Shown: positions 1 through 64,000 of the stretch, piece by piece
Position numbering within the stretch: the first letter of the stretch is position 1
How the letters are laid out: each line of letters opens with the position of its first letter
The notes under the pieces: generated by a model
The model's input: the letters and a program-made list of their open reading frames with translations, nothing else
What the model was told of the DNA's origin: nothing
The model's database searches: none
Translations under genes and position numbers: made by a program
Source of the DNA: a virus
Lineage: Duplodnaviria > Caudoviricetes
Length of the DNA: 64,000 nucleotides
IMG/VR virus record: IMGVR_UViG_3300020360_000085
Coordinates: 160,001 to 224,000 of that record
Strand: one strand, 5' to 3'

Positions 1-1
1 A

Positions 2-262
2 TTACTAGGTATAGAAGCAGATTGTATATTAGAAAATATAGACGAGGTTCCTACATTTATACACATGAAAAGTCATATACAAAATATACCAGACACTAGA
101 ATTAGTAAAGATTGGACTCAAACATTACCAACTTATTATAATTCTTATAAAGACTTTAAGATAGGAAATTTTCAACAACTGTTTCCATTTCATTATGTCG
201 AAAAAGACTGGCTAGATAAAAATAAAATACAGCAAATTGAGAAAGATTATGGTATCAAGTGA
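2..262 (+). CDS. 5'-truncated ORF, C-terminus of a probable glycosyltransferase-like phage protein
   Basis: Frame is open from base 2 (LLGIEADCILENIDEVPTFIH-MKSH...) to the stop at 262, so the track start at 65 is internal. Ends in FPFHYVEKDW; family assignment is by resemblance only. Confidence 0.5.
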   Translation, partial: LLGIEADCILENIDEVPTFIHMKSHIQNIPDTRISKDWTQTLPTYYNSYKDFKIGNFQQLFPFHYVEKDWLDKNKIQQIEKDYGIK

Positions 263-902
263 AGCAGAAAAAAGACTTAAAAGATTCTTAAATGAAAAAA
301 ATAAATTTAATAGTTTTACTGATCTCGTTAAACATCAAAAACAAAAAGATAAAACAGTTTGGTTCGACAATGAAGGAAATATTTTACAAATAAGTTCAGA
401 TTATAAACGTAAAAAAACTGTAAAAGAAAAAAGTGCAGTATTTACACAAGAGCAATTAAGTATATTGGAGGGCAAAGACGTAAATCTATACAGAGTTGTC
501 CAAGACGCAGAAATTGAAACAGTATTTACAATTGATTTAAAATTAGTAGAAAGTCCTTTTGTAGAAAATGATAAAGAGTTTTTACAACTTATTCCTGAAT
601 CCAATAGTAAAGTTTTTGATGTAGCAGTTACAAATAAAAATAATAAATTTACAGTACAATTACATAGTAAAATAATAAAAAAATATAAAGACATAGAACC
701 TAATATTGCAGTAGCAAATGGTAAAAAAGTTTTTAAATTTTATTTTACAAGTAAAAACAACCCTCATTTTATGATTAGCAGTTTAAACATACCTCTATCA
801 GAACTATTAAAAAAAGAAAAAATTACAAAAAATATATCTAAAAACTTAGATCAATGTAGCATATATACTATAAAACTATTCGATAAATATGTGTGTAGAT
901 AA
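249..902 (+). CDS. hypothetical protein
   Basis: Long Lys-rich ORF; ATG at 249 overlaps the upstream gene end; no motif recognised. Confidence 0.6.
   Translation: MVSSEAEKRLKRFLNEKNKFNSFTDLVKHQKQKDKTVWFDNEGNILQISSDYKRKKTVKEKSAVFTQEQLSILEGKDVNLYRVVQDAEIETVFTIDLKLVESPFVENDKEFLQLIPESNSKVFDVAVTNKNNKFTVQLHSKIIKKYKDIEPNIAVANGKKVFKFYFTSKNNPHFMISSLNIPLSELLKKEKITKNISKNLDQCSIYTIKLFDKYVCR
884..889 (+). promoter_or_regulatory. putative T4-like late promoter (TAAATA)
   Basis: gaTAAATAt about 40 nt upstream of the ATG at 926, followed by an AC-rich leader with acagga. The same motif recurs before other late genes, but it is short for an AT-rich genome. Confidence 0.4.
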
Positions 903-925
903 AAATACAAACACAGGACGACAGA

Positions 926-1924
926 ATGGCAAAGATCGATGTTACAGAATTAGACATATTCTATATTTCTTATGATGAACCCAACTGCGAAGAGCATTGG
1001 GCAGACTTACTAAACAAAGTACCTTGGGCAAAAAGGGTACACGGCGTAAAAGGATTTGACGCCGCACATAAAGAAGCCGCACAACAATCTGAAACTGACC
1101 GATTTATCACAGTAGATGGTGATAATATTGTTATGGATGATTTCTTTGAACAAGTACTAGATGTTCCAGACCAAGATCATGATGGAAACAATATTTCAGA
1201 AAGTATTTTTAGTTGGAATGCCAAAAATATTCTAAATGGTCTAGTATATGGTAATGGAGGCCTAAAATGCTGGCCTACCCAATATGTATTAGATATGAAA
1301 ACACACGAAGCGGCAGACGACGGTGAAGGTATGGAGTTTTGTTGGAAACTTAACTACATACAACTGAACGATACGTTTTCAGAAGTACATCAAACGGCAA
1401 GTCCTTTCCAAGCCTTTAGAGCAGGATTTAGAGAAGGTGTTAAAATGAGTTTGGATCAAGGAACCAGAATTCGTGCTGATGAATTTAAAGATAAAATATG
1501 GTGGCAAAATTACAACAGACTGCAAACATGGTGTAACATAGGTACAGATGTTGAAAATGGTTTGTGGGCAATTTATGGTGCAAGACTTGGATGTCAAATG
1601 ACTGTACTAAGTGATTGGGATACAAACAGTATAAGTGATTATGACTGGTTTAAAAAGTTTTTTAATAATGATATTTTGCCAAGATTTCCAGGAGATGAAG
1701 TTTGTAAATATTCAAAAGTAACATGGAATCCAGAAATGCTTTATATTGCTATACAAGATTTAGGAGTAACACTAAATGAAGGCATTAATGAAATGATGTT
1801 ATTTGATCCTAACAGAAAAATGTGTAAGTTTTTTAAAACAACTTATGTAAATCCAAGACGTTGGGGAGTAATGATAAGAGAAAAGCAAATTCAAGAATTA
1901 CTGGAAAAAGGATTAATACAGTAA
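926..1924 (+). CDS. GT-A-like glycosyltransferase-family phage protein
   Basis: DIFYISYDEP...HGVKGFDAAH...ITVDGDN (DxD)...YGNGGLK...QAFRAGFREGVKM; homologous to the last module of 19622-22675. Confidence 0.6.
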   Translation: MAKIDVTELDIFYISYDEPNCEEHWADLLNKVPWAKRVHGVKGFDAAHKEAAQQSETDRFITVDGDNIVMDDFFEQVLDVPDQDHDGNNISESIFSWNAKNILNGLVYGNGGLKCWPTQYVLDMKTHEAADDGEGMEFCWKLNYIQLNDTFSEVHQTASPFQAFRAGFREGVKMSLDQGTRIRADEFKDKIWWQNYNRLQTWCNIGTDVENGLWAIYGARLGCQMTVLSDWDTNSISDYDWFKKFFNNDILPRFPGDEVCKYSKVTWNPEMLYIAIQDLGVTLNEGINEMMLFDPNRKMCKFFKTTYVNPRRWGVMIREKQIQELLEKGLIQ

Positions 1925-2634
1925 TGAGTAAAATTTGGTTTTTTGGTGATAGTTTTGCCCATCCACCTTACATAAAAGATTTGTCTGAGGACAAAAATAA
2001 TTATTGGTGGGGTACAAAATTGTGTCAAAAGCATAATTTAACACCTAGAGTTATGTCAGAGCCTGGTAGTAGTTTAACATATACACACGAACAATTATTA
2101 AGATTTAAAAATCTTATAAATGAAGGAGATTTAGTTTTTATTTTTTACACTACTCCTTACAGAATGGATTTTGGTAAAAAATCTGTAAGTATAATTTCAA
2201 ATGGTATGACTCCTGCAGGAAAATTAATACCTAGTATAGACCCTGAACATGTAGTATCAGATGAAAGATTAAATAAAATTTTAAATATGTATATTGCATT
2301 AGGCTTAGATTTAGAAAGACATCTTAATCAACAATATGCTACAGTAAATTATATACAACATGTTTTAGTACCAGACATTTTACAAAAAAGAAAGCCTAAA
2401 AAAATATTAGAATTTTACTCTTTTAGGAGAACACAATTATGTCATAGTAATGTTGTTAATCCAGAAGAAAGTTTGCTTAAATTTTTACCCGAAGCGATGG
2501 AATGGATAAAAGATATTTGTGCAAAAGATAATGTTAATGTACAAGAAATTTTTTCTGATCCTTCACATTTTGGTAATGCTAAAGTAGGAGATTATAACGA
2601 AAAATATTTAGAATATATTGAAAGTTTATTATGA
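1924..2634 (+). CDS. SGNH/GDSL-like hypothetical protein
   Basis: True start is probably the ATG at 1924 (TAATG overlap). N-terminal WFFGDSF block-I-like motif and C-terminal DPSHF. Confidence 0.5.
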   Translation: MSKIWFFGDSFAHPPYIKDLSEDKNNYWWGTKLCQKHNLTPRVMSEPGSSLTYTHEQLLRFKNLINEGDLVFIFYTTPYRMDFGKKSVSIISNGMTPAGKLIPSIDPEHVVSDERLNKILNMYIALGLDLERHLNQQYATVNYIQHVLVPDILQKRKPKKILEFYSFRRTQLCHSNVVNPEESLLKFLPEAMEWIKDICAKDNVNVQEIFSDPSHFGNAKVGDYNEKYLEYIESLL

Positions 2635-4166
2635 GTAATTATGACCAGGCCGCAGATAAGGCCAAAAAACAGTTAGACAAAATAAGTCCAACTATGTGCT
2701 ATGCAAAATGGTCACAAGTTTCTATGCATTTACATAACGGCATGACTCATAGTTGTTATCATCCGCCTACACATAAAGTTGATTTAGAAGAATTAAAAGA
2801 AAATCCTACAGCACTTCATAATACAAAAGAGAAAAAAGAACAACGTAGACAAATGTTAGCAGGTGAAAGGCCAGAAGGGTGTAGTTACTGTTGGCGTATA
2901 GAAGATGTTGGTGGAAGAAGTGATCGTGTGTATCGTAGTGGCGAATATTGGGCTCAAAATGCTAGAGAAGAAATAGCAGAAGCAGGTGCAGATGGAAATA
3001 TAAATCCACGTTACGTTGAAGTAAACTTTAATCAAGCATGTAATTTAAAATGTAGTTATTGTAGTCCACATTTAAGTAACACTTGGGAGAAAGAAATAAA
3101 ACAATTTGGACCATACAATATAGTCCAAGGAGAACATAATAATTTAAATAGTTTAGGTAAAACTGGACTTATGCCATTAAAAATTTCACAAGCAGATAAT
3201 CCATATGTTACAGCCTTTTGGAAGTGGTGGCCTGATCTTTACAAAAATATAGAAGTTTTTCGTATGACAGGAGGAGAGCCACTAATGGATAGCAACACAT
3301 TTAAAGTATTAGACTATGTGTATAAAAATCCAAATGCCTGGCTTGAAATATCTGTTACATCAAACATGTGTCCACCTAAGCCAAAACTAATGGACATGTT
3401 TATAGAATCGCTACAAAGATTAGAAGAGATACAAATTTGGGAAGACCCAGAAAAGTTTAATCCAAACTCGGGGAACAACTGGTATGTAGCACCAGCATGT
3501 AAGAACTTTGCAACATTTGTATCATGTGATGGATATGGACCTCAAGCAGAGTATATGCGTAATGGTATGGACTTTAAAATGTTAGATAAAAATGTAAACA
3601 GAATCTTAGAGGATACAACTCATAGCACAATTACATTTATTAATACATTTAATGTACTAAGTTTAACAAGTTTGAAAGAATACTTACAATGGATTTTAGA
3701 ACTTAGAGATAGATATGCTAAGGATAGACAAGGAATAAAATATATTCCTATACCAGACAATGGCGGACATAAGCACCCAGATTATGAAGTAAGACCTAAA
3801 CAAAGAATATGGTTTGATATTCCATTGCTTAGAGCACCACTTTGGCAATGTATTCAAATAATGCCTGATTATTATCAGAGTTATTTGGAAGAAGCAATAG
3901 CATTTATGGAATTAAATAGAGCAGATGAAGTAAATATAGACTATAGAGGATTTAAAGATTTTGAAATAGATAAAGTAAGACGAAATTTAGAGTGGATGAA
4001 GGCCGGCTCTATTATGGATAAAGATGAATTACTTAAAGCAAGAGCAAATTTTTTTAAATTTTTTAGTCAGCATGATGAAAGAAGAAAAACAAACTTCTTA
4101 CAAGTTTTTCCAGAAATGGAAGATTGGTGGAATATTTGTAAAGAAGCAGAAGCATTAATAATATGA
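2631..4166 (+). CDS. radical SAM protein with N-terminal SPASM/twitch-like domain (#1)
   Basis: CNLKCSYC and MTGGEP; N-terminal C...SCYHPP...CSYCW. Confidence 0.9.
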   Translation: MSNYDQAADKAKKQLDKISPTMCYAKWSQVSMHLHNGMTHSCYHPPTHKVDLEELKENPTALHNTKEKKEQRRQMLAGERPEGCSYCWRIEDVGGRSDRVYRSGEYWAQNAREEIAEAGADGNINPRYVEVNFNQACNLKCSYCSPHLSNTWEKEIKQFGPYNIVQGEHNNLNSLGKTGLMPLKISQADNPYVTAFWKWWPDLYKNIEVFRMTGGEPLMDSNTFKVLDYVYKNPNAWLEISVTSNMCPPKPKLMDMFIESLQRLEEIQIWEDPEKFNPNSGNNWYVAPACKNFATFVSCDGYGPQAEYMRNGMDFKMLDKNVNRILEDTTHSTITFINTFNVLSLTSLKEYLQWILELRDRYAKDRQGIKYIPIPDNGGHKHPDYEVRPKQRIWFDIPLLRAPLWQCIQIMPDYYQSYLEEAIAFMELNRADEVNIDYRGFKDFEIDKVRRNLEWMKAGSIMDKDELLKARANFFKFFSQHDERRKTNFLQVFPEMEDWWNICKEAEALII

Positions 4167-4426
4167 AAGACAGAAATAAATTTTTAGAATTAGCAAAAAA
4201 AGGTATAGTTACAGTAGAATTTAGAAAAATAGATACACAAGAATTAAGAATTATGCCCTGTACGTTAAATAATAAATTAAGCAATGGAAAAGTTCCAGAC
4301 GGAATGAAACAAAATGCAAACAATGATGATTTTGCAGTATGGTCTCTAGATAAAAATGCATGGAGAAGTTTTAGAACTAATACTGTAGAAGATTGGTATG
4401 AAGGATATCCTAAAGAGGAAAATTAA
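4163..4426 (+). CDS. WYL_2/Sm-like SH3-fold small protein
   Basis: VTVEFRKIDT.ELRIMPCTL...AVWSLDKNAWRSFR pattern typical of T4-like phage DUF2693/WYL_2 proteins. Confidence 0.65.
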   Translation: MKDRNKFLELAKKGIVTVEFRKIDTQELRIMPCTLNNKLSNGKVPDGMKQNANNDDFAVWSLDKNAWRSFRTNTVEDWYEGYPKEEN

Positions 4427-6087
4427 TGGGAAGAAAGCAAGGAGAGTCACATAGAGAATATAAGAAAAGGATGATAGATCCTGTTTCTGAAAGTTTCTGT
4501 GGAGCAAAGTGGTACAATGCTACTATATGGTTAGGGCATGGCGGTACTACGAGTTGTCATCACCCTCCTGCTCACCAAATAGATTTAGAAGAAATTAAAA
4601 CAAATCCAAGTGCTATCCATAACAGTAGGCATAAAAAGAAAATGCGTCAGATGATGCAAGAGGGTACTAGACCCAAAGAGTGTGAGTACTGTTGGAAGAT
4701 TGAGGACATGGGTAAAGATGCAGACGGTAATGAGCCAGTAAGTGATAGAGTTTACAAAACGGTAATATACGAAGACGAGGATTTACATACTGCGGCAACT
4801 TTAGACCCGCAGTTTGACGTAAACTTAAAAACATTAGAGATTGCATTTAACAGAACATGCCAGTTAGCATGTAGTTACTGCAACCCTGCATTCTCCTCTA
4901 CATGGGTAAAAGACATTAGAGTAAATGGCGGATATCAAGGCATAAAAAGTGATGCTAGAGGACACTTTATTGATGATGCCCCCTACGCCGAACCATTTGA
5001 TCAAGATCAATTTAATCCATATGTTGATGCTTTTTGGAGATGGTGGCCTGAACTAAGTACAGAACTAGAAGAGATTAGAGTTACAGGTGGAGAACCACTT
5101 ATGACTCCAGACATTTATCAATTATTTGATTGGTTCGAAACAACAGACGAGCCTAATAAAGACAATATGAGATTTGCAATCAATAGTAACCTTATGGCAA
5201 AAGACAGCCTATTAGACAAAATGATTGCAGGCACACAAAATATTAATAGATTCCATTTATATACAAGTTGTGAAGCATTTGGTCCACAAGCAGAATACAT
5301 TAGAGATGGCTTGGATTGGGATAAGTGGACAACAGCATTTGAAAAGGTTTGCAGTGAAGCAAACATAGAAGGTTTACACATGATGATGACTATCAATGCA
5401 TTATGCCTTGATACCATTGTTGAATTTTTCGACTGGATGCTAGAGATGAAACGTAAATACGGTCATAATCGTCCTGGATTTACCTGTAACATTTTACGTT
5501 TCCCTAGTTTCCAGTCACCCTTAACATTACCAGACCATCTACGTGCAAAATATCATGATGAGGTTTACACATGGTTACAAAAAGTTAGAAGAAAGCAGGA
5601 AAAAGATTCTACTGGACAACTTTTAGTGCAACCTTGGGAGCAAGATCAAGTAAGCAGACTAATAGAATATTTAGACGTTGTAAAAACACCACATAGAAAT
5701 ACTGCTGATAGAGAACTACTTGAACATGATTTTAAATTGTTTTATGAGCAGTATGATGCAAGACGTGGGTTAAATTTTAGAGAAACTTTTCCAAGATTAA
5801 TAGAATTTTATGACAGTATTAAATTACAAGAATTCGATACTAATGAGCAGGATATACAAGCACCTAAAACAGCAGGAGTTACAGGCGGACTTTATGCAAA
5901 ACGTGTTGTAACAGAGGACGGCGAAGTAAAAGTTGTAGAAATGAAAATGCGTAATCGTAAAACAGGCGAAAGTGAAGACGACTATGATGATGAAAAATAT
6001 GCAGAAGATGAAAAAATTAATAAAGCAGGTAGCAGTATAGGTTGGGATACAGAAACAGATGGATTAGGCGGAGCAATTGATGATTAA
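4426..6087 (+). CDS. radical SAM protein with N-terminal SPASM/twitch-like domain (#2) and acidic C-terminal tail
   Basis: CQLACSYC and VTGGEP; N-terminal C...SCHHPP...CEYCW. Confidence 0.9.
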   Translation: MGRKQGESHREYKKRMIDPVSESFCGAKWYNATIWLGHGGTTSCHHPPAHQIDLEEIKTNPSAIHNSRHKKKMRQMMQEGTRPKECEYCWKIEDMGKDADGNEPVSDRVYKTVIYEDEDLHTAATLDPQFDVNLKTLEIAFNRTCQLACSYCNPAFSSTWVKDIRVNGGYQGIKSDARGHFIDDAPYAEPFDQDQFNPYVDAFWRWWPELSTELEEIRVTGGEPLMTPDIYQLFDWFETTDEPNKDNMRFAINSNLMAKDSLLDKMIAGTQNINRFHLYTSCEAFGPQAEYIRDGLDWDKWTTAFEKVCSEANIEGLHMMMTINALCLDTIVEFFDWMLEMKRKYGHNRPGFTCNILRFPSFQSPLTLPDHLRAKYHDEVYTWLQKVRRKQEKDSTGQLLVQPWEQDQVSRLIEYLDVVKTPHRNTADRELLEHDFKLFYEQYDARRGLNFRETFPRLIEFYDSIKLQEFDTNEQDIQAPKTAGVTGGLYAKRVVTEDGEVKVVEMKMRNRKTGESEDDYDDEKYAEDEKINKAGSSIGWDTETDGLGGAIDD

Positions 6088-6841
6088 ATTATTTGCTAAC
6101 ATTGGAGTAGGACACGAAAACGATTGGCAAACAATTAAAGGCAGAGTTGTTGCGGCCGCTCAGTGTAATGCTGATGCAATAGTAATTACAAAGTCAACGC
6201 CAGATATTATTATACCAAAGCATAAAAGATATGTAGCAATGGAAAGTAAATGGGGAGAACTGCCATATATAGAAGTAGCAAATAAAAGTGAATTAGACGA
6301 TTTAACTGTTAAAAAATTAAATGACTTAGTAGAGCAAATAGGCATACCAGTAATATGGTGCATTACAGATATACAGGCAGGAGATTGGGTATTAGAACAT
6401 ACAAATTGCAAAGATATTAAAATACATTTTGACTCTCAAAATGATTTAGATTTATTAGAGTTTTGTTATAATAATTTTGAAAAGGTTAGATATTGTGGTA
6501 ATGAAGAAAATATTAAAATATTATATAATATGTATCCTAGTAAATCAGTAAGGAGAGAACATTTATTTTTATATCATACTACAATTAAATTTCCTCCACA
6601 AGTAGAAGAATTAAAATTAAGTAGAATAGACAATTTAAAAAAATTATTTCCTGATGCAAATATAGGATTTGAAGGACGATGTGAATCAATATATCCTGAT
6701 TGTGCTGTTGCACTTAAAGATGTAAATTATATTGAAAAATATTTGGGGGACGAAGAAGAATTTAATCCTGCTGTTTTAAGTCATCAAAAATTTTATGACT
6801 TTTTTGTAAATATGAACCAACTAGAGATAGCAAATGGCTAA
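6080..6841 (+). CDS. degenerate NeuB/SpsE-like (sialic acid synthase fold) protein
   Basis: FANIGVGHEND...AAAQCNADAI resembles the NeuB AEIGxNHNGD...AAxAGADAVK motif; IGFEG...YIEKY resembles VGYSDH...IEKHF; no SAF domain. Confidence 0.55.
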   Translation: MIKLFANIGVGHENDWQTIKGRVVAAAQCNADAIVITKSTPDIIIPKHKRYVAMESKWGELPYIEVANKSELDDLTVKKLNDLVEQIGIPVIWCITDIQAGDWVLEHTNCKDIKIHFDSQNDLDLLEFCYNNFEKVRYCGNEENIKILYNMYPSKSVRREHLFLYHTTIKFPPQVEELKLSRIDNLKKLFPDANIGFEGRCESIYPDCAVALKDVNYIEKYLGDEEEFNPAVLSHQKFYDFFVNMNQLEIANG

Positions 6842-8237
6842 AGTTAAGCCTAAATGGGAACACGGACAAATGAGTCCAGATTCAGAAAACAAGGTGTTTT
6901 GTACAGCACCTTGGACCCATACCTATATTAGTCCACAAAGTGAAAGACGCATGTGCTGTGCTAGTAGAGAAGATCATATGATGCAAAGGCAGTATATAGA
7001 TGCAAGTAATGATAAAAGCACAGGCAAGTATAAAGAAGTAGGAACTATTGCAGATTATAAACCAGTAAGTTTGAAAGAACACTGGAATAGTCCTTACATG
7101 ATGGACATAAGAAAAAAACTTATGGCTGGCGAAGAGATTCCACAATGTGCAGTATGTAATGATAGTATTTTAAGTCAAAGTACATACAGACAATGGTTTA
7201 CTGGATTTTTATTTGAAAAATATATAGACAGGTGTTTTGAGGAGACAGATGAAAATGGATATACTAATATGGAACCAATTTCTTTTGATTACAGGGTCAG
7301 TAACCTGTGTAATTTTAAGTGTCGTATGTGTGGCGAACCTCTCTCGTCTGCTTGGGAAGGAGAGAAAAGAAAACATAATCTTTGGAGTCCGGAAAACCAA
7401 CCTTTTATGGTTCCCGAGAATAAAAAGATTATCCAGAAATTTCAGAAGGAAGTAGTTGAAGAAGAATTTTGGGACGCCATTTGTAGAGGCATTGTAGAAG
7501 AAATTTATTGGGTAGGTGGAGAACCACTAATGTATGACATTCATTGGCGTAGCATGGACAGATTAGCAAAAGATAATAATCTTAATAAAGTACATTTAAG
7601 ATATAATAGTAATTTAAGTCGTGTACGTTTTGGAGATCATTATTTGTACGACTGGCTACCACAAGCAAAAGATTGGACTATGTGTGCCAGTATAGATGGC
7701 ACGGGAGATATAGGCGAGTATATAAGAACTGGACTTAATTGGGAACAATGGGATAAAAACTTCAGAGAAGGTGTAGCATTACCAGGAGGTAATGATAAAA
7801 TGTTAATGGATTTAACATTAACAGGCCCAGGCATGTTTGATCTTAAAAACTTTTTTGATTATGCATTAGAACTAGATGTTAAGATAGAAACAAAACGCAT
7901 GTTCGCTTTCCATCCTGATATAGTAATGAGTGCTATGGCATGGCCTAGACATATACTTGACAGAATAATAGATGATGTGCTAGAATATATAAGGCCTAGG
8001 GCCACAGAAAAGCAACAAACATTAATAAGAGAATTAGAAGGCATGAAACAATCGCCTACTTTTCAAGAACAATGGCCAGAGGAGGCAGAAGATGCCTTTT
8101 TTAAAGGTAGAAATTGGCAAGATCAAATTGCAAATATTCGACCAGACGAAAAATTGCGTATAGAGGATATCTATAAGGAAGATAATGAATTATATGATTG
8201 GTGGATGAGAGTAGACCGCAAACACAATCAGCGATAA
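6834..8237 (+). CDS. radical SAM protein with N-terminal SPASM/twitch-like domain (#3)
   Basis: CNFKCRMC and WVGGEP; N-terminal C..PW...MCC...CAVC. Confidence 0.9.
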   Translation: MAKVKPKWEHGQMSPDSENKVFCTAPWTHTYISPQSERRMCCASREDHMMQRQYIDASNDKSTGKYKEVGTIADYKPVSLKEHWNSPYMMDIRKKLMAGEEIPQCAVCNDSILSQSTYRQWFTGFLFEKYIDRCFEETDENGYTNMEPISFDYRVSNLCNFKCRMCGEPLSSAWEGEKRKHNLWSPENQPFMVPENKKIIQKFQKEVVEEEFWDAICRGIVEEIYWVGGEPLMYDIHWRSMDRLAKDNNLNKVHLRYNSNLSRVRFGDHYLYDWLPQAKDWTMCASIDGTGDIGEYIRTGLNWEQWDKNFREGVALPGGNDKMLMDLTLTGPGMFDLKNFFDYALELDVKIETKRMFAFHPDIVMSAMAWPRHILDRIIDDVLEYIRPRATEKQQTLIRELEGMKQSPTFQEQWPEEAEDAFFKGRNWQDQIANIRPDEKLRIEDIYKEDNELYDWWMRVDRKHNQR

Positions 8238-8274
8238 TATACCACAAGCAACAAAACCCCCCAAAAAGACTCGA

Positions 8275-8336
8275 TAAATAGTGTAGTAATATGACTTTGT
8301 TATATTACACACATATTAACACAACAGGAGATAAAG
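8275..8336 (+). promoter_or_regulatory. putative late promoter TAAATA, 5' hairpin and AC-rich RBS leader
   Basis: TAAATA at 8275-8280; hairpin GTGT-A-GTAATATGAC/TTT/GTTATATTAC-ACAC at 8281-8312; acaacAGGAG before the ATG at 8337. Confidence 0.6.
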
Positions 8337-9671
8337 ATGGCCTCAGTCGGATTTATCGGTGTAGGTAAGTTAGGACAAGCCTGTGCCGAGATGGTCGCTG
8401 AAGTACATGATGTTGTTGGGTATGATGTTAATCCTGTAGAGCCTGAAAACTTTACAATGAGCGACACATTGGAAGGAGCAGTACTAGGACAAGATATTGT
8501 TTTTATTGCTGTACCTACACCACATGACCCACAGTATGATGGAAAAGCACCAACCAGCCATTTACCAAATAAGGACTTTGACTACGGTTTAGTTAAGCAA
8601 GTACTTTCAGAGGTAAATGCGGTTGCAACAAAAGACCAATTAGTAGTCCTTATATCAACAGTCTTGCCTGGTACAACCAGACGAGAATTCATTGATTTAA
8701 TTCCAAATGCCAGATTCGTTTACAACCCATACTTAATTGCTATGGGCACAGTTAAATGGGATATGGTAAATCCAGAAATGGTAATGATTGGAACAGAAGA
8801 TGGAAGTGAAACAGGTGATGCAAAACAACTTGTAGACTTTTACAAAACAATAATGCAAAACGATCCTAGATATATTATAGGTACTTGGGACGAAACAGAG
8901 TGTATAAAAGTTTTTTATAACACGTTTATTTCTGCCAAAGTATCTTTAGTAAATATGATACAGGACGTTGCAGAAAAGCAAGGCAACATAAACGCAGAAG
9001 TTGTTTGTGACGCTCTTGCAACATCAGACAGACGTATTATGGGTCCAGGTTACATGAAGCCGGGCATGGGCGATGGAGGTGCTTGCCACCCCCGAGATAA
9101 TATCGCACTTCGCTGGATGGCAGAAGAACTAGATTTAGGATACGACTTATTTGATGCTGTAATGTTAAGTAGAGAAGTACAAGCAGAAAATATGGCTAAA
9201 AAATTAAGCGAATATGCAGGTGGAGATTACCACCCTACAACAAAAACTATGGTAAATTCGTTACCTATTATAATTGTAGGTAAAGCATATAAGCCTTTAG
9301 TTGAATATGAAGCAGGTTCAAGTAGTATGTTAGTGGGACATTACATAGATAGTATGGGTCACGAACTGTATTACTACGATGAAAAAACAGGAGATATACC
9401 TCCACAACAAGTTTTAGATAAACCAGCAGTATATTTATTAGCACATAATCCTAGTATTACATACGGTGATCAGTTGGATACAGTACCTGGTTGGTATAAT
9501 GGCGAACACAATGTAACAGATTGTGATACAGCACTTATTTCAACAGGTAATGGTACAGAATTATATTTTGCACCAGACAGTATTGTTATTGATCCTTGGA
9601 GGAAAACACCACATATAATGGGCGTAAAAGTAGTACATTATGGAAACACTCGTAAAGAGTCTATGAGATAA
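8337..9671 (+). CDS. ugd: UDP-glucose/GDP-mannose dehydrogenase family protein
   Basis: GFIGVGKLG Rossmann motif, FIAVPTP, STVLPGT, YNPYL, KVFYNTF, catalytic GDGGACHPRD. Confidence 0.9.
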   Translation: MASVGFIGVGKLGQACAEMVAEVHDVVGYDVNPVEPENFTMSDTLEGAVLGQDIVFIAVPTPHDPQYDGKAPTSHLPNKDFDYGLVKQVLSEVNAVATKDQLVVLISTVLPGTTRREFIDLIPNARFVYNPYLIAMGTVKWDMVNPEMVMIGTEDGSETGDAKQLVDFYKTIMQNDPRYIIGTWDETECIKVFYNTFISAKVSLVNMIQDVAEKQGNINAEVVCDALATSDRRIMGPGYMKPGMGDGGACHPRDNIALRWMAEELDLGYDLFDAVMLSREVQAENMAKKLSEYAGGDYHPTTKTMVNSLPIIIVGKAYKPLVEYEAGSSSMLVGHYIDSMGHELYYYDEKTGDIPPQQVLDKPAVYLLAHNPSITYGDQLDTVPGWYNGEHNVTDCDTALISTGNGTELYFAPDSIVIDPWRKTPHIMGVKVVHYGNTRKESMR

Positions 9672-9672
9672 A

Positions 9673-11004
9673 ATGGCAGAACCTAGATATTGTAGTTTAT
9701 TATGGTCACATCTGAGCAATGAACCATTAGGGCATGTAAGAACATGTTGTATTGCTAAAGAGCGAGTAAAAGACGACAATGGTGAAGATTTTACACTAGG
9801 TTCTACGTCAGTTAGAGATATTTTTCATAGCAACTACTACAAAAAGATAAGGCAAGAAATTAGAGAAGGTAAATTACCAGATAATTGTGAGCCTTGTTGG
9901 CGAGAAGAAGATAACGGAAAAAGATCCAAAAGACAAATTTACAATGAATATTCCTCTTGGAGACTTGATCCTATAGATTATTCTATAGAGCCAGACATGC
10001 CTCAAGATATGCAACTTATTTTAAGTACAACGTGTAATTTAAAATGCAGAAGTTGTAATCCAAATTACAGTAGTAAATGGGTAAAAGAAGCAGATGCAAG
10101 AGGACTTCCATATTTTAAGGAAATGGTACAAGTACCTATGGGAGATCAGGAACGGTCTAAATTTTGGACTCAAATGGACGATTGGATTCCGCACATAAAA
10201 AATTTAGAGATTATGGGCGGAGAACCATTGTACATGAAAGAGTTTAAGGATTTTGCAGGTAAACTGATCGATAGAAATTTAGCAAAAGATATTGAAATTA
10301 ATTTTAGTACAAATGGAACACAGGCAGGAGGAGAATTTTTAGATAGTATTGTTGAAAATTTTAAAAATGTTTCTTTTAATGTTAGTATAGATGGTATAGG
10401 AAAAAGATTTGAATATTTGAGATTTCCAGGTAAATGGGACAAAGTAGAACAAAATTTAGATAAGATACACAAATGGAGAGAAGAAGGAAAAATTCATGTG
10501 GGTGTAACCAATACAGTAACAATATTAAACTTAATGTATTTGTTAGAATTTCATGTAGAGTTCGCGAAGCGATGGCCTTTATTTGATATCTTTCATAATA
10601 TAGCAAATTTACCAAGTTGGTTTAATCCTAATGTTTTGCCTGATCACATGAAAGAAAAATCTGTTGAAAGTTTACAACGTGGATTAAGAGAAAATAAATT
10701 TCCTACTGAATTACTAGGAGATATAAAAGGTATAATAAAACATGCAACTGCTTTACAAAAAGATGTAATAAGACCTTATGGCTCTTTAGAAGAAGGGCAT
10801 ACTATAGAAGGAGAGATTGCAGTACGTTGGAATATGTTTAGAAAACAAGTTGTTGCAGGAGACGAATACAGAAAAGAAGATTTTAGACAAGTTTTTCCTG
10901 AATTATGGGAAATTGTAAAAGAAGATTTTAATTATGATTTACTATACTCTAGGGCACAAAAAGACCCTATGTATAGTTCAATAGAAAAAGGAACATTTAT
11001 ATAA
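9673..11004 (+). CDS. radical SAM protein with N-terminal SPASM/twitch-like domain (#4)
   Basis: CNLKCRSC and IMGGEP; N-terminal C..LW...TCC...CEPCW. Confidence 0.9.
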   Translation: MAEPRYCSLLWSHLSNEPLGHVRTCCIAKERVKDDNGEDFTLGSTSVRDIFHSNYYKKIRQEIREGKLPDNCEPCWREEDNGKRSKRQIYNEYSSWRLDPIDYSIEPDMPQDMQLILSTTCNLKCRSCNPNYSSKWVKEADARGLPYFKEMVQVPMGDQERSKFWTQMDDWIPHIKNLEIMGGEPLYMKEFKDFAGKLIDRNLAKDIEINFSTNGTQAGGEFLDSIVENFKNVSFNVSIDGIGKRFEYLRFPGKWDKVEQNLDKIHKWREEGKIHVGVTNTVTILNLMYLLEFHVEFAKRWPLFDIFHNIANLPSWFNPNVLPDHMKEKSVESLQRGLRENKFPTELLGDIKGIIKHATALQKDVIRPYGSLEEGHTIEGEIAVRWNMFRKQVVAGDEYRKEDFRQVFPELWEIVKEDFNYDLLYSRAQKDPMYSSIEKGTFI

Positions 11005-12251
11005 TGGGTGCTTATGACGACAAATTTTGTCCATTACCTTGGATACATCTAGGTACGCACCCTCACGGCGGTGTTACCCCTTGTTGCATATCAGATATGA
11101 CAGCAGGAAAAAATAGAGCAAGAAATTATGGTAAAGAACAGGATCAGTTCTTTAATTTAAATGATAACACTATAGCCGAACATATGAATAGTGATTATTT
11201 TAAACAAATTAGATTGGAGATGTTAAATGATGTGGAGCCTAAAGCATGTAGCAGATGCTACGAGGAAGAAAGAAAAGGAATTGAGAGCAAACGTATCCAC
11301 GAGTCCAAGGTTTATAAGAACATTGACCCCGATTACGCATCCAGACTTACAAGTAAGGATGGTAGCATACCTTTGGACCTTCGTTTTGTTGAGTTGCGTC
11401 TTGGCAATGTATGTAATGTCCGTTGTCGTACTTGTAATCCAGCAAGTAGTTCAAGGTGGGTTAAGGATTATAAAGAAATTGTGGATTCCCTGGACTTCGT
11501 AAATGATGGATACAGTTGGTTAGATCATAAACACGATTTTCAATGGCCTGAAGACGATGAATTTTATAGAGATTTATTTAATTGTGCACCTAATTTAGAG
11601 GTACTTTATATAAATGGTGGAGAGCCTACACTTATTAAAGCACATTGGAAGTTTTTAGAAAGGCTAGTTGAAAGTGGACGTAGTAAAAATATAATATTAT
11701 GGTATAATATTAATATGACACAAGTTCCAGACAAAGCGATTCCTTTATGGAAAGAATTTAAAGAAGCCAGAGTATGTCCTAGTATTGACGACTTGGATTA
11801 CAGAAATAAATTTATCAGATACCCTACAGAATGGTCAGATGTAGAGCAAAATTTAGAAAAAATTATGCAGGTACCTGAACTTACTGTAAGAATTACTCAA
11901 ACAGTAAGTGCATACAGTTATATCTATTTAGACGAATTTTTAAACTGGGCACCAGTGCCTGTAGATATGAACTTTGTATATGACCCTGATTACCTATCGC
12001 CTGGAATATTACCTCCTGTCGTGAGACACGAGGCCCATGCCAAGTTTAGAAAAACGATGGGTAACAGACATGAACTTGGAACATTGTTAAGCATGTATAA
12101 TGACGATAATTGGGACGAAGTTAAATGGGAACACTTTTGTCGGTACAATGACGAGTTAGACAGAATACGCCAACACGAACAAGGTTGGAGGGAAGTTTTC
12201 CCAGAATTAATAGAAATATTGGATAAACATGGAATACAGCACAAATATTAG
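11004..12251 (+). CDS. radical SAM protein with N-terminal SPASM/twitch-like domain (#5)
   Basis: CNVRCRTC and INGGEP; N-terminal CPLPW...PCC...CSRCY. Confidence 0.9.
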   Translation: MGAYDDKFCPLPWIHLGTHPHGGVTPCCISDMTAGKNRARNYGKEQDQFFNLNDNTIAEHMNSDYFKQIRLEMLNDVEPKACSRCYEEERKGIESKRIHESKVYKNIDPDYASRLTSKDGSIPLDLRFVELRLGNVCNVRCRTCNPASSSRWVKDYKEIVDSLDFVNDGYSWLDHKHDFQWPEDDEFYRDLFNCAPNLEVLYINGGEPTLIKAHWKFLERLVESGRSKNIILWYNINMTQVPDKAIPLWKEFKEARVCPSIDDLDYRNKFIRYPTEWSDVEQNLEKIMQVPELTVRITQTVSAYSYIYLDEFLNWAPVPVDMNFVYDPDYLSPGILPPVVRHEAHAKFRKTMGNRHELGTLLSMYNDDNWDEVKWEHFCRYNDELDRIRQHEQGWREVFPELIEILDKHGIQHKY

Positions 12252-13365
12252 TAAAACTAAAAATAATTTAGACGTTGTACATGCAAATCCTGATGGGTAT
12301 AGTGATATTTTAGATAGTGTAAAAAATGATAGTTTTACAAATATAATTGATTACACAGAAATAAGTAGTGCAAATATAACTAACTTTACTAAAAGTGCAT
12401 TAGAAAAAATGCCTAAAAAAGAATGCATTATATTAATACATTTGACAGAAGCATTTAGTAGTGTTTATTGGAATATAGTATTTGAAATTGTAAAAAGTTA
12501 TGGTGTTAAAAAAATTATTTGGATAGACGGAGGACTTACTCCAGGATATTTGTATAGGCATTTAAATGATATAACAATTTCACATAAACCTTCATATTAT
12601 TTTTTTACTAGATTGCTAGAAGAAAAAAATAATTTATATAATAAAAATTTAGTTTATAAGGATAAAAAATATTACTATGTAAGTTTAGGAAGATTAACAA
12701 GACAAGAAAGAGTTTATTTAACAAATAAAATTATAGAGGATACAGACTTAAAAAATAAAGGAATTATAAGTTGTGGATGGGGCAACAATGAGGAAAATAC
12801 TATATGGAAAAATAGTTATCATTTACAATGTGCAGAGGATTTAATAGGCAATACTGTAGGGAAATTTCCTATTAGTTTAGGAGATATAGATTCAGAGCAA
12901 TACGATATTTTACATGATTTTGATTTAGCAGTATTTAACATTGTACAAGAATCATCAGTAGGATTTAACAGTATAAGTCATAATACAACTTATTCTGAAA
13001 ATCCTTATTGGAGTTCTATAGATAGTGATAGACATTTTTTTACAGAAAAATCTGCAAAGGCATTTTTAATGGGACAGATACCATTATTTTTAGCAACTCC
13101 TGGATATGTGCAACAATTAAGAAAACTAGGATTTGATGTATTTGATGACATTGTAGATCATGATTATGATAAAGAAGATTATGTAATTAAAAGGTGTAAT
13201 GAAGTTTATAAAGAATTAAAACGTATTAGTTTACAAGATCTAAAACACTTAGATTACAAAGTTAAAACTTATTGCTACCAGAGATTACAAAATAATATAG
13301 ACAATTTAATAAAATTAGGTAATAAAGAAAATTTAATAGAATGGATAAACAACCAGATAGCATAG
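12229..13365 (+). CDS. putative GT-B/GT10-like glycosyltransferase-family phage protein
   Basis: C-terminal FNIVQES...FFTEKSAKAF..GQIPLFLATPG...LRKLGFDVFDDIVDHDYD, similar to the GT10 TEK motif; paralogue at 47282-48580. Confidence 0.45.
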   Translation: MEYSTNISKTKNNLDVVHANPDGYSDILDSVKNDSFTNIIDYTEISSANITNFTKSALEKMPKKECIILIHLTEAFSSVYWNIVFEIVKSYGVKKIIWIDGGLTPGYLYRHLNDITISHKPSYYFFTRLLEEKNNLYNKNLVYKDKKYYYVSLGRLTRQERVYLTNKIIEDTDLKNKGIISCGWGNNEENTIWKNSYHLQCAEDLIGNTVGKFPISLGDIDSEQYDILHDFDLAVFNIVQESSVGFNSISHNTTYSENPYWSSIDSDRHFFTEKSAKAFLMGQIPLFLATPGYVQQLRKLGFDVFDDIVDHDYDKEDYVIKRCNEVYKELKRISLQDLKHLDYKVKTYCYQRLQNNIDNLIKLGNKENLIEWINNQIA

Positions 13366-14576
13366 ACTTTAACGAAGTTAAAGACAACGATGTAATGTGT
13401 ATCCTACCATGGATTCATATGCACCCTTGGCCTAACGGAAAAACAATGTTATGTTGTGACTCTCCTTGGGAGTCGCATATTGGTGATTTAAGAGAAAATA
13501 GTTTACAAGAAGTATGGAATAGCGAAGACATGAAACAGGTACGTCTTAAAATGCTACAAGGTAAAAAATGTAAACAATGTGTACGTTGTTACGAAAAAGA
13601 AAAATATGGACATGACAGTTTAAGAGTAAGAAGTAATAAAGACTGGTTAGAAAAGCATTGGGACAAAGTAACAAAAACTAATCCAGATGGCAGTCTAGAT
13701 GATTTACATATTGTGTATTTAGATTTTCGCTTTAGTAATGTTTGTAATTTACGTTGTAGATACTGTGGTCCAGAATTAAGTAGTAATTGGTTTAAAGATG
13801 CTGTAAAAAGTTCTTGGAATATTACACCTACAGAGCAAGTAATACAGATTAGAAATGATGTTGATGGATTTATGGGAGAGTTTGAGCCTATGTTAGAACA
13901 CATAGAGCAAATTTATTGGGCAGGTGGAGAACCAATTATAATGGACGAACATTGGGCCATAATGAATAAACTTGTAGAAATGGGTAAAACCGATATACGA
14001 ATATTTTACAATACAAACTTTACAAAATTAAAATATAAAAAATTTAATGTTCTCGACTTATGGAAAAACTTTGATCATATTAGTATAGGTGCTAGTTTAG
14101 ATGCCGAGGGAGCCAGAGGAGAGTATCAACGTAAAGGAACTAAATGGGCAGATGTAATTAGTAACATTGAACAATTAAGAGAACAAGCACCTGAAATAGA
14201 TTTTTATATTAGTGCAACAGTAAGTGCCTATAATGCCTGGCATATTACAGACTTCCATAGAAATTGGGTTAAGAAAGGTTATATAAAACCAGGAGACTGG
14301 TATATGAATGTACTTTTAAATAATCCACGTTTTAGAATGAGTGTTTTACCTAAAGAATTTAAACAAGAGATTAAATACAAGTGGGAAAAACATTTAAAAT
14401 GGTTAGAGCCACAGGATCATATAGGCAGAGCAACTGAAGGTTACAAGAGTGCTATAAAATTTTTAGATGATGATCATACAGAACTGTGGCAAGAGTTTAA
14501 AGATTTCAATATAGAATTTGATAAACTAAGGGAGGAAAACTTTGAGGAAGTATATCCAGAGTTAGCAAAATTATGA
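13341..14576 (+). CDS. radical SAM protein with N-terminal SPASM/twitch-like domain (#6)
   Basis: CNLRCRYC and WAGGEP; N-terminal CILPW...LCC...CVRCY. Confidence 0.9.
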   Translation: MDKQPDSIDFNEVKDNDVMCILPWIHMHPWPNGKTMLCCDSPWESHIGDLRENSLQEVWNSEDMKQVRLKMLQGKKCKQCVRCYEKEKYGHDSLRVRSNKDWLEKHWDKVTKTNPDGSLDDLHIVYLDFRFSNVCNLRCRYCGPELSSNWFKDAVKSSWNITPTEQVIQIRNDVDGFMGEFEPMLEHIEQIYWAGGEPIIMDEHWAIMNKLVEMGKTDIRIFYNTNFTKLKYKKFNVLDLWKNFDHISIGASLDAEGARGEYQRKGTKWADVISNIEQLREQAPEIDFYISATVSAYNAWHITDFHRNWVKKGYIKPGDWYMNVLLNNPRFRMSVLPKEFKQEIKYKWEKHLKWLEPQDHIGRATEGYKSAIKFLDDDHTELWQEFKDFNIEFDKLREENFEEVYPELAKL

Positions 14577-15766
14577 GTAAACATTTTTGTCCAATGCCGT
14601 TTGTAAACTTAGAAGCCAGAACTGATGGCTCTATGTCTATATGCTGTCAAATGGACGAACTAATTAATGATAATGGTAAAAATTTATCACTTACAGAAGA
14701 TGTTTTAACAGACGGCTGGAATAGTAATTGGTTAGCAAACTTAAGAAAAGATTTTTTAGATGGTAAAAAACCTAAGTCTTGTTACAGTTGCTGGACGGCC
14801 GAAGATGCAGGAATAGATAGTAAAAGACAAAGAGCATTAAGGGATTTTCCTAATGCTTTAGAAGAAGCATTAAATAAAAAAGAAAATATAAAGCCTAAAT
14901 CCATGGATTTAAAGTTAGGTAATGTATGCAATAACAAATGTAGAATTTGTAATAGTTTTGCTAGTAGTTTATGGGTACCAGAAGAAAAGAAACGAGATGG
15001 TACAAACAATTTGTTTTGGGATAGGATGAGAGTTGTAGGAAGATGGCCTGAAACAAATGAAGAATTTTGGCACGATTTTGAAGATCTTAGTGATGATTTA
15101 GAAGTTTTAGAATTTTATGGTGGCGAACCTTTATTAATAAAAAGACATTATGACATATTACAAGACTTAGTAGATTCTGGAAAAAGTAAAGATATAAAAT
15201 TACTTTATAACACAAACGGATCAATATATCCTGAAAGAGGCTTAGAACTTTGGCCGCATTTTAAAAAGGTAATGTTAAGTTGGAGTTTCGATGGTGTAGG
15301 CTCTCAATTCGAATATATTAGGCATCCTGCAAAATGGGATCAAGTACAACAAAATTTACAAAAAGTAATAGATAAAAATATTCCCAATATATATTTAGAT
15401 ATTTGTTATACTGTAGGTATATTTAATATATACTATATGGAAGAAATATTGAATTGGAGAGACAGTTTCAAAAGTGATTTGCCAATTTATTTTAATCATG
15501 TTTACACACCAGAACATTTTAGTTGTAAAGTATTACCAGAAGCAGTTAAACAAAAAGTTGTAGAAAAATATAAAGATAGTACACATCCAGATATTATTAG
15601 TTCTGTAAAATATTGTACAGATGTAAATTATGATATAGAAAAGATGAATATGTTTTACAGTCAAGTTAAATATAGTGATGATTTTAGAGGTGAAAGTTTT
15701 GCAAAAACATTTCCTGAATTTTACGAATTATTAAAAAATTATGCAAATGCACCAGAGGATTTTTAA
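14573..15766 (+). CDS. radical SAM protein with N-terminal SPASM/twitch-like domain (#7)
   Basis: CNNKCRIC and FYGGEP; N-terminal CPMPF...ICC...CYSCW. Confidence 0.9.
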   Translation: MSKHFCPMPFVNLEARTDGSMSICCQMDELINDNGKNLSLTEDVLTDGWNSNWLANLRKDFLDGKKPKSCYSCWTAEDAGIDSKRQRALRDFPNALEEALNKKENIKPKSMDLKLGNVCNNKCRICNSFASSLWVPEEKKRDGTNNLFWDRMRVVGRWPETNEEFWHDFEDLSDDLEVLEFYGGEPLLIKRHYDILQDLVDSGKSKDIKLLYNTNGSIYPERGLELWPHFKKVMLSWSFDGVGSQFEYIRHPAKWDQVQQNLQKVIDKNIPNIYLDICYTVGIFNIYYMEEILNWRDSFKSDLPIYFNHVYTPEHFSCKVLPEAVKQKVVEKYKDSTHPDIISSVKYCTDVNYDIEKMNMFYSQVKYSDDFRGESFAKTFPEFYELLKNYANAPEDF

Positions 15767-17076
15767 TGTCTAAGGAATACAGTAAAACATTTTGTCCGTA
15801 TCCTTGGATACATGTAATGACACAACCAACTGGTACTATTAGTTGGTGTTGTGTTGCACGAGATAATTTTAAAGACGACCATGGTAAAATGGTAGATCTA
15901 AATCAAGGACATAAAATAGAGGATGTCTGGAATAGCAATCATATGCGTAAAATCCGCCAAGAAATGATCGAGGGAACAGTGGTAAAAGGTTGTGAGCATT
16001 GTTATGATTTAGAAGATATGGGTTTCCCTAGTTATAGAACAAACTATATTAGGGATTGGTTTGAATACAGTGGAAAAGGAGAAGAAATCCATGAACGTAT
16101 AGAACGAAGTATAAGCAATAACTTTAGAGTAGAAGAACCCCCAATGTACTTGGATTTTAGGTTAGGCAATATGTGTAACCTGAAGTGTAGAATGTGCCAA
16201 CCCCAAAATTCAAGTCAAATACAGAAGGAATATAAAAAAATAGAAACGGCTGACCCAAGTGCAGGAAAGTTCATTAAGGACAACTTCACTTGGGGACAGT
16301 TTGCAGATCATATAACACCATGGCAAGATGATCCTGAGTTTCTAAGACAAGTGGAAGAATGGTTACCAGGTGTAAACAAACTTTATTTTACTGGCGGAGA
16401 GCCAACTATTATAGAACGTGTTTATTGGATTATGGAAAAATGCGTAGAAATGGGCATAGCAAAAGATATAGAGTTAGTGTTTAACAGCAACATGACCAAC
16501 ATTCAGAAACGTTTTCTGGACTTGGTAGAGCAGTTTAAAAATGTATTAATGTGCATAAGTGTAGATGCTTATGGACATGAAAACGAATATATTAGAGGTG
16601 CAAGTCATTGGAGTAGAGTTGAGAAAAATTTAAGAACATATTGTGCTAGTGATGTTGTTGGAACTGTACTGTTTAGTCCTGTAATACAAATTTATAATGT
16701 ATTAACAATTACAAAACTACTGGACTTTTGTGAGGAATTAGAATTAGAATATGGAAGAGAAGTATTTGTAACATTTTTAATTTGTGACTACCCTACAAGT
16801 TTAGATTTTAGAAATTGTCCAGAGCAAGTACGTGAAGTTGCCGCAGGTAGACTAGAAATGTGGCTCAAGCAAAGTAAAATTTTAGCAAATAGACCTGAAA
16901 ATGTGCAATCCATAAATGCAACAATAAAGGCACTTAAAGAAAACCGTAAAGAAAATTGGCGACAGGAACTAATCACATTCCAAAAATATACAGAAATGTT
17001 AGATAAGCAAAGAAGTGAAAGTATGCAAGAAGCACTTCCAGAATTATATAATCTAATGTATAACAGTAACAGATAA
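15766..17076 (+). CDS. radical SAM protein with N-terminal SPASM/twitch-like domain (#8)
   Basis: CNLKCRMC and FTGGEP; N-terminal CPYPW...WCC...CEHCY. Confidence 0.9.
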   Translation: MSKEYSKTFCPYPWIHVMTQPTGTISWCCVARDNFKDDHGKMVDLNQGHKIEDVWNSNHMRKIRQEMIEGTVVKGCEHCYDLEDMGFPSYRTNYIRDWFEYSGKGEEIHERIERSISNNFRVEEPPMYLDFRLGNMCNLKCRMCQPQNSSQIQKEYKKIETADPSAGKFIKDNFTWGQFADHITPWQDDPEFLRQVEEWLPGVNKLYFTGGEPTIIERVYWIMEKCVEMGIAKDIELVFNSNMTNIQKRFLDLVEQFKNVLMCISVDAYGHENEYIRGASHWSRVEKNLRTYCASDVVGTVLFSPVIQIYNVLTITKLLDFCEELELEYGREVFVTFLICDYPTSLDFRNCPEQVREVAAGRLEMWLKQSKILANRPENVQSINATIKALKENRKENWRQELITFQKYTEMLDKQRSESMQEALPELYNLMYNSNR

Positions 17077-17112
17077 TTACCAAATAAGTGCTGTAAAATA
17101 AAGCATCTTAAG

Positions 17113-17118
17113 TAAATA
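17113..17118 (+). promoter_or_regulatory. putative late promoter (TAAATA)
   Basis: agTAAATAttgttATG, 5 nt before the start at 17124, implying a nearly leaderless transcript. Confidence 0.4.
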
Positions 17119-17123
17119 TTGTT

Positions 17124-17717
17124 ATGTCAGAGCCTATTGTAATAGACAATTTTTTACCTAAAAATGTTTTAGAAAAGATTGATCATTTTTACAAAACTGC
17201 ATCATTAAAATTATCTATGGGAGAAATAGATGATACACCTACTTTTTTACAATGTTCTATAGGTGTTGAGGAACTTCTAGGTGTATTTGAGTTAGATACT
17301 TATATAGAAAAACATTTAAATAATACATATAAAAATTGTACATTTAAAAATTTAGAAAGATTTTATATCAATATACTTACTAATGCAGAAAAAAATAAAA
17401 TGGTAGGGCATAGGGACATAAATGAGAGCGATTTAACAGAAGATGATTTTTATTTAATTAGTATAATTTTTTTAAATCCAGAAGGAAATAAAGATACAGG
17501 TATTTACATTAACGAAAATTATTATGAGGACGTTTATAACAGAATGATTTTATTTGATGGTACAAATTGGCATAAAGCGGTTGCTCCACAGGACGACTAT
17601 GTAAGAATTACATTTTATGCAAATTTTTCAAATCGTATATCTAAAAATAATGTATTTAGACAATTAAAAAATGCAGATGCATGTTCAAAATATTTTAAAA
17701 ATGTTTATAGGAAATAA
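17124..17717 (+). CDS. 2OG-Fe(II) oxygenase superfamily protein
   Basis: HxD (GHRD), distal His in NRMILFDGTNWHKA, and Arg in RITF. Confidence 0.7.
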   Translation: MSEPIVIDNFLPKNVLEKIDHFYKTASLKLSMGEIDDTPTFLQCSIGVEELLGVFELDTYIEKHLNNTYKNCTFKNLERFYINILTNAEKNKMVGHRDINESDLTEDDFYLISIIFLNPEGNKDTGIYINENYYEDVYNRMILFDGTNWHKAVAPQDDYVRITFYANFSNRISKNNVFRQLKNADACSKYFKNVYRK

Positions 17718-17718
17718 G

Positions 17719-17904
17719 ATGGAAGAGAGAAATCAGAAACATAAACAACAAGATTTAACAGAACTTAATAGTGATGGTAATCGAGAAAGAGGTAGAGAAG
17801 GTGAAGACTTATCTAATGAAATACAACTTACAAAAGAAGAAGAAGAGCAGTTGAAAAAGAAATTAGAAAAATTAAGACAGCAAGATCCTTTTATATATAG
17901 ATGA
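17719..17904 (+). CDS. small charged hypothetical protein
   Basis: ATG at 17719 directly after the upstream stop; Glu/Lys-rich; ends DPFIYR with an ATGA overlap into the next gene. Confidence 0.6.
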   Translation: MEERNQKHKQQDLTELNSDGNRERGREGEDLSNEIQLTKEEEEQLKKKLEKLRQQDPFIYR

Positions 17905-19415
17905 GAATTTTAGGATTAAGTTTTGGTTTTCATGATGCAGGTGCTTGTATGCTTGACTTTAAAAACATAGAGTTTGCAAGTCATTCAGAAAGATATACCA
18001 AAGTAAAAAACGATCCATGGATAAATCATGACCTAATAGATGCGGCAATAGAAAATGGAAAGCCTGATATAATAGTTTTACACGAAAAAGCATGGGCAAA
18101 AAGAATTCGTAATTTACTAAATGCAAATTTTAGAGCCCTAAGAGAACCAACTCAAAGACAATGGATTAAAAAATTTTATCCCCAACTGAAAGATATACCT
18201 ATAAAAGATTATTGGCATCATGAAACACATGCGGCCGCAGGTGTATTAAGTAGTAATTTTGATGAGTGTGCTGTAATGGTAATAGATGCTATTGGAGAAT
18301 TTAATACAGCAACAATTTGGCAATGGAAAGATGGTAATTTAAAAAAATTACATAGTGTAAATTTTCCAAGCAGTTTAGGTTTATTTTATAGTGCTGTAAC
18401 AAGTCATGTAGGTCTTAAACCTATGGAAGACGAATATATTTTAATGGGAATGGCCGCATATGGTAAAACAGAAAACTGGAAACCATTATCAAGAAAAATG
18501 GGTAAGAAATTTTTTAAATTTAAACATCCATGGATAAGTCATAGGCAAACAATAGACGGAATTTATAATTTACAAAGAGGACTACCTAAAAACAGTTTTG
18601 TAGGTGTTGATGAATTTGATATGGCCGCGGCCGCACAAAATCAAGTTGAACAAAGGGTAAAAGCATTTGCTCAACATGCCAAAGAAATTACGGGTAGTAA
18701 TAATTTAGTTTACATGGGAGGAGTAGCACTTAATTGTGTAGCCAATAGTAAACTATTTGATATTTTTAAAAATATTTTTATAATGCCTAACCCAGGAGAT
18801 TGTGGGAGCAGTTTAGGTGCGGCCGCACTTGAACTTTACAATCAAACTGGAGAAAAAATAAATTGGAAAACGCCTTACACAGGATACAATATACCTGGAA
18901 AATATCCAATTAAAAAGGCATTAGCAAGTTTAAAGGCGGGGGAACTATTTGGTATAGCAAATGGCAAAGCGGAATTTGGGCCACGTGCATTAGGCAATAG
19001 AAGTTTATGTGCAGATCCTAGAGGACCAGACGTTAAGGATAAAATGAATGTAATTAAAAAACGTCAAAAGTTTAGACCATTCGCACCAATGATATTGGAA
19101 GAACATGTGCATGATTATTTTGAAATGCCAGGTGGCATTACTCATGCACCGTATATGCAATTTGTTGCAAAGTGCAAAAATCCAGAAGAGTTTCCTGCTA
19201 TAATACATGAAGACGGTACAAGCCGTGTTCAAACAGTTCGCAAGGAAGAACATCCTGATTTACACGATCTGCTATCAAAATTTTACAAACAGACAGGTTG
19301 CCCTATGTTACTTAATACAAGTTTAAACATTAAAGGACAGCCAATTGTAAATGATGAAAAAGACGCAGAAGCCTTTGCTCAACATTATGGAGTAAAGGTA
19401 CATGTCAGAGATTGA
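17901..19415 (+). CDS. carbamoyltransferase (NodU/CmcH/TobZ family)
   Basis: ILGLSFGFHDAGA, HHETHAAA, SLGLFYS, EYILMGMAAYG, GGVALNCVAN, PGDCGSSLGAA, EFGPRALGNRS, FRPFAP, LLNTSLN. Confidence 0.93.
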   Translation: MRILGLSFGFHDAGACMLDFKNIEFASHSERYTKVKNDPWINHDLIDAAIENGKPDIIVLHEKAWAKRIRNLLNANFRALREPTQRQWIKKFYPQLKDIPIKDYWHHETHAAAGVLSSNFDECAVMVIDAIGEFNTATIWQWKDGNLKKLHSVNFPSSLGLFYSAVTSHVGLKPMEDEYILMGMAAYGKTENWKPLSRKMGKKFFKFKHPWISHRQTIDGIYNLQRGLPKNSFVGVDEFDMAAAAQNQVEQRVKAFAQHAKEITGSNNLVYMGGVALNCVANSKLFDIFKNIFIMPNPGDCGSSLGAAALELYNQTGEKINWKTPYTGYNIPGKYPIKKALASLKAGELFGIANGKAEFGPRALGNRSLCADPRGPDVKDKMNVIKKRQKFRPFAPMILEEHVHDYFEMPGGITHAPYMQFVAKCKNPEEFPAIIHEDGTSRVQTVRKEEHPDLHDLLSKFYKQTGCPMLLNTSLNIKGQPIVNDEKDAEAFAQHYGVKVHVRD

Positions 19416-19629
19416 TTGGCATAAAATACACAGCAAATTGCAAGGCACATGTACAACATGTGGAGGAGAGTTGCCTAACCATAAGGGTGTATGCCCTGTT
19501 GAAGGCCAGCAACTACTAGCAAGATTAGAACAGATTGACAATAGTGTAAAACATGTAGGCGATATTGCTGAAGACTTGATTAAAAGTTATAAAAAAATGA
19601 AAAGGTCATTTAAAAATAAAAATGTTTGA
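19402..19629 (+). CDS. small hypothetical protein with CxxC...HxxxC putative Zn site
   Basis: CTTCGGELPNHKGVCP followed by a coiled-coil-like segment; overlaps both neighbours. Confidence 0.55.
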   Translation: MSEIDWHKIHSKLQGTCTTCGGELPNHKGVCPVEGQQLLARLEQIDNSVKHVGDIAEDLIKSYKKMKRSFKNKNV

Positions 19630-22600
19630 TATATTTTACATAGGAGATAATCCCAAATTAAAAGAACTGTTGCCGTTTGCAAAACAGATAAATGATGTTG
19701 GCGAAATACAATCAAAAACAAGAATGTGTTGGTTAATAGAACCAAATATAGAAATAGTAGATATAGATATTTTTAATTTTAGGCCTGATATGTATGACAT
19801 GAAATATGAACATGTTTGGAAATGGGATTCAAATAATTATGGTGGTATAAGATTACTGCCTAAAACACAAAATGATGGTGTAAAAGAAATCAATAAAATT
19901 GTTTGTAAAAAAAGTTTTGAAATTTTAAATACTAAAACTCCTGCAAAGTATTTTGATAATAATCCTTATGCTACACATGTATGGTGCATAGATAAAGATT
20001 ATAAATTACCTGAAGATATAAATTGGGCACCTGATAATTTTGAACCAGATTTTATACATAGTTTTCATTTAAGAGGTCAATTAGAACATAAGTACCCTGC
20101 AGAAGAAGGCGGCATCAAATTATATCCTAAAGATTGGAAGACAGCAGATACAAAATATCATGGATTTTTAGATGCACAAATAATTTTTCCAGTATTTTAT
20201 GTAAAAGATGTAGAAGATTATTCACAACGCAATATCTTTTTAGATGATTATGTTTGGCTTGTAGATTCTAAATATAAAATAAATGCTAATTCGTTAGATT
20301 GGGTTCCTAATCCTTTTGAGGATAAAATGATACACAGTTTTAGAATGCCTTACCAACTTACAGAAAAATATCCAGACGAAATGGGCGGTATTAGATTAGT
20401 ACCTAAAGATTGGAAGACAGCAGAAACTAAAATACACAAAGATTGTCCTATTGAAGATGAAAATTATGATGTATTTTACACAAACAAAAAGTTTAATGCA
20501 GAAACATTTGAGTATTATGCTAAACGATCTGAAACAGATTGGTTTTGGGTAGTAGATAGAGACTATGATTTTAATGGAAAACTATTATATGTTCCTGCAA
20601 GGCATGAACGTGATTATATACATGTTTTTAAATGGGGACTAGAACATAGATATAGGCCTGAAATAACAGAACTTTGGGACGACAGAGTTTCAGGTATATT
20701 TCTAGTTCATAAAGAGTTTGACTTCACAAAAAGAAAACTGCATACAGATATAGTGCCTGTAAAATACGATATTTTCTTTACTAATGACATAAATGATTAT
20801 GTTACCTATAGTAGAAAAAGCAGAACAGATGCTTTTTGGTTAGTTGATGAAGAACATGTATTAACTGAAAATATAGATTATGTTCCAGAATATAGTGAGC
20901 AAAAGTATATTAATATTTTTAAAATACCTAAGCAATTAGAACACAAATACCCACGAAGTGTTACAAATGTAAGTGATAATCGTTGTGGTGGAATAAAACT
21001 TGTACCTAAAGATTTTAATACAGAAGATGTAAAATATCAAGGTTTACTAACAGATATAGAAATTATAGAATATGAAAAATTTGATAATGAAAAAGAAGGT
21101 AGGTCAAAGAGTAAAAACGATTGGTTTTGGGTTATAGACCCTGATGTAGAAGTTCTTGAGGACTTTAACTTTGACTTTATACCAGATACATGGGACGAAG
21201 GCAAAACTCATGTATGGCAAAAACTAAATCCAGTAACTGGCAGACAGTATGATTATGGTGGTGTTAGTTTATTTCCTAAGGTTGCACAAACAAAAGGAAG
21301 ACCCAAATACATAAGAGAACCAGCATGTACACAAAAAGAATATCCTGTATATAATCTTACTGCTTCTGACTATAAAAACGGCTTACAGAGCATTTACGAG
21401 CGTCTGACAGGGCAAACAAATACAGAAATGTATTGGGTAGTAGATGCTTTTACACGGCTGTCTGAGGACTTTGACTTTAGTTACTATCCTACACAATGGG
21501 ATAAAAATAATGTACATGTATTTGCAAATGAAGATGGAGAATACAGAAATGTACGTTTAGTGCCTAAAAAAACATTTTTAGAAAAACAATTTACAGACAA
21601 GGAAATAGCAAACAATAGTTTTGATAATTTAAAAGAAATGAATACAATAGCAAGTTTAAAACCTAAATGGCCTGTAGTTAAGTTAGATAATTTATCTGCT
21701 AAAGATTTTTACGATAAATTAAAAGATATTAAAGAGCCATTTGTTTGGACCATAGATCCAGATGTAAGAGAAAATTTTAAAGTTTTAAATGAAGGGTATA
21801 TGCCTGAAATTACAAATGTAGATAAAATACATTCTTGGCAAAAACAAAATTCATTAAACAATAAAGTGCATGGATATGGCGGCCTACGACTATGGCCCAC
21901 TAATATAGATTTTAAATCTATAAAATCAGAGCAACTGAAACTCAATAGATTTAAAAATTTACAATATGTAAAAGAAATAGGTTCTATAAGTAAACCATTT
22001 GACGTGGTTTACATAAGTTATCATGAACCATTTGCAGACAAAAATTTTACTAAATTACAGGATCATATTAGAAGCACAGATTCAACACTAAAACTTATAT
22101 GGATAAGAGATGTAAAAGGTATTTTTGAAGCACATAAACAAGGTGCTAATAGAGTACAAAGTAAAATGTTTTGGGTAGTAGATGCAGATGCAGTAATAGA
22201 CCAAGATTTTAAATTTGATTATATACCAGATGTATATGATGAAGAAGTTGTCCATGTTTGGGCGAGTAAAAATCCAATAAATGAACTTGAATATGGATAT
22301 GGAGGCGTAAAACTATTTCCAACAGAAATGGTTCAAAACGCAAACACTTGGGGGATTGATTTCACAACTGGTCTTAGTAATAGATTTAAGTCTATGCCAC
22401 AGGTTAGTTGTGTTACCAAATTTAATACAGATGCATTTAGCACTTGGAGGAGTGCATTTCGTGAATGTGTAAAATTAACACTTAACGAAGATGAGGAAAG
22501 TAAACAGCGATTACAAGCCTGGTTAAACACTAGGGGGAAAGGAAATTATACTAGGTCAGCAGTAAAAGGAGCATTAGAGGGGAACCAATTTGCAGAAGCA

Positions 22601-22675
22601 AATAAAAATAATGTAACTGAATTAAATAAAATAAATGATTATGAGTGGTTAAATGGACAATATAATAAGTCTTAA
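19622..22675 (+). CDS. multi-module GT-A-like protein (nine tandem repeats)
   Basis: Nine W-x-x-D/E...H-x-W/F...GG-x-x-L-x-P modules; the last module (VVYISYHEP, VKGIFEAHK, WVVDADA, YGYGGVKLF, WRSAFRECVKL) matches 926-1924. Confidence 0.7.
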   Translation: MFDIFYIGDNPKLKELLPFAKQINDVGEIQSKTRMCWLIEPNIEIVDIDIFNFRPDMYDMKYEHVWKWDSNNYGGIRLLPKTQNDGVKEINKIVCKKSFEILNTKTPAKYFDNNPYATHVWCIDKDYKLPEDINWAPDNFEPDFIHSFHLRGQLEHKYPAEEGGIKLYPKDWKTADTKYHGFLDAQIIFPVFYVKDVEDYSQRNIFLDDYVWLVDSKYKINANSLDWVPNPFEDKMIHSFRMPYQLTEKYPDEMGGIRLVPKDWKTAETKIHKDCPIEDENYDVFYTNKKFNAETFEYYAKRSETDWFWVVDRDYDFNGKLLYVPARHERDYIHVFKWGLEHRYRPEITELWDDRVSGIFLVHKEFDFTKRKLHTDIVPVKYDIFFTNDINDYVTYSRKSRTDAFWLVDEEHVLTENIDYVPEYSEQKYINIFKIPKQLEHKYPRSVTNVSDNRCGGIKLVPKDFNTEDVKYQGLLTDIEIIEYEKFDNEKEGRSKSKNDWFWVIDPDVEVLEDFNFDFIPDTWDEGKTHVWQKLNPVTGRQYDYGGVSLFPKVAQTKGRPKYIREPACTQKEYPVYNLTASDYKNGLQSIYERLTGQTNTEMYWVVDAFTRLSEDFDFSYYPTQWDKNNVHVFANEDGEYRNVRLVPKKTFLEKQFTDKEIANNSFDNLKEMNTIASLKPKWPVVKLDNLSAKDFYDKLKDIKEPFVWTIDPDVRENFKVLNEGYMPEITNVDKIHSWQKQNSLNNKVHGYGGLRLWPTNIDFKSIKSEQLKLNRFKNLQYVKEIGSISKPFDVVYISYHEPFADKNFTKLQDHIRSTDSTLKLIWIRDVKGIFEAHKQGANRVQSKMFWVVDADAVIDQDFKFDYIPDVYDEEVVHVWASKNPINELEYGYGGVKLFPTEMVQNANTWGIDFTTGLSNRFKSMPQVSCVTKFNTDAFSTWRSAFRECVKLTLNEDEESKQRLQAWLNTRGKGNYTRSAVKGALEGNQFAEANKNNVTELNKINDYEWLNGQYNKS

Positions 22676-23339
22676 AAGTTGGAAGGAAGTTACAGAATAT
22701 ATAGATAATGGATTCTGGAAACCTACACCTAGTTACTTTGAACACATTGTACAACATAATAGTTATTATCCAAATCATGCTTTTAGCAAAGGACAATTAG
22801 CAAGTAAGAGTTGGCTACTAGAAAAATTACACAAAATTAATTGGAGACATCAACCTAATAGCGATGTAGTGGTAATTTTAGGCAGTTGGATAGGTGCAAT
22901 AGTAGAACCTTTGCATAAAACTTTTGATATTGAAAGAATTTACGGTATAGATTTAGATGCTACAGCAATAGAAAAATCAGAAAAGTTAAATCAAAAGTTT
23001 GTTCAAGACAATTGGAAATATAAAGGTGTTGTACATGACGTTGACTTAATAGAGTGTGATAATATGCAATTTCAAACAGGTGGAGAACTTATAAATTGTA
23101 AACCAAACTGGATTATTAATACAAGTTGTGAACACATGAGCACACTTTGGTATGATACAGTTGATAGCAATCAACTAATTGTAATGCAAACAAATAATTC
23201 TAAAGAATTTGACGGTCATATTAATCCATGTTATACTCTCGATGAAATGCAGGAAAAATATCCTTTAAAAGAAACACTATTTATTGGTGCTTTAGAAACT
23301 CCTGCTTACACAAGATTTATGCAAATAGGCTACAAATAA
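22653..23339 (+). CDS. class I SAM-dependent methyltransferase-like protein
   Basis: VVILGSWIG (motif I-like), YGIDLD (motif II), INTSCEHM. Confidence 0.6.
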   Translation: MDNIISLKSWKEVTEYIDNGFWKPTPSYFEHIVQHNSYYPNHAFSKGQLASKSWLLEKLHKINWRHQPNSDVVVILGSWIGAIVEPLHKTFDIERIYGIDLDATAIEKSEKLNQKFVQDNWKYKGVVHDVDLIECDNMQFQTGGELINCKPNWIINTSCEHMSTLWYDTVDSNQLIVMQTNNSKEFDGHINPCYTLDEMQEKYPLKETLFIGALETPAYTRFMQIGYK

Positions 23340-23908
23340 TGAAAACAAAAGTTATAAATTTTTATGGCGGTCCTGGATCAGGAAAAAGTACTAAAGCCGC
23401 AGGACTATATTACAAAATGAATATGGCTGGATTTAGTGTAGAATTAAATAATGAGTTTGCAAAAGAATGCGTATGGGAAGACAATGTTCCTATGTTAAAG
23501 GACCAATTGTTTATGTTAGCACATCAGCACAGAAAAATTTTAAGATTAGTTGATAAAGTAGAATATGTAATTACAGATTCTCCTGTAATGTTAAGTGGAA
23601 TATATAGAGAGTTGTATAATGGTCCTTTATATAGTGATCTAATAGATAAGTTAGCAAGAGAATGCTATGACAAATATGAAAACATAAATTTTATGTTAGA
23701 CAGACCTAAAAAAATATTTAATCAAAAGGGGAGAGCACAAAACGAACAGGGTAGTATTAATATAGATAATGCAATAATAGAAATGTTTAAAACCGAAAAA
23801 CTTCCGTTTTTTTGGTTAAAAGGTCTAGAAGAAGAGGCTGTAGATATTGCTTTTAAATATATTGCTAAAAAAGGTTCTAAAGAACAATGGGAAAAATATT
23901 TATTTTAA
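23339..23908 (+). CDS. P-loop kinase/ATPase (NadR/AAA_28-like)
   Basis: Walker A GGPGSGKS, NEFAKE, YVITDSP. Confidence 0.8.
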   Translation: MKTKVINFYGGPGSGKSTKAAGLYYKMNMAGFSVELNNEFAKECVWEDNVPMLKDQLFMLAHQHRKILRLVDKVEYVITDSPVMLSGIYRELYNGPLYSDLIDKLARECYDKYENINFMLDRPKKIFNQKGRAQNEQGSINIDNAIIEMFKTEKLPFFWLKGLEEEAVDIAFKYIAKKGSKEQWEKYLF

Positions 23909-26335
23909 ATTAAATCTAAATCCTAACTGATAAATTTCTCTATTTTCAGTATCTAATTCAGCAGTTAAGTAAAATATTCCAAATGTATGTGTAAATCCAA
24001 ATTTGCCTACATATAAATCTTCTTTATGAGAATAATTTAAATTATTGTAACTTAGATAAGGATTATTTGAAAAAATAATATCTATTTTTCTAGTTTCGTA
24101 ATATTCTGCACCTAATGAAATATATGTATTACCTAATTTAGATTTAAAAACTTTTCCTATATCTGCAAATAAACTTCCTACAGTCATATCAAACTCATCT
24201 ACATGAACATTAAAGGTACTTTCTTCCTCTGTAAACTCTTTTACTTTACTTTGATGTACTGTAAAACCAATTTTACCAAATAATGTATCTGTGAATCCAT
24301 GTGTATATTCCATAAACATATTAATAGACTCTAATTCTAAATCTGCATTACCTATGCCGTACCATTTAGTTTTATTTGTTCCTACAAAATTATTTGTACT
24401 TAAACTTATTCCTGCATGAATGTTATCTTTACTTTCAAAATCAATACCTATAACTGATCCATTATATCTACCTGAAAAATCACCTACATATAATCCATAT
24501 CCATTATCATTACTGTAACTGTAGCCTATCATATTTGTATTATCTACAATTTTACCAAATAAATTATTGCCTTTAGTTTGATTTCTTAAATCATTTAAAA
24601 TCATTGTGCTTCTAAAAACACTATTTGCATAGCCTAATGGCTTTGTTACAATATCGTGTTGCATTTCAGCAAAAGGAGGATCTAAAACTTGGAAAAATGT
24701 TGCAGTTCTATAACTGTCATTATTATTTTCTCTCCAACCAATAAAATCGTACCAGTATTCCCCGTCTATTTCAACAGGATGATATTGATTTCCATTGTTA
24801 AATCTAGGAAAATCATTATATAATCTAAATGTATTACCGTCATTTAGTAAAACATAAGTTTCACTATTACTATCTACAATGTCTAAATCTCCATCATTAT
24901 CAAAATCTACAATAGTAAGATAGCCTTCTCCGTTCCATAAATTAGGATTGTTTAAACCACCATTTGCATAAGTTGTATCTCCATATTGATTTGTAACATC
25001 TGTAAAACTATTGCCTCCATTGTTTTTAAAGAATTGTATCATTCTTCCTGTGTAATATGGATTATGCTTTGTACTGGCAACTACAATATCTAGAAAGCCA
25101 TCATTATCAAAATCAATAACAGCCATACTATTTGCATTACCGTTTTCGCCATAAAAGTTATCTGGTAGTTCTAACCAAGGTCTATTTCTCCAATCATTAT
25201 TTCCGTCATTAAAAAATACTGCACCTGCACTATTTTCAAATGTTTCTCCAAAGCCATATTCTTTTGCCCATCCTGGATTAAACCAACCCACAGAAACATC
25301 TCCATGGCCATCATTATCAAAGTCTCCTATTGCGGCCGTTGTCGCCCACAATCTTTTACCATGATCTAATCCAACTGTATAAGGTTCAGGTATTGAAGGA
25401 AAATTTTGATTTGTTATAAAGTTTCCTGTGCCGTCATTTATTAGCATTGTAAAAGGCACTTGTTTATGATCCCAAGTATATCTATTTACAGGGAGAAAAA
25501 TATCAACATCTCCGTCGCCCTCACTATCTCCTATAGCAATATCGTGTGACCACATAGGACCAATGTCTGTATTAAAAAAGAAGTCATGTGGTAAGTTTGT
25601 GTGGCTCACATCAACTAATTTACCATTATTACTTAAAATAAGTTTACTTACAGAAAAGAAATCGTCTATTCCATCTCCATTAAAATCTGCAACTGCAGGA
25701 TTTCTAAAAGTACCACTCCAACCACAATCTCTAAAAGGATCACCTTGTGCTTCTTGTGTTGTAAATTGCAAATTAGGTCCTCTTCCGTATAAACAAGGAG
25801 CACCGCCCTCAAAAATATCTTGTCTTAGTTCAAAATGACCTGTACCATCATTTATCCACGCCATGAGTGTAGATTCTGGCACATAGTCTTCGTCTCCTCC
25901 ATACCACATCCACAAATAAAAGTCCCAATGCCCATCTCCGTTAAGATCTGCTTGTCTAACCATGCCATCAGATACAAATGCAGTTGGAGTATTACCAGCA
26001 GTACCACAATCATCAATTGTACAACCATTATGTTGACCATATATTGTAGTTTGCAAAAAACCATAATCTGCTATCTTATATTTTTCTGTAGGTGCAGGTA
26101 GTCCTGATGTAGTAAATGGTGTCATAGTATGTACAACTTTTATTTCATCACTATAACCATCAATGTCAACACTTGTAACAATTTCCCAATCATCAAATGG
26201 AATACGTTTATCAGTGTTTGTCGTTGTGCCTCCGCTTGTTGGAGGTGTAGGTGTTTCTGTAGAAGAACCTCCTCCGCTACTAGCACAGGCGGTCATTAAA
26301 AGTATAATTAAAACACTAGCAATATTCTTTAACAT
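23900..26335 (-). CDS. lipoprotein with FG-GAP/VCBS repeats and a C-terminal autotransporter-like beta-barrel
   Basis: Lipobox MTAC followed by an S/G/T/P linker; six D-x-[DNE]-x-DG-x-x-D loops; amphipathic C-terminal strands ending YQLGFRFNLK. Confidence 0.75.
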   Translation of the reverse strand: MLKNIASVLIILLMTACASSGGGSSTETPTPPTSGGTTTNTDKRIPFDDWEIVTSVDIDGYSDEIKVVHTMTPFTTSGLPAPTEKYKIADYGFLQTTIYGQHNGCTIDDCGTAGNTPTAFVSDGMVRQADLNGDGHWDFYLWMWYGGDEDYVPESTLMAWINDGTGHFELRQDIFEGGAPCLYGRGPNLQFTTQEAQGDPFRDCGWSGTFRNPAVADFNGDGIDDFFSVSKLILSNNGKLVDVSHTNLPHDFFFNTDIGPMWSHDIAIGDSEGDGDVDIFLPVNRYTWDHKQVPFTMLINDGTGNFITNQNFPSIPEPYTVGLDHGKRLWATTAAIGDFDNDGHGDVSVGWFNPGWAKEYGFGETFENSAGAVFFNDGNNDWRNRPWLELPDNFYGENGNANSMAVIDFDNDGFLDIVVASTKHNPYYTGRMIQFFKNNGGNSFTDVTNQYGDTTYANGGLNNPNLWNGEGYLTIVDFDNDGDLDIVDSNSETYVLLNDGNTFRLYNDFPRFNNGNQYHPVEIDGEYWYDFIGWRENNNDSYRTATFFQVLDPPFAEMQHDIVTKPLGYANSVFRSTMILNDLRNQTKGNNLFGKIVDNTNMIGYSYSNDNGYGLYVGDFSGRYNGSVIGIDFESKDNIHAGISLSTNNFVGTNKTKWYGIGNADLELESINMFMEYTHGFTDTLFGKIGFTVHQSKVKEFTEEESTFNVHVDEFDMTVGSLFADIGKVFKSKLGNTYISLGAEYYETRKIDIIFSNNPYLSYNNLNYSHKEDLYVGKFGFTHTFGIFYLTAELDTENREIYQLGFRFNLK

Positions 26336-26645
26336 GTTTACAAGTCCCCCTAAAAGTGAATCCAGGACAAGTGCAAGTGCCCTTTTCTGTATCTATATGA
26401 TAAATGTTTCCTTTAGAACCTGTAACCTGTATAATATGACTTTGTAATTCCTCAGGTCTCTCTCCAATTTTTTTAAACTTACGTCTTGATTTACTAAATT
26501 GTGTGCTAGGCACATTTAATACTTGTACTTCAGAATCTATGTTTGGTTGATATGCTATTAGTTTACCTGCAGAGTTTATATGGTAAATGCCATTGTTTAC
26601 TTTGTACTTACCCCAATCAGTAACTTCTTGTAATATCTCGATCAT
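26316..26645 (-). CDS. SWIM zinc-finger protein
   Basis: C-terminal CTCPGFTFRGTCKH (CxC...CxH). Confidence 0.8.
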   Translation of the reverse strand: MIEILQEVTDWGKYKVNNGIYHINSAGKLIAYQPNIDSEVQVLNVPSTQFSKSRRKFKKIGERPEELQSHIIQVTGSKGNIYHIDTEKGTCTCPGFTFRGTCKHVKEYC

Positions 26646-26703
26646 AATTTACTCCTTACCTTAAATTATTAGTATATTATAGCAAATTATATGTAAAAGT
26701 CAA
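26643..26703 (-). promoter_or_regulatory. sigma70-like promoter (TTGACT-N16-TATAAT, TGC extension) and RBS hairpin leader
   Basis: -35 at 26698-26703, -10 at 26676-26681; leader ATAATTTAAGGTAAGGAGTAAATTATG. Confidence 0.75.
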
Positions 26704-26714
26704 GCAGATTTACA

Positions 26715-26796
26715 TAAATACGGGTACATCACAAACAACCCCACACAGAAATTTGCAAATTTTTATGTATATACACATAAACAACAGGAGAAATTT
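26715..26796 (+). promoter_or_regulatory. putative late promoter and AC-rich leader
   Basis: caTAAATAc at 26715-26720; palindrome AAATTTGCAAATTT; aacaacAGGAG before the ATG at 26797. Confidence 0.55.
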
Positions 26797-27384
26797 ATGT
26801 ATTATTCAGAATCAATGATTCAGATGGTCGAGGATTTACATGCTCAAGCATCTGCAATGGAGAAAGAAGTAAAGCATATGATGGAACTTGAAGGTCGTGC
26901 ATTAGGTATAGAATTAGACAAAAGAAAAAGTCCAAGAGATTTATACAACGAACTTATGGAACATCAAAATGCTAAGGCAGAAGAAGAAGCAATGACATGG
27001 GCATACGTTCCATGCCAAATGGCAGAAGAAGATCCTAATTGCTATCCAGCAGATAGTTTTGATCATTCTTATGATGACCATGCTGAAGTTCATGTTGAAG
27101 AGGAAGCCTGTGTGCATGTTGAAGAACATGTAATTGAAAGCGAAGCACCCGCAGATATGCCGGTAGAAGAACATGTAGAACCTGCACCAGCAGAAGAGCA
27201 TGTTGAGCCTGCACCTGTAGAGGAACATATGGAACCTGCTCCAGTAATGGAAGAGGCACCAATGGAAGAACATGTAGAACCTGCACCAGCAGAAGAGCAT
27301 GTTGAAGCACCAGCAGTTCAAGAACCAGGTTTTGACGCAAGTGCAGAAGCACCTGCAGAAGACCCTAATCAACCAGCAGGTTAA
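26797..27384 (+). CDS. acidic Glu/His/Pro-repeat protein (EEHVEPAP repeats)
   Basis: Strong RBS and downstream hairpin; N-terminal helical region, then about 110 aa with no Lys/Arg. Confidence 0.75.
   Translation: MYYSESMIQMVEDLHAQASAMEKEVKHMMELEGRALGIELDKRKSPRDLYNELMEHQNAKAEEEAMTWAYVPCQMAEEDPNCYPADSFDHSYDDHAEVHVEEEACVHVEEHVIESEAPADMPVEEHVEPAPAEEHVEPAPVEEHMEPAPVMEEAPMEEHVEPAPAEEHVEAPAVQEPGFDASAEAPAEDPNQPAG
27166..27305 (+). repeat. 41-bp exact direct repeat inside coding tandem repeats
   Basis: gaagaacatgtagaacctgcaccagcagaagagcatgttga at 27166-27206 and 27265-27305. Confidence 0.9.
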
Positions 27385-27390
27385 TTAGTC

Positions 27391-27418
27391 AAAAAAAAGG
27401 CCCCGTTGAGGGGCCTTC
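27391..27418 (-). terminator. rho-independent terminator between convergent genes
   Basis: AAGGCCCC/GGGGCCTT stem with a 5-nt loop; the A-tract on + gives a U-tract on -. Confidence 0.85.
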
Positions 27419-27420
27419 TA

Positions 27421-27471
27421 AAATCCGTGTGCCTTAGGTAGGGAGTAACATAGGTAGGCGCACAAGGATTT
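27421..27471. ncRNA. candidate structured RNA hairpin with an SD/anti-SD loop
   Basis: AAATCC-GTGTGCCT / AGGCGCAC-AA-GGATTT stem enclosing the 21-nt loop TAGGTAGGGAGTAACATAGGT. Confidence 0.45.
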
Positions 27472-27479
27472 TAAACCGT

Positions 27480-28592
27480 TTACACGATATATTTAATGTA
27501 TCTTTTACTGAAAGTCTCCCTTAACTCTTCAGTAAGATCAGTTCTTACATTAAACTTGATTTGATAGTCCTTCATAATTGTTCTAAATAAGAACACAACC
27601 ATTTCAGGTTCAAAGTTATCAAAACTAAACTTTACAATATTGTTAAGTCCTTTTTTCAACTCATCTGAGAAGACACCTTCATTTTTTTCGTATCTTTCAT
27701 TAAGTTCGTATGCAAGTCCTACTACTAGTGAGTATTTTGCACTGATTTCTGAACTAACTTTATTATCCAGTTTTTTAACTTTACCATCTAATACCTGATC
27801 AGGATTTGGCAAATGTTGTGCAACTTTTCTGTGCTCAACAAATTTAATTGCCATACCTTCTCCTATAGCACCTGCAATCTCGGCTTTTTGCTCGAAATTA
27901 CTAGCATTATCAAAACCATCTGCTCCTAGCATTTCACTAACAAAAGTCCAACTTCTTGGTGTAGCGAATGCTTGGGAACTAGATTTTGCATCAAAGTCAA
28001 ACAAGTCACCTTTACTGTAAGTTAAATAACCTACAACATCAGGGTGTACATTGTTATTAACCGCCCATTGTTGCCAATCATCAAAATTGACGTCCATGTT
28101 GATGTGACGGAATCTGTTTGCCAACGGTGCCGGCATACGGAAAGTTACACCTCTGTCTGTTTCACGGTTACCTGCCGCAACAATTCTTACATTATCAGGT
28201 AAAACATATTGTCCTACTTTTCTGTTAAGAACTAATTGGTAAGCCGCCGCCTGTACACTAGGAGGTGCTGAATTCAACTCATCTAGGAAAAGTACCACAG
28301 TATCAAATTCACTTGCGAATTCCATACTAGGTAGGTCACTTGGAGGGGACCATTCCATTAAGTTGCTTTCTGGATTTCTAAAAGGATATCCTCTTAGATC
28401 AGTTGGTTCAAGAAGTGCTAAACGCATATCTATCATAGTAGCATTACCTATTTCGCCACTATTAACAATTTGTTCAACAAGTTCTGATTTGCCTATTCCT
28501 GGTGCTCCCCAGATAAAAATAGGCCTGTTTACTTGAAGTGCCCTCTTAATGATAGGCTTTACTTCAGTTGCTCTAGTTTTTAAAGTTTCCAT
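27480..28592 (-). CDS. MoxR-like AAA+ ATPase
   Basis: Walker A GAPGIGKS, Walker B LFLDELN, AAGNRETD, PLANRF, ATPRSW. Confidence 0.9.
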   Translation of the reverse strand: METLKTRATEVKPIIKRALQVNRPIFIWGAPGIGKSELVEQIVNSGEIGNATMIDMRLALLEPTDLRGYPFRNPESNLMEWSPPSDLPSMEFASEFDTVVLFLDELNSAPPSVQAAAYQLVLNRKVGQYVLPDNVRIVAAGNRETDRGVTFRMPAPLANRFRHINMDVNFDDWQQWAVNNNVHPDVVGYLTYSKGDLFDFDAKSSSQAFATPRSWTFVSEMLGADGFDNASNFEQKAEIAGAIGEGMAIKFVEHRKVAQHLPNPDQVLDGKVKKLDNKVSSEISAKYSLVVGLAYELNERYEKNEGVFSDELKKGLNNIVKFSFDNFEPEMVVFLFRTIMKDYQIKFNVRTDLTEELRETFSKRYIKYIV

Positions 28593-28680
28593 AATTTACT
28601 CCTTACCTTAAATTATGTATATATAATAGCACAAAAATAGGTCTTGTCAACACTTTTTTTAACTTTTTTTTAACTTTTTT
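28590..28680 (-). promoter_or_regulatory. sigma70-like promoter (TTGACA-N16-TATTAT) with A-tract UP element and RBS hairpin leader
   Basis: -35 at 28645-28650, -10 at 28623-28628; three A-tracts at 28654-28680; 27-nt leader identical to 26643-26669. Confidence 0.75.
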
Positions 28681-29117
28681 TACTGAATTATGTCGATAAA
28701 CGATTCTATATCGTTTCCATTGAGTTTATACCAACTAGCATCTTCGCGATTATAGAGAACCATTTTTTTCTTAGTAAAATAGTAAGGCCATTGCATTTGA
28801 TTATCTAAAACAAGATACATTCTGGGTGTAGGCATAATAGAATGATTAAATTCAAAATATTCAAAATTACGTTTTAGTAATTCATTACCTAAATGTGTAA
28901 GTCTTAAACCTTGTGGCTGTCCTCTACGAACTCTGAAATTTTGAAATATTTTATATCCTAACTTGTCTTTGGGTATAGATTTAAATACTTCATAATGTTT
29001 ACTATTTTTAGGAATGCCTGGTATTCTAGATGAATTTTTAAGTAACCCTTCTTTGATAATTTTGTAAATTGTGTCTATTACTTTATATTGTAACGGTTGT
29101 TCACTTTTTGAGTTCAT
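28680..29117 (-). CDS. hypothetical protein
   Basis: Probable start is MNSKSEQ at 29117; the track start at 29168 lies deep inside the upstream gene. Confidence 0.6.
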   Translation of the reverse strand: MNSKSEQPLQYKVIDTIYKIIKEGLLKNSSRIPGIPKNSKHYEVFKSIPKDKLGYKIFQNFRVRRGQPQGLRLTHLGNELLKRNFEYFEFNHSIMPTPRMYLVLDNQMQWPYYFTKKKMVLYNREDASWYKLNGNDIESFIDIIQ

Positions 29118-29403
29118 CTTCAGAGACTTCAGGTCCTTTGACCATTTGACAAACTTTAAAATCATCACAAGAAAAAATATTATTAAGTCTTTCTGCTAGA
29201 TTAAAGGCATGTCCAGGATTACTAAATGAAACTTTTTTGTATTTAGGGCCAGGATAACTTACTAACGTATGTAATGTTCTTAAATTGATAGGTGTGTCTT
29301 TATAGAATACACTAAAAATCGCACTTGCTTCTAGCACTTGTTCTGCCTTGTAAGTTTGTTTATTAATTGCTTCTAGCAATACTGTTGGTTTAGGTCTGCT
29401 CAT
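29101..29403 (-). CDS. conserved large-phage hypothetical protein (MSRPKP family)
   Basis: MSRPKPTVLLE...YPGPKYKKVSFSNPGHAFNLA; own TAAATA and RBS. Confidence 0.7.
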   Translation of the reverse strand: MSRPKPTVLLEAINKQTYKAEQVLEASAIFSVFYKDTPINLRTLHTLVSYPGPKYKKVSFSNPGHAFNLAERLNNIFSCDDFKVCQMVKGPEVSEDELKK

Positions 29404-29430
29404 GTGTATAGTCTCCTATACACTTATTTA
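29404..29430 (-). promoter_or_regulatory. late promoter followed by an RBS-sequestering hairpin
   Basis: TAAATA at 29425-29430; GTGTATAG-GAGA-CTATACAC directly before the ATG. Confidence 0.65.
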
Positions 29431-29461
29431 TCTTATTTTGCTATTAAAACTGTTGTTAATA

Positions 29462-29695
29462 TTAGGAATCTTGCTTATCAACAAGTGCTTTAAACTCAGT
29501 AAAACCGCCTATTGATTGCCCTTCAACAACGATTTGAGGGAATGTTCTTGCAGTAGGAAATTTTTCCATTAATTCTTCTCTTGTAAAATCATCAAAAAGC
29601 ATTTTATAAGTGTAATCGAATCCTTTTTGTTCACATACAGCCTTGGCCATATCACAATAAGGACATTCAGGTTTGCTCCAAATTTCTACTTTCAT
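29462..29695 (-). CDS. glutaredoxin
   Basis: CPYC active site, TFPQI, IGGF. Confidence 0.92.
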   Translation of the reverse strand: MKVEIWSKPECPYCDMAKAVCEQKGFDYTYKMLFDDFTREELMEKFPTARTFPQIVVEGQSIGGFTEFKALVDKQDS

Positions 29696-29699
29696 ATTA

Positions 29700-29972
29700 T
29701 TATTTATTATATTCTATTAATAGTTTTACATTAATTAGATCTGTTTCTAATTCAAATGAGAGATAACAATTTTGATTTTCATACCAGTCATCTCTGGTGT
29801 AATCCATATCTTTATGAGGTCTAAAATGCCAACCCCATTTACCTTCGCATAATTTATGAATTTGTGGTATTAAACTTCCAGATAATCCGTATGTTCTAGT
29901 TTTTATTTGATGTTTAAATATGTGATTATAACCGTAACCGTCTGGTAGTTCTAATTCGCTATACTTAGTCAC
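29700..29972 (-). CDS. hypothetical protein
   Basis: ORF in an operon-like overlap arrangement; no motif. Confidence 0.55.
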   Translation of the reverse strand: MTKYSELELPDGYGYNHIFKHQIKTRTYGLSGSLIPQIHKLCEGKWGWHFRPHKDMDYTRDDWYENQNCYLSFELETDLINVKLLIEYNK

Positions 29973-30486
29973 TATGCTTTCTTAATTCTTTATTTAGAAG
30001 TTTAAGTGCTTGTCTGCATTCTATTTCTGTTTTATAAGGTCCTTCAAAACCATAATTTACAATAGTAGAATACTTAGGCCCATTTGCATGTTTCCAGCCT
30101 TTATCAAACTTAATACAATACCAACCTGCCGCATAATAGATATCGCTATCTGATGTTTTACTAAACAAAGGTACGTCTGGATTGTAATCTGGGTGCCCAA
30201 AGTCTATAGGATACGGATTGGGATAATCAACTTTATGTCCTTTAATATAAAATTCTTCTATAAAGTTTTCAGGCATTTCAATTTGTTCACTAAACAAGTT
30301 TACATTACCAAAATAATCAGTAACTTCTTGTTCATCGTTTAGAGCAACAAATTCTTTACCTGTTATATAGAAATAATGTTCCTGTATATCCTTATTTAAA
30401 ATACCTAATTTTCTTGGTCCTTGTCTTACAAGCCAAGCAACGTCAGATATTTGTTGTAATTGTGCTTTATTTTTTAATTTAGTCAT
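29965..30486 (-). CDS. hypothetical protein
   Basis: Aromatic-rich ORF (YYAAGWYCIKF...GFEGPYKT); no assignable motif. Confidence 0.6.
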   Translation of the reverse strand: MTKLKNKAQLQQISDVAWLVRQGPRKLGILNKDIQEHYFYITGKEFVALNDEQEVTDYFGNVNLFSEQIEMPENFIEEFYIKGHKVDYPNPYPIDFGHPDYNPDVPLFSKTSDSDIYYAAGWYCIKFDKGWKHANGPKYSTIVNYGFEGPYKTEIECRQALKLLNKELRKHSD

Positions 30487-30715
30487 GTGTTATCTCCTGT
30501 GTTCCGTAGTCCCTATCAACGGCAACTACTGTTCCGTCTATAGAATATAATTGTTTAATAGGCTGTCCTTTTATATCTTTAAAATGTTCAGGACAGACAT
30601 CTGTTCTCATCGCTCTATAAACACGATTGCCACCATCTGGACTAGTATAAATCCAAAATGGATTCGAAGGCCAATCGTCTGTTAATCTTTTAACTGCTCT
30701 ATCTAACTTGTCCAT
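30479..30715 (-). CDS. hypothetical protein
   Basis: WIYTSPDGG motif; overlaps both neighbours. Confidence 0.55.
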   Translation of the reverse strand: MDKLDRAVKRLTDDWPSNPFWIYTSPDGGNRVYRAMRTDVCPEHFKDIKGQPIKQLYSIDGTVVAVDRDYGTQEITHD

Positions 30716-31691
30716 TTAAAAACTCAGCATAGGCAGTTGCGTCATCGCTCATTCTTTGTAAGTTCCATTTAGAACAGAACTTCATAAAATGTATTCCGAC
30801 TTGTGTAGCAGGTTCCTTGTTTACTGCATTAGCAACTATTTGTCTTGCTTCTGCTTTTATTTCATCAGGTTGTGCTGTTAAGTCTATTAATATTTTATTT
30901 CTTTCGAAATCGTCTTTTACTCTATGTTCAACTTCTTCATGATCTACCCATCTTTGTAACATAAAGTTATTGTAATTAAACCCGCCAGTATTTCTATCAT
31001 TATATGCTTCTAGTATTCCTGTTTTGTTTTTTGTGCCTTTACTTCTTGCACCTGGATAGGCACTAAATACGTTATCTGAACTATCTCCCCTAACACATTT
31101 TTCAAATAAAACAAATTCAGGATCTATTGCTTTTTTAGGTTCATTTGTTTTTTTATCTATAACAGTCTCTCCTGTTTTAGCATTTTTAAATCCATCTAAA
31201 CTAACTATTTGATCAGTAGTACCATTATATTGTATTACATTATCATCTAATAATTGATAAAAATCACTATCTGTACTTATAATTACATGTTTGTCTTCTG
31301 GGTGTTGTTGTATCCATGTAGCAATTAAGTCATCTGCTTCTGCATTAGACTGTTGTATGACACTACAATTTGTTTTAGCATTAAAAAACTGTATCATATC
31401 ATCATATGCTTCAAAAAATAGTTCATCGTCTTCCATTTGCTTGGGTGTACGTTGGTCCATTGTAACTTTTCTGTTTGCTTTATAAGGCTTGTAAAAGTCT
31501 TTTCTCCAACTTCTGCCTTCTAAACACATTACAACATGATCTCCTTCAAACTCACGCCATACTTTTTTAATACTATTAAACATAATATGCATAGCCATAC
31601 CCACTCGCATATCTATATCTTTACCACCCCCAACATGTTTTGCTCTCATAAACATATTAAGGCTATCTACTAAAATATAAGTCTTACTCAT
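30699..31691 (-). CDS. rnh: T4 RNase H-like 5'-3' exonuclease/flap nuclease (PIN fold)
   Basis: ILVDSLN, EADDLIA, ISTDSDFYQL, VRGDSSDNV. Confidence 0.85.
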   Translation of the reverse strand: MSKTYILVDSLNMFMRAKHVGGGKDIDMRVGMAMHIMFNSIKKVWREFEGDHVVMCLEGRSWRKDFYKPYKANRKVTMDQRTPKQMEDDELFFEAYDDMIQFFNAKTNCSVIQQSNAEADDLIATWIQQHPEDKHVIISTDSDFYQLLDDNVIQYNGTTDQIVSLDGFKNAKTGETVIDKKTNEPKKAIDPEFVLFEKCVRGDSSDNVFSAYPGARSKGTKNKTGILEAYNDRNTGGFNYNNFMLQRWVDHEEVEHRVKDDFERNKILIDLTAQPDEIKAEARQIVANAVNKEPATQVGIHFMKFCSKWNLQRMSDDATAYAEFLNGQVR

Positions 31692-31697
31692 AGTCTA

Positions 31698-31955
31698 TTA
31701 TAATTCCTTCGTATTAATGCCCAAGTCTTCATTTATTATAGCATCAAAAGGAGATTCTTTCAAGTTTTTTTCACGTTTTTCTTCAAAGTTTCTTTTTAAA
31801 TCGTATGTTAAATACTTTGAATAGTTTTCTAATACATATCCAATCTCTTGTGAACTCATATCTTCTATAACTTCTTTTATAACAAAGTCTAACTTTGCAG
31901 ATAATTCTGCAAGTTTAATCTTCGCTGTTGTTTCCAGATTGTTTGATGACGACAT
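31698..31955 (-). CDS. hypothetical protein
   Basis: Helical ORF filling the gap before rnh. Confidence 0.5.
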   Translation of the reverse strand: MSSSNNLETTAKIKLAELSAKLDFVIKEVIEDMSSQEIGYVLENYSKYLTYDLKRNFEEKREKNLKESPFDAIINEDLGINTKEL

Positions 31956-32433
31956 CTTGTCCTTCCATTTGCATATCTTCTTGTAGACCGTAATCTTGGT
32001 CCGCCATTTCTTGTACTAAAACAGTTCTGCAAACATCATTAAACCATTTGTTTACTACTGCTTCATCACTTTCACCTGTATAGCCATTACTATGTAAAAA
32101 CTTAACAAAGTGATCGTTCCAATCAAGTTCCATATATCCTGCTTTTGCATTTTCAGGATTTACATCTAATTTAAGAACATTAACATAAGGTTGTTCCTTT
32201 AATTCAGCAACTTTTTTGTCGAACTCATATTGTCCAATTTTTCCATTTTTAAGTTGAACTTCTAATTTTGCAAGTTCTTTATCGCTATCAGAGTCAGCAT
32301 TTATTTCTGCTAACATTTCCTCAAGTTCATCTCCTTCATAATAATATTCTGCTTCTGCTATTGCACGAGTCTTACCACTAAGACCCCAACTGGCAGGCAT
32401 CATACTAAATGGAAGTTTAGTTTTCTTTGCCAT
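31915..32433 (-). CDS. hypothetical protein
   Basis: Acidic ORF with ELDWND.FV..L...GY.G; no function recognised. Confidence 0.65.
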   Translation of the reverse strand: MAKKTKLPFSMMPASWGLSGKTRAIAEAEYYYEGDELEEMLAEINADSDSDKELAKLEVQLKNGKIGQYEFDKKVAELKEQPYVNVLKLDVNPENAKAGYMELDWNDHFVKFLHSNGYTGESDEAVVNKWFNDVCRTVLVQEMADQDYGLQEDMQMEGQDVVIKQSGNNSED

Positions 32434-32434
32434 A

Positions 32435-33043
32435 TTAACCTCTTATATCCTCTATATTTTCTACTTTAGGTACTTCAATAACTTTCTTTTGGATACCTAC
32501 AATAGAACAAATCCTATTCTGTAAATCCCAATCTTGTAGTTTCTTTTCAACATCTTCTCTAGTTAAAGATTCTTTTAACTTAGGATTACCAAAATTATGA
32601 AAAGGATCTCTATATGTAAGAGCAAAATCTCCTACATTTAAAGCACCGTCACCTTTAGTCTGCCATTGAAAAGTATCTATTGGTGTCAGTTTACAATCTA
32701 CTAAAATTGTATATGTAACATTGTCTACATATAATTCTAACGAACTTTCATTAAGAATTTTTTCTGTTACTTTCTTTATACCTTTGATTTGAATATCTAA
32801 CTGTCTAAGACCCAATGCTTTATAGTCCATATCTTCATTAGGTATATCTGATTGATAAACTGGCAAACCATCATGTGTATATCCTACAATACCATCATTT
32901 GCCATATCAATATTAGCCTTTTGCCTTTCATAATTATCATCATCATGATCTGCAAATGCTAATAAAGTCATAAGTGCGGCACCCATTAATAATGTAGTTA
33001 ATAGTGCCCATGGACTTTTAATATCTAAGTTTATTTTATTCAT
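32435..33043 (-). CDS. exported or membrane-anchored hypothetical protein
   Basis: Hydrophobic N-terminus WALLTTLLMGAALMTLLAFA with an AxA cleavage-like site. Confidence 0.6.
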   Translation of the reverse strand: MNKINLDIKSPWALLTTLLMGAALMTLLAFADHDDDNYERQKANIDMANDGIVGYTHDGLPVYQSDIPNEDMDYKALGLRQLDIQIKGIKKVTEKILNESSLELYVDNVTYTILVDCKLTPIDTFQWQTKGDGALNVGDFALTYRDPFHNFGNPKLKESLTREDVEKKLQDWDLQNRICSIVGIQKKVIEVPKVENIEDIRG

Positions 33044-33052
33044 ATTTTCTCC

Positions 33053-33940
33053 TTATTTTCCGATTGCATTACCGTATATGTGTACATGTACTCTACTTGT
33101 ATAGTAGTAACCACGTTTAATGGCTTCATCGGCAATAGTGGCCTCAGTTTGTATGAGACCTTCAAATGTTCCACCTACTCCCATAATCCATACAGGAAAG
33201 TTGCAACCGGCGTCACGGAACATTCTAGTGTTTTCTTCCACTTCCCTCCAACTTTCATCTGTGCCATTAACAACAAACTTTAGTTGACCGTGTGGACTAA
33301 TTTCTGCGTATCTCCCTATAACATCAGGCTTTATTGCTTTTTTAGATTGCTCTCCAGCAGTTGCCCATAGTTTAGGGGATAAACTCCAATACCATTCCCT
33401 AGTACCATCATATGTAAACCATGCAATATAATCTTCTAGTTCTTGTGTAATAGGTCTAGTACCATTAGTTTCTATAGTCACATAGTTAGGCATATTTTCT
33501 CTTCTTTGGAACTCTTCTAATACTCCAATCATTGCTGGTTGTGTATTTTTAAGCATAGGCTCTCCGCCTGTAAATACCATGTGAGTTTCTTGTCCTGTAT
33601 CTGGATGTATAAATTTACCTTTAGGTAAATGAGCAGTAAGTTCATCACATGCTTCTTCTACAGTTTTATCTGTTATTAAATGGCTATATTTTTTTGCCCA
33701 TGTATATGAACTATCACAGCCTTTATCAAAAACAGGTAAATCAAATACATTTGTAATATCTGTAATGTCTAGTTTTTCATAAGGTAATTCATATGTACTA
33801 GGATCTGTAGGATCTTTTTGTCCAAAACCATTACATTGTAAATTACATAGAAAAAATCTCATCCAAAGACTAGGAATACCGACATATTTGCCTTCTCCTT
33901 GTGCTGAATAAAATGTTTCGCTATATTTTACTGTTGTCAT
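33053..33940 (-). CDS. queE: 7-carboxy-7-deazaguanine synthase QueE (non-canonical Cys spacing)
   Basis: YSETFYSAQGEG..VGIPSLWMRF, CNLQC...GCDS, VFTGGEP, IETNGT, LSPK, RVHVHI. Confidence 0.85.
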   Translation of the reverse strand: MTTVKYSETFYSAQGEGKYVGIPSLWMRFFLCNLQCNGFGQKDPTDPSTYELPYEKLDITDITNVFDLPVFDKGCDSSYTWAKKYSHLITDKTVEEACDELTAHLPKGKFIHPDTGQETHMVFTGGEPMLKNTQPAMIGVLEEFQRRENMPNYVTIETNGTRPITQELEDYIAWFTYDGTREWYWSLSPKLWATAGEQSKKAIKPDVIGRYAEISPHGQLKFVVNGTDESWREVEENTRMFRDAGCNFPVWIMGVGGTFEGLIQTEATIADEAIKRGYYYTSRVHVHIYGNAIGK

Positions 33941-34436
33941 CTTCTTTTAAAAATTTTAAAATAGTACCTGGTTCTATATCAGGAACCGCATTACTAATAG
34001 CACTATTTACAATACTATGTATATCACTTACTTCCTCTAAAAGGTTATCCCCATTTACTTTGTCTTCATAAGATTCAATAGCAAGTGTTCTAAAACCTAT
34101 TTCATATAAATCACTTATGTCTGTAATATTTATGTTCGTATTTCTTCCCATTTGCAACACTTTTAAAAAAATTGTATCTGCAATACTAGTGGTTGCTAAA
34201 GTAATTTCTTGATTATCAACAGACTGATTTACAACAACCAATCTATCATGTACGCCTATTGTATCATGATCTGCAACTGCATCTAAACACTCAAAAATTT
34301 CTTCAACAGAGACAGGAAACCTTTTTTGTATTACATCTACTGGATTTCTGTCTAAAATAGAATCAGTAATATTTCTTACAGGAACCTTTAATGCTCCTAT
34401 AACAAGTGTGCCATTTAGATTACTAATATTACTCAT
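33921..34436 (-). CDS. hypothetical protein with DUF433-like N-terminus
   Basis: VIGALKVPVRNITDSI...KRFPVSVEEIFECL resembles the DUF433 HTH pattern. Confidence 0.4.
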   Translation of the reverse strand: MSNISNLNGTLVIGALKVPVRNITDSILDRNPVDVIQKRFPVSVEEIFECLDAVADHDTIGVHDRLVVVNQSVDNQEITLATTSIADTIFLKVLQMGRNTNINITDISDLYEIGFRTLAIESYEDKVNGDNLLEEVSDIHSIVNSAISNAVPDIEPGTILKFLKEDDNSKI

Positions 34437-35126
34437 TTATTTTCCACATGAGAATTCTTGTTGTAGTTTAATATTATCAAAAAATTCTTTCTTAGTTGAG
34501 GCGTCGTCCATAAATCTGCCTTCTAATACTGTAGTTTGTGTTAAACTGCTATGTGCCATAACACCTCTGTTCTCTACGCAACCATGTGTTGCTTGTACAT
34601 AAACACCTACATCATTACTGCCTGTTGCTTTCATAATCTCTCTAGCAATATCAGTAGCAAGTTCTTCTTGTAAAGTACCTCTACTAGCACACCATTGTGC
34701 TATTCTAGTATATTTAGACAAACCAATAAGTTTTGCCCCTGCAATGATGCCAATATACGCCGTTCCTTTAACTGTTTGATGATGATGCGAACACATACTA
34801 GTAAGTTCACTTCTTACTACAAGCATACCTTTATATGCTTCTTCTGTATCATTAGGAAATGCAGTAGCCTTAGGCATTGGCTCATATCTACCAGACATAA
34901 GTTCATTGATGTACATTTTTGCAAGACGCCTTCCTGTGTCCATACTGTTAGGATCATTTTCAGTATCTATAACTAAGCCTTTAAGAACATCTTCAAATTT
35001 TACTGATAGTTCTTCAATTAGTGCTTCTTTGTCTCCAGGTTCAATAAATTCACTAATATTATCTCCTGCCCAAAACTTTGCACCTGCTTCTTGTAGTCTT
35101 GCTCTTATTTCATCACTTTTGGCCAT
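34437..35126 (-). CDS. folE: GTP cyclohydrolase I
   Basis: SMCSHH, IGLSKYTRI, LQE, HGCVENRGV, TTVLEGRF. Confidence 0.95.
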   Translation of the reverse strand: MAKSDEIRARLQEAGAKFWAGDNISEFIEPGDKEALIEELSVKFEDVLKGLVIDTENDPNSMDTGRRLAKMYINELMSGRYEPMPKATAFPNDTEEAYKGMLVVRSELTSMCSHHHQTVKGTAYIGIIAGAKLIGLSKYTRIAQWCASRGTLQEELATDIAREIMKATGSNDVGVYVQATHGCVENRGVMAHSSLTQTTVLEGRFMDDASTKKEFFDNIKLQQEFSCGK

Positions 35127-35138
35127 TAAAAAGGTCTC

Positions 35139-35627
35139 CTATTTCCACCATTCTTCATATGGAAAGACTATCCATCTTTCCTGATCTGGCAAAACAACGT
35201 TTGCCGTAAATTCTACTTCATTAAACTCACTGCTTTCTTTATCAAACAAAGTTGCAAATTTAATACCCTCATGTAAAGTAAACATATTGTTATTTTGTTT
35301 ACTATCAAAATCTTTAATTACAGACAATATACCATGTAATGTCTTACCAGAATCATTAATATCATCTACAACTAAAATGTTTTTACTAATGTATTTAGAC
35401 AAAATGTGTTTAAGAGTCTCAGAATCTTCGATTTTTCCGTCTCTTGTTTGCCATCTAAATGCTTCAAAAGGCACCTCAAAGTAGTGGCTTAACATAACAC
35501 CAAAAGGATATGCTCCTCTACCAGGGCCTATAATTACATCAGGTTTATAACTTTCATGTGCCATTTCTCTAGCAATGATTCTGCAGTCAGAAACCAAGTC
35601 GTTGTATGAGTAATATAATTTATTCAT
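35139..35627 (-). CDS. type I purine phosphoribosyltransferase (Gpt-like)
   Basis: PRPP loop ILVVDDINDSGKT, IIGPGRGA, C-terminal WIVFPYE. Confidence 0.85.
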   Translation of the reverse strand: MNKLYYSYNDLVSDCRIIAREMAHESYKPDVIIGPGRGAYPFGVMLSHYFEVPFEAFRWQTRDGKIEDSETLKHILSKYISKNILVVDDINDSGKTLHGILSVIKDFDSKQNNNMFTLHEGIKFATLFDKESSEFNEVEFTANVVLPDQERWIVFPYEEWWK

Positions 35628-35633
35628 AATTAC

Positions 35634-35661
35634 AGTATAACATCATTTTACTTGATGTCAA
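35634..35661 (-). promoter_or_regulatory. sigma70-like promoter TTGACA-N16-TATACT
   Basis: -35 at 35656-35661, -10 at 35634-35639, TGT extension. Confidence 0.7.
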
Positions 35662-35662
35662 T

Positions 35663-36619
35663 TTATTTCTTAGACTGATATGCAATTTCATCAGCAACAA
35701 TTTCTTCTAATGTATTTTGTGGTTCCCAACCTAACATCTCAAATGCTTTTACTATATTTGCATCTGTTCTTTCAGCATCGCCATCTCTTTTAGGGCCAAC
35801 TTCTACATTAATTTCTTTTTCTAATTGTTTTTCTACTTCTGCAATAACTTGCTTTATACTTGTTCCAGATCCGCCACCAATATTAAATATATTACTATTG
35901 CCACCATCCATTAAATAGTTTAAAGCAGATACATGAGCAGATGCTACATCAAAAACATGAGTGTAATCTCTAATACATGTACCATCAGGTGTTTCGTAAT
36001 CGTCTCCATTTACTGTAAAAACTTCGTCATTTAAACCAGCATTTACTAGTATAGGTACTAAATGTTGTTTTGGATTAAGTGTATATCCTAATCCTTGATA
36101 ACTACCTGCGGCATTAAAATATCTTAAACTTGCAAAATTAAATTCATAAGCATCTGCATAGTCTTTTAAAACATTTTCTATAATTAACTTACTTCTACCA
36201 TATGGTGTTTTAGGATTAGGAATGTCGCTTTCTGCATTTAGAATAGTTTCTGAGTCTCCGTAAACAGAACTTGAACTACTAAAAATAAAATGCTTAACTC
36301 CTGCATTTATAGAATGATTTAAAAGAGATATTGAGTTTGCCACATTATTAGCATAAGTAGAGGCAGGATCTTGTATGCTTAAAGGCACACTATGATCAGC
36401 CGCTAGATGAATAACTGCATCTGGTTTTGTTAATTCTATTACGCCTTTTAATTGATGATTATCAATATCAAAAGGATATTGTGTGACACCTTCTTGCTGT
36501 CTTTTTACCCTGTCAATATTAATAACATTATAGCCTGAATCAACAAGTAATTTACAGGTTACACTACCTATAAATCCACTACCACCAGTAACTAAAATAG
36601 TTTTTTCTTCATTATCCAT
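35663..36619 (-). CDS. galE: UDP-glucose 4-epimerase
   Basis: LVTGGSGFIGS, FSSSSSVYG, YGRSK, LRYFNAAG, DGTCIRDYTHV. Confidence 0.9.
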   Translation of the reverse strand: MDNEEKTILVTGGSGFIGSVTCKLLVDSGYNVINIDRVKRQQEGVTQYPFDIDNHQLKGVIELTKPDAVIHLAADHSVPLSIQDPASTYANNVANSISLLNHSINAGVKHFIFSSSSSVYGDSETILNAESDIPNPKTPYGRSKLIIENVLKDYADAYEFNFASLRYFNAAGSYQGLGYTLNPKQHLVPILVNAGLNDEVFTVNGDDYETPDGTCIRDYTHVFDVASAHVSALNYLMDGGNSNIFNIGGGSGTSIKQVIAEVEKQLEKEINVEVGPKRDGDAERTDANIVKAFEMLGWEPQNTLEEIVADEIAYQSKK

Positions 36620-37599
36620 TATTTCTCACTAAACCAGGAATCAAATACTTGTTCACTATCACAAACATTGATTCCGTTAAAATTAAAGTTAGTAATTGCA
36701 TCTACAGTCATATCCACACTTTCTTCAAATCTGTCAAACAGTTTTAAGTTTGGATACAACTCTGGATACACTAACCTATTAGGAAGTACAGGCGTACAAC
36801 CTAAATACACGGCTTCAGCAACACCAAAGCCAAAGTTTTCTTGTAAAGCATAACTTACGATTGCTTTACTTTTGCCAAGTAAAGAATAGTATTCTTCCTT
36901 GGAAAGATTTTGTTCCTGTGTTTTTACAAACTGTACCGGAACATTTACCTTTTCAGATACTTGTTTTTCTAATTCATCAAACAACCAAGGTTGTTTTTCA
37001 TCACAAAGTCTTCCATTAAAGATAACAATATTTTCTTTTTGTTGCCCTTTGTGTGAATCGAGCCCTGTGTAGTCTACAGGCAAACCTGTAACAACTAACT
37101 TGTCAGGGCTCACGATACGTTTTTTAATTATATCTTGTTTAATAAATTCACTTGCACAAAAAATTGTATCGCTTATATCAAATATAATATCCTCAAAATT
37201 CTTTGCCCAACGTTCCATATCGCGAACAAAATCTGTATCTGTAAAACTTCCTGCATGAATTATACCTGTAATCTTTACATCAACTTTGTTAAAGTATTTC
37301 ATATAGGCAATGTTTTCAATACCAGGAAACCAAATGTCACTAAAGAAGAATCTGTCGCCATCTGCAATTTCTCCTCTTTCAAACATAGCAGATATTTCTG
37401 CCATTTGTAAAGATTTAAATTTACTTGTAAAGGCGGCATTTAAAAATTGACCTTCAGGCAAAGGAGGTGTTTCATAAGTAGGCATAATTTTAACATACTC
37501 TAAATTTTTATCCTGTAGATATTTTTCAATATCTCTGTCCATATGAACAGTATATCTACCATCAATATGTTCTAAAGGTATGTAAATTATTTTACTCAT
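36619..37599 (-). CDS. GT-B (GT4-like) glycosyltransferase
   Basis: FNGRLCDEKQ and the EX7E motif ENFGFGVAE. Confidence 0.8.
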   Translation of the reverse strand: MSKIIYIPLEHIDGRYTVHMDRDIEKYLQDKNLEYVKIMPTYETPPLPEGQFLNAAFTSKFKSLQMAEISAMFERGEIADGDRFFFSDIWFPGIENIAYMKYFNKVDVKITGIIHAGSFTDTDFVRDMERWAKNFEDIIFDISDTIFCASEFIKQDIIKKRIVSPDKLVVTGLPVDYTGLDSHKGQQKENIVIFNGRLCDEKQPWLFDELEKQVSEKVNVPVQFVKTQEQNLSKEEYYSLLGKSKAIVSYALQENFGFGVAEAVYLGCTPVLPNRLVYPELYPNLKLFDRFEESVDMTVDAITNFNFNGINVCDSEQVFDSWFSEK

Positions 37600-37738
37600 T
37601 TTCGTTTTCGTCTCCTAAACCTTCTCCATAATCTACAACGTGAGTTATTTCATCGTCAAGACTTTGAGCATAATCATTATTTTTATCTGCCTCTGCTTTA
37701 CTAATTTTTTTAGGCTTTTTCTTCTCTTCTTCAGTCAT
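37592..37738 (-). CDS. small acidic hypothetical protein (48 aa, absent from the ORF track)
   Basis: MTEEEKKKPKK...GLGDENENE; TAATG overlap upstream and overlap with the GT start. Confidence 0.5.
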   Translation of the reverse strand: MTEEEKKKPKKISKAEADKNNDYAQSLDDEITHVVDYGEGLGDENENE

Positions 37739-37914
37739 TACATTGAGTTCTTTTTATCTTGGATTTCAGAACGTCTAACTTTTGTTAATTTGCTGATTTC
37801 CATTAATGCCTTTCTTGCTCTTGTGGCACTTGCTTTTACACCATTATTTTCGAACTTGTCTTGTTCCATAATGTATTCTTCCATCAGTGCTTTAAGTTTT
37901 AAATGTGTTTCCAT
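37738..37914 (-). CDS. Hc1/histone H1-like basic protein (58 aa, absent from the ORF track)
   Basis: METHLKLKALMEEY...NGVKASATRARKALMEISKLTKVRRSEIQ; RBS AAGGAG; G-x-KAxxTRARKA pattern. Confidence 0.7.
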   Translation of the reverse strand: METHLKLKALMEEYIMEQDKFENNGVKASATRARKALMEISKLTKVRRSEIQDKKNSM

Positions 37915-37925
37915 ATCTTTCTCCT

Positions 37926-38300
37926 TTATGGTACTTTTATGTATTCCATTTCACAGCCATTTTCATTATCCTCGGCTACTGAAATCTTTACCCAACGACC
38001 AGGATACCTATCTTGTATCTGTGTCGCTAAATCATCTGCGATCATTTCGCATGACTTGTTATTAAGTTGTATAACATCTTCATTATACAAACTTTCAAGC
38101 CATCTTTTAAATTGTATAAACTCGATATCTCTGTCATCATGAAACACTTCTATCCACACTTTAAAGTGAAATATGTGTCTGTGTTTATACCCCAAAAAAC
38201 TTACGTCATACTCGTCTCCTGTAGCAGTAGCAGGATTTGTATCTGCTCCAGGATAAAAGTGTATTCCCTCTTTACTGAATGTTACCCAAATACTTCTCAC
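37926..38300 (-). CDS. dpdL: QueD-paralogue T-fold protein with LxxxHRHxF motif (DpdL-like)
   Basis: FLGYKHRHIFHF, RDIEFIQFK, KSCEMIA, AEDNENG; probable GTG start at 38300 behind GGAGG; lacks the CxxxHGH of canonical QueD. Confidence 0.65.
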   Translation of the reverse strand: MRSIWVTFSKEGIHFYPGADTNPATATGDEYDVSFLGYKHRHIFHFKVWIEVFHDDRDIEFIQFKRWLESLYNEDVIQLNNKSCEMIADDLATQIQDRYPGRWVKISVAEDNENGCEMEYIKVP

Positions 38301-38328
38301 GACCAACCTCCATCAATTGTTTCCATTA

Positions 38329-38445
38329 CTATAACTCCTTATTCTCTTGTTTGTCATTATTATAACCGCCAACTAAAAATATTGTTGCAAAGGCAACACT
38401 GAAGCACACTAAACTAACAAAAAATACTAATTGTGTTAATTCCAT
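38329..38445 (-). CDS. small single-TM membrane peptide (38 aa, absent from the track)
   Basis: MELTQLVFFVSLVCFSVAFATIFLVGGYNNDKQENKEL; TAATG overlap. Confidence 0.45.
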   Translation of the reverse strand: MELTQLVFFVSLVCFSVAFATIFLVGGYNNDKQENKEL

Positions 38446-38852
38446 TATGCCTCCTTATTTGGGTTCCAAATAGTTAGATTTTTAGTTTTAAGTCTATTAG
38501 CAACAATTTTGTATCTGGACTGCTCTTCCTTCCATTCCTTTAACCATTTATGGCCATCTCTTTCTGCATCTACAAAAATAGCATTTGTAAAGGCCAAAGG
38601 AATTAAAATTGCACAATGTATTATAATACTTGCTACTGTATTATAACCAAACCATCCGAGATAGTGTGCCGCAATAAATCCAAAAAATACACTCCACATA
38701 ACAAACAGCACTAACATAAAGTATGTTTGTAAACTTGGATCTGGTATATACTTTAATGGATTATATCTAACGTCCATTACTCTTCTCCAGCCATTTACAA
38801 GACCTAATATTGCCCTTCTAAATAGGCTTGGCTTCTTCATTAAAGGTTCCAT
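38445..38852 (-). CDS. membrane protein, hypothetical
   Basis: Two hydrophobic segments; YNPLKYIPDPSLQ; RBS AGGAG. Confidence 0.7.
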   Translation of the reverse strand: MEPLMKKPSLFRRAILGLVNGWRRVMDVRYNPLKYIPDPSLQTYFMLVLFVMWSVFFGFIAAHYLGWFGYNTVASIIIHCAILIPLAFTNAIFVDAERDGHKWLKEWKEEQSRYKIVANRLKTKNLTIWNPNKEA

Positions 38853-38860
38853 ATTTTCTC

Positions 38861-38965
38861 CTATTCAATATGATTTCTTATATATTCTTTTAATACATGC
38901 ATACCATATGATATCCAAGTAATAAAAAAAAGACTCCATAAAACTAATTGAAGAATTTCAATCAT
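38861..38965 (-). CDS. small single-TM membrane peptide (34 aa, absent from the track)
   Basis: MIEILQLVLWSLFFITWISYGMHVLKEYIRNHIE fills the gap exactly. Confidence 0.45.
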   Translation of the reverse strand: MIEILQLVLWSLFFITWISYGMHVLKEYIRNHIE

Positions 38966-39149
38966 TAACTGAATCCGCTTCAGTTAATCTGTCTAACTCC
39001 TCAATATCATGTTCACCAATAATTTCAACATCAAAGTTTCCATCTGGTGTTCTATCAACAGTAAATGACATATCATATCCTTTACTTTCTAAAGTATCTA
39101 CTTTAGCACAAAATTCATTAAATTCGCTAGTGGTTAATGTTGCTTTCAT
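38958..39149 (-). CDS. small hypothetical protein
   Basis: RBS AAGGAG; ATGA overlap. Confidence 0.55.
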   Translation of the reverse strand: MKATLTTSEFNEFCAKVDTLESKGYDMSFTVDRTPDGNFDVEIIGEHDIEELDRLTEADSVND

Positions 39150-39274
39150 TCTGACTCCTTGTCATTATTTTCTGCTTCTTCATTTGCAGTTTCATTATTT
39201 TGCTTCTGCTTTTTTAGTATTTCAGCAATAGCACTTTCGTAACTTAATGGTTGTTCTTTTTTATCTTCTGTCAT
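39146..39274 (-). CDS. small hypothetical protein (42 aa, absent from the track)
   Basis: MTEDKKEQPLSYESAIAEILKKQ...; ATGA overlaps at both ends. Confidence 0.45.
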   Translation of the reverse strand: MTEDKKEQPLSYESAIAEILKKQKQNNETANEEAENNDKESE

Positions 39275-39432
39275 TTTTCTGGGTCTTCTAAAATATCTTG
39301 TTTCTCTTCTATTACCTTTCTCATAACGTCATGCTCTGTAGTATCACACCAATTGCAAGGCTGTCCATATGGTATTTGTGTTTCTCCAACATCTTTACAA
39401 ACATGTGTCCACCATTTACCATTCTGCTTCAT
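39271..39432 (-). CDS. small H/C-motif protein (53 aa, absent from the track)
   Basis: MKQNGKWWTHVCKDVG...PCNWCD; HxC...CxxC possible Zn site. Confidence 0.5.
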   Translation of the reverse strand: MKQNGKWWTHVCKDVGETQIPYGQPCNWCDTTEHDVMRKVIEEKQDILEDPEK

Positions 39433-39604
39433 CTATAAGTTCCTGTATCTCATCAGGTATTTCTACACCTGTTCTTTTAAGAAACACAAATAACTTAACA
39501 AAAAATCCTTCCCAATCTTCTATTTCAGTAAAGTCTCCATCAAACTCAACACTTGATATTATATTATGTTCGTCCGTTCCTGTCAACTTATATTTTACAG
39601 CCAT
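39416..39604 (-). CDS. small acidic hypothetical protein
   Basis: TAATG-coupled ORF. Confidence 0.5.
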   Translation of the reverse strand: MAVKYKLTGTDEHNIISSVEFDGDFTEIEDWEGFFVKLFVFLKRTGVEIPDEIQELIDEAEW

Positions 39605-40080
39605 TATATAATCTCCGCCCTATTAGTATATTTTATATAAGGCTCAAAATAACTTTTTCTAGTCATTTTTTCTATAGACTCTGAAAATATTCCATCATTA
39701 GAATATGTTAAATACTTGTCATTTATTTTATAACAAGTATTTTCGTTGTATTCTGCTAAATCTGGAATAATAAAATTTAAAATTGGAATAAAGTTATTAC
39801 TGTTATTGCATTCCATGTTTATTATATCTGGGCAATAATTAGGAGTAAATTCTAAAGATATATATAAATCTTTTACTGCTAATAACTCTTTTAAAAGGTC
39901 TGCCCATAAATTAAATTGATTTCTGTTACCTGGATTAAAATTAGTAAAATGGATATGATGTACTTTATTGTTTAATGCTCGTGCTAATATTTCTTCTTTA
40001 TGTTGCCAGCCATGTACAAACAAAGTTTCCTCACCTTTCATAATTGTGTTATCAACTTCGCTACCTAAACTATAAATCAT
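39604..40080 (-). CDS. hypothetical protein downstream of dpdA
   Basis: ATGA overlap with the dpdA stop; no motif. Confidence 0.6.
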   Translation of the reverse strand: MIYSLGSEVDNTIMKGEETLFVHGWQHKEEILARALNNKVHHIHFTNFNPGNRNQFNLWADLLKELLAVKDLYISLEFTPNYCPDIINMECNNSNNFIPILNFIIPDLAEYNENTCYKINDKYLTYSNDGIFSESIEKMTRKSYFEPYIKYTNRAEII

Positions 40081-41609
40081 GCCTCAAAATCTCCTGACAT
40101 AATTTCATGTGTCATTGCATTTACATCATCGTCCTGATCAAATTCTTCTTCCTCAAAAAATGCACCAAATCCTGCATTTGTTTTAGCACCAAAACTCATC
40201 TCATCTAGTAATTTAACATTTTCTTCTATTAGTTCATATGGATTAGGACAAGCAGGATCTAATACTTCCTGGCAAAAACTATCAAAGTATAATGCATTTG
40301 CAGGAACATAAGGACTAAATTCGTTACTCTTGCCTGATTTTTTATCATTAATATAATCAGTATAATGTACATTAGTTCTATATTTTTCTACATCAGCAAG
40401 TCTGTTTGCTTCTTGTACCGCAGTAATATGATTGTACACACTATGAGCCATATAATATAGATATGTTTGTGTGTCCCAACTTGTAGATGTTGCACTCTTG
40501 GCCTTTCCGTTTTTATCTAGATCGCCTTCTGACATGGCACATATATCTCCTACAGTAAGTCTTTCCATTATAGGAGAATGTGCAAATGGCATAGGCAACT
40601 TGGAGCCTTTTAATTGTTGATTGTCTATCGCTCTATCCATTAAGTAACTAAACTTTTTAGGATGGAAACTGTTATGTGTATATGTGCTACCATATGCACT
40701 ATTAACAAACGGACTGGCGGCATCCATGCTCAAACATATATCTGGACTGTCATGTTTCCTTAACATTCTTTGTATGCTAGTTAAGTAACAGGCCCAATTA
40801 AGTTTACCTGTACCCAAGAAATGTATCCAGCCTTTGCCTTCCAACAATCCATCTTCCCTGAGTTTAAGTATCCTTCTTAGGGCCATTCTCATATTACGTT
40901 TTTGTAAATCAGCAAATGCGTATCCTTCTAATGCAAGTTCGCTATTGCCATATGCTTCTTTACAAAATTTAGGGTCACTAAAATGTTTAACTTTTTCATA
41001 CCACTCATCACAAGTAGGCTCATCAACTCCACTCATTACATTTAAGAACTTACACTTACCTGGTGTTCTGTTCTTCATATAGTAGTCCAAGTTGTACAAA
41101 CTAATTTGCATAGTTTGTTCAAAAGTTTCTAATCCTGTTTTTTTATTGAAAGGAGGGAAGGCCGCAAAAGGAGGAACATCTAATGTCATTGCCCAATCGC
41201 ATTGTTCCTCTTCCCATTTAAGAATTTTATTTACAAGTTTTTCCCTTTCAGGATCATCTGGATTTATAGCATTTGCCCAATCCATTTTAATAACACCAGT
41301 TGCAATCTGGAAACCGCCTGAGTCTCCAAGTATTAGTGTTTTACTTCTATCTCTATCAGTAATCATAGGCTCGCCATCAAGTTTATCTAAATCTAACTGA
41401 GCATGACCGGCAGAGTATAATCCCCAAGGATAGTAATAGTAAGTGTCTATATCTTTTAGGAAATCCATGCCCTCATGACCTAATTCAAGTCCTTCAGGTA
41501 CTCTAGGTGCTCCTTCTTTTTGTAATTTTTCTAACTGCTTTACATAAAAACTACTAATAGCAGGTAAAAATATTGCATAGTCTCTTTGTGTTTTTCCTAA
41601 ATTTTTCAT
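40077..41609 (-). CDS. dpdA: DpdA-like (TGT-fold) 7-deazaguanine DNA transglycosylase
   Basis: ILGDSGGFQ (TGT catalytic Asp), MTLDVP, IHFLGTG, SMDAASP; no TGT Zn-binding Cys cluster; lies among folE, queE and a queD paralogue. Confidence 0.8.
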   Translation of the reverse strand: MKNLGKTQRDYAIFLPAISSFYVKQLEKLQKEGAPRVPEGLELGHEGMDFLKDIDTYYYYPWGLYSAGHAQLDLDKLDGEPMITDRDRSKTLILGDSGGFQIATGVIKMDWANAINPDDPEREKLVNKILKWEEEQCDWAMTLDVPPFAAFPPFNKKTGLETFEQTMQISLYNLDYYMKNRTPGKCKFLNVMSGVDEPTCDEWYEKVKHFSDPKFCKEAYGNSELALEGYAFADLQKRNMRMALRRILKLREDGLLEGKGWIHFLGTGKLNWACYLTSIQRMLRKHDSPDICLSMDAASPFVNSAYGSTYTHNSFHPKKFSYLMDRAIDNQQLKGSKLPMPFAHSPIMERLTVGDICAMSEGDLDKNGKAKSATSTSWDTQTYLYYMAHSVYNHITAVQEANRLADVEKYRTNVHYTDYINDKKSGKSNEFSPYVPANALYFDSFCQEVLDPACPNPYELIEENVKLLDEMSFGAKTNAGFGAFFEEEEFDQDDDVNAMTHEIMSGDFEA

Positions 41610-41846
41610 GTTCCAAATCCTAATTGACCGTTTACATAGTCATTAACGTTTTTATTTTCTTTTTCTTTTGTATCAAAAACTTTTTCCTCATGTTTAAGTT
41701 GAGCCCAATTTTTTTCTCTACGTTCCTCGTCTGCCCAGCCACTTTCTATATGTAGTCCTGCAGGTAATGACATATTTTTCTTTTCAGTTTTACTTTCCAT
41801 TTCACTATTTTTTAATAGTTCTTCTTCAGAAATACAACCACACATT
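41606..41846 (-). CDS. small hypothetical protein (start uncertain)
   Basis: Open frame ending in an ATGA overlap with dpdA; the track N-terminus overlaps the upstream gene and is probably not translated. Confidence 0.4.
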
Positions 41847-42530
41847 TTACCACTTAACTCCAACATTAAAACTAAACACATTAGTATCAATAGGATCTTC
41901 TGTGTAAGTGTTTGCAATACTTAATACTAAGCCACTATCTAAATTATAATTTAAAGCAGTTTCATTTCTTATATAAACATCACTATCACTACCTTCTTCA
42001 TAAAGAAACTTATTTGTAAAAGTAATTTTTTCAGCAACTTTGTAAAAAAACCATAAACTGTTTCTAATAATTGCTTCATTTATAGAGTCTGTTTGTAAAG
42101 TTGCAATAGAAAATTCGTTACTTGCTTTCATTCTGTCTGTTCTTAAAAGTTTGTATCCATATCCAACACCTAGTACTTTCCTATCTCCGTCTGCTCTAAA
42201 TTTATCATTATCATAACCTAGCACACCAAATACATATTGCTTTGGAGAAAATGTATAATTAGTTTTTGTATTAAACACAAACTCATTTAAAATTTCTTCG
42301 CTATCCTCTTTTTTGTAAACATAGTCTGTTTCCAATGTTTGTTGCCACTTATTCTGTTCCCACTGATAGTCAAAACTACCATTAACAGTTACAGAATGGC
42401 TATTGATTAAAGTACCACCAAGTTTTGCACTTCCAGATGCATTTAATGGATTAGACAATATCATAAAAAATAAGAATAGCAGACTACATACTGCTATCTT
42501 ATAATATTTTTCTACCTTTTCGTCAGACAT
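41847..42530 (-). CDS. outer-membrane beta-barrel protein (DUF481/YdiY-like)
   Basis: Signal peptide ending LNA; alternating beta-strands; C-terminal FSFNVGVKW. Confidence 0.7.
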   Translation of the reverse strand: MSDEKVEKYYKIAVCSLLFLFFMILSNPLNASGSAKLGGTLINSHSVTVNGSFDYQWEQNKWQQTLETDYVYKKEDSEEILNEFVFNTKTNYTFSPKQYVFGVLGYDNDKFRADGDRKVLGVGYGYKLLRTDRMKASNEFSIATLQTDSINEAIIRNSLWFFYKVAEKITFTNKFLYEEGSDSDVYIRNETALNYNLDSGLVLSIANTYTEDPIDTNVFSFNVGVKW

Positions 42531-43277
42531 TTAACTCCTTGCTGGAAGTAGATAAGTATATTTTCCTATACCACTGTCTACAATAATTTGCAATAAACCT
42601 TGATCATTAATACTCATTACACAATTACCAGACTCACTTAATCTTAAAATTTTAAGAACTATGTCTAAAGGCCATCTCCAATCTTTAGTAATACTGCCTT
42701 CTATATCATTACTAATTAAAATTTTTGTTCTATCACTTACACCATCACCAATATGGAAAAATAGTTGTGTACCATCAGTTTTAGGACTAAAGTTTGCCTC
42801 AAATCCGCCTAGCACACTATTAAAGTAACCTAAATCTTTTAAGTTCTTTTGTGTAGGCACAATGTTTACATCAAACTCTGCACCTTTAAATTTAATTGCT
42901 TTTAACTGCTGATTAATTACATCTGCCAACATAAATCTGTAATGTGCATCATTACCATCTTGTGCAGTAAATTTAATTTCTACAGGAACATTATCTCCAT
43001 TCCTTTCTTGCATCACAACTTCTTGTTTTGCATTTTCATCATCAAAGCCAGGATATTGCAAGTACCCTTGTAGTACTCCCATTCTGCTTAAACCAATTGT
43101 TGAGTCCACAAAGTCAGCAACTGCATTATGTGTCTCTCCTTTAAAAATTACAGTCTTGTCTGCATCAACAGTTTCTACTTCTGTTTTGTCCAATGTGCCT
43201 GTAATTTTAACCATTTCAAAAATGCCTAAACTATGTGTGTGTTTTAGAACATCTTTAAATACATCTTTAATAGCCAT
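42531..43277 (-). CDS. putative DNA polymerase sliding clamp
   Basis: 248 aa, adjacent to PolB, two-domain beta-rich pattern ending KYTYLLPA; resemblance-based. Confidence 0.55.
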   Translation of the reverse strand: MAIKDVFKDVLKHTHSLGIFEMVKITGTLDKTEVETVDADKTVIFKGETHNAVADFVDSTIGLSRMGVLQGYLQYPGFDDENAKQEVVMQERNGDNVPVEIKFTAQDGNDAHYRFMLADVINQQLKAIKFKGAEFDVNIVPTQKNLKDLGYFNSVLGGFEANFSPKTDGTQLFFHIGDGVSDRTKILISNDIEGSITKDWRWPLDIVLKILRLSESGNCVMSINDQGLLQIIVDSGIGKYTYLLPARS

Positions 43278-43302
43278 ATTTTATCTCCAAGAATATAACA
43301 AT

Positions 43303-43330
43303 ATTATACATTATTATTTAGATAAGTCAA
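43303..43330 (-). promoter_or_regulatory. sigma70-like promoter TTGACT-N16-TATAAT
   Basis: -35 at 43325-43330, -10 at 43303-43308. Confidence 0.7.
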
Positions 43331-43354
43331 CATATTTTTTCCAGTTTTTTTCGG

Positions 43355-46036
43355 TCATAATTCGAAAAATTTTTGTAATGTTTCACTCTCCGTTGTTTTA
43401 CTTAATTCAAATCCTAAAGGACCTAAAACGTTTTCTACTTTTTTGTCCACAACACTTTCTTCCATTGCTTCTTCATCAAAGGGCAACTCCTTAAACCATT
43501 GTGGCAAATTTAATTCATCTGTAGGGTATGCAACACTAGTATAACCCATAGGATTATTTTTAAGTTTACAAACAACTACCTTCATACCATCAGTTATAGG
43601 CAGACTGTAGTTATCACTGTTTGCTTGTCTTAAATTATTCCAATTTATACTTGCCCTGACATGCCCAGGAATCATGTTACTTTGTCCTTCATTTTTTACA
43701 GCATCTAACTTATGCAATCTGTAATTTTCAGGCACTTTAGCCTTAGCCATTAGTTTTGCGGTGTACATTGTAACATTATTAGCACGTTTAGGCATACCTT
43801 TTTTCCAAGGATCTAAACTTTTAAAGTAATCTTTAAAGTCTCTAATTTTTTGTATTGCATGTTCTTCTCCCATACCTTTTAAGGAGTCAATTAATACTTC
43901 CTCTAAAAAGTCTTGAATAAATTCAGGAGTATCAGAACGTTTTATTTCTAATCCCATTGCCTTAAGTTTGCCACCCTCAGGCTGATATCCTTCTATATCT
44001 AAACACAGTATTGCGTACCTTTTCTTTGTTAAAAATAGTCCTGATCTGCCTACTACTTCTCTTCCTGCTTTCATTACTTGTCCAGTGTCTAAAGGAACAT
44101 TAAAAGTATCTTTTAGATATTGCGGAAAAGTTTCACTTACATTTTCAGATATATGATCATACAATTTTATTGCACTATCCATTTCCAGTTTTTCACCTTC
44201 AGGTAAGGCCGGAGTAGCAGTAAAGTAAACAGAATCTGTGTCTCCATATATAATACAATCTCCTTCATGATCATATTCTCCAGTCAACATAAGATTAGTT
44301 TGAGCCCCCATATGCCTAGTAATGCTCCTGCCAGTTAGTGTAGTACTTTGTCCTATACGTTTGTCATAAAATCTACAACCAGGATTTAGTATTGCACCAT
44401 ATAAACTATTAAGTTGAATCTTTTTAACTAACTGCCTTTTATCCCAAAAAGCAATCTCTTCAGACGTTGTTGCTTCTTTTTTCTTCTTTTGCATTTGTTG
44501 TCTTTCTGCATACCAACGTTCTAATAAGCCAGGCACAATGCCTTGGAAGTCTGTTTTAAATATTGTGCCATTTGCACTTATATTCCAAGGTTGCCCACTA
44601 TTAAAAACTAAATTGTAAACATCAGCACCTGTAACTTTATGTGTAGATCCATCTTCCATATCCAAATCCATCATATGATCTACATCTTTATTTTTAACAA
44701 ACTCATATTCATCTGTTCCAAACTTGCCATGCCAAGCATCACTAAATGTTTTTTTCTCTAACTTCATTGCATTAGTAATTGTTTCTTCTGTATAATCCAA
44801 ACGTAACTGCCCAACAATAGTTTCAGGCGCCATATTTAAGGCCCTAAATACACTAGGATACAGACTGTTTAAGTCCATACTGCCTACCCATTCATGAAAA
44901 CCTTTTTTAGGAGTTGCCACAAAGGCACCAGCCGCCTGATCTCTTTCTGATGCTTTAGGTCTGTCAGGAACTACAAACTCCCTCCTGTGTGCTTCATTAA
45001 TAATTGCTTGTTCTGTTGTTGCTACCGCCCCCATTGTTGCCGGCAATAGTATTGTATTTTCATGTGCAATAATATTTGCAAGATCGATAAACATTAATTT
45101 TTTATCCATTTTTGCAAGTAGCATAACGTCTTGTATGTTGTATTCTAAAAATTTTACAAAGTCATAATTGTAAAGTCTATCTAGACTACCTTCATAAGGG
45201 ACTTTTTTCTCCCCTATTTCCATTTCCCCTATATAGTCTAGCCTATAACTATGTCGTTCCTCATAATTGTATTTCCTATATAAGTTCAGGTAGTCTAGAT
45301 GAACTCGACCTACTAGGTCATAACTGACAACTTCTTTGCCATATTGCTCAAACTTCCTTTCTTTAGGAAGTTTTTTCATAAGGCACAGTCGCCTAGTTTC
45401 TGCTTTACCCATTACTCTGGTAATTCTGTTTACTATGTAAGGTATATCATAACCTTCACTGTTCCAACCACTTATAATATCTGCGTCATCTATAAGTGTA
45501 AGAAAAGCATCTAGCATTTCTTTTTCTGTTTTATATAAAATAACTTCAGGCATATCCTTTGTCATTTCATTTGCTTGTTCAAAAGATATCCTTTTAGGAG
45601 GAACAGCAAGACATATCATTGTCTCCATCCAATCTAAATATATTCCTATTGCAGTAATAATAGAATAGGGATCTTGAGGACTACTATATCCTCTGCTAGG
45701 ATCAAAGTCTGATTCTATATCTATAAATGCTGTTTGTAATTTAGGAGCAGGAGAATTAGTATAATTATCTGCAAGTGTTTTGTTAAGAGGCCTTATATCA
45801 CTTTCATAAAGACCGTTGTGTTTGTTTATGCCTACATTCTTTTTAAAATCTTTTATGTTTGTGCAACGAACTTCTGTTACAGGATCACCATATATACTTT
45901 TAGTTTTGCCATTAGGATCTTTATAATAAAAATTGTGTACAGGTTTAAGTTCTTTTACAACTCTTTCTCCATCCACACGTTCTACGACTGTTACAACGTC
46001 TTTCGATTGTTCGTAAAATGCGTCTACATAACTCAT
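43355..46036 (-). CDS. family B DNA polymerase (gp43-like)
   Basis: Exonuclease motifs FIDIE, GWNSEGYD, YNIQD; polymerase motifs DLNSLYPS, KIQLNSLYG, YGDTDS, KKRYA. Confidence 0.97.
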   Translation of the reverse strand: MSYVDAFYEQSKDVVTVVERVDGERVVKELKPVHNFYYKDPNGKTKSIYGDPVTEVRCTNIKDFKKNVGINKHNGLYESDIRPLNKTLADNYTNSPAPKLQTAFIDIESDFDPSRGYSSPQDPYSIITAIGIYLDWMETMICLAVPPKRISFEQANEMTKDMPEVILYKTEKEMLDAFLTLIDDADIISGWNSEGYDIPYIVNRITRVMGKAETRRLCLMKKLPKERKFEQYGKEVVSYDLVGRVHLDYLNLYRKYNYEERHSYRLDYIGEMEIGEKKVPYEGSLDRLYNYDFVKFLEYNIQDVMLLAKMDKKLMFIDLANIIAHENTILLPATMGAVATTEQAIINEAHRREFVVPDRPKASERDQAAGAFVATPKKGFHEWVGSMDLNSLYPSVFRALNMAPETIVGQLRLDYTEETITNAMKLEKKTFSDAWHGKFGTDEYEFVKNKDVDHMMDLDMEDGSTHKVTGADVYNLVFNSGQPWNISANGTIFKTDFQGIVPGLLERWYAERQQMQKKKKEATTSEEIAFWDKRQLVKKIQLNSLYGAILNPGCRFYDKRIGQSTTLTGRSITRHMGAQTNLMLTGEYDHEGDCIIYGDTDSVYFTATPALPEGEKLEMDSAIKLYDHISENVSETFPQYLKDTFNVPLDTGQVMKAGREVVGRSGLFLTKKRYAILCLDIEGYQPEGGKLKAMGLEIKRSDTPEFIQDFLEEVLIDSLKGMGEEHAIQKIRDFKDYFKSLDPWKKGMPKRANNVTMYTAKLMAKAKVPENYRLHKLDAVKNEGQSNMIPGHVRASINWNNLRQANSDNYSLPITDGMKVVVCKLKNNPMGYTSVAYPTDELNLPQWFKELPFDEEAMEESVVDKKVENVLGPLGFELSKTTESETLQKFFEL

Positions 46037-46059
46037 AGATAGGCTACCTGTAAAATGTT

Positions 46060-46087
46060 ATTATATAACTTATTTGGAAATTGTCAA
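46060..46087 (-). promoter_or_regulatory. sigma70-like promoter TTGACA-N16-TATAAT
   Basis: -35 at 46082-46087, -10 at 46060-46065, upstream of PolB. Confidence 0.7.
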
Positions 46088-46090
46088 CGA

Positions 46091-46354
46091 TTATAATGTC
46101 TTACCAACAACTTCCAAAATAGTTTCTAACTCATCGAAATTATCCCTCTCATCGGTAAATTTCGCCTTGTGAGCAACCTTAATGGCCTTCATAAGAATGC
46201 CAGGTTTTAACTCCATTTCTTCTGCTATTGCTTTGACAGTTTCTCTTAATCCTGTGTTAAGAGCGTCAACTTCGTGTAATACTTGATCGCCTTCTTGCAC
46301 TAATTTTTTTAGTCTAGCGATTTCTTCTTGATTGAATACTTTATTGAACGACAT
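46091..46354 (-). CDS. small helical dsDNA-binding-like protein (T4 DsbA/GapR-like)
   Basis: 87-aa helical pattern LKKLVQEG...LRETVKAIAEEMELKPGILMKAIKVAHK; resemblance only. Confidence 0.45.
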   Translation of the reverse strand: MSFNKVFNQEEIARLKKLVQEGDQVLHEVDALNTGLRETVKAIAEEMELKPGILMKAIKVAHKAKFTDERDNFDELETILEVVGKTL

Positions 46355-46395
46355 ATTTATTCCTTTATATACTTTTATTTAATTGATTAAATTAT

Positions 46396-46423
46396 AGTAT
46401 AACAGGATTTCTGGCTATGTCAA
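46396..46423 (-). promoter_or_regulatory. sigma70-like promoter TTGACA-N16-TATACT
   Basis: -35 at 46418-46423, -10 at 46396-46401. Confidence 0.7.
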
Positions 46424-46621
46424 GATATTTACTTGTATTCCTAAAGGATTTGTGTTAGGTAGGTCAGGAGTGTAATTTTTTACTTCAATGTTAAACACAC
46501 TTTTATAACCAGGAGGTTGTATAAAAGATAGTTCATTAAGTATGTTTCTATCTCTTACTCTATTTCCTTGCTTATCAAAAACTACGAATTCGTTTGCTAG
46601 ATAATGTACTTCTAGAATCAT
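46415..46621 (-). CDS. hypothetical protein
   Basis: ATGA-coupled small ORF. Confidence 0.5.
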   Translation of the reverse strand: MILEVHYLANEFVVFDKQGNRVRDRNILNELSFIQPPGYKSVFNIEVKNYTPDLPNTNPLGIQVNILT

Positions 46622-46926
46622 ACCTCAACAGAGGCTTCGAAAGTAAATTGAGTATCGTCAAATTCTTCAAAAAGCATTTCAGATATCTTATCACCTTCGT
46701 CAGCATCTATCTCCTCTAACAAAATAATTTCATATATCCACATAAGACCTTCTGAGTCCTCACTAGTATATGCAATTACTTCTATGCCTACTTTTGATTT
46801 TTCTTCATCATAGGCAACTAATACTTTTGTAGGTACAACACTTTGAACAATGTCGTGATAAGTTATGACGTCCTGATCATCTAACTCGTCTCTACATAAT
46901 ATTCTTACAAAGTGTTTTATAAACAT
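46618..46926 (-). CDS. acidic hypothetical protein
   Basis: Highly acidic 102-aa ORF. Confidence 0.6.
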   Translation of the reverse strand: MFIKHFVRILCRDELDDQDVITYHDIVQSVVPTKVLVAYDEEKSKVGIEVIAYTSEDSEGLMWIYEIILLEEIDADEGDKISEMLFEEFDDTQFTFEASVEV

Positions 46927-46928
46927 GA

Positions 46929-47228
46929 TTAATCGCTTTTATCTTTATCTGTTCCTGCATACAAACCAAACCAGGCCGCACCAGCACCAACAATAATACT
47001 TATCAAACCAGATTGTTCTAATGTTGGTTCTTCGAGTCCCATAAACCACATAGTGGAATAATACAGTAAAAATACATAAACACTTAAAAATAAACGTGGA
47101 AAAATTCTCCATGCGTCTACGGCTCTTGCCATATGTATCCAACCCTGATAAGGATTTTTACTACTGTCTACTGTTTTTGTATCAACCTCTAGGTCTATTT
47201 GTACAGTTCGTTTTTCAATGTCTGCCAT
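46929..47228 (-). CDS. two-TM membrane protein (possibly holin-like)
   Basis: DAWRIFPRLF followed by two hydrophobic helices; late promoter and RBS upstream. Confidence 0.5.
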   Translation of the reverse strand: MADIEKRTVQIDLEVDTKTVDSSKNPYQGWIHMARAVDAWRIFPRLFLSVYVFLLYYSTMWFMGLEEPTLEQSGLISIIVGAGAAWFGLYAGTDKDKSD

Positions 47229-47260
47229 TGTTACTCTCCTTTTAAAACTGTGTGTATTAC

Positions 47261-47276
47261 TATTTATCTATAAATA
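47261..47276. promoter_or_regulatory. back-to-back divergent late promoters
   Basis: TATTTA-tcta-TAAATA; the + copy reads TATAAATA, the exact T4 late consensus. Confidence 0.6.
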
Positions 47277-47281
47277 TTGAT

Positions 47282-48580
47282 ATGATTCAGATAGTAGTAG
47301 AACATATATCAGATAACAGTTTTCTTACTATTAATGACATGGTAGATCATAAAATATCTGAATATTCACGTGTACAAGAAAATAATAACTGGAGAGAAAG
47401 CAACCAATTATCCTGGAATAAAAAATTTTTTAATGGTAAACACTTTAAGGTTATAACTTTAGATGAATATGATAGTAGTATTCCAGCACTTTATCTAGTA
47501 AATTTAAATCATTGTGTAGATAGATTTAATCCTACTTGGGTACGATTATTAAGGGAGGATACTGTAAAATTTTTAAGAACTACAAATATGCCTATAATAT
47601 TATCTCAACCTATAGAGCATACATATGATTTTATTTCTCAGTCGCATGGAGAAAACAGGCTGTCAGAAAGTTTAAATTTTTTAGATCATTTGCTTTGTGA
47701 AAGAGGTTTGCGGACTAATGATATATTAATACATGGCATATCAAAAATACATAGAAAATCTTGGACATTAAATCAAAGAAGACTAACAGACGTATTTTCC
47801 TATCATTTTTTAGACGAAGCAAAAAATTACAATGAATATGGCAACTCTATAAAATTTCAAGAACATGTAGAGAATTTTGATAATAAACAGAAAAAATTTA
47901 TATGTTTAAATAGAGTGCCTAGAGAAATCCGGACTTTATCTTTTTTAAAAAATAGAAAATTTTTAGATAATAGTTATTACACCTTTTTAGGTGAAGAGCC
48001 TCCTTGGAGACAAATGTCACCACATGAACTGAATATCAGATTTGAAGAGTCTTGCAAATCTAATCCTGATTTAGAGTCTTTAATTAAATACAAAAATGAA
48101 ATTATACACATGATACCATTAACATTACCAGGAGACGATACTACAAATCAAAGAGAAAATTCAGATTTAAATCAATATAGAAAACATGTTTGGTACGAAA
48201 TAGTAATGGAAACTCATGATTATTATTATCACAATATTCCTATGTCTATATTATCTGAAAAAATTACATGGCCTATTTTAAATCATTTGCCATTTTTTAC
48301 TGTTGGACATCGTATGAATAGTTCATTTTTAGAGAAATTAGGATTTCAAACATTTGATGATATATTTTTTACTCCAGGAGAATATAGACATACAGGCACA
48401 GATGTTTCAGAACTTTTAAATTGCATACACGATGCAATAGAAAATTTTAATAGTAAATGTAATAAAGAAACTTTTATGGAATTAAAAGAAAGGCTAGAAT
48501 ACAATTATAATCATTTGGTGCAAACAGATTGGTATGAAAGAGAAAAGAACGATTTGTTAAATCCATGGGGATTATATTAA
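47282..48580 (+). CDS. putative GT10-like glycosyltransferase-family phage protein
   Basis: YEIVMET...LSEKITWPI..HLPFFTVG...LEKLGFQTFDD; paralogue of 12229-13365; ATG at 47282. Confidence 0.45.
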   Translation: MIQIVVEHISDNSFLTINDMVDHKISEYSRVQENNNWRESNQLSWNKKFFNGKHFKVITLDEYDSSIPALYLVNLNHCVDRFNPTWVRLLREDTVKFLRTTNMPIILSQPIEHTYDFISQSHGENRLSESLNFLDHLLCERGLRTNDILIHGISKIHRKSWTLNQRRLTDVFSYHFLDEAKNYNEYGNSIKFQEHVENFDNKQKKFICLNRVPREIRTLSFLKNRKFLDNSYYTFLGEEPPWRQMSPHELNIRFEESCKSNPDLESLIKYKNEIIHMIPLTLPGDDTTNQRENSDLNQYRKHVWYEIVMETHDYYYHNIPMSILSEKITWPILNHLPFFTVGHRMNSSFLEKLGFQTFDDIFFTPGEYRHTGTDVSELLNCIHDAIENFNSKCNKETFMELKERLEYNYNHLVQTDWYEREKNDLLNPWGLY

Positions 48581-49389
48581 TCGCTATATCTAAAATTATA
48601 CATATTATCATTACTCATTTGTTTTGATATTAAACTACCTATTCTTTTACCACGTAATTTATTAAACTCCTTAACTTTTCTATTATCTTCTTGACTTGTT
48701 AAAACCAATTTGCTTTCTAGTTCTTCTGCGTATTCATCAGATATAGCAAACTCAGGACATATACTTTTTAGATATTGATTATGCATAGTTATAGTAGGAT
48801 GTGCGTCTACAACATCAGTATCTTCATAACTATACCCTGAAAAGAAAGGTTGTTCATGTAAGTATGTATAAAATCCTTTTTTATCTAACTCAAATAAACT
48901 TTCTAATGCATCTATATAGAAATCTAATTCTATACTTTCATAATTCTGTCTTAATTTATTTGTATCAAATCCTTTAAACAAATAAAAATTTATACCTTTA
49001 GATTTACAAATTTCCTTTATAGACTTTAAACTTGCGTAACTTTGCATTAAACAATAAGCATTACTATATGTGTACTTTAAAAAATCTTCTGAAAATTTAC
49101 CTTCCTGCCAAACATTACCGTTGCCTTGCCAACCCCAACTACCAAGTTTACCTTCATGAGGTAGCCATACATCATGTCTTACAAAAGAGGAGGACATTAA
49201 CATAACTGTATCTCCTTCTCCTAAGTTAAGAATAGTATCTGCTTCATTAAATATCACATGCATAAATCCGTGACCAGATCCTGCATTACCCAGATTAAAA
49301 TATTCATCAAAATGTGTGCCTGCCATGTCGGCCCATGTGGGATAAACGTATTCGGTAAGACTACAGCCAATAGTAATTAATCTACTCAT
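48577..49389 (-). CDS. SGNH-like hypothetical protein
   Basis: ITIGCSLT, NLGNAGSG, C-terminal DAHPT (DxxH-like). Confidence 0.5.
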   Translation of the reverse strand: MSRLITIGCSLTEYVYPTWADMAGTHFDEYFNLGNAGSGHGFMHVIFNEADTILNLGEGDTVMLMSSSFVRHDVWLPHEGKLGSWGWQGNGNVWQEGKFSEDFLKYTYSNAYCLMQSYASLKSIKEICKSKGINFYLFKGFDTNKLRQNYESIELDFYIDALESLFELDKKGFYTYLHEQPFFSGYSYEDTDVVDAHPTITMHNQYLKSICPEFAISDEYAEELESKLVLTSQEDNRKVKEFNKLRGKRIGSLISKQMSNDNMYNFRYSD

Positions 49390-49401
49390 ACAAGTATTTA
49401 G

Positions 49402-50061
49402 TTACTTGTCTTCTACTATTTTAATTCTATTGAGTATTGTTTCTTGTCCGTTGTGATAACGGCCTCTTTTTTGATCTTTAACATAGCCTTCAACTTGAAT
49501 TGTTTTGCCTACGTTTTGCATGTTGCTAGAAAAGAACTTTACAATATGTTTATTATCAACACTAGAAGTAATTAAATAACTCATTGTCCTAGGTATGTAT
49601 CTGCAAAATTCTACTTTTAAACTAAATTTACCACGTTTGTTAAGTGTACCAACAGGCTGACTAGATCTTGATAAAACATTTTCTCTGTCAGTCCAGTTAT
49701 CTTGCTCTAGTTTATTGTAATAAACTTTAGGCAAACTAGATGCAATACCTATTTTATCTTTTTCTATATTTTCGCTTGTAACTAATTTGAGAACATTACG
49801 TTCAAAATCAGTTAGTTCTCGTTCTATTGCTTTAAAAGATAGACCTTTAAGATAATCAATAATAGTGTTAGCCATTTCACGATCTTCTTCAGTAATTGCT
49901 AAAAAGAACTTTTCTCTGTAAAAATGATCATATAGTAAATCACTATTGCTTTTTGAATTTTGGTATTTAAGATCGAACTTAACTTGATCTTTTTTAAGAA
50001 AACCTTTGTTTAGTCTATGTGCCGCCGCACTTGCTGATAATACTTCTATTGTTGGGAACAT
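49402..50061 (-). CDS. early hypothetical protein, possible C-terminal OB fold
   Basis: First gene after a strong promoter; beta-rich C-terminus. Confidence 0.6.
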   Translation of the reverse strand: MFPTIEVLSASAAAHRLNKGFLKKDQVKFDLKYQNSKSNSDLLYDHFYREKFFLAITEEDREMANTIIDYLKGLSFKAIERELTDFERNVLKLVTSENIEKDKIGIASSLPKVYYNKLEQDNWTDRENVLSRSSQPVGTLNKRGKFSLKVEFCRYIPRTMSYLITSSVDNKHIVKFFSSNMQNVGKTIQVEGYVKDQKRGRYHNGQETILNRIKIVEDK

Positions 50062-50093
50062 TCTTCTCTTTTTCCTTACCTTACTATATATTT

Positions 50094-50121
50094 ATTATAG
50101 CAAAAAAAGAGAGTATGTCAA
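50094..50121 (-). promoter_or_regulatory. sigma70-like promoter TTGACA-N16-TATAAT
   Basis: -35 at 50116-50121, -10 at 50094-50099, TGC extension; RBS AAGGTAAGGA. Confidence 0.8.
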
Positions 50122-50128
50122 GTATTTT

Positions 50129-50473
50129 TTAAGATTTTTCTGGAAATATTTTTGATAATATATCGTCAGAGCCTTTGTTTAAAAAGCCTTTAACGTTGTT
50201 AAGATCTAATATAATTTCTATTATTTCAAGATGACCATCGTAACTGTAGTCAACATCTTTAATAATATCTAAAGGATCATTTAATGATATAGTTTTTGGA
50301 ATATCTGACTTAGGTATTTCAAATACAAAATTGTCATCGTAACAAAAAGAAATACTGTAAATAAAATCACAAGGCAAAGACTTAGGAAAGAGATCTTTAA
50401 TTAAACTTTGAAGATTCTCTCCTTCGTCTGTCCTTTTGCCCATGAGCACTATTTTGGTGCTCTTTCTAGTCAT
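50129..50473 (-). CDS. hypothetical protein
   Basis: TAATG-coupled ORF. Confidence 0.55.
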   Translation of the reverse strand: MTRKSTKIVLMGKRTDEGENLQSLIKDLFPKSLPCDFIYSISFCYDDNFVFEIPKSDIPKTISLNDPLDIIKDVDYSYDGHLEIIEIILDLNNVKGFLNKGSDDILSKIFPEKS

Positions 50474-51048
50474 TATTTGGCTTTAGATTTTTTAGGCTTT
50501 AAACTAGGATCTAGTTTATATGCTTCTGCTTTTTTACTCTCTGCGTCTTCCATTAGTTGTTTAGCATCTTGTTCAATCATTTCTGCTTGTACTAATAGTC
50601 CTTCTGCCGCACTGGCATCTCCTGTAACCTCTACTGGGTTTGGAGTTTGCAAAGTGTCAGGATCAACATCAACATTTAATGGTGGATTAGATCCTGTTTC
50701 TAATTTGTTAATTTCAGCATTAACTTCCTGTAATGATATTTTTTGGCTAGGTGTAGGAGTCAAAAATACCATATCAACTGGAACTTTAATTAACTTTTTA
50801 CTAAAATGTAAATCATTAAGTATATTAGTACCGTCACTAAACTGACGTCTTGATAAAACTTCAGATACATTATTAGATTCTTGTGCTTCTAAACTAGCAA
50901 CAATATTCATTAAATCGTCGTGTTTAGAATCTTCAAGTGATGCTGATTCAACAATTAAGCAGTTATCTGGTTCATTAGGAACTTCCCTGAATACAACTAC
51001 GCAAGGTTTTTCTCCATAAGAACCGACATGTTTCATTAATTCTGCCAT
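50473..51048 (-). CDS. hypothetical protein
   Basis: MAELMKHVG...VVFREVP; C-terminal coiled coil. Confidence 0.7.
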   Translation of the reverse strand: MAELMKHVGSYGEKPCVVVFREVPNEPDNCLIVESASLEDSKHDDLMNIVASLEAQESNNVSEVLSRRQFSDGTNILNDLHFSKKLIKVPVDMVFLTPTPSQKISLQEVNAEINKLETGSNPPLNVDVDPDTLQTPNPVEVTGDASAAEGLLVQAEMIEQDAKQLMEDAESKKAEAYKLDPSLKPKKSKAK

Positions 51049-51049
51049 A

Positions 51050-51355
51050 TTATTCTCCGTCGTTTGACTCTACAGGTGCTTCTGCTGGTGCTTCACCATC
51101 TGCTTCTTGAGCCTGAGTCTGTTGCTCTGCAACGTACCCTAAAAAATTACTTAGTTTATCGTACACACCACCAACTTGTGATAGTTCGTTGCCTCTAAAG
51201 GCACCTCTTTGTGTTGCTAAATCTACAATCTGTGCTAACAGTTGCAAATCATTTAAACCAATACTCTCTGGTACTTGTTGTCCTTCTTCAGCAGAAACTT
51301 CTGGAGCAATTTGCTCCTCTACTTCCGCTTCATTTGAAATTTGTTCTTCAGCCAT
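51050..51355 (-). CDS. hypothetical protein
   Basis: Acidic termini; IVDLATQRGAFRGNELSQVG core; RBS AAGGAG. Confidence 0.7.
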   Translation of the reverse strand: MAEEQISNEAEVEEQIAPEVSAEEGQQVPESIGLNDLQLLAQIVDLATQRGAFRGNELSQVGGVYDKLSNFLGYVAEQQTQAQEADGEAPAEAPVESNDGE

Positions 51356-51416
51356 TATAACTCCTTATTAATATTTATATTTAACTTAATGGTAATTAAG
51401 GTTGTAGGAAAAATGG

Positions 51417-51710
51417 TTAGTTTTCTTTTCCTATTTCTTTTATACCTTTATCTGTATTGTAAAAGTGTATAAAATTTTGCATATCTAAGGGACTTTCAAA
51501 ATAAACATAATATGTTACATGGCCATATACATTATCACTTTGATAATATACTAAAAATTCAGGAACTTCTTTAATATAGTCTACTATATCTAAGACAGAA
51601 TCTTTAGAACTCTCTACACGAACTTTGTGCCTTAACATAGTAATATATAATTCATTACCATGTAAATTTTCCCAATCATTATCACTAAGGCAAGTCGTTC
51701 GATGTATCAT
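51417..51710 (-). CDS. hypothetical protein
   Basis: ORF overlapping the upstream gene end. Confidence 0.5.
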   Translation of the reverse strand: MIHRTTCLSDNDWENLHGNELYITMLRHKVRVESSKDSVLDIVDYIKEVPEFLVYYQSDNVYGHVTYYVYFESPLDMQNFIHFYNTDKGIKEIGKEN

Positions 51711-52338
51711 ACAATCCCTCAGGTGGATAAGAAATATAATATATTTCTCTTTCTTCTTTTATTATGCCATATAACCAACTTTTGTCTTTAGTTACCTCTG
51801 TTATAAGTGTAGCAATATATCTAGGCCAGCCTACCACATCTTTAATATGTGCTGGACAAATACCATATGAATCGATACCATTTGCTCTTTGATTTTGTAT
51901 AATTTGGTAATCTACTGCTCGTTGCATTTTATATGTTAGTAAATTTTTAAATTCAGGATTTGTGTCTTTTGCAATTTGGCTAGTGATATGTGCTATTTCT
52001 CCTTTAAAATTATTTTCTATAAGCCAATCAAACACAAATACTTTAAAAAAATTAGTGTCTAAATTGTTTTGATACCATTCATTAAAAATTATTTTTTGCG
52101 TATCAACATTTTGATTATGTATAGGATGATTTAATTCGAAAGGTACACCAACATTAATATTAAACACAACATAGTCAGGAAAAGGTAAATTTTCTTTTGC
52201 TTGTTCTATAAATTCGGCAGGGTTTGTATAATTTACATTTTCCCTGCCTAATTGTGTTACTTTATGACCGTCCTCATGCCATTGGTCTACCATATGCTGA
52301 CTAAAGTCTGAACTTTTGCCAAATAACCAAATGTTCAT
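51685..52338 (-). CDS. degenerate SDR/Rossmann-like protein
   Basis: MNIWLFGKSSDFSQ...GHKVTQLGR, YVVFNIN, HITS, TYKMQR (YxxxK not intact). Confidence 0.45.
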   Translation of the reverse strand: MNIWLFGKSSDFSQHMVDQWHEDGHKVTQLGRENVNYTNPAEFIEQAKENLPFPDYVVFNINVGVPFELNHPIHNQNVDTQKIIFNEWYQNNLDTNFFKVFVFDWLIENNFKGEIAHITSQIAKDTNPEFKNLLTYKMQRAVDYQIIQNQRANGIDSYGICPAHIKDVVGWPRYIATLITEVTKDKSWLYGIIKEEREIYYISYPPEGLYDTSNDLP

Positions 52339-53675
52339 TCTTCGTCTTTTCTAGTATAAGGAATAGTTATTCCAAATGGTGCTTCAGGACTTCTGTCTCC
52401 ATAACCACCATGCACAATAAACAATGTATCACAGTAATGCTCATCTCCCCAACTTCCATAAGGATAGCCGTCAGTAAACATTACATGCTTCTTAGGAGTA
52501 ATACCGTTTTCTTTCATGTAATCAAATACACAATCAAAATCAGTACCGCCACCACCATGCAGTTCGTATTCCATAAACTCGCCCATGTTACCCTGATCAA
52601 ATACTTGAGGGTTGTAAACATCTGTATCAAAACAAACTAAATGTATTTTAAAGTCTGTGTATTGGTCCATAACACCTTTAACTTCTCCTAAAAAGTCTCT
52701 AGCCATATCGTCAAATATAGAACCTGACATATCCATGGATACAAAAATATCTATTGTTGTTTCCCTATCTAATCCAGGAAAGTAGTAACCTTCTTCTCTA
52801 CCTTTTCTGCTAGGAGTTTGCATAGTGTAATCACTTCTCATAACACTTTGTATTTGCATAGCAAGTAATTGTCTCCAATCAAGTTGTGGATTCAAAAACT
52901 TATCTAGCAATCTTTTTACTCCGCCTGGCAAGTTACCAGCACCTGCCGCCTTGGCGGCCTGCATAGTAGCATTCTGGAACTCTTGTTTTATTTGTTCTTT
53001 TTCTTCAGCAGTATATTGTGCAGGACCGTCTTTGCCTTCCTCGTCTCCATCTGAATTGCCTTTGTTTACAGAGTCAGGACTTGCATCGTCACCTTCCTCT
53101 CTATCTAAATGCACATCAAAAGTATCTTGATTTACTTCAATAATTTGTCCATTTTCCTGCATTTCGTCAAAAAGTTCATCGTAAATTTCTTCAGATATTT
53201 TACCTCTGTATTTCCAATCATGACATATTTGCACAATTTTTATTTCTTCGCCTACTCTAGCATCAATAAGATCAGCATTAATAACATAATCGTTTGCTAT
53301 GTTCCATAATACAGGATGTCTGTCTCCTCTCCTAGTAACATCCATATGATCATATACACAATGTAAAACTTCGTGACCCATAAGGAATACAGTTTCTTCA
53401 TCGCTTAAAGCACCTACAAAATGCTTGTTGTAATAAAAATATTTGCCGTCAGTTGCGGCTGTAGGACACCATTCTGTAGCATCTTTAAGGATTAGTCTAG
53501 TTGCTAAGTTGCCAAAGAAAGGTGCTGACATCAGCATTTCTATTCTGGCTTTAATAAGTTTATCTAGTATTTCCTCATCAGAAAGACTAGTTTCTGGTAT
53601 ATCTACTAATGTTTTACTAGATCTATCAGAAGCATTACCTTTTGCTTTTGGTGTTTTATCTAAAATATCTGTCAT
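52335..53675 (-). CDS. VWA-domain metallopeptidase-like protein (DUF2201-like)
   Basis: AATDG and HEVLH (HExxH); VWA MIDAS-like DMSGS, GGGTDF, FTDGY. Confidence 0.85.
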   Translation of the reverse strand: MTDILDKTPKAKGNASDRSSKTLVDIPETSLSDEEILDKLIKARIEMLMSAPFFGNLATRLILKDATEWCPTAATDGKYFYYNKHFVGALSDEETVFLMGHEVLHCVYDHMDVTRRGDRHPVLWNIANDYVINADLIDARVGEEIKIVQICHDWKYRGKISEEIYDELFDEMQENGQIIEVNQDTFDVHLDREEGDDASPDSVNKGNSDGDEEGKDGPAQYTAEEKEQIKQEFQNATMQAAKAAGAGNLPGGVKRLLDKFLNPQLDWRQLLAMQIQSVMRSDYTMQTPSRKGREEGYYFPGLDRETTIDIFVSMDMSGSIFDDMARDFLGEVKGVMDQYTDFKIHLVCFDTDVYNPQVFDQGNMGEFMEYELHGGGGTDFDCVFDYMKENGITPKKHVMFTDGYPYGSWGDEHYCDTLFIVHGGYGDRSPEAPFGITIPYTRKDEE

Positions 53676-53699
53676 AAGTTACTCCTAACTATGTATAAT

Positions 53700-53727
53700 A
53701 GTATAGCAAAATTCACAGATATGTCAA
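53700..53727 (-). promoter_or_regulatory. sigma70-like promoter TTGACA-N16-TATACT
   Basis: -35 at 53722-53727, -10 at 53700-53705, TGC extension. Confidence 0.75.
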
Positions 53728-53746
53728 GTAGTTTTTTCATTTATTT

Positions 53747-53878
53747 TACCCTAATCAGAGTTGTCGCCTATTCGTTTTACCGCGTCGGAGAATCTAGATC
53801 ACGGAGTGTCTACGATTCGATAGTTGCCCAGCCAACTACCTCGTTTGCCCTGTCAAACGAACAAGTGCTAATAGGGTA
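53747..53878 (-). ncRNA. candidate structured ncRNA (multi-hairpin, about 48% GC)
   Basis: Non-coding GC island with hairpins TCGTTTG/CAAACGA, GTAGTTG/CAACTAT and GAATC-TAGA-CAC/GTG-TCTA-GATTC, flanked by TACCCTA/TAGGGTA; own TTGACA-N16-TACCCT promoter. Confidence 0.6.
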
Positions 53879-53900
53879 GCATGAATTTTTTATTTGTCAA
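53873..53900 (-). promoter_or_regulatory. sigma70-like promoter TTGACA-N16-TACCCT for the candidate RNA
   Basis: -35 at 53895-53900, -10 at 53873-53878 with TGC extension; same geometry as the other nine. Confidence 0.55.
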
Positions 53901-53909
53901 GTCTTTTTA

Positions 53910-54374
53910 CTAGATTATTTGTATATTGTGGTATAGTAAATCTTTATCGTCTTGGTGAGGATTTGTTAAAGGCATAATACAACATAACTCTCTTTTAACA
54001 TAATAATTAATATTAGGGAGAGATTTTTGTAATCTGGTAACTGCACTATGAACACACATTCCATAATGCATTCCACAAAATACTATATGGGAATAAATTT
54101 TTGCGTCAATAGTTAATTGATGTATAGTAGAATATCTTGGATAATCTTTATAAAGACTATGTATTGGAGATGTTGCCTCCTGAAATACAACAACATTTTT
54201 AGCATGTTGTATATCGTGGAAAAGTTTATCTAAAAAAAGATGATTATGTTGATTAATATCAATACCTAAATCTAAAAATTCTAATTGGTCTTTTTCAGGC
54301 TGATTTAACCAAGGATCAACAATTACCCATAAGGCGTCTTTTTGTAAAAATTTGTGATCATTGTGTAAATGCAT
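53910..54374 (-). CDS. isochorismatase/cysteine-hydrolase-like hypothetical protein
   Basis: LWVIVDPW ... IVFCGMHYGMCV. Confidence 0.45.
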   Translation of the reverse strand: MHLHNDHKFLQKDALWVIVDPWLNQPEKDQLEFLDLGIDINQHNHLFLDKLFHDIQHAKNVVVFQEATSPIHSLYKDYPRYSTIHQLTIDAKIYSHIVFCGMHYGMCVHSAVTRLQKSLPNINYYVKRELCCIMPLTNPHQDDKDLLYHNIQII

Positions 54375-54394
54375 ACTGATATTTATTGTATGCT

Positions 54395-54424
54395 AAAAAA
54401 ATAAAGCCTTGTCCTGAACAGGTT
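54395..54424 (-). terminator. possible rho-independent terminator
   Basis: Imperfect ACCTGT/ACAAGGC stem followed by TTTATTTTTTT on -. Confidence 0.4.
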
Positions 54425-54436
54425 AAGATTTTTTAA

Positions 54437-54880
54437 TTAGACGCCGTATTTGACATTACCTCTTAAGGCAAAATATAATGCAACTACATATAAACTAACA
54501 TGTAAGTAATCGTATAAAATAACATCTAATAAACTTGCAGGTTTCATTAACCATAAGACTCCTGTAACTACGCAGGTCATTGTGATTGCACTAAATCTAG
54601 TTAATAAATCTCCTAAGTTCCAAATAACAGTTTGCATAAATTCACTAAACCATCTGTGCCATGGCATGACACCAATTAAGCCACCTACTAATAATCCTAT
54701 TGCGGCGCCTATTTCACCAAATGTTACAAACCACCAAACAATATAGGGTAGGTTCCACATCTCTGCTTCTAATCCCATATTTCCATTGTACTTTGCAAAA
54801 CCCTGTTGGAAAAACATTACACTCAATGGAATTCTTAATAAAAATGTGGCTAGTGGTGCCGGTGCTTTTAATATATCCAT
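54437..54880 (-). CDS. DoxX-family membrane protein
   Basis: FLLRIPLSVMFFQQGFAK, GEIGAAIGLLVG, GDLLTRFSA; four TM segments. Confidence 0.7.
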   Translation of the reverse strand: MDILKAPAPLATFLLRIPLSVMFFQQGFAKYNGNMGLEAEMWNLPYIVWWFVTFGEIGAAIGLLVGGLIGVMPWHRWFSEFMQTVIWNLGDLLTRFSAITMTCVVTGVLWLMKPASLLDVILYDYLHVSLYVVALYFALRGNVKYGV

Positions 54881-55476
54881 TATGTCTCCTTATAGGTAAT
54901 TATGTCGTATATTTCTTTCCAATTTTTAATAACTGTAGCATCTCCAATGTAATCCATGTTATGTCCATGCTCTACTAATATGCCATTTAATCCTGCATCT
55001 ATACCCCAATTTACATTTTCAGGCTTGTCTTCTATCCAGTAATTACCAGGATAATTTTCTCCATACTCCTGTAAAATAGTATCTTTGTCTGCGCCTGTGT
55101 CTAAACATATTACATCTATAAATGCATCTCCAAATAGTTTTTTAAGATTTCTTTCTCTTAAATATTTTGCATATGGATCTAAACTTAAACTTGTAATAGC
55201 AATAAATTTATACTGATGTTGCTCATGTAATTTTTTAACAAAAAATTGTGCATCACGTAATGGAGGTAAAAACCCTATTGCGGCACTTTCATTAAATTGC
55301 TTAACTAATTTGTTGCCGGCTTCTGAGGACATGCCATATCGTTGACCAATATTATACAAATACTGATAACCTTCAACTTTTTCATGCCCATGATGTTCCA
55401 TCCAAACTGAGAAACCTTCTTCCCAATCTAGTATTACACCATCACAATCTGTAAGTATTATTTTATCTTTTTTCAT
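54880..55476 (-). CDS. HAD-family 5'(3')-deoxyribonucleotidase-like phosphatase
   Basis: ILTDCDGV (DxDG), AITS, WIEDKPEN. Confidence 0.8.
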   Translation of the reverse strand: MKKDKIILTDCDGVILDWEEGFSVWMEHHGHEKVEGYQYLYNIGQRYGMSSEAGNKLVKQFNESAAIGFLPPLRDAQFFVKKLHEQHQYKFIAITSLSLDPYAKYLRERNLKKLFGDAFIDVICLDTGADKDTILQEYGENYPGNYWIEDKPENVNWGIDAGLNGILVEHGHNMDYIGDATVIKNWKEIYDIITYKET

Positions 55477-55497
55477 AAATTTTTACTCCCATAACTT

Positions 55498-55525
55498 ATT
55501 ATACTAGAAAACAAGTATTTGTCAA
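55498..55525 (-). promoter_or_regulatory. sigma70-like promoter TTGACA-N16-TATAAT
   Basis: -35 at 55520-55525, -10 at 55498-55503; back-to-back with TAAATA at 55537-55542 on +. Confidence 0.75.
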
Positions 55526-55547
55526 GCATAAAAGGTTAAATAGTAAT

Positions 55548-56105
55548 ATGAAAACAATTAACGTATTTCCTAACAGAGTCTTTACAGAAAATCTACAATT
55601 AACTAAAGAGCAAAATGATTCTATATTAGACGAAGTGGATTATCTTGTAGATAGAGAGCAAGTAGATGATACACATTTTGGCTGGATTACACCAAATGGT
55701 AGATCTATGGGAGAGCAAACAGGTAAATTAACCAAATTAGTTGTAAACAGATTTGCAAGTGAAATAACACCTCAATTTAATACAGGAAACAAAAAAATTG
55801 AAATGGCAGATTTAAAACTGTCTATGATAAGACCTGGCCAAGCAGTTCCACATTTTGTAACAAAATATAGTTGGTACACGGCTATAGTATTTTTGCAAAC
55901 CACAAACAGAGGTAGTCATTTATATTTTGATGATATGGGTCCAAGGCACTTTGCAACACCTAAAGGTTTCGACGAATGGTCACATTATATAAAACCCGCA
56001 AAAAACAAAGTTATATATTTTCCAAGTCATTTAATAACAGGATTTACATCTAATGAATCCATGATAAACAATATCACTTTATCACTTAACTTCCTAGTTA
56101 AGTAA
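55548..56105 (+). CDS. 2OG-Fe(II) oxygenase-fold protein, apparently degenerate
   Basis: DSBH pattern (PHF...YTAIVFL...LYFDD...IKP..NKVIYFPSHL), but the HxD/H ligand set and distal His are not intact. Confidence 0.5.
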   Translation: MKTINVFPNRVFTENLQLTKEQNDSILDEVDYLVDREQVDDTHFGWITPNGRSMGEQTGKLTKLVVNRFASEITPQFNTGNKKIEMADLKLSMIRPGQAVPHFVTKYSWYTAIVFLQTTNRGSHLYFDDMGPRHFATPKGFDEWSHYIKPAKNKVIYFPSHLITGFTSNESMINNITLSLNFLVK

Positions 56106-56157
56106 CTAAATATCACTGTACAATAAAGTACAACACACATACACACAGGAGAAAAAA

Positions 56158-56373
56158 ATGTCAGAATATAGATCTGGGTTCGATATCAGAACCATGTTAC
56201 TTTCACAAGCACAAAGTATCCATATGGATAACTATGATAGAATGAAAGAATCAGTTTTTACACACAATGATCTCTTTCCTAATGATAAGAAAGAACTTCC
56301 TGCAGTAGAAATATCTGCAGAAGATATTATTGCAACTGCAAAAGAACTGAACACATTTGTAAGTGAAAAATAA
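56158..56373 (+). CDS. small conserved phage protein
   Basis: GFDIRTMLLSQAQ...AEDIIATAKELNTFV; TAAATA at 56107 and acacacAGGAG leader. Confidence 0.7.
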   Translation: MSEYRSGFDIRTMLLSQAQSIHMDNYDRMKESVFTHNDLFPNDKKELPAVEISAEDIIATAKELNTFVSEK

Positions 56374-56400
56374 AAAAAGGGCGGTATAAAACCGCCCCTT
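56372..56400 (-). terminator. rho-independent terminator between convergent genes
   Basis: GGGCGGT/ACCGCCC stem with an A-tract on +. Confidence 0.85.
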
Positions 56401-56427
56401 AAATAGTCTTTAAACTATTGGATTACA

Positions 56428-59400
56428 TTACACATAGTTGTAATGAACTGTTGCCACCATGGCACCTGCAGTGGTTGTTGCCGCTGAGGATCCATTAGAT
56501 TGCATAAACTGTACTTGAACAGTTGCATTTTTTGTAAGTGTATCATCACCATCTAATTCAATGATGTAAGATCCGGCCGTTGCCGCATCGGCATCTGAAG
56601 AAGCAACTAATGTGTCTCCTGATCCACCATTTTCTTTAATTAGTATGTGGTTAAATGATCCACCACTAAATGCTGTACTTACTTTTAATACAATTTTATC
56701 TGCGTAATAAGTTCTACCTGAAACATTTGGTACTGTACCAATGTTAAAAGTTGTATCTGAACTGTTTGCAGTAAATGTACTTCTAAGTATAAGTCCATCA
56801 CCACCGTTATTGTCAACATAGTCTTTAACAGCCGCTGAAGTTGGTATTGTAGTATCATTATCATTGTTACTAATACCATCTGATTCATCAACAAACTTAG
56901 TAATTGATATACTCTCACCTGAGTCTGTTAATGTTCCAAAACTTACAGCACCACTGATTGTAGCACTTGTACCTATAAATCCAGCCGCTTCAAAATTTGT
57001 TGCCGCTAATGTTAGGTCGCCACTGCCACTACCGTCTGCAGTAGTTGTTGCCGCCACAAACCTATCAACACTTTGGTCCCATCCTAAGAATCCGTTGTTA
57101 CCATCTGATCCTCTTTCGTAAATGTGACCTATGTCATTAGGGTTAGCACCTGATAATCCAGACTGTAGAACAACTAATGTATCTGCAATAGTTGTGTTAG
57201 TCGAATTTACACTTGTTGTTGTACCACTAACTGTTAAGTTACCACCAACTGTAACATCACTTGAGAAAGCACCAGTTGTTGCTCCACTAAGAGCACCACC
57301 TGTTAAAGTTGCTGTTCCGTCTGTTAATGTTGTTGATGTAACACTTGTTAAACCTGTCAAAGTTGCATCTAGGTTTACAGTTAATGTATTACCACTTCCT
57401 ACTGTAGTGATATTAGTACCACCAGCAATATCAAGTGTTTCTGAGTCTAGATCAATTGCTAAAGCACCACCACTATCGCCTTGGAAGTCCAAGTCTTGTG
57501 CAGTAAGTTGAGTATCAACGTATGCTTTAACTGATTGCTGTGTAGGAACAAGTGAAGCACTATCACTAGCCATGTTGTCTTCGTCAACAAATGCTGTAAT
57601 TGTGATTGAACCGTCACTTAATGATCCGTATTGTACAGTACCACTTGCTGTGATGTTTGTTGCACCTGTAATAGCACCACTAGAAGCACTTAACGTACCA
57701 TCTGTTAGTGTACCACCTTGTACTGAGCCACTGAATGTAGCCGCAACACCACCAGTTAGTGTACCGTCGGATAAAGTTGCCGCACCGTCAGTAATAGCAC
57801 CAGCAGTAACTAGGTTACCTGCTGTTATGTTGCCACTTACTGTTGGAGCATTAACAAGTCCTACTGTAATTGTGTTGTTAGTAACTGCTGTTTCGATCTC
57901 ATTACTTGTACCTGAAATAGTTAGTTTTTCACCACCATTTACAGTATCCTCAGTACCACTATCAGCATCAATATTGAAACTTGTTGTTATTGAGGTATTA
58001 GAGGCCGCTGTTATACGTCCTTGAGCGTCAACAGTAATTACTGGAACTGCTGTTGCGCCACCATATGAGCCAGCACTTACGGCTGTATTATCTAGATTTA
58101 ATGTTACTGTTTGGCTACCTGCCGCGGATGTAAGACCTGTACCACCTGCAATAGTTAGTGACTGTGAGTCTAAGTCGACAGCACCTGTTCCACTATCACC
58201 TGCAAGGTCTAAGTCTTGTGCAGTAATATTTGTATCTACATAATTTTTAACTGCCGCTGATGTAGGTATAGATGTGTCATTGTCATTACTTCCAATGCCA
58301 TCACTTTCATCAACGAATTTTGTGACTGCAATTGACTCACCTGAGTCTGTTAGAGTTCCAAAACTTATAACACCTGAAGCAGTTAAGTTTACAGCACCTG
58401 TCATAGATCCTGAAGCAATTTCCATTGTTCCATCTTTAAATCTACCTGCTGTTACATTACCACTTGCTGTAACTGTTGTTGCACCACTTAAAGCACCACT
58501 TGTTAGTGTTGCTGTTCCGTCTGTAAGTGAACCACCTGTTACTGCACCTGTTGTTGTATATGCACCTGCTTTAACTGTTTCTGAACCGAAGTCCCATTGA
58601 GTTGTAGCCGCTTTATAAAGTATCTGTTTGATACTTCCGTTTGCATTTGCTTCGAAACCAGCATCGGTATTTGCACCGCCACTGTTTACTCTAAATATTG
58701 CGTCTGCTGTTTCAACTGTTGTTGAATTTACTGTTGTCTGTGTACCTTGTACCGTTAGGTTACCTGTAATAATCGCATCACCTGTAAGACTAACTGTTGT
58801 TGCTGTAATGTCATCTGAAAGGAAACTACCTGTTACGGTTAAGTTATTCCCTACTGTGACATTATTTGGTAATCCAATTTGGATTTGGTTATCTGAAACT
58901 GTTGTTTCGATTTCGTTACTTGTACCCACAAAGTTTAGGGTGTCTGTACCAACTGTAACAGTATCATCTGAACCGGAATCTGCTCCGATTGTCAATGTGC
59001 TAGATGTAGAAGCAGTACTTACTGCTGTAATTCTACCTTTAGCATCTACTGTTATAACTGGAATAGCACTACTGCCACCATAACTACCAGCACTAACACC
59101 TGAGGCCGCCAACGTTGTTGTCAACGTTATGTTTTGACTACCGTCAAAAGTTGTAGCACCTGCAGTTGTATCACCTGCTATTGTTATCGTTCTACCTGTT
59201 TCAAGTACGGTTGCATTTGCGGCCGTACCTGTTAAGTCACCAGTAATTGCACCAGAGGCGTTGACAGTTGTAAAACTACCTGCCGCCGCAGAAGCGCCGC
59301 CAATGACTGTGCCATCGATTGCACCGCCATCAATATTGACGTTATTACTGGCCTGTGTAGCAATATTGCCTAAGCCTAAATTTGTTCTGGCGTCTCCGGC

Positions 59401-59739
59401 ACCTGTTGCACCTGTACCACCATTTGCAACTGGTAATGTACCACTTACATCTGATCCTAATGCAACTGCACCTGCAGACATAGTACCTGATGAAACCTTA
59501 ATAACACCTGATGATGAACTAAAGTTTTGCCCTGTACCACCGAACTGAGTACCTATAGCAGTACCATTCCAAGTACCACTACCTACTGTACCGAAACGAA
59601 CATCTTCCAGAGTGGAACCATTTGATTGCGTGAAGTCAAATCTGGTATTACTTGAGTCGTAGACAAGTCTACCACCACTTTTACCCATTTGCACGTCGGC
59701 CGCAATACCTTTGATTCCAAAGTTCTTAATGTCAGCCAT
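56428..59739 (-). CDS. tail fibre / virion structural protein
   Basis: 1103 aa, G/S/T/A-rich; repeated GSYGG..AIPVITVDA.GRITA and PTSAAVK.YVD modules. Confidence 0.8.
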   Translation of the reverse strand: MADIKNFGIKGIAADVQMGKSGGRLVYDSSNTRFDFTQSNGSTLEDVRFGTVGSGTWNGTAIGTQFGGTGQNFSSSSGVIKVSSGTMSAGAVALGSDVSGTLPVANGGTGATGAGDARTNLGLGNIATQASNNVNIDGGAIDGTVIGGASAAAGSFTTVNASGAITGDLTGTAANATVLETGRTITIAGDTTAGATTFDGSQNITLTTTLAASGVSAGSYGGSSAIPVITVDAKGRITAVSTASTSSTLTIGADSGSDDTVTVGTDTLNFVGTSNEIETTVSDNQIQIGLPNNVTVGNNLTVTGSFLSDDITATTVSLTGDAIITGNLTVQGTQTTVNSTTVETADAIFRVNSGGANTDAGFEANANGSIKQILYKAATTQWDFGSETVKAGAYTTTGAVTGGSLTDGTATLTSGALSGATTVTASGNVTAGRFKDGTMEIASGSMTGAVNLTASGVISFGTLTDSGESIAVTKFVDESDGIGSNDNDTSIPTSAAVKNYVDTNITAQDLDLAGDSGTGAVDLDSQSLTIAGGTGLTSAAGSQTVTLNLDNTAVSAGSYGGATAVPVITVDAQGRITAASNTSITTSFNIDADSGTEDTVNGGEKLTISGTSNEIETAVTNNTITVGLVNAPTVSGNITAGNLVTAGAITDGAATLSDGTLTGGVAATFSGSVQGGTLTDGTLSASSGAITGATNITASGTVQYGSLSDGSITITAFVDEDNMASDSASLVPTQQSVKAYVDTQLTAQDLDFQGDSGGALAIDLDSETLDIAGGTNITTVGSGNTLTVNLDATLTGLTSVTSTTLTDGTATLTGGALSGATTGAFSSDVTVGGNLTVSGTTTSVNSTNTTIADTLVVLQSGLSGANPNDIGHIYERGSDGNNGFLGWDQSVDRFVAATTTADGSGSGDLTLAATNFEAAGFIGTSATISGAVSFGTLTDSGESISITKFVDESDGISNNDNDTTIPTSAAVKDYVDNNGGDGLILRSTFTANSSDTTFNIGTVPNVSGRTYYADKIVLKVSTAFSGGSFNHILIKENGGSGDTLVASSDADAATAGSYIIELDGDDTLTKNATVQVQFMQSNGSSAATTTAGAMVATVHYNYV

Positions 59740-59750
59740 TATGTTCTCCT

Positions 59751-59812
59751 AATACTAGTATTTGTTCTAATTCGAATTAAACGGTTTTTTGCTGAACCGT
59801 TACAAGTATTTA
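59751..59812 (-). promoter_or_regulatory. late promoter and palindrome-rich leader
   Basis: TAAATA at 59807-59812; AACGGTT/AACCGTT hairpin; palindromes TAATTCGAATTA and AATACTAGTATT before AGGAG. Confidence 0.55.
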
Positions 59813-59832
59813 TCTTAAATTAAGGAATTTGT

Positions 59833-61848
59833 TTAGACGTATGTTAGTTTGACTGTAACGTTTCCGTTCGATGCAGAGTAATGATTACAACGTACCCTAA
59901 TAGTTTGGTCTTGAGTTTCAGTTGCAGGGTAAACATAATCTGGAGTACATACATATGAGCCTAATGTTGTTAAATCATTACTAGGACTATCACAATATAT
60001 GTCTGCATCGCCAAGTGTTCCAACTTCAACATTTGGTAATACATTACCTGTGTAACTGCTAAATGCTGTATCAACGTCTACATAAACTGATATAATTTTT
60101 CTTCCAGGAGATATATTTCCAATGTTTTGTGTTGTACTGGTTCCAAATCCACCTGCCGGCATTGTAAATGTTGTAGTAAGTGTTTTAGCATCAACGTTTG
60201 CACTATCCTGATCTGAAACTTTGACCCAGGCACTACCTGTATAAAGATAAAGTCCCCATTCGCCGTCACCTTTATTAGTAACGTATGCTTGGTCACCTGC
60301 TTGTGAACTTAAGGCATCTCTGCTACTAACGTCTGCTACAAGTGTTGTACCTCCTGTTCTAATACCCTGTTCAATATTCAATGCTAACGGGAACATTCCA
60401 GTATGTCCACTTGCTATGCCTGTGTTTACACGAAAGTTTTCTGTACCTTCGTAAAGATCAATTGGTCCACCATCGCTTCTGGTTAGTTTTAATCTTTCAG
60501 TACCAGTTGCACTAGTAGTTGCAGGAAGTCCAGAAGTGTTACTACCGCCTACATAACCGTAGCCACCTGTGTCTGCGTTCCCATTGTATAGGTTTATTGC
60601 GTTACCGTTGCTTTCTGTAAGTGTCAGTACTGTTGCTGTTGCAGTTACAGTAAGGTTACCTATACCTGCGGCATCTATATCTGTTTTCATATCTTCTGGC
60701 GTAGATACACCTGCATACTGTGAACCGTTAGTTGTAAAGTTTACAAGAGTGTTACCACTACCACTATCTATGTATGCACTAAATGGTGTATAACCACCTA
60801 CAAGTCCGTAAATTGTGTTAGGTCCGTCAGATGTAATAATTGTTGGTGTTGGCGTTGTATTTGCAACAACACTAGTATTACTAGTATGACTGTTAATCTG
60901 TGTAGCAACTAGCGATACATTTAAATTACTGCCACTGCCATCAAAGGCAATACTTTGGCCATTTAAAGATATGGTATGAGAGTCTGGAATCTCTGGACCA
61001 TCAACATTTCCTGTTAATACTGTGGGTATAGCATCTTGTATTTTTAAAAAAGCAATTTTACCTGTATCGCTTGTTGTAAATTCTCCTGTATTGCTCACGT
61101 AAATATAATCGCCCTGTGAGCCTGGAATACTAGGCTCAAAATCTATAATCTGATTGTTAGGCATTACCATAAACTGATTAGGACCAGGTCCTGCTTCAGT
61201 TACAACACCTATCATTTTTGCCATTGTGGCTGTATTTGCTTTAGTAAATCCTGCACTACTAACAGCAACAATATCTCCTTTAGATAAACCATGAGATGTT
61301 TGCTCTAATACATAATTTTGTTGTGGATTTAAATATTCAAATCTACTTGCTACAGTAGGATAAAATTGTGCCGCCGCCGTTGTAGGCAGAGGATCTAACA
61401 TTGGTACGCCTTTCTCGTTTAGGGAAAATACAACTGCTGATCCTGAAGTAGGAGCACCATTACCTGTACTTGCTCTAAATGTATTATAACGTAGCCAGTC
61501 CTCTACAATACATGTAACACTATTTGCTGTTTTGGCTGATATGGAATGTATTTTCCAACATAATCCTGAGTTTGCCATTGCTATCCAATCGCCTACTACA
61601 ATATCTAATCCATTAAAAGAAAAGTCGTCTCTTGTTAAGTGGGAACCATGTGATTGTGCTGTAACACTAAATGTAATTTCCCATCTGTAATATTTTTTAG
61701 TTGCACCTGCACCCTCATACCACTGATCGCCTGTGCCATTCTGGTGTGGCCAATATGCGTTACCTGATACTGCTGATATACTTGTACCTAAAACTTTATT
61801 TGGTACGTTAAGTACTATTTGCGAGGATTTGAAGTTAGTTAAAGCCAT
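59833..61848 (-). CDS. virion structural protein
   Basis: 671 aa, G/T/S-rich beta protein between fibre genes; the C-terminal VKLTYV resembles ATVHYNYV of the neighbour. Confidence 0.7.
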   Translation of the reverse strand: MALTNFKSSQIVLNVPNKVLGTSISAVSGNAYWPHQNGTGDQWYEGAGATKKYYRWEITFSVTAQSHGSHLTRDDFSFNGLDIVVGDWIAMANSGLCWKIHSISAKTANSVTCIVEDWLRYNTFRASTGNGAPTSGSAVVFSLNEKGVPMLDPLPTTAAAQFYPTVASRFEYLNPQQNYVLEQTSHGLSKGDIVAVSSAGFTKANTATMAKMIGVVTEAGPGPNQFMVMPNNQIIDFEPSIPGSQGDYIYVSNTGEFTTSDTGKIAFLKIQDAIPTVLTGNVDGPEIPDSHTISLNGQSIAFDGSGSNLNVSLVATQINSHTSNTSVVANTTPTPTIITSDGPNTIYGLVGGYTPFSAYIDSGSGNTLVNFTTNGSQYAGVSTPEDMKTDIDAAGIGNLTVTATATVLTLTESNGNAINLYNGNADTGGYGYVGGSNTSGLPATTSATGTERLKLTRSDGGPIDLYEGTENFRVNTGIASGHTGMFPLALNIEQGIRTGGTTLVADVSSRDALSSQAGDQAYVTNKGDGEWGLYLYTGSAWVKVSDQDSANVDAKTLTTTFTMPAGGFGTSTTQNIGNISPGRKIISVYVDVDTAFSSYTGNVLPNVEVGTLGDADIYCDSPSNDLTTLGSYVCTPDYVYPATETQDQTIRVRCNHYSASNGNVTVKLTYV

Positions 61849-61860
61849 TAACTATACTCC

Positions 61861-63999
61861 TTAATCGTAAACCACAAACTCAATCCATGCGTGAGTGGTT
61901 GTTCCAAAACTTCTACTTGCACCTGTTTCTGCCTCTCTCAATCTCAGTTTAAGTGCTATAGTTGACGAGCCATTAAACAATGTAGGTGAACCACTGGAGC
62001 CTCCTCCTGCTAATTCTCTAAGTCCCATTGTTGTTTCTAATGGTACAACCAGATATTTGTTATTTGCGTAATCGTATCCATACATCATAATACTTGCTGG
62101 AGGATAAGTTATTGAACTATCAAATGTTACTGTTACATCTCCACCACTTGCACTATCTATACTGATACTATCTATTAAACTTGTTTTGTCAGATGTTGTG
62201 TCTAATTGTCCACTAGAGTTATAATTTAATTTAAATCTTTGTATTGTGGCACCTGAACCTCCGCCACCGCCACTAATGTTTACATTTGAAACACCTGTAA
62301 TTCTACCTTGTTGGTCAACTGTTATTTGAGCACTTTTTGATGCACTACCATATACACCTGGTGTTACGGCTGTGTTTGCCAAGTCTAGTGTAGCATCTCC
62401 TGAAGTTGCGCCTCCACTAAGTCCTGTTCCTGCCACAACACTAGTGATATCTCCACTACCACCGCCACCACTTATGGCAACGTTTGTAACATTAGTAATT
62501 CTTCCAACTGCATCTACAGTAAACTGTGGAGTTGTTGTAGCATTACCATATGTTCCTGGTGTAACAGACGTGTTTGCAAATTTATATGATATAACATTAG
62601 TTGCAACTTCTACATTCATTTCACCTGAAGTGCCAAGGAATGTTAATGTTTCAGTTGGCCCATCAAATGTATGTGTACCTGTATTACCTGCAATTCCAAA
62701 ACTTGTATTAGAAGCAGTTTGTAATACTGTTGTTAGATCTACATTACCTGATTGTCCTGATAAACTAATTACATTACCTGCTAAGGTTAAATCTTGTGCA
62801 TCTGTATCAGTATCTCTCATTTTTTGTAATACAGTTGTTAAATCTACTGTACTACCAGAGCCTGATATCGTAATAACGTTACTTGTATTATTAATGCTTA
62901 TTGTTTGGTCAACAGCACCGTCGGCACCTCTAACATTACCTGCGTCTATTGTACTTGCATTACTTAATGTAAGTATTAGATTACCTGAACCATTTACAGT
63001 AGCAGTTGATGTGCTTATTCCATCATTACCTGCGGCACCAGTGGCACCTACATTACCTTGTGGTCCTTGTACACTACCAACATCTTGTGTTGATGTGTTA
63101 CTGTATGTTAGTATTAAATTACCACCACTAATAGTAGCGGCTGTTACTCCATTACCTGTGGCACCGGTGTTACCTACGTTTCCTTGTGGACCTTGTGGTC
63201 CTGTTGCGCCTACTCCTGATAAATCTACTGTTGTTCCGTCATATGTTAAATCACTATTTGCTAGTGTTAAAGTTGGTCTACTTGCTACATCACTGAAATT
63301 ACCAGTAAATGCAACTGTGCTTAATTCTGTATTACTATTTGCTAATGCATTGGCAACTTCCGCCAAACTGTCTAAATTTACATTAGCACCGCCTATTAAT
63401 GTGTTGACTTCTGCATCAACATAGGCTTTCATATTTGTATTTGCTGTTGTTATGTCACTTGTTATTGGTATTTTAACCCAAGCACCACCATGTGCAAAGT
63501 ACATGGCCGCGTCAGCATGTGAATGAGCAATAGCACCATGGTATGTTGTAGCATTAGGAAAATCTGATTGATTTGCATAATAAAATCTAGTTTTTCCTAC
63601 ATCTACTGTGCTGTTACTTCCACTTATTGTAATTATATTTGCACTTAAAGATAATGTTTGCTGTAAAGCAGATAAGTTTGCAGATGTACCATTAGTAATT
63701 TGTAATGTTGTATTTGCGGCATTCCATGTTAAATTTTGTGCATCTCCGTCAGCAACCCAGGCATAATCACTTCCATTCCAACTTAATACCTGATTAGATG
63801 TTGCACTACTTGTATTTAAGTGTGCATCAACATTTGCGTCTGCATAATTACCTGCAACACTACCTAGTAACGATGTTAAATCTACATTACCTGATTGTCC
63901 TGTTAAACTAATTACATTACCTGCTAAGGTTAAGTCTTGTGCATCAGTATCTGTTGTTTGAGCAATCCAGGCATAATCTGAACCGTTCCAACTTAATAC
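61861..63999 (-). CDS. long tail fibre protein, 5'-truncated by the window end
   Basis: Frame stays open from 63504 to the window end (VLSWNGSDYAW x2, FPNATTYHGAIAHSHADAAMYFAHGGAW); collagen-like GPQGPQG; PGTYG...VDAVGRIT repeats. Confidence 0.85.
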   Translation of the reverse strand, partial: VLSWNGSDYAWIAQTTDTDAQDLTLAGNVISLTGQSGNVDLTSLLGSVAGNYADANVDAHLNTSSATSNQVLSWNGSDYAWVADGDAQNLTWNAANTTLQITNGTSANLSALQQTLSLSANIITISGSNSTVDVGKTRFYYANQSDFPNATTYHGAIAHSHADAAMYFAHGGAWVKIPITSDITTANTNMKAYVDAEVNTLIGGANVNLDSLAEVANALANSNTELSTVAFTGNFSDVASRPTLTLANSDLTYDGTTVDLSGVGATGPQGPQGNVGNTGATGNGVTAATISGGNLILTYSNTSTQDVGSVQGPQGNVGATGAAGNDGISTSTATVNGSGNLILTLSNASTIDAGNVRGADGAVDQTISINNTSNVITISGSGSTVDLTTVLQKMRDTDTDAQDLTLAGNVISLSGQSGNVDLTTVLQTASNTSFGIAGNTGTHTFDGPTETLTFLGTSGEMNVEVATNVISYKFANTSVTPGTYGNATTTPQFTVDAVGRITNVTNVAISGGGGSGDITSVVAGTGLSGGATSGDATLDLANTAVTPGVYGSASKSAQITVDQQGRITGVSNVNISGGGGGSGATIQRFKLNYNSSGQLDTTSDKTSLIDSISIDSASGGDVTVTFDSSITYPPASIMMYGYDYANNKYLVVPLETTMGLRELAGGGSSGSPTLFNGSSTIALKLRLREAETGASRSFGTTTHAWIEFVVYD
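62735..63955 (-). repeat. near-identical direct repeat of about 75 bp in the tail fibre gene
   Basis: DTDAQDLTLAGNVISL(S/T)GQSGNVDLT at about 62735-62810 and 63875-63950, with few nucleotide differences. Confidence 0.8.
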
Positions 64000-64000
64000 A

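Follow-up and report, generated by a model that had tools for sequence, protein, structure and literature searches.

What pathway is encoded by a run of phage genes in which eight radical SAM paralogues are interleaved with sugar-nucleotide, glycosyltransferase and tailoring enzymes, and on what acceptor would its product be built? The locus (positions 926 to 23,908) was analysed in a 64-kb window (64,000 nucleotides; positions 160,001 to 224,000 of IMG/VR record IMGVR_UViG_3300020360_000085). The contig analysed is 250 kb long, is only about 66% complete and comes from a large uncultured marine T4-like jumbo phage. An earlier note on this DNA had read the locus as a late gene cluster modifying virion proteins or host-surface glycans and peptides, rather than DNA at the dNTP level.

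Locus organisation and genomic setting

The locus comprises 22 co-oriented + strand ORFs (g2 to g22 are named here), and 18 of the 21 junctions overlap or abut, confirming the overlapping cluster described earlier. Across related phages, synteny of the gene set extends to 29 IMG/VR contigs, and these include a clade in which identity of the radical SAM proteins is about 48%. On the same strand, some 6-8 kb upstream, are genes for the baseplate, a giant fibre and the tail fibres; the cluster occupies the host-recognition part of the phage genome. All 22 proteins are devoid of transmembrane segments, and no lipid-carrier transferase, flippase, polymerase, exporter or ABC transporter was found among them.

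Promoter motifs

TAAATA sites at 884, 8275 and 17113 had been proposed as promoters of three units. The first two belong to genuine copies of the late-type promoter motif GATAAATA (882..889 and 8273..8280, both +), placed 44 nt before g2 and 64 nt before g9, respectively, and the copy upstream of g9 is conserved in relatives. Genome-wide, 38 of 50 copies of this motif were found 100 nt or less upstream of a same-strand gene (background 4.4%), and copies also stand before the genes for tail sheath, portal and fibre. The site at 17113 reads GTAAATA, stands 5 nt from the ATG and belongs to a motif class near background; it was not supported as a late promoter. Sigma70-like sites (TTGACA-N16-18-TAnnnT) precede minus-strand early genes such as that of DNA polymerase, and, as had been claimed, none occurs in any intergenic gap of the cluster. 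Late timing is inferred from the promoter motifs, which support late-type control for two of the three proposed units.

Radical SAM paralogues

Radical SAM enzymes were assigned to g4 (2631..4166; a long subfamily), g6 (4426..6087; 51% identical to a protein of Ralstonia phage RsoM2USA), g8 (6834..8237), g10 (9673..11004), g11 (11004..12251), g13 (13341..14576; model pLDDT 92), g14 (14573..15766) and g15 (15766..17076), all on the + strand, so that the proposed number of eight stands. Each protein matched NCBIfam NF033640 end to end over its full length at 300-400 bits (cut-off 170 bits), and each keeps four invariant N-terminal cysteines (twitch) followed by CxxxCxxC and GGEP. By these matches all eight belong to one uncharacterised family, NF033640 (N_Twi_rSAM), with an N-terminal twitch domain. 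The family is a sequence-defined group only, from which the phage stands out by joining eight distinct subfamilies.

Each paralogue fell into a separate orthogroup (SH-aLRT 98-100), and most have a sister in a single array of eight radical SAM genes from a Bacteriovoracaceae genome. Judged by the tree, every paralogue represents its own ancient orthogroup, which is new here. The Bacteriovoracaceae array has no adjoining sugar genes, so the radical SAM enzymes need not act on sugars. Sequence and fold searches with the phage proteins returned only generic SPASM/twitch relatives (anSME, SkfB, CteB, BlsE, viperin, MoaA). No characterised NF033640 member with a known substrate, and no paper on the function of the family, was found.

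Sugar-nucleotide and glycosyltransferase genes

The Ugd call was upheld: g9 (8337..9671) is an NDP-sugar 6-dehydrogenase that keeps the catalytic-Cys motif (GGACHPRD), and about 80% identity persists in a distant phage clade. A GalE gene is present elsewhere in the window, outside the cluster. Two GT-A-like proteins were likewise confirmed. The first, g2 (926..1924), has a GT-A fold with a DxD motif, and its structural neighbours include the capsid-glycosylating PBCV-1 protein A64R and peptide glycosyltransferases such as SunS. It is a paralogue of the C-terminal module of g20 (19622..22675; 1017 aa), in which eight partial GT-like repeats are followed by one complete GT-A module (DxD). Homologues of g20 span 997-1953 aa in relatives, and length and sequence vary strongly even between close ones.

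Two further assignments fared less well. The NeuB-like TIM barrel g7 (6077..6841; start codon uncertain) scores above the Pfam cut-off but has neither metal-binding His nor a SAF domain, and looks catalytically dead. GT10-like g12 (12229..13365) belongs to a virus-only orphan family; an atlas score of 0.80 and a TEK-type motif make GT10 a lead only, with no HMM or PDB support found.

Tailoring and accessory genes

The proposed NodU/CmcH carbamoyltransferase is g18 (17901..19415), an O-carbamoyltransferase of the NodU/CmcH/TobZ/NovN family with both Pfam domains, the HxxxH metal motif and matches to NovN, GdmN and TobZ at E 1e-45 to 1e-57; the domains and the motif are common to all of them. 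Three other tailoring enzymes named earlier remain probable, on evidence graded weak. These are SGNH/GDSL-like g3 (1924..2634, with 1924 as the true start; DUF6071-like, N-terminal GDS block, atlas DUF6071/Lipase_GDSL 0.95-0.96), the small putative 2OG-Fe(II) oxygenase g16 (17124..17717; HxD...H...R motif and a phrog_274 match; absent from those flanks of relatives that were retrieved) and the putative class I SAM methyltransferase g21 (22653..23339; atlas 0.95). The P-loop kinase of the earlier note is g22 (23339..23908), an AAA_28 NTPase. Such proteins are common in jumbo phages away from clusters of this kind, which weakens its role in the pathway, and g22 probably serves general nucleotide or NAD metabolism instead. 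Two small proteins complete the set: g5 (4163..4426), a WYL_2 protein (Sm-like SH3 barrel), and g19 (19402..19629), a conserved zinc-ribbon-like protein (CxxC...H...C) that every close relative also encodes between g18 and g20.

Micro-protein g17 and the carbamoyltransferase

A 61-aa micro-protein, g17 (17719..17904), ends in a conserved helix and DPFIYR, and its stop overlaps the start of g18. ORFs of this type end (L/I)(T/S)xEEEExLKKKLExLRKxDPF(I/V)Y(R/K) after a hypervariable N-terminus and, in nearly all phage-type loci, immediately precede the carbamoyltransferase gene; only in RsoM2USA (L002) and L046 does one gene intervene. In the cultured Ralstonia phage RsoM2USA the peptide (ending DPFIY[KR]) is present and unannotated. 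The predicted g17-g18 complex gave an ipSAE of 0.80, against 0.00 for the best control (partner pLDDT 61; run agreement at least 66%); 51 of 78 solved complexes clear the mark applied, as do 2 of 108 mismatched pairs. In the model, the C-terminal tail of g17 adjoins the HxxxH/Asp region of g18. The coupling of g17 to g18, and its predicted binding there, are new here.

Where bacterial loci of this kind encode a carbamoyltransferase, its neighbour is a small DUF5989 (SxtK-like) protein ending APFIYSLF. Profile comparison with g17, which has no transmembrane helix, aligned only a 5-residue motif (14% probability). We take the accompaniment of a carbamoyltransferase by small SxtK (DUF5989) in the SxtI/SxtJ/SxtK group to be a parallel to g17 with g18.

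Proposed pathway and alternatives

At slightly under even confidence, the cluster is read as a late-expressed, fully soluble pathway that would, within the infected cell, assemble a glycan on an acceptor and tailor it heavily. The likeliest acceptors are virion proteins encoded by the neighbouring baseplate and tail-fibre module. NDP-hexose would be oxidised to a hexuronate by g9, with GalE as a second source of sugar nucleotide, and sugars would be transferred by g2 and g20, perhaps also by g12. On the sugar units, each of the eight radical SAM enzymes may then catalyse its own type of C-H activation, with epimerisation, oxidation/dehydration, decarboxylation, and C-C or C-methyl formation as candidate reactions. 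Finally, g18 with its partner g17 would add O-carbamoyl groups, and g21, g16 and g3 may carry out O-methylation, hydroxylation and ester handling, respectively. A role in glycan or glycoconjugate tailoring fits both the enzymes and their bacterial neighbours.

A peptide-anchored product, for which g17 would be the scaffold or precursor, modified by the radical SAM enzymes and then glycosylated, carbamoylated and methylated, is unlikely but carries some weight. Mycofactocin arises from a peptide ending in Tyr, on which a SPASM radical SAM enzyme, a GT2 and a methyltransferase act, and the phage genes are loosely analogous to this system or to glycocins. The conserved position of g17, its stop/start overlap, hypervariable N-terminus and predicted placement at the g18 HxxxH/Asp region would suit a substrate, SPASM/twitch enzymes often act on peptides, and a SunS-type protein is among the fold neighbours of g2. 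However, translational coupling to just one enzyme, with the conserved helix as the binding element, is more what an accessory subunit would show, and the DUF5989 neighbour of the bacterial enzymes also counts against a peptide product, short as its alignment with g17 is; neither an RRE domain nor a protease or exporter was found, and the peptide is absent from bacterial radical SAM arrays. The host-surface option of the earlier note, modification of envelope glycan (LPS or capsule) that would block superinfection or the trapping of progeny on cell debris, was weakened to quite unlikely. Envelope-glycan modification is a published guess for glycosyltransferases of the pelagimyophage host-recognition cluster, whose hypervariable region holds LPS-type genes, UDP-glucose dehydrogenase and radical SAM cassettes and for which O-chain modification was proposed (PMC7029224). 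The bacterial counterparts resemble exported glycoconjugate loci, and the variability of g20 would suit an envelope target; but the protein set is wholly soluble, with no initiating lipid-carrier transferase, flippase, polymerase or ABC transporter, and late-type promoters shared with structural genes are a poor match for exclusion, which should act early.

A soluble small molecule that could be directed against host defences or competitors, such as a tailored sugar nucleotide or nucleoside-type metabolite, is very unlikely. Precedents are the blasticidin and polyoxin pathways, with their UDP-glucuronate, twitch radical SAM enzyme and carbamoyltransferase. Ugd would supply glucuronate, the eight-paralogue profile weakly matches BlsE (cytosylglucuronate decarboxylase) and viperins, and carbamoyltransferase, methyltransferase and oxygenases are typical of natural-product tailoring (NovN, GdmN, TobZ). 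Yet other SPASM/twitch enzymes are matched at least as well as BlsE and viperins, the presence of several GT-A modules along with a giant repeat-bearing glycosyltransferase points to a polymer or macromolecular acceptor, and fibre-gene adjacency and late control are left unexplained. Post-replicative glycan hypermodification of phage DNA is highly improbable. Glycosyltransferase-dependent hypermodification of DNA with glycans is known in phages, from a report without mention of carbamoyl or radical SAM functions (bioRxiv 10.1101/2023.12.21.572611), and a methyltransferase, a 2OG oxygenase and glycosyltransferases are present here. Against this, no ThyA-, ThyX- or hydroxymethylase-like gene was found in the 250-kb contig, g21 is not recognisable as a DNA C5-methyltransferase, small g16 is missing from the retrieved flanks of relatives, the promoters are of late type, and a separate FolE/QueE-like gene set lies in the early region.

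Comparison with known systems

In Bacteroidota, neighbours of the radical SAM family include a carbamoyltransferase, GT2, a UbiA-GT4-GDSL fusion, Ugd, an epimerase, PhyH/WelO5 oxygenases, a methyltransferase and an ABC transporter. Like the phage, these uncharacterised loci (e.g. Fluviicola MAG L128) combine N_Twi radical SAM copies with a carbamoyltransferase and a small PFIY-containing partner, glycosyltransferases, a GDSL domain, 2OG-type oxygenases and a methyltransferase. Only the bacterial loci are membrane-linked, with UbiA, an SxtJ-like membrane protein, a transmembrane DUF5989 and the ABC transporter; this contrast between membrane-linked glycoconjugate loci and an all-soluble phage set is new here.

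Chlorovirus glycosyltransferases such as PBCV-1 A64R, mimivirus fibril glycans and mycobacteriophage virion glycosylation offer cases of viral GT-A and sugar-nucleotide enzymes expressed alongside structural genes, which the phage cluster would parallel. In none of these systems do we know of radical SAM enzymes, of a carbamoyltransferase or of a giant glycosyltransferase with repeats.

The statement that no characterised phage pathway has this gene set needs qualifying. Radical SAM cassettes, Ugd and glycosyltransferases were noted in marine T4-like phages, and left uncharacterised, by Nishimura 2017 (PMC5332604), who described a T4-like Tara genome with 12 radical SAM genes, and by Zaragoza-Solas 2020 (PMC7029224), whose pelagimyophage/cyanomyophage host-recognition cluster belongs to the same kind of phage and the same place beside the tail fibres. 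Both mention the genes in passing, as Fe-S metabolism or O-chain modification; the family assignment, orthogroup structure, peptide and promoters are not covered there. A homologue of g13 with 84% identity is carried on a 183-kb Tara contig.

Genomic setting and conservation of the cluster

The source of the window is a 250.5-kb IMG/VR virus contig with an estimated completeness of ~66%. Among the contig's genes are one for a family B DNA polymerase of T4 type (phrog_262) and those for T4-like structural proteins, namely tail sheath, portal, the hub and wedge of the baseplate and a virion protein of 6,236 aa. The cluster (GC ~30-37%) comprises 22 co-oriented ORFs at 926-23908, separated by intergenic sequence at just three points (23, 99 and 47 nt). 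Several independent marine metagenome studies contain near-identical DNA, and the close homologues of the cluster proteins were nearly all marine, part of them from Tara. In a near-identity survey of sequencing runs, two RNA runs contained 5-13% of the sampled words; the phage collection searched for near-identical DNA gave no match.

Upstream of the cluster, on the same strand, are genes for the hub and wedge of the baseplate, for a fibre-like protein and for the 6,236-aa virion protein. The gene for the 6,236-aa virion or baseplate-type protein (positions 133638-152348 of the whole contig, + strand), with the wedge and hub genes 5' of it, ends ~8 kb before the cluster. Downstream, on the opposite strand, are an 811-aa FG-GAP repeat protein convergent with the cluster (23900-26335, - strand), replication genes and an early-region group at 33053-37599 (- strand), consisting of a divergent QueE-like radical SAM protein, GTP cyclohydrolase I (FolE), a phosphoribosyltransferase, GalE (which exceeds its equivalog cut-off) and a glycosyltransferase. 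This group is preceded by sigma70-like promoters and is possibly a 7-deazapurine route with sugar-nucleotide supply, apart from the cluster. The FG-GAP gene shares 9 nt with the last cluster gene, leaving no room for a terminator between them. The surroundings of the cluster agree with those of the pelagimyophage host-recognition cluster, which holds radical SAM cassettes, UDP-glucose dehydrogenase and glycosyltransferases (Zaragoza-Solas 2020, PMC7029224). Nishimura 2017 (PMC5332604) mentions a T4-like genome from Tara that has 12 radical SAM genes.

Synteny across relatives had been proposed in the earlier note as a check on the cluster. The gene set is kept in 29 IMG/VR contigs. The cluster is real and goes beyond chance co-occurrence. 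The radical SAM protein g13 is mostly 80-88% identical among these contigs, with one clade at ~48%. The core order is dehydrogenase, 5-7 radical SAM genes, SGNH/DUF6071-like gene (sited elsewhere in some genomes), micro-peptide, carbamoyltransferase, small protein, giant glycosyltransferase and methyltransferase. The distant clade additionally carries a clear 2OG oxygenase, a methyltransferase and a fatty-acid-desaturase-like protein.

Promoters and timing

Two of the three TAAATA motifs that the earlier note had placed before cluster genes held up. These correspond to the late-type promoter motif GATAAATA at 882 and 8273 (+ strand). Genome-wide, 38 of 50 copies of GATAAATA are followed within 100 nt by the start of a gene on the same strand, compared with a background of 4.4% and with 5-11% for control octamers one mismatch away. 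Genes behind the motif include those for tail sheath, portal, fibre-like and virion proteins; the cluster has the hallmark of a T4-type late transcription unit, a NATAAATA-type motif upstream that is common to structural genes. The GATAAATA sites agree with the NATAAATA late promoters known from marine phages of the T4-like kind. Most of the fetched relatives, including the distant clade, retain the motif at 42-59 nt before the dehydrogenase gene, although the rest of the spacer differs; in one sub-clade (four loci) it is replaced by CATAAATA. The third site, at 17113, was rejected, being GTAAATA at 5 nt from the ATG and of a motif class near background, so genes g16-g22 are probably read through from upstream. 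TTGACA-type early promoters were, as claimed, not present before the cluster: the sole sigma70-like site on its strand is inside the radical SAM gene g8, and sites of this type precede minus-strand early genes (e.g. 46087, before the polymerase). As this evidence is motif-based, late timing of the cluster is something we infer from its promoters.

Radical SAM paralogues

All eight radical SAM paralogues reported earlier (g4, g6, g8, g10, g11, g13, g14 and g15) were confirmed, each carrying CxxxCxxC and matching NF033640 (N_Twi_rSAM) over its full length at 300-400 bits (curated cut-off 170). SPASM/twitch Pfam matches at residues ~7-110 come before the CxxxCxxC at ~120-160, which puts the twitch domain N-terminal to the radical SAM core. 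The N-terminal twitch cysteines C20, C39, C80 and C83 are invariant, as are, across the eight paralogues and 30 homologues, the cluster-motif cysteines and the GGEP SAM-binding motif. Pairwise identity between the paralogues is just 20-32%. The g13 model (pLDDT 92) has a partial TIM-barrel core resembling anSME, SkfB and MoaA. Sequence and fold searches with g13 returned only generic SPASM/twitch relatives at TM ~0.4 (anSME, SkfB, CteB, BlsE, viperin, MoaA) and, since all are generic, the substrate cannot be read from them. Outside the window and far from the cluster, at 236671-237582 of the whole contig (- strand), there is a ninth member of NF033640, which is shorter (212 bits, profile positions 1-335).

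The family is very large (8,104 clusters at 50% identity with E of 1e-30 or better, 15,537 at 1e-10), with no member of known reaction, and a literature search on NF033640 found no paper. Interest in the cluster centres on the chemistry of the eight enzymes. Many of the top library matches (P0187-P0202 and others) contain two N-twitch radical SAM modules in one chain of 790-1,466 aa, a hint that the paralogues may cooperate physically.

In a maximum-likelihood tree of 147 family members, every window paralogue formed its own orthogroup with SH-aLRT of 98-100. For g8, g10, g11, g13, g14 and g15, each of the two phage clades supplies partners, and the eight-gene array of one Bacteriovoracaceae MAG supplies the sister to most orthogroups. 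This structure indicates that the paralogue set is ancient and moved as a block, which argues for a multi-step pathway or multi-enzyme machine and not for recent redundancy.

The family was further located in 78 genome loci, frequently in tandem arrays with as many as eight copies; the taxa represented include Bdellovibrionota, Bacteroidota, Elusimicrobiota, Acidobacteriota and Myxococcota. Bacteroidota loci have the same enzyme palette as the phage cluster: carbamoyltransferase, DUF5989, SxtJ-like membrane protein, UbiA-GT4-GDSL fusion, GT2, NAD epimerase, Ugd-like dehydrogenase, several PhyH and WelO5-type oxygenases, methyltransferase and ABC transporter. This palette points to a tailored, exported glycoconjugate. 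Bacteriovoracaceae arrays have no sugar genes alongside, which leaves room for a non-sugar substrate. The array of Bacteriovoracaceae UBA6144 (L124), with eight radical SAM genes that include a counterpart of most phage orthogroups, is interspersed with small unknown ORFs only and lies between ribosomal protein/Obg genes on one side and lgt on the other. None of the non-radical-SAM genes of the Bacteriovoracaceae/Halobacteriovoraceae arrays resembles any cluster gene. Seven loci filed as bacterial MAGs (L045-L049, L054 and L055; Gammaproteobacteria, Legionellales, Verrucomicrobia, Rickettsiales, Haliscomenobacter) hold the phage-type cluster, complete with the DPFIY peptide and a g2-like glycosyltransferase, and are probably phage contigs binned into bacterial MAGs.

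Partner enzymes

The carbamoyltransferase g18 matched PF02543 (122 bits) and PF16861 (181 bits), corresponding to a Kae1-like N domain and a YrdC-like C domain. Its metal-binding HxxxH reads HHETH at residue 106, and E values against NovN, GdmN and TobZ were 1e-45 to 1e-57. It is an O-carbamoyltransferase with two domains, like TobZ, NovN and GdmN. The NodU/CmcH family assignment therefore stands, with NodU itself excluded because its equivalog cut-off was missed (134 vs 1000). The Ugd call for g9 was likewise upheld at the level of an NDP-sugar 6-dehydrogenase: the NAD-binding (PF03721) and central (PF00984) domains scored above their cut-offs, and GGACHPRD aligned to GGSCFPKD of 4a7p, which contains the catalytic Cys (GGxCxxKD). 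The C-terminal Pfam domain was undetected in g9 and the TIGR03026 cut-off was missed (143 vs 190).

Glycosyltransferases of GT-A type were recovered as proposed. Every significant fold match of the g2 model (pLDDT 78) was a GT-A enzyme, and D64 and D66 of its DxD are invariant; the Pfam GT2 score was under the cut-off and a profile sequence search of the PDB was empty. The last 230 residues of g20 form a complete GT-A module paralogous to g2, preceded by eight partial copies of the GT-A central segment, and g20 homologues are 997-1,953 aa long. For g12, a GT10 atlas feature score of only 0.80 and an invariant E...TEK..K...P pattern, which we take to resemble the GT10 motif, provide a weak GT10 lead for a virus-only orphan; none of 63 homologues had a Pfam domain and a profile search of the PDB gave no match.

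The NeuB-like protein g7 passes the Pfam NeuB cut-off (51 bits), but alignment to SpsE shows EGR and EKY in place of SDH and EKH, so that both metal His residues are lost; the protein stops at 254 aa without a SAF domain, and NeuB/PseI equivalog cut-offs were missed widely. The SGNH-like call for g3 (start 1924) is retained as a probable DUF6071/GDSL-like protein from its GDS block and language-model features, and the 2OG oxygenase call for g16 from its HxD...H...R motif, but both lacked a usable Pfam match and a sequence search of the PDB with g16 was empty. At loose thresholds Pfam gave no usable match for g1, g12, g17 and g21 either; g21 is probably a class I methyltransferase. The putative P-loop kinase g22 is a P-loop NTPase with AAA_28 (Tmk- or NadR-like) relatives, but these are widespread in jumbo phages without such clusters, so it was not counted in the pathway and a 5-hydroxymethyluracil DNA kinase was rejected.

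Micro-protein g17

The 61-aa g17 (17719-17904, + strand) has a conserved helix followed by DPFIYR at the C-terminus, and its stop overlaps the carbamoyltransferase start. Its C-terminal 25 residues recur in nearly every phage-type locus, encoded ahead of the carbamoyltransferase gene and following a hypervariable N-terminus; other contigs have short versions of 33-36 aa. Complex prediction of g17 with g18 scored 0.80 (best control 0.00; partner pLDDT 61, run agreement 66% or more). Of 78 solved complexes 51 attained this mark, as did 2 of 108 mismatched pairs. In the predicted interface, g17 uses its conserved helix and tail to contact the N-terminal domain of g18 close to HHETH and Asp129. 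The model supports binding of g17 to g18, the predicted partner being the carbamoyltransferase and not a radical SAM enzyme. g17 would be either an accessory subunit or the acceptor. Bacterial DUF5989 proteins beside carbamoyltransferases end in APFIYSLF; profile-profile comparison aligned only the 5-residue PFIY motif (14% probability), and homology is not claimed.

Proposed nature of the pathway

On the best-supported reading, which is quite possibly right, the cluster is a late pathway of soluble enzymes that assembles and tailors a glycan; it lies in the host-recognition region and would most likely decorate virion parts. None of the 22 cluster proteins has a transmembrane segment, and no initiating transferase, flippase or exporter was found in the cluster, which favours a cytoplasmic acceptor over the host envelope; modification of the envelope is accordingly rated distinctly unlikely. 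An unlikely alternative is that the product is anchored on a peptide. The conserved micro-peptide may be a RiPP precursor, but its coupling and its predicted binding are to the carbamoyltransferase and not to a radical SAM enzyme, and neither protease nor exporter was seen in the cluster. A soluble metabolite as the end product is less probable again than a modified envelope.

Hypermodification of the phage DNA is highly improbable. No gene of the thymidylate-synthase-type families PF00303 and PF02511 occurs in the 250-kb contig, itself ~66% complete. The promoters on the cluster are late-type, whereas hmC/hmU-based or 5mYOX-glycosyltransferase systems would have, expressed early, a pyrimidine hydroxymethylase or thymidylate-synthase homologue, or a DNA C5-methyltransferase with a TET-like oxygenase. 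The preference of the earlier note for virion or surface glycan/peptide modification over DNA is therefore kept for the virion, but disfavoured for the host surface.

More speculatively, and on balance doubtfully, the eight co-inherited N-twitch enzymes would perform serial radical reactions on sugars or on a DPFIY-seeded sugar-peptide, yielding a new class of hypermodified glycan on the virions of phages that are abundant in the ocean; the same set would make an unrecognised glycoconjugate in Bacteroidota and predatory Bdellovibrio-like bacteria. To our knowledge, no such serial radical chemistry on sugars or a sugar-peptide conjugate has been described. If true, a radical-tailored virion glycan would give ocean phages a new level of host recognition and defence evasion. 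It would also mean that virus-encoded glycosylation reaches beyond giant viruses and mycobacteriophages to T4-like phages, and would open new enzyme chemistry.

A mini-version of the cluster is present in the cultured Ralstonia phage RsoM2USA, with one N-twitch radical SAM gene, the micro-peptide, two unknown genes and a carbamoyltransferase. The micro-peptide is an unannotated 36-aa ORF ending RKQDPFIYK, at 19026-19136 of the locus (L002) in the RsoM2USA_201/RsoM2USA_200 interval. Vibrio phage K566/K567 is another cultured carrier. RsoM2USA is a possible experimental model, which opens the question to bench testing.

Follow-up and report, generated by a model that had tools for sequence, protein, structure and literature searches.

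The icaR mRNA of Staphylococcus aureus carries a C-rich anti-Shine-Dalgarno (anti-SD) motif in its 3'-tail that pairs with its own Shine-Dalgarno (SD) region (Ruiz de los Mozos et al. 2013, PMC3868564). The motif is the 7-nt UCCCCUG in the long 3'-tail of a bacterial gene; the pairing blocks the initiation complex, cleavage of the duplex by RNase III was demonstrated experimentally, and action in cis or in trans was proposed by the authors (PMC3868564). An anti-SD-like sequence is also found in the cuckoo or CcsR (alpha-r14) sRNAs of the alphaproteobacteria, stand-alone sRNA genes with 2-4 hairpins in which highly variable stems present a conserved C/U-rich loop motif, CCUCCUCCC (PMC4615179).

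Post-transcriptional control by phage-encoded RNA is poorly charted. In the retroregulation of int by lambda sib, a phage site downstream of the gene lowers its expression through RNA structure; the RNase III hairpin involved is formed only upon read-through of the terminator and acts via 3' decay. The 3'-UTR-derived sRNAs of Gammaproteobacteria, such as CpxQ, DapZ and SdhX, share the terminator of the parent mRNA and pair with translation-initiation regions by means of a conserved seed. As a rule, these seeds are single-stranded 5' segments released by RNase E, and the usual targets are other genes, not the leader of the parent. No described phage 3'-tail that pairs with its own ribosome site was found in our literature search, and a transcriptome survey of Pseudomonas phages reported candidate UTR-derived phage non-coding RNAs, mostly without targets (PMC10914365).

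Here we describe a hairpin that probably constitutes a cis-encoded regulatory RNA: it would form part of the 3' untranslated tail of the mRNA of an early MoxR-like ATPase in a phage and, judging from its sequence and that of its relatives, would act as an anti-SD element in the manner of icaR.

Results

The genome, an IMG/VR virus record of 250.5 kb with 33.5% G+C, is that of an uncultured ocean jumbo phage. The stretch analyzed, referred to as the window, comprises its bases 160001-224000 (64,000 nt), and positions are given in the numbering of the window unless stated otherwise. An ORF at 27480-28592 (-) with a TAA stop encodes a MoxR-like AAA+ ATPase of 370 aa (hereafter AAA), for which Pfam matches to AAA_5, Sigma54_activat and AAA_3 were obtained; its mRNA would be the parent of the hairpin. 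The closest cultured phages are those of the Pseudomonas PA5oct group, and the AAA protein is 47% identical to the PA5oct ATPase. Promoter, leader and ATG of the AAA gene are located at 28590-28650 (-), with TTGACA, a spacer of 16 nt and TG-n-TATTAT, and with a 13-mer containing the SD at 28596-28608; the predicted 5' leader is short, ~24 nt. The promoter and leader of a SWIM-domain gene (SWIM), the second predicted target, lie at 26643-26703 (-), where a 25-nt leader is the same as the AAA leader. Both promoters are near-consensus sigma-70 promoters with an extended -10.

The only plus-strand gene in this region (26797-27384 (+)) encodes a protein of 195 aa whose repeat tail is acidic and rich in Pro, Ala, Glu and His. 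It is convergent on the AAA terminator, its end being 6 nt away, and any read-through from it would be antisense to the hairpin. Of the relatives, the two closest alone have this gene, and it therefore looks like a recent insertion between the AAA and SWIM genes. Furthermore, the DUF2201 metallopeptidase/VWA gene (52335-53675 (-), compared with L072:3760-5097 in a relative) has moved 25 kb from the AAA gene in this genome, and its usual place is occupied by the SWIM gene and an FG-GAP gene with a copied AAA leader.

Starting six bases past the TAA stop of the AAA gene, RNAfold predicted a hairpin at 27419-27473 (-) with an interrupted stem of ~15 bp and a large open loop, at -32.3 kcal/mol (z = -3.4 relative to shuffles). 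The open, C/U-rich loop measures 21-26 nt, 21 nt being unpaired in both the minimum-energy and the centroid fold. Its conserved core of 26 nt, CCUACCUAUGUUACUCCCUACCUAAG (27433-27458 (-)), corresponds to the anti-leader or anti-SD sequence and contains the 8-mer CCUACCUA twice. An intrinsic terminator at 27391-27419 (-), composed of a 10-bp GC-rich stem, a 5-nt loop and 8 T, would end the AAA transcript; the terminator scan located it at 27419-27395 plus the T-run, which is on the minus strand. RNAfold and the terminator scan thus bore out the hairpin, the 21-nt loop and the terminator at the positions that a first-pass annotation of this DNA had given them. No promoter-like site was found in the last 200 nt of the AAA gene and the hairpin is therefore read as part of the 3'-tail of the AAA mRNA. 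Its location, past the AAA stop (27480) and ahead of the terminator, corresponds to that of a 3'-tail element of the icaR type and suggests that gene and hairpin share one transcript.

At gathering threshold, none of the families of Rfam release 15 was detected in the window, and the only match in six related loci was a tRNA elsewhere. No further copies of the loop within two mismatches and no other large-loop, C/U-rich hairpin ahead of a terminator were found in the genome; a look-alike hairpin at 50723-50762 was rejected as it lies inside an ORF.

The 13-mer AGGTAAGGAGTAA is present as an exact copy at 26649-26661 (-) and at 28596-28608 (-), 3 nt ahead of the SWIM and AAA start codons, respectively. 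The loop is the reverse complement of this 13-mer save for one A-C mismatch, and the 12/13 pairing with the ribosome site of the two leaders that the first-pass annotation had proposed is borne out by sequence matching. Only three sites in the whole 250.5 kb genome are within one mismatch of the 13-mer, namely the loop, the AAA leader and the SWIM leader; a common origin of the loop and both leaders, by way of an inverted copy, is conceivable. The predicted pairing with the AAA leader extends from -17 to +4 relative to the A of the ATG, with a duplex energy of -19.2 kcal/mol and a net energy of -13.4 kcal/mol after opening costs. The leader site had also been described as the loop of a small hairpin, which would allow a true loop-loop kiss. 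This leader hairpin is a weak, all-A/U stem of 8 bp (-1.4 to -2.6 kcal/mol), marginal in this genome and not kept as such in relatives, and a true loop-loop kiss is not supported.

Judged in this genome alone, the 12/13 match is unexceptional by unconstrained duplex energy. The corresponding scan of the genome returned >40 better sites, mostly in G-rich coding sequence, and AAA and SWIM ranked ~18th of 638 candidate starts. There was no genome-wide excess of complementary 7-mers or 8-mers, the counts being equal to those of shuffled loops. Two further 8-nt matches had been pointed out, to a VWA and to a "HAD" gene. Both are present, as GGAGTAAC and GGGAGTAA before the 446-aa DUF2201/VWA gene and a 198-aa ORF, but as 8-mers they are not above chance (23 sites near start codons vs 15±7 for shuffled loops), and the 198-aa ORF matched neither HAD nor any other Pfam family.

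About 5 of the 16 promoter-proximal start regions match the loop well: those of a 177-aa gene 100 kb away, AAA, SWIM, the DUF2201 metallopeptidase/VWA gene and the 198-aa ORF. The promoter and leader of the VWA gene (53673-53727 (-)), with GGAGTAAC and -13.6 kcal/mol, represent the third predicted target; those of the 198-aa ORF (55474-55525 (-)), with GGGAGTAA and -12.9 kcal/mol, a weaker one. Since only ~5/16 leaders stand out and the k-mer counts equal those of shuffles, the broader proposal that the element shuts off early genes in general is not supported. Outside the window, the leader of the 177-aa early gene, AAGGTAGGAGTTATATG (G000:C1 ~86070-86107 (-)), gave the best predicted match to the loop among the promoter-proximal starts of the genome, with -16.9 kcal/mol.

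Relatives were collected by two IMG/VR searches. One, with a single AAA protein, yielded 21 loci, which were chosen regardless of the loop; the other, with an alignment of 14 AAA proteins, yielded 80 loci. The order of a large-loop hairpin followed by a terminator was kept in all 43 distinct loci with an AAA identity of at least 63%. Loci at 43-50% AAA identity, including PA5oct, had no hairpin, the AAA gene being followed by a terminator only, as in PA5oct, or by the next gene. Among the 21 protein-found loci, the 26-nt loop was identical in 20 and the remaining one showed a single substitution, whereas stem arms, post-stop spacer and terminator all varied. The exact 24-nt loop core was found in 32 IMG/VR contigs, right after the AAA stop wherever upstream DNA was present. 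With 24-26 nt of the window-type loop invariant down to 68% AAA protein identity, while stems, spacers and terminators change, the comparison indicates that the loop is under strong selection.

The stem itself covaries. Compensatory double changes were observed in 10 of 11 pairs across 26 hairpins, and 87.9% of the cells were paired as compared to 68% with the 3' letters shuffled and 31-47% with the partners slid, in an alignment made with a covariance model built from five of these hairpins, which leans towards the structure of the model. The compensatory stem arms are plain in the raw sequences, too, and covariance model R1 matched the window at 27422-27470. MAFFT followed by RNAalifold on the raw hairpins misaligned the 3' arm and only the terminator was called. 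The terminator is present in all relatives with varied stems, and 7 of its 8 predicted pairs showed double changes. Loop conservation and covariation in relatives, which had been named as checks at the outset, thus both came out positive, the covariation for the stem as well as for the terminator.

These data also bear on the strand. The first-pass annotation had suggested that the plus-strand version of the loop would be an SD decoy. A function of the plus strand in the form of a decoy RNA that resembles an SD, or of the DNA as repeats or a recombination site, would find some basis in two UAGGUAGG copies plus GGGAG and in the convergent plus-strand gene that ends 6 nt from the terminator in this genome. 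However, the T-run is on the minus strand, and the convergent gene is confined to the two closest relatives; elsewhere an AAA-strand promoter and gene come next, and plus-strand transcription is therefore not expected in most relatives. For a DNA site, the compensatory stem changes argue instead for a folded single strand, and, with respect to an attachment core or a host copy, the 24-mer had 0 matches in 185,579 bacterial and archaeal genomes. Contradicted by terminator orientation, stem covariation and gene order of the relatives, a plus-strand or DNA function is very improbable.

Several additional features were seen around the hairpin in relatives. A conserved ~60-nt block, GAACCGTGTAGTAGAGTGCC...GTTACTACAATATGGC, lies just past the AAA terminator in eight of them (L061, where it spans 3694-3760, L062, L067, L068, L071, L073, L098 and L106); in L061 a tRNA gene (3814-3887) is situated ~120 nt beyond it. 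The block is missing from this genome, and its fold is no better than that of shuffles (z = -1.15). Many relatives (L066-L068, L071, L075, L076, L082, L084, L098 and L106) have an SD-like AAGGGAG at or just past the AAA stop (first 10-15 nt), often in a small hairpin. This sequence, absent from the window, is complementary to the CUCCCU of the loop, which follows 30 nt downstream, and a local pseudoknot might arise from their pairing. L100-L107, the most distant of the clades that have the hairpin, show an additional small hairpin within the large loop, on the 5' side of the anti-SD segment, and the anti-SD part is still single-stranded.

The loops fall into nine types, of which the window represents T1; the eight others occur in more distant clades, where the loop differs and the AAA leader differs in a matching way. 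For L087, the loop UACAUCACUCC faces the AAA leader GGAGUGAUGUA with a match of 11 nt, and for L080 ACCUACCUU faces AAGGUAGGU with 9 nt. The match is divided into two blocks in L088, where UACUACUCCU pairs with AGGAGUAGUA over 10 nt plus 7 nt at the 5' end of the leader, and in L097, where UUACUCCUAC pairs with GUAGGAGUAA over 10 nt plus UAGGUUG with CAACCUA. Averaged by loop type, the duplex energy was -17.97 kcal/mol for a loop with its own leader vs -13.82 kcal/mol for non-cognate pairs, and 0 of 20000 permutations were as good (P<5e-5), the leaders of related phages being non-independent samples. The longest Watson-Crick run, averaged in the same way, was 8.98 for cognate and 7.18 for non-cognate pairs (P = 2e-4). 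Composition-preserving shuffles of the loops gave -8.35±0.59 kcal/mol (best -10.81) and a run of 4.91, with 0/300 reaching the observed values; the cognate advantage of 4.15 kcal/mol compares to 0.18±0.47 for the shuffled loops. When the CUCC core was kept during shuffling, the AAA leaders gave -17.3 vs -9.4±0.7 kcal/mol. The complementarity of the 3'-tail to its own SD region, as in icaR, is beyond chance.

Within their loci (7-16 start regions per 6 kb), the AAA start region was the best match of the loop in 36 of 43 cases and the second best in the other 7. After opening of both partners, predicted net energies ranged from -5 to -20 kcal/mol in 11 relatives, 10 of them at -9 or better; opening of the loop is predicted to cost ~0-2 kcal/mol in most of the 11, and in every one of them the SD falls within the predicted duplex, which in most extends as far as the AUG. 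The conserved loop and its co-variation with the own leader across the nine types support what had been put forward, namely an anti-SD loop on the 3' side of the gene that would pair with the leader of this gene, be it as a 5'-3' interaction or as a 3'-derived sRNA.

A pyrimidine-rich hairpin next to a terminator may be complementary to purine-rich ribosome sites by chance, and this could account for the ordinary outcome of the k-mer and duplex scans of this genome alone. Across the relatives, however, CUCC-core-kept shuffles never reached the observed values, cognate pairs exceeded non-cognate ones and the AAA start region ranked first in 36/43 loci; given these shuffle controls, we regard chance as exceedingly improbable.

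The types T4 to T9 are informative with respect to another possibility, namely that the loop is a binding site for a phage or host protein, or a structural 3' stabilizer, with the leader likeness being secondary. All 24-26 loop positions are invariant in the clade of the window, and the two CCUACCUA repeats would suit a dimer. Both repeat and sequence are lost in T4 to T9, but the complementarity to the own leader is kept, and such tracking of the leader is not expected of a protein site, which makes this explanation improbable. The version in which the loop acts as a CsrA-type sponge was rejected, as no GGA motif is present in the loop. Two other candidate functions were dismissed. A mini-ORF in the loop (AUG UUA CUC CCU ACC UAA) has no SD, and its AUG is missing from types T4 to T9. 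Pairing with 16S rRNA near position 1492, through CUACCUUGUUAC in L078-L081, fails because the window type has an extra A and T4 to T9 have no match; we take CUACCUUGUUAC to be the complement of the universal 1492R primer site.

Most relatives have a 430-445-aa DUF2201 metallopeptidase/VWA gene with its own promoter directly after the AAA terminator, and its protein is the usual partner of MoxR. Promoter-proximal leaders other than that of AAA (VWA, SWIM and small ORFs) gave -13.6 kcal/mol vs -9.2±0.6 for core-kept shuffles, whereas internal SD-bearing sites showed no excess (-8.7 vs -8.8±0.4 kcal/mol). The VWA leader co-varied with the loop more weakly than the AAA leader (P ~0.01 by energy and 0.05 by run length). 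Leaders differ in which part of the loop they match: in L059, the predicted pairing of the AAA leader involves the 3' half of the loop, and the SWIM leader offers GGAGTAACATA, an 11-nt match to another part (UAUGUUACUCC). The whole 24-26 nt loop is frozen in the clade of the window although the AAA leaders of the clade vary. A single target does not account for this degree of constraint, which suggests either a protein partner or more than one target; several partners would explain the frozen loop.

The element may chiefly be a trans-acting sRNA, a 3' fragment of hairpin plus terminator, cut from the AAA mRNA, that represses private early leaders and perhaps host mRNAs, the pairing with the AAA leader being one of several. 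This would be in line with a fully invariant loop of which each leader uses only a part, in differing registers (L059, for example), and with the leaders on separate transcripts (VWA, SWIM and a 60-aa ORF), which match better than core-kept shuffles (-13.6 vs -9.2 kcal/mol). Five early leaders match in this genome, one of them 100 kb away, and a terminator with 8 U is the usual 3' end of an sRNA. On the other hand, co-variation is far stronger with the own leader than with the VWA leader (P<5e-5 vs about 0.01-0.05), complementary sites are without genome-wide excess and only ~5/16 promoter-proximal leaders match. We consider a mainly trans-acting sRNA rather unlikely; it overlaps with the reading that we favor, an anti-SD element directed at its own mRNA.

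Discussion

For the anti-SD element in the AAA mRNA, the open C/U-rich loop would base-pair with the short, unstructured 5' leader of its own mRNA, from near the 5' end over the SD sequence to the start codon. The duplex would compete with the 30S subunit and, as soon as the transcript is complete, would thereby restrict its translation, acting in cis or from one molecule on another. Hairpin and terminator together would make a stable 3' end, and a 3' fragment could persist and act in trans on a few similar early leaders, such as those of SWIM and the VWA partner and perhaps one or two others. What the sequences show is a conserved structure, its complementarity to the leader and the co-variation of loop and leader. 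From these we infer that pairing takes place in the cell, that it represses rather than stabilizes, and that it operates in a cis or trans mode.

By analogy, icaR is the closest mechanism, as in both cases an anti-SD motif in the 3'-tail faces the ribosome site of the same mRNA. Unlike in icaR, the phage motif occupies the open loop of a hairpin of its own, which lies 1-2 nt ahead of the terminator; the complementarity comprises 8-13 nt or two blocks, the gene is a phage early gene, and the element is predicted from sequence. The closest architecture is that of the cuckoo/CcsR sRNAs, with which the phage element has variable stems and a conserved anti-SD loop in common. It is not a member of this family, however, as it consists of one hairpin in an mRNA tail and its loop sequence is different. 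Its hairpin and 8-U terminator would be compatible with the architecture of the 3'-UTR-derived sRNAs, and pairing with initiation regions is predicted here as well. As in lambda sib, an RNA structure of a phage is located downstream of a gene, the expression of which it is here proposed to lower; unlike in sib, the loop is conserved, the hairpin precedes the terminator and there is a match to the ribosome site.

The hairpin might further belong to an as yet undescribed but widespread class of "anti-leader" RNAs that accompany the early MoxR-type ATPase genes of jumbo phages, a generalization that we offer as a tentative possibility. Each lineage would have a private leader tag on a few early genes and a matching loop behind the ATPase gene, and the 3' fragment would serve in trans as a timer closing the early module.

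In the present case, comparative sequence alone led to a specific RNA-RNA pair with natural compensatory variants, and the nine natural loop-leader pairs would represent ready-made orthogonal translational brakes. If confirmed, the element would represent a 5'-3' UTR circuit of the bacterial type that is encoded by a virus, and would reveal how the output of an early MoxR-VWA module with very strong host-type promoters is dosed by jumbo phages.

Follow-up and report, generated by a model that had tools for sequence, protein, structure and literature searches.

We read positions 33,053 to 41,609 of the analysed DNA (a stretch of 64,000 nucleotides, here called the window) as a DpdL-type, replication-linked module for 7-deazaguanine modification of DNA, probably with an added hexose step performed by a GT4-type glycosyltransferase and the UDP-glucose 4-epimerase GalE. 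To this reading as a whole we give a probability of roughly 0.7, while the sugar step taken alone is more tentative, with somewhat less than an even chance of being right. Relative to known 7-deazaguanine (dDG) systems, the new components are the GT4, GalE, a 6-oxopurine phosphoribosyltransferase (PRTase), and a 158-aa protein. The identities, folds, catalytic motifs, and conserved association of the genes are established here. Since genes for a GT4, GalE, and purine salvage lie interspersed with the deazaguanine genes, this DNA may contain a purine with an attached sugar; we found no description in the literature of such a base in DNA.

The source is a large uncultured marine jumbo T4-like phage, kin of Pseudomonas phage PA5oct, whose record is linear, 250,519 bp long, and 66% complete by CheckV. 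Every named gene of the array is on the minus strand, and the dpdA-like, folE, and queE genes and the QueD paralogue with the LGYKHRHIF motif all lie where the first-pass annotation had placed them. The module is embedded in a replication block, with the DpdA-like gene immediately downstream of the DNA polymerase/clamp-like block; the family B polymerase is 47-76% identical to the split PA5oct polymerase over three aligned segments. The arrangement is not due to chance, since it is conserved in 31 related metagenomic and IMG/VR loci, in which the DpdA-like proteins are 60-99% identical and the DpdA-like, 158-aa, DpdL, GT, epimerase, PRTase, FolE, and QueE genes are all kept. The array had also been called an operon. 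Its genes are co-directional, but several sigma70-like promoters fall in intergenic gaps and a single operon is not established; taken together, promoter-like sites are no more frequent across the region than shuffling predicts.

Table 1. Genes and predicted promoters of the module and the adjoining polymerase gene (positions in the window).
Feature	Position	Strand	Basis or remark
QueE-like radical-SAM enzyme (7-carboxy-7-deazaguanine synthase type)	33053..33940	-	phrog_2076, E 7e-51
171-aa acidic protein	33921..34436	-	no family match; no T-fold His motif in translation
FolE, GTP cyclohydrolase I	34437..35126	-	PF01227, E 1.5e-37, 129 bits vs cut-off 27
6-oxopurine-type phosphoribosyltransferase, 162 aa	35139..35627	-	PF00156, E 5.7e-17
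sigma70-like promoter, TTGACA-16-TATACT + TG extension, 11/12	35661-35634	-	35-nt gap ahead of PRTase; consensus match only
UDP-glucose 4-epimerase GalE	35663..36619	-	TIGR01179, 301 bits vs cut-off 262; PF01370, E 5.5e-52
Retaining GT4-type glycosyltransferase, 326 aa	36619..37599	-	predicted fold and EX7E motif
DpdL-type QueD paralogue, 124 aa	37926..38300 (listed to 38306)	-	LGYKHRHIF motif
135-aa predicted membrane protein	38445..38852	-	hydrophobic segments in translation; no family match
sigma70-like promoter, TTGACA-17-TATAAT, 12/12	39586-39558	-	gap past 158-aa gene; consensus match only
158-aa protein, no known family	39604..40080	-	start overlaps DpdA-like stop by 4 nt
DpdA-like guanine transglycosylase, 510 aa	40077..41609	-	TGT fold in AlphaFold2 model
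Family B DNA polymerase	43355..46036	-	PF00136 and PF03104
sigma70-like promoter, perfect	46087-46060		near polymerase gene; consensus match

As modeled with AlphaFold2 (pLDDT 90.9, pTM 0.90), the DpdA-like protein is a TGT-fold protein that retains the three catalytic aspartates. In the PDB, each of the 50 top Foldseek matches of the model was a tRNA-guanine transglycosylase (E about 4e-6, probability 1.0), and comparison with T. maritima TGT (2ash) gave a VIA Z of 18.5 and an rmsd of 4.3 with 302 residues aligned. Among 53 diverse homologues, neither D96 (in DSGGFQ) nor D296 varies, and D144 is nearly invariant (at least 90%). D96 and D144 align with D102 and D156 of Z. mobilis TGT, and the same three aspartates are reported to be invariant in both TGT and DpdA (PMC10164549). 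The protein is related to ACP17 DpdA by hhalign (96%, E 3e-9) and is 47.5% identical to PA5oct EST35_0316. The family had no Pfam match, even to the TGT model, and its homologue alignment lacks the conserved Cys cluster of the TGT zinc site. In nearly all related loci the 158-aa gene follows the DpdA-like gene (29-94% identity). Its product aligns over the full length with ACP17 ASD50402, which is encoded just upstream of ACP17 DpdA, and gave no match in Pfam, PDB, or Atlas searches.

The true start of the DpdL-type gene is likely the GTG at 38300, located behind GGAGG; the resulting 124-aa product matches its homologues in length. LGYKHRHIF occupies residues 38-46 and fits LxxxHRHxF, with Leu where QueD has its catalytic Cys. 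By tblastn, the protein matches those of Phosso (69% identity), PA5oct (59%), ACP17 (49%, E 5e-39), and phiST (33%, E 1e-11). DpdL, a PTPS paralogue defined by LxxxHRHxF, is a proposed CDG decarboxylase (Cui et al. 2023, PMC10516641), in agreement with the link to CDG decarboxylation drawn in the first-pass annotation. As that link is the published one, we take the core to be a new dDG system of the phiST type, with DpdL and no QueC. phiST, with genes for FolE, QueD, QueE, DpdL, and DpdA3 and none for QueC, has 100% dDG, and E. coli given dpdL plus dpdA, either of phiST or of ACP17, did not make dDG (Cui et al. 2023, PMC10516641). Vibrio phage VP1 has also been reported to be fully substituted with 7-deazaguanine.

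The QueE-like protein has the QGEG motif and Cys32/36/75 (N-terminal FYSAQGEG...CNLQC). It is 36% identical to PA5oct EST35_0322, annotated as a CDG synthase, and matches the NCBIfam QueE models weakly, at 38 bits where the cut-offs are 200-300. FolE also matched phrog_2197 (E 2.8e-43) and is 64% identical to Phosso FolE. The 171-aa protein is fast-evolving (23-95% identity in relatives) and is absent from the related loci L012-L014; its gene occupies the slot held by QueD in some other phages. The 135-aa membrane protein is present in some relatives only (79-99% identity) and is probably an inserted passenger.

The window had been said to contain no queC, queF, or canonical queD, and a search of the remaining genome had been suggested. 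That search found none of the three in the available 250.5 kb: the whole 250,519-bp record gave no match to QueD PF01242, QueC PF06508, QueF PF14489, or TGT PF01702. QueD was likewise not found there by tblastn with five phage QueDs or with a custom QueD HMM (--max), nor at one syntenic site where the relative L098 carries QueD. Because the record is linear and 66% complete, the absence of these genes from the phage itself is unproven, and QueD is present in all five DpdL phages searched (PA5oct, phiST, ACP17, BUCT-ZZ01, and RHph_I1_18). With no QueD in 250 kb, the pathway must rely on the host for this step unless the gene lies outside the incomplete record.

For the GT4 (model pLDDT 80.5), the best PDB matches were BshA 6d9t (E 3e-9, TM 0.66), MshA, and GlgM, with tetrahydrobiopterin glucosyltransferase 5ze7 at rank 10; among Swiss-Prot models, BshA and MshA were found. 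Each of 16 homologues retains the EX7E residues (E254, E262) along with R197/K202. GT4 homologues adjoin DpdL or lie at most 4 kb away in seven cultured lineages: PA5oct, Phosso, ACP17, BUDD, X1, BCSR5, and BUCT-ZZ01. The phages concerned range from a T4-like cyanophage and ACP17 through the jumbo phage PA5oct and Phosso (469 kb) to phages of Xanthomonas and Burkholderia. The GT4 stop and the GalE start share 1 nt, and GalE is present in every related locus extending that far (43-97% identity). We also scored co-occurrence in 80 viral loci selected by QueD alone, 25 of which have DpdL. The GT is present in 17 of these 25 and an epimerase-like SDR in 16, and over all 80 QueD-selected loci the SDR (25-39% identical) is found in 36. 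Phages RHph_I1_18 and Ahp1 have DpdL without this GT. The first-pass annotation had offered dDG, dCDG, or a base further decorated by the extra genes. Decoration gains from the company that GT4 and epimerase keep with DpdL in many lineages, but the sequence does not decide among these bases, and the product may be plain dDG or a glycosylated deazaguanine, both being compatible with it. dDG has no obvious hydroxyl for glycosylation.

The best solved relatives of the PRTase are the P. horikoshii purine PRTase 1vdm (E 3e-9), HGPRTs, and Sulfolobus GpT-2. In its PRPP loop, VDDINDSGKT, residues D88, D89, D92, and T96 are invariant; D92 presumably corresponds to the HGPRT position that contacts purine N7, an atom missing from deazaguanine. 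Within the phage collection, homologues were found only in the phiST group, Campylobacter Firehammerviruses, BUCT-ZZ01, and one uncultured faecal phage record, and PA5oct has a weak match (25% identity). The gene adjoins QueE in BUCT-ZZ01 and is one gene away from it in CP21 and PA5oct. The phiST group and Firehammervirus are the two PRTase-bearing groups with measured full G replacement.

From these genes we infer the following steps, with DNA as the presumed substrate. FolE would open GTP, and a QueD activity, either encoded in the third of the genome that the record lacks or supplied by the host, would produce CPH4, which the QueE-like enzyme would convert to 7-carboxy-7-deazaguanine. The DpdL-type T-fold protein would then generate the form to be inserted, by decarboxylation to 7-deazaguanine according to the published proposal. 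After replication, the DpdA-like enzyme would swap guanine in the phage DNA for the modified base, which would shield the genome from G-reading restriction enzymes. The PRTase most likely salvages the released guanine by way of GMP to GTP, again feeding FolE. Most conditional of all is the sugar step, in which GT4 and the coupled GalE, acting in the same pathway, would probably add a hexose from UDP-Gal or UDP-Glc to the deazaguanine or a precursor.

It is conceivable, though we consider it rather unlikely, that the product is plain dDG as in phiST and that GT4 and GalE are neighbors with another job, such as building virion or host-surface glycans or glycosylating proteins; in a variant, the GT may assist the pathway and leave no sugar on the DNA. 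phiST lacks a GT of this kind and still has 100% dDG, RHph_I1_18 and Ahp1 have DpdL but not the GT, the closest structures to the GT are generic small-molecule or lipid GT4s, and the lack of an acceptor hydroxyl on dDG points the same way. However, the GT remains beside DpdL across very distant phages and in 17 of the 25 DpdL loci of the QueD-selected sample, its catalytic motifs are invariant, and dpdA plus dpdL of the GT-bearing ACP17 were insufficient in E. coli.

We regard as improbable a nucleotide route in which the PRTase joins DG or CDG to PRPP, like ToyH or TubE of deazapurine antibiotics, and the polymerase incorporates the product after reduction and phosphorylation, leaving the TGT-fold enzyme merely to clear residual G or to act on another substrate. 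The retained D92, if it is the N7-contacting residue as we assume, fits poorly with a substrate that lacks this atom; neither a MazG-type dGTP-clearing enzyme nor a guanylate kinase was found in 250 kb, and the transglycosylase keeps all its catalytic Asp residues well conserved throughout the clade. Speaking for this route are the PRTase homologues in lineages with complete G replacement (and in BUCT-ZZ01, the faecal phage record, and weakly PA5oct), the PRTase position next to QueE or one gene from it in BUCT-ZZ01, CP21, and PA5oct, the adjoining polymerase gene, and the detection of ADG nucleoside in CP220-infected cells (Cui et al.). It is very improbable that no DNA is modified and that the genes serve an auxiliary metabolic function, making a soluble glycosylated pterin or deazapurine or modifying tRNA. 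FolE, a PTPS-like T-fold protein, and a GT4 do resemble cyanobacterial biopterin glucoside synthesis, DpdL is a PTPS paralogue, 5ze7 (a tetrahydrobiopterin alpha-glucosyltransferase) ranks among the GT's top ten structural matches, and TGT-fold enzymes classically act on tRNA. Yet pterin glycosides need neither QueE nor a transglycosylase, the module sits within replication genes and has predicted early-type promoters, PA5oct DNA is demonstrably G-modified, and the product of the 7-deazaguanine pathway resides in DNA in all phages studied so far.

Among known systems, phiST shares FolE, QueE, an LxxxHRHxF DpdL, a distant TGT-fold transglycosylase, and the lack of QueC and QueF (PMC10516641), as well as a homologous purine PRTase encoded elsewhere in its genome. 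In contrast, its cluster contains canonical QueD and a MazG-like gene but no GT4, GalE, or 158-aa protein, its DpdA3 has 259 aa and is partly alignable to the 510-aa family (hhalign 72.5%), and its product has been measured. Acidovorax phage ACP17 has the order 132-aa homologue of the 158-aa protein, DpdA, GT4, DpdL, QueE, and Synechococcus phage BUCT-ZZ01 the order QueE, PRTase, x, QueD, FolE, second GT, DpdA, DpdL, GT4; both differ in having canonical QueD in the cluster and a DpdA of another branch (no BLAST match; hhalign 96%). Campylobacter Firehammervirus CP220/CP21 (dADG) likewise replaces G completely with a 7-deazaguanine and has a PRTase homologue two genes before QueE, but its product is a 7-amido base made via a QueC-like enzyme and the examined locus has neither DpdL nor GT4.

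The bacterial Dpd system (DpdA/DpdB/DpdC) likewise has a DNA transglycosylase of TGT fold, and this DpdA has the same catalytic aspartate triad and works by double displacement; the system differs in that preQ0 replaces <1% of G, the ParB-like ATPase DpdB is needed, and the genes belong to a restriction-modification island (PMC10164549). Two systems are alike in operation only. In T4, a GT-B enzyme and a UDP-sugar donor decorate a DNA base to give glucosyl-hydroxymethylcytosine, although these enzymes come from different GT families and require the hydroxymethyl group as acceptor. Cyanobacterial BGluT, a GT4, uses a UDP-sugar donor to decorate a 2-amino-4-oxo bicyclic heterocycle, but acts on the side-chain hydroxyl of a free pterin, whereas dDG has no evident acceptor hydroxyl.

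The closest cultured relative is PA5oct (Wroclawvirus, EST35_0316-0322), for which Iyer et al. 2021 pointed out a deazaguanine system. We found no report of the chemical identity of its modified G in the literature. It differs in that FolE and two canonical PTPS/QueD genes are about 55 kb from the cluster, a short Rossmann fragment takes the place of GalE, and DpdL has HFH instead of HRH. The two phages share the gene order polymerase, clamp-like, DpdA-like (47.5% identity), GT4 (33%), DpdL (59%), PRT-like (25%), QueE (36%), and RNase H, and PA5oct DNA withstands restriction enzymes with G in their sites and is attacked by END nucleases that sense modified G.

The 250,519-bp linear source record, of which the window covers bases 160001-224000, is 66% complete by CheckV and has a GC content of ~32%. 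A search for near-identical DNA among 50,697 phage records gave zero matches to this region. From 46036 down to 29965 all of the genes lie on the minus strand, and we consider, with a probability of about 80%, that the core of this array is a DpdL-type module for 7-deazaguanine DNA modification. In the mechanism that we propose, FolE, a QueD activity that we did not locate, QueE and DpdL would together make the deazaguanine base, which the DpdA-like enzyme would then exchange for guanine in replicated DNA, as a defence against restriction. The first-pass annotation had called these genes an operon. Their shared orientation stands, but a single transcription unit does not follow, since sigma70-like promoter matches (11-12/12) occur in intergenic gaps at 46087, 43330, 39586 and 35661. 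We therefore describe the locus as a co-directional, early-type gene array in which a single operon is not demonstrated.

Genes of the co-directional array, with positions in the window
Feature	Position	Strand	Remarks
Family B DNA polymerase	43355-46036	minus	First in transcription order
248-aa protein		minus	Follows the polymerase; Phosso homologue annotated as sliding clamp
DUF481 outer-membrane-type protein	41847-42530	minus	PF04338, E 3e-22; follows the clamp-like gene
DpdA-like protein, 510 aa	40077-41609	minus	Follows the DUF481 gene
158-aa protein	39604-40080	minus	Follows the DpdA-like gene; its start overlaps the stop of that gene
Two small ORFs and a 135-aa membrane protein		minus	Follow the 158-aa gene
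DpdL (QueD paralogue), 124 aa	37926-38300	minus	Followed by the glycosyltransferase
Glycosyltransferase, 326 aa	36619-37599	minus	Stop overlaps the GalE start
GalE	35663-36619	minus	Follows the glycosyltransferase
Phosphoribosyltransferase, 162 aa	35139-35627	minus	Follows GalE
FolE		minus	Follows the phosphoribosyltransferase
171-aa protein, function unknown		minus	Follows FolE
QueE-like radical-SAM enzyme	33053-33940	minus	Follows the 171-aa gene
RNase H / 5'-3' exonuclease		minus	Further downstream of the QueE-like gene
172-aa protein	31915-32433	minus	Downstream of the QueE-like gene; no known family

The closest cultured phage is the Pseudomonas jumbo phage PA5oct, which has the same gene order: polymerase, clamp-like protein, DpdA-like protein (47.5% identity), glycosyltransferase (33%), DpdL (59%), a phosphoribosyltransferase-like protein, QueE and RNase H. 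Iyer et al. had earlier described it as carrying a deazaguanine system. Its DNA withstands several restriction enzymes whose sites contain G, and it is attacked by END nucleases, which sense modified G. The 172-aa protein is conserved downstream of QueE, with homologues in PA5oct (EST35_0324, 34%), in Phosso (XYS97393, which adjoins thymidylate kinase) and in all of the related loci, and it may belong to the block as a component that has so far escaped recognition.

The kinship of the DpdA-like protein to tRNA-guanine transglycosylases (TGTs) is visible by fold and by profile only. Single-sequence PDB searches with this protein, or with DpdL, returned nothing useful, and the Pfam TGT family PF01702 matched neither the 510-aa protein nor anything else in the 250-kb record. 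PF01702 matched just 2 of 53 family members (E 0.0045), and the family profile reached no better than E 0.55 against the TGTs of the PDB. A model derived from these 53 diverse homologues (pLDDT 90.9) has a TGT-type TIM-barrel fold, whose best 50 Foldseek matches are all tRNA-guanine transglycosylases (probability 1.0) and which aligns with TGT structures over about 300 residues with VIA Z of 17.4-18.5. Two aspartates, D96 (within DSGGFQ) and D296, do not vary across the 53 homologues, and D144 is retained in at least 90% of them; D96 and D144 align with D102 and D156 of the Z. mobilis TGT, and D296 falls on the SYD motif of ACP17 DpdA. TGT and DpdA enzymes share three invariant active-site aspartates, which serve as general acid/base, in base recognition and as nucleophile and which Salmonella DpdA requires (PMC10164549), and by alignment D96, D144 and D296 are the predicted counterparts of this triad. 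The fold and the retained aspartates bear out the first-pass identification of a dpdA-like gene. Profile-profile comparison of the family alignment by hhalign (96%, E 3e-9 with ACP17 DpdA; 72.5%, E 3e-5 over just 83 columns with phiST gp042, that is, DpdA3, CGPG_00065) likewise predicts homology to ACP17 DpdA and, more faintly, to phiST DpdA3.

Translation of the 158-aa gene is coupled to that of the DpdA-like gene. Its product could be placed in no known family, but the 132-aa ASD50402, encoded next to ACP17 DpdA, is homologous to it over the full length; complex prediction with the DpdA-like protein scored 0.00, which weighs neither for nor against binding. On the other side of the DpdA-like gene, the DUF481 protein, a beta-barrel with an N-terminal hydrophobic leader, is present in many relatives at 45-99% identity, including three loci whose DpdA-like proteins are ~60% identical (L012-L014).

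Cui et al. 2023 (PMC10516641) defined DpdL by the motif LxxxHRHxF, which replaces the CxxxHGH of QueD, and the LGYKHRHIF of the paralogue in this array fits that definition; L38, H42, H44 and F46 are invariant in 9 aligned DpdLs. By tblastn, the protein matches ACP17 DpdL (49%, E 5e-39) and phiST DpdL (33%, E 1e-11), and its putative true start is a GTG at 38300 behind GGAGG. The same authors proposed that DpdL is a decarboxylase of 7-carboxy-7-deazaguanine (CDG) yielding 7-deazaguanine (PMC10516641), in agreement with the link to CDG decarboxylation given in the first-pass annotation. Our own profile signals for a relationship to PTPS proteins are weak: Pfam PTPS (PF01242) did not match DpdL, hhalign against QueD alignments gave a probability of 19.6%, a PDB profile search found the PTPS-like 2dj6 at E 0.26, and PF01242 occurs in 10% of the members of the neighbouring Atlas cluster. 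The DpdL and QueD alignments do have His, SCE and E-x-x-N columns in common. The assignment of DpdL as a PTPS relative thus rests on the published HHpred value of 99.89% for the T-fold/PTPS relationship of phiST DpdL (PMC10516641).

Two DpdL copies in other loci are irregular. PA5oct DpdL (EST35_0318, L001:11769-12146) reads LGYPHFHYF, with Phe replacing the Arg of HRH, which is kept by every other DpdL aligned with it. At L012:15610-15971, on a 293-kb JGI contig, DpdL matches fall in two reading frames (two HSPs) and were called as two short genes, because of a frameshift in the assembly or because this copy is broken; DpdL is intact in L013 and L014.

DpdL is accompanied here by DpdA-like, FolE and QueE-like proteins. 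FolE is unambiguous, as first annotated (PF01227, 129.2 bits against a gathering score of 27). The queE call holds at the level of the phage family (phrog_2076, 'QueE-like', E 7e-51), and the annotated CDG synthase of PA5oct is 36% identical, but curated bacterial cut-offs are far from reached: five NCBIfam QueE models gave 19.5-38 bits against cut-offs of 200-300, and Fer4_12 matched just at its cut-off. The cluster cysteines are C32-x3-C36-x38-C75, the only three Cys in the first 80 residues, and unlike in the usual CX3CX2C arrangement, the third ligand follows a 38-residue insert.

The absence of queC, queF and canonical queD, originally noted for the window, extends to the whole 250,519-bp record (66% complete), in which profile searches found no QueC, QueF, canonical TGT or canonical QueD; for QueD, tblastn with five phage QueDs and a custom HMM run without filters also found none in the record. 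QueD is likewise missing from the cluster in all 31 related loci, and none was found in five larger clade fragments from IMG/VR. A QueD-seeded scan yielded mostly ACP17-like phages, plus one locus (L098, 55-72% protein identity) with a canonical QueD at 5041-5514 and no DpdL in the fragment. Because this QueD sits between homologues of two ORFs (57181-58287 and 56955-57212 of the whole record, outside the window) that are adjacent in the present genome, the corresponding site of this genome lacks QueD. The RNR alpha and beta genes adjoin the QueD site in L098 and lie at 10.7-14.1 kb in this genome; the nucleotide-metabolism block is rearranged between the two. All five of the DpdL phages searched (PA5oct, phiST, ACP17, BUCT-ZZ01 and RHph_I1_18) have a QueD, which in PA5oct lies ~55 kb from the cluster. 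We give roughly even odds to a QueD elsewhere in the genome, about a third of which is unsampled, and to a host supply of CPH4, the QueD product that feeds QueE. The 171-aa ORF between folE and queE was considered as a hidden QueD and rejected: it has no family and no His motif, is poorly conserved, and is missing in some relatives.

The glycosyltransferase has a GT-B/GT4 fold, and its model matches BshA, MshA, GlgM and the cyanobacterial tetrahydrobiopterin glucosyltransferase (BGluT). Matches to the Pfam GT4 and GT1 families are sub-threshold only. With an invariant EX7E motif (E254-x7-E262) and invariant diphosphate-binding R197 and K202, it is a genuine GT4 retaining glycosyltransferase. 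Two comparisons showed no specific similarity to queuosine glycosyltransferases (QTMAN/GTDC1 type) beyond the GT4 fold: with hits accepted up to E 5, Pfam gave none to a QTMAN N-terminal domain, and no QTMAN-type enzyme is among the 30 best Swiss-Prot model matches, a list from which a related family may still be missing. GalE scores 301.3 bits with TIGR01179 (cut-off 262.3) and contains the GxxGxxG and YxxxK motifs; a GalE-type epimerase is present in all of the related loci that reach that position. Homologues of the glycosyltransferase adjoin DpdL, or lie within 4 kb of it, in seven cultured lineages: the PA5oct group, Phosso, ACP17, Xanthomonas phages BUDD and X1, Burkholderia phage BCSR5 and cyanophage BUCT-ZZ01. 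In a sample of 80 IMG/VR loci chosen solely by QueD similarity and viewed over +/-8 kb, 25 had DpdL, accompanied by the glycosyltransferase in at least 17, an epimerase-like SDR in at least 16, the DpdA-like family in at least 13 and the phosphoribosyltransferase in at least 8, all of these being lower bounds, as many loci are incomplete.

Additional candidate enzymes were seen in some relatives. In L012 (11713-12351), and also in L013 and L014, a 212-aa 2OG-Fe(II) oxygenase-like protein (PF13640, E 1e-4) with no counterpart in the window is encoded by the second gene past the DpdA-like one, after a 64-aa ORF, and in those phages it could be the source of a hydroxyl acceptor for the glycosyltransferase. 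BUCT-ZZ01 encodes, in addition to its DpdL-adjacent GT4, a second glycosyltransferase of 447 aa (L015:5373-6716; Glyco_trans_1_4, E 3e-5) between FolE and DpdA.

The phosphoribosyltransferase scores 61.9 bits with PF00156 (against 26.3), has a conserved PRPP loop, VDDINDSGKT, with the D-(S/T)-G-x-T ending, and finds purine phosphoribosyltransferases and HGPRTs as its best PDB matches. It is a type I fold enzyme of the 6-oxopurine type, whose base may be guanine or deazaguanine. In the phage collection, homologues were found in the phiST group, in Campylobacter Firehammerviruses, in BUCT-ZZ01, in one uncultured faecal phage record and, weakly, in PA5oct; the phiST group has 100% 2'-deoxy-7-deazaguanosine (dDG) and the Firehammerviruses have 100% of the 7-amido derivative, dADG. 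In Firehammerviruses the phosphoribosyltransferase gene is found two genes ahead of QueE, and in BUCT-ZZ01 between QueE and QueD. A WQTRDG motif is common to the enzymes of this clade, BUCT-ZZ01 and phiST and absent from the CP21 and PA5oct copies; it does not show in the alignment with 1vdm, the solved structure that matches best, and could mark a base-specificity loop.

What the module finally makes depends on how the additional genes are read. Tentatively, the GT4 enzyme, fed by the coupled GalE, might put a hexose on 7-deazaguanine, either on the free base before its insertion or in DNA. We raise this because the association of DpdL with glycosyltransferase genes is strong and broad, and because dpdA plus dpdL alone, from ACP17 or phiST, reportedly failed to give modification in E. 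coli (PMC10516641); if a sugar is added, DpdL may do something other or more than decarboxylation, which would explain that failure. Against the sugar step, phiST makes dDG without a glycosyltransferase, and dDG offers no obvious acceptor hydroxyl. DpdL also occurs without this glycosyltransferase in the phiST group, RHph_I1_18 and Ahp1, and the glycosyltransferase is therefore not required for dDG as such. These phages fit a product that is plain dDG, with the glycosyltransferase unrelated to it, which we nevertheless regard as somewhat less likely than the sugar step, given the same gene association.

Incorporation at the nucleotide level, through a phosphoribosyltransferase making a deazaguanine nucleotide, is improbable; the 250 kb encode neither a MazG-type dNTP pyrophosphatase nor a guanylate kinase, which would be signs of such a route. 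We read the phosphoribosyltransferase as guanine salvage that closes a cycle, in which guanine excised from DNA would be converted to GMP by this enzyme, then to GTP, and so return to FolE. A product outside DNA would agree with the tRNA enzymes that the DpdA-like model matches, yet it is very improbable: the replication block around the gene and the G-modified DNA of PA5oct provide the context for a putative DNA rather than tRNA substrate.

A sugar step would bear on the problem, raised by Cui et al. 2023, of why DpdL and DpdA are insufficient in E. coli, and the recurrent phosphoribosyltransferase bears on whether complete replacement of G is post-replicative or occurs at the nucleotide level. 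The DpdA-like and DpdL families are both very abundant in marine metagenomes: among 8,000 candidates scored, over 4,600 DpdA-like proteins, each representing a cluster at 90% identity, passed E 0.001, and all 8,000 DpdL candidates scored matched. DpdA-like proteins fall into 784 clusters at 50% identity. Because the families are so abundant there, their product base would be common in marine viral DNA, with consequences for restriction, for CRISPR targeting and for surveys based on sequencing.

The core described here is a further instance of the published DpdL-type system. The literature that we searched contains no description of glycosylated deazaguanine in DNA or of a link between glycosyltransferases and DpdL, and, as far as those searches reach, the recurrent additions of GT4, epimerase, phosphoribosyltransferase and small proteins are undescribed. 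If the DNA holds plain dDG, the locus is one more example of a known system. To our knowledge, the natural sugar-bearing DNA bases are all pyrimidines, namely glucosyl-hmC, base J, and glycosylated 5-hydroxycytosine and thymidine derivatives. A glycosylated 7-deazaguanine, if real, would be the first DNA purine to bear a sugar, and it would be expected in phages that combine DpdL with GT4: this abundant marine clade, PA5oct, ACP17, BUCT-ZZ01 and Phosso, and likewise several Xanthomonas and Burkholderia phages.
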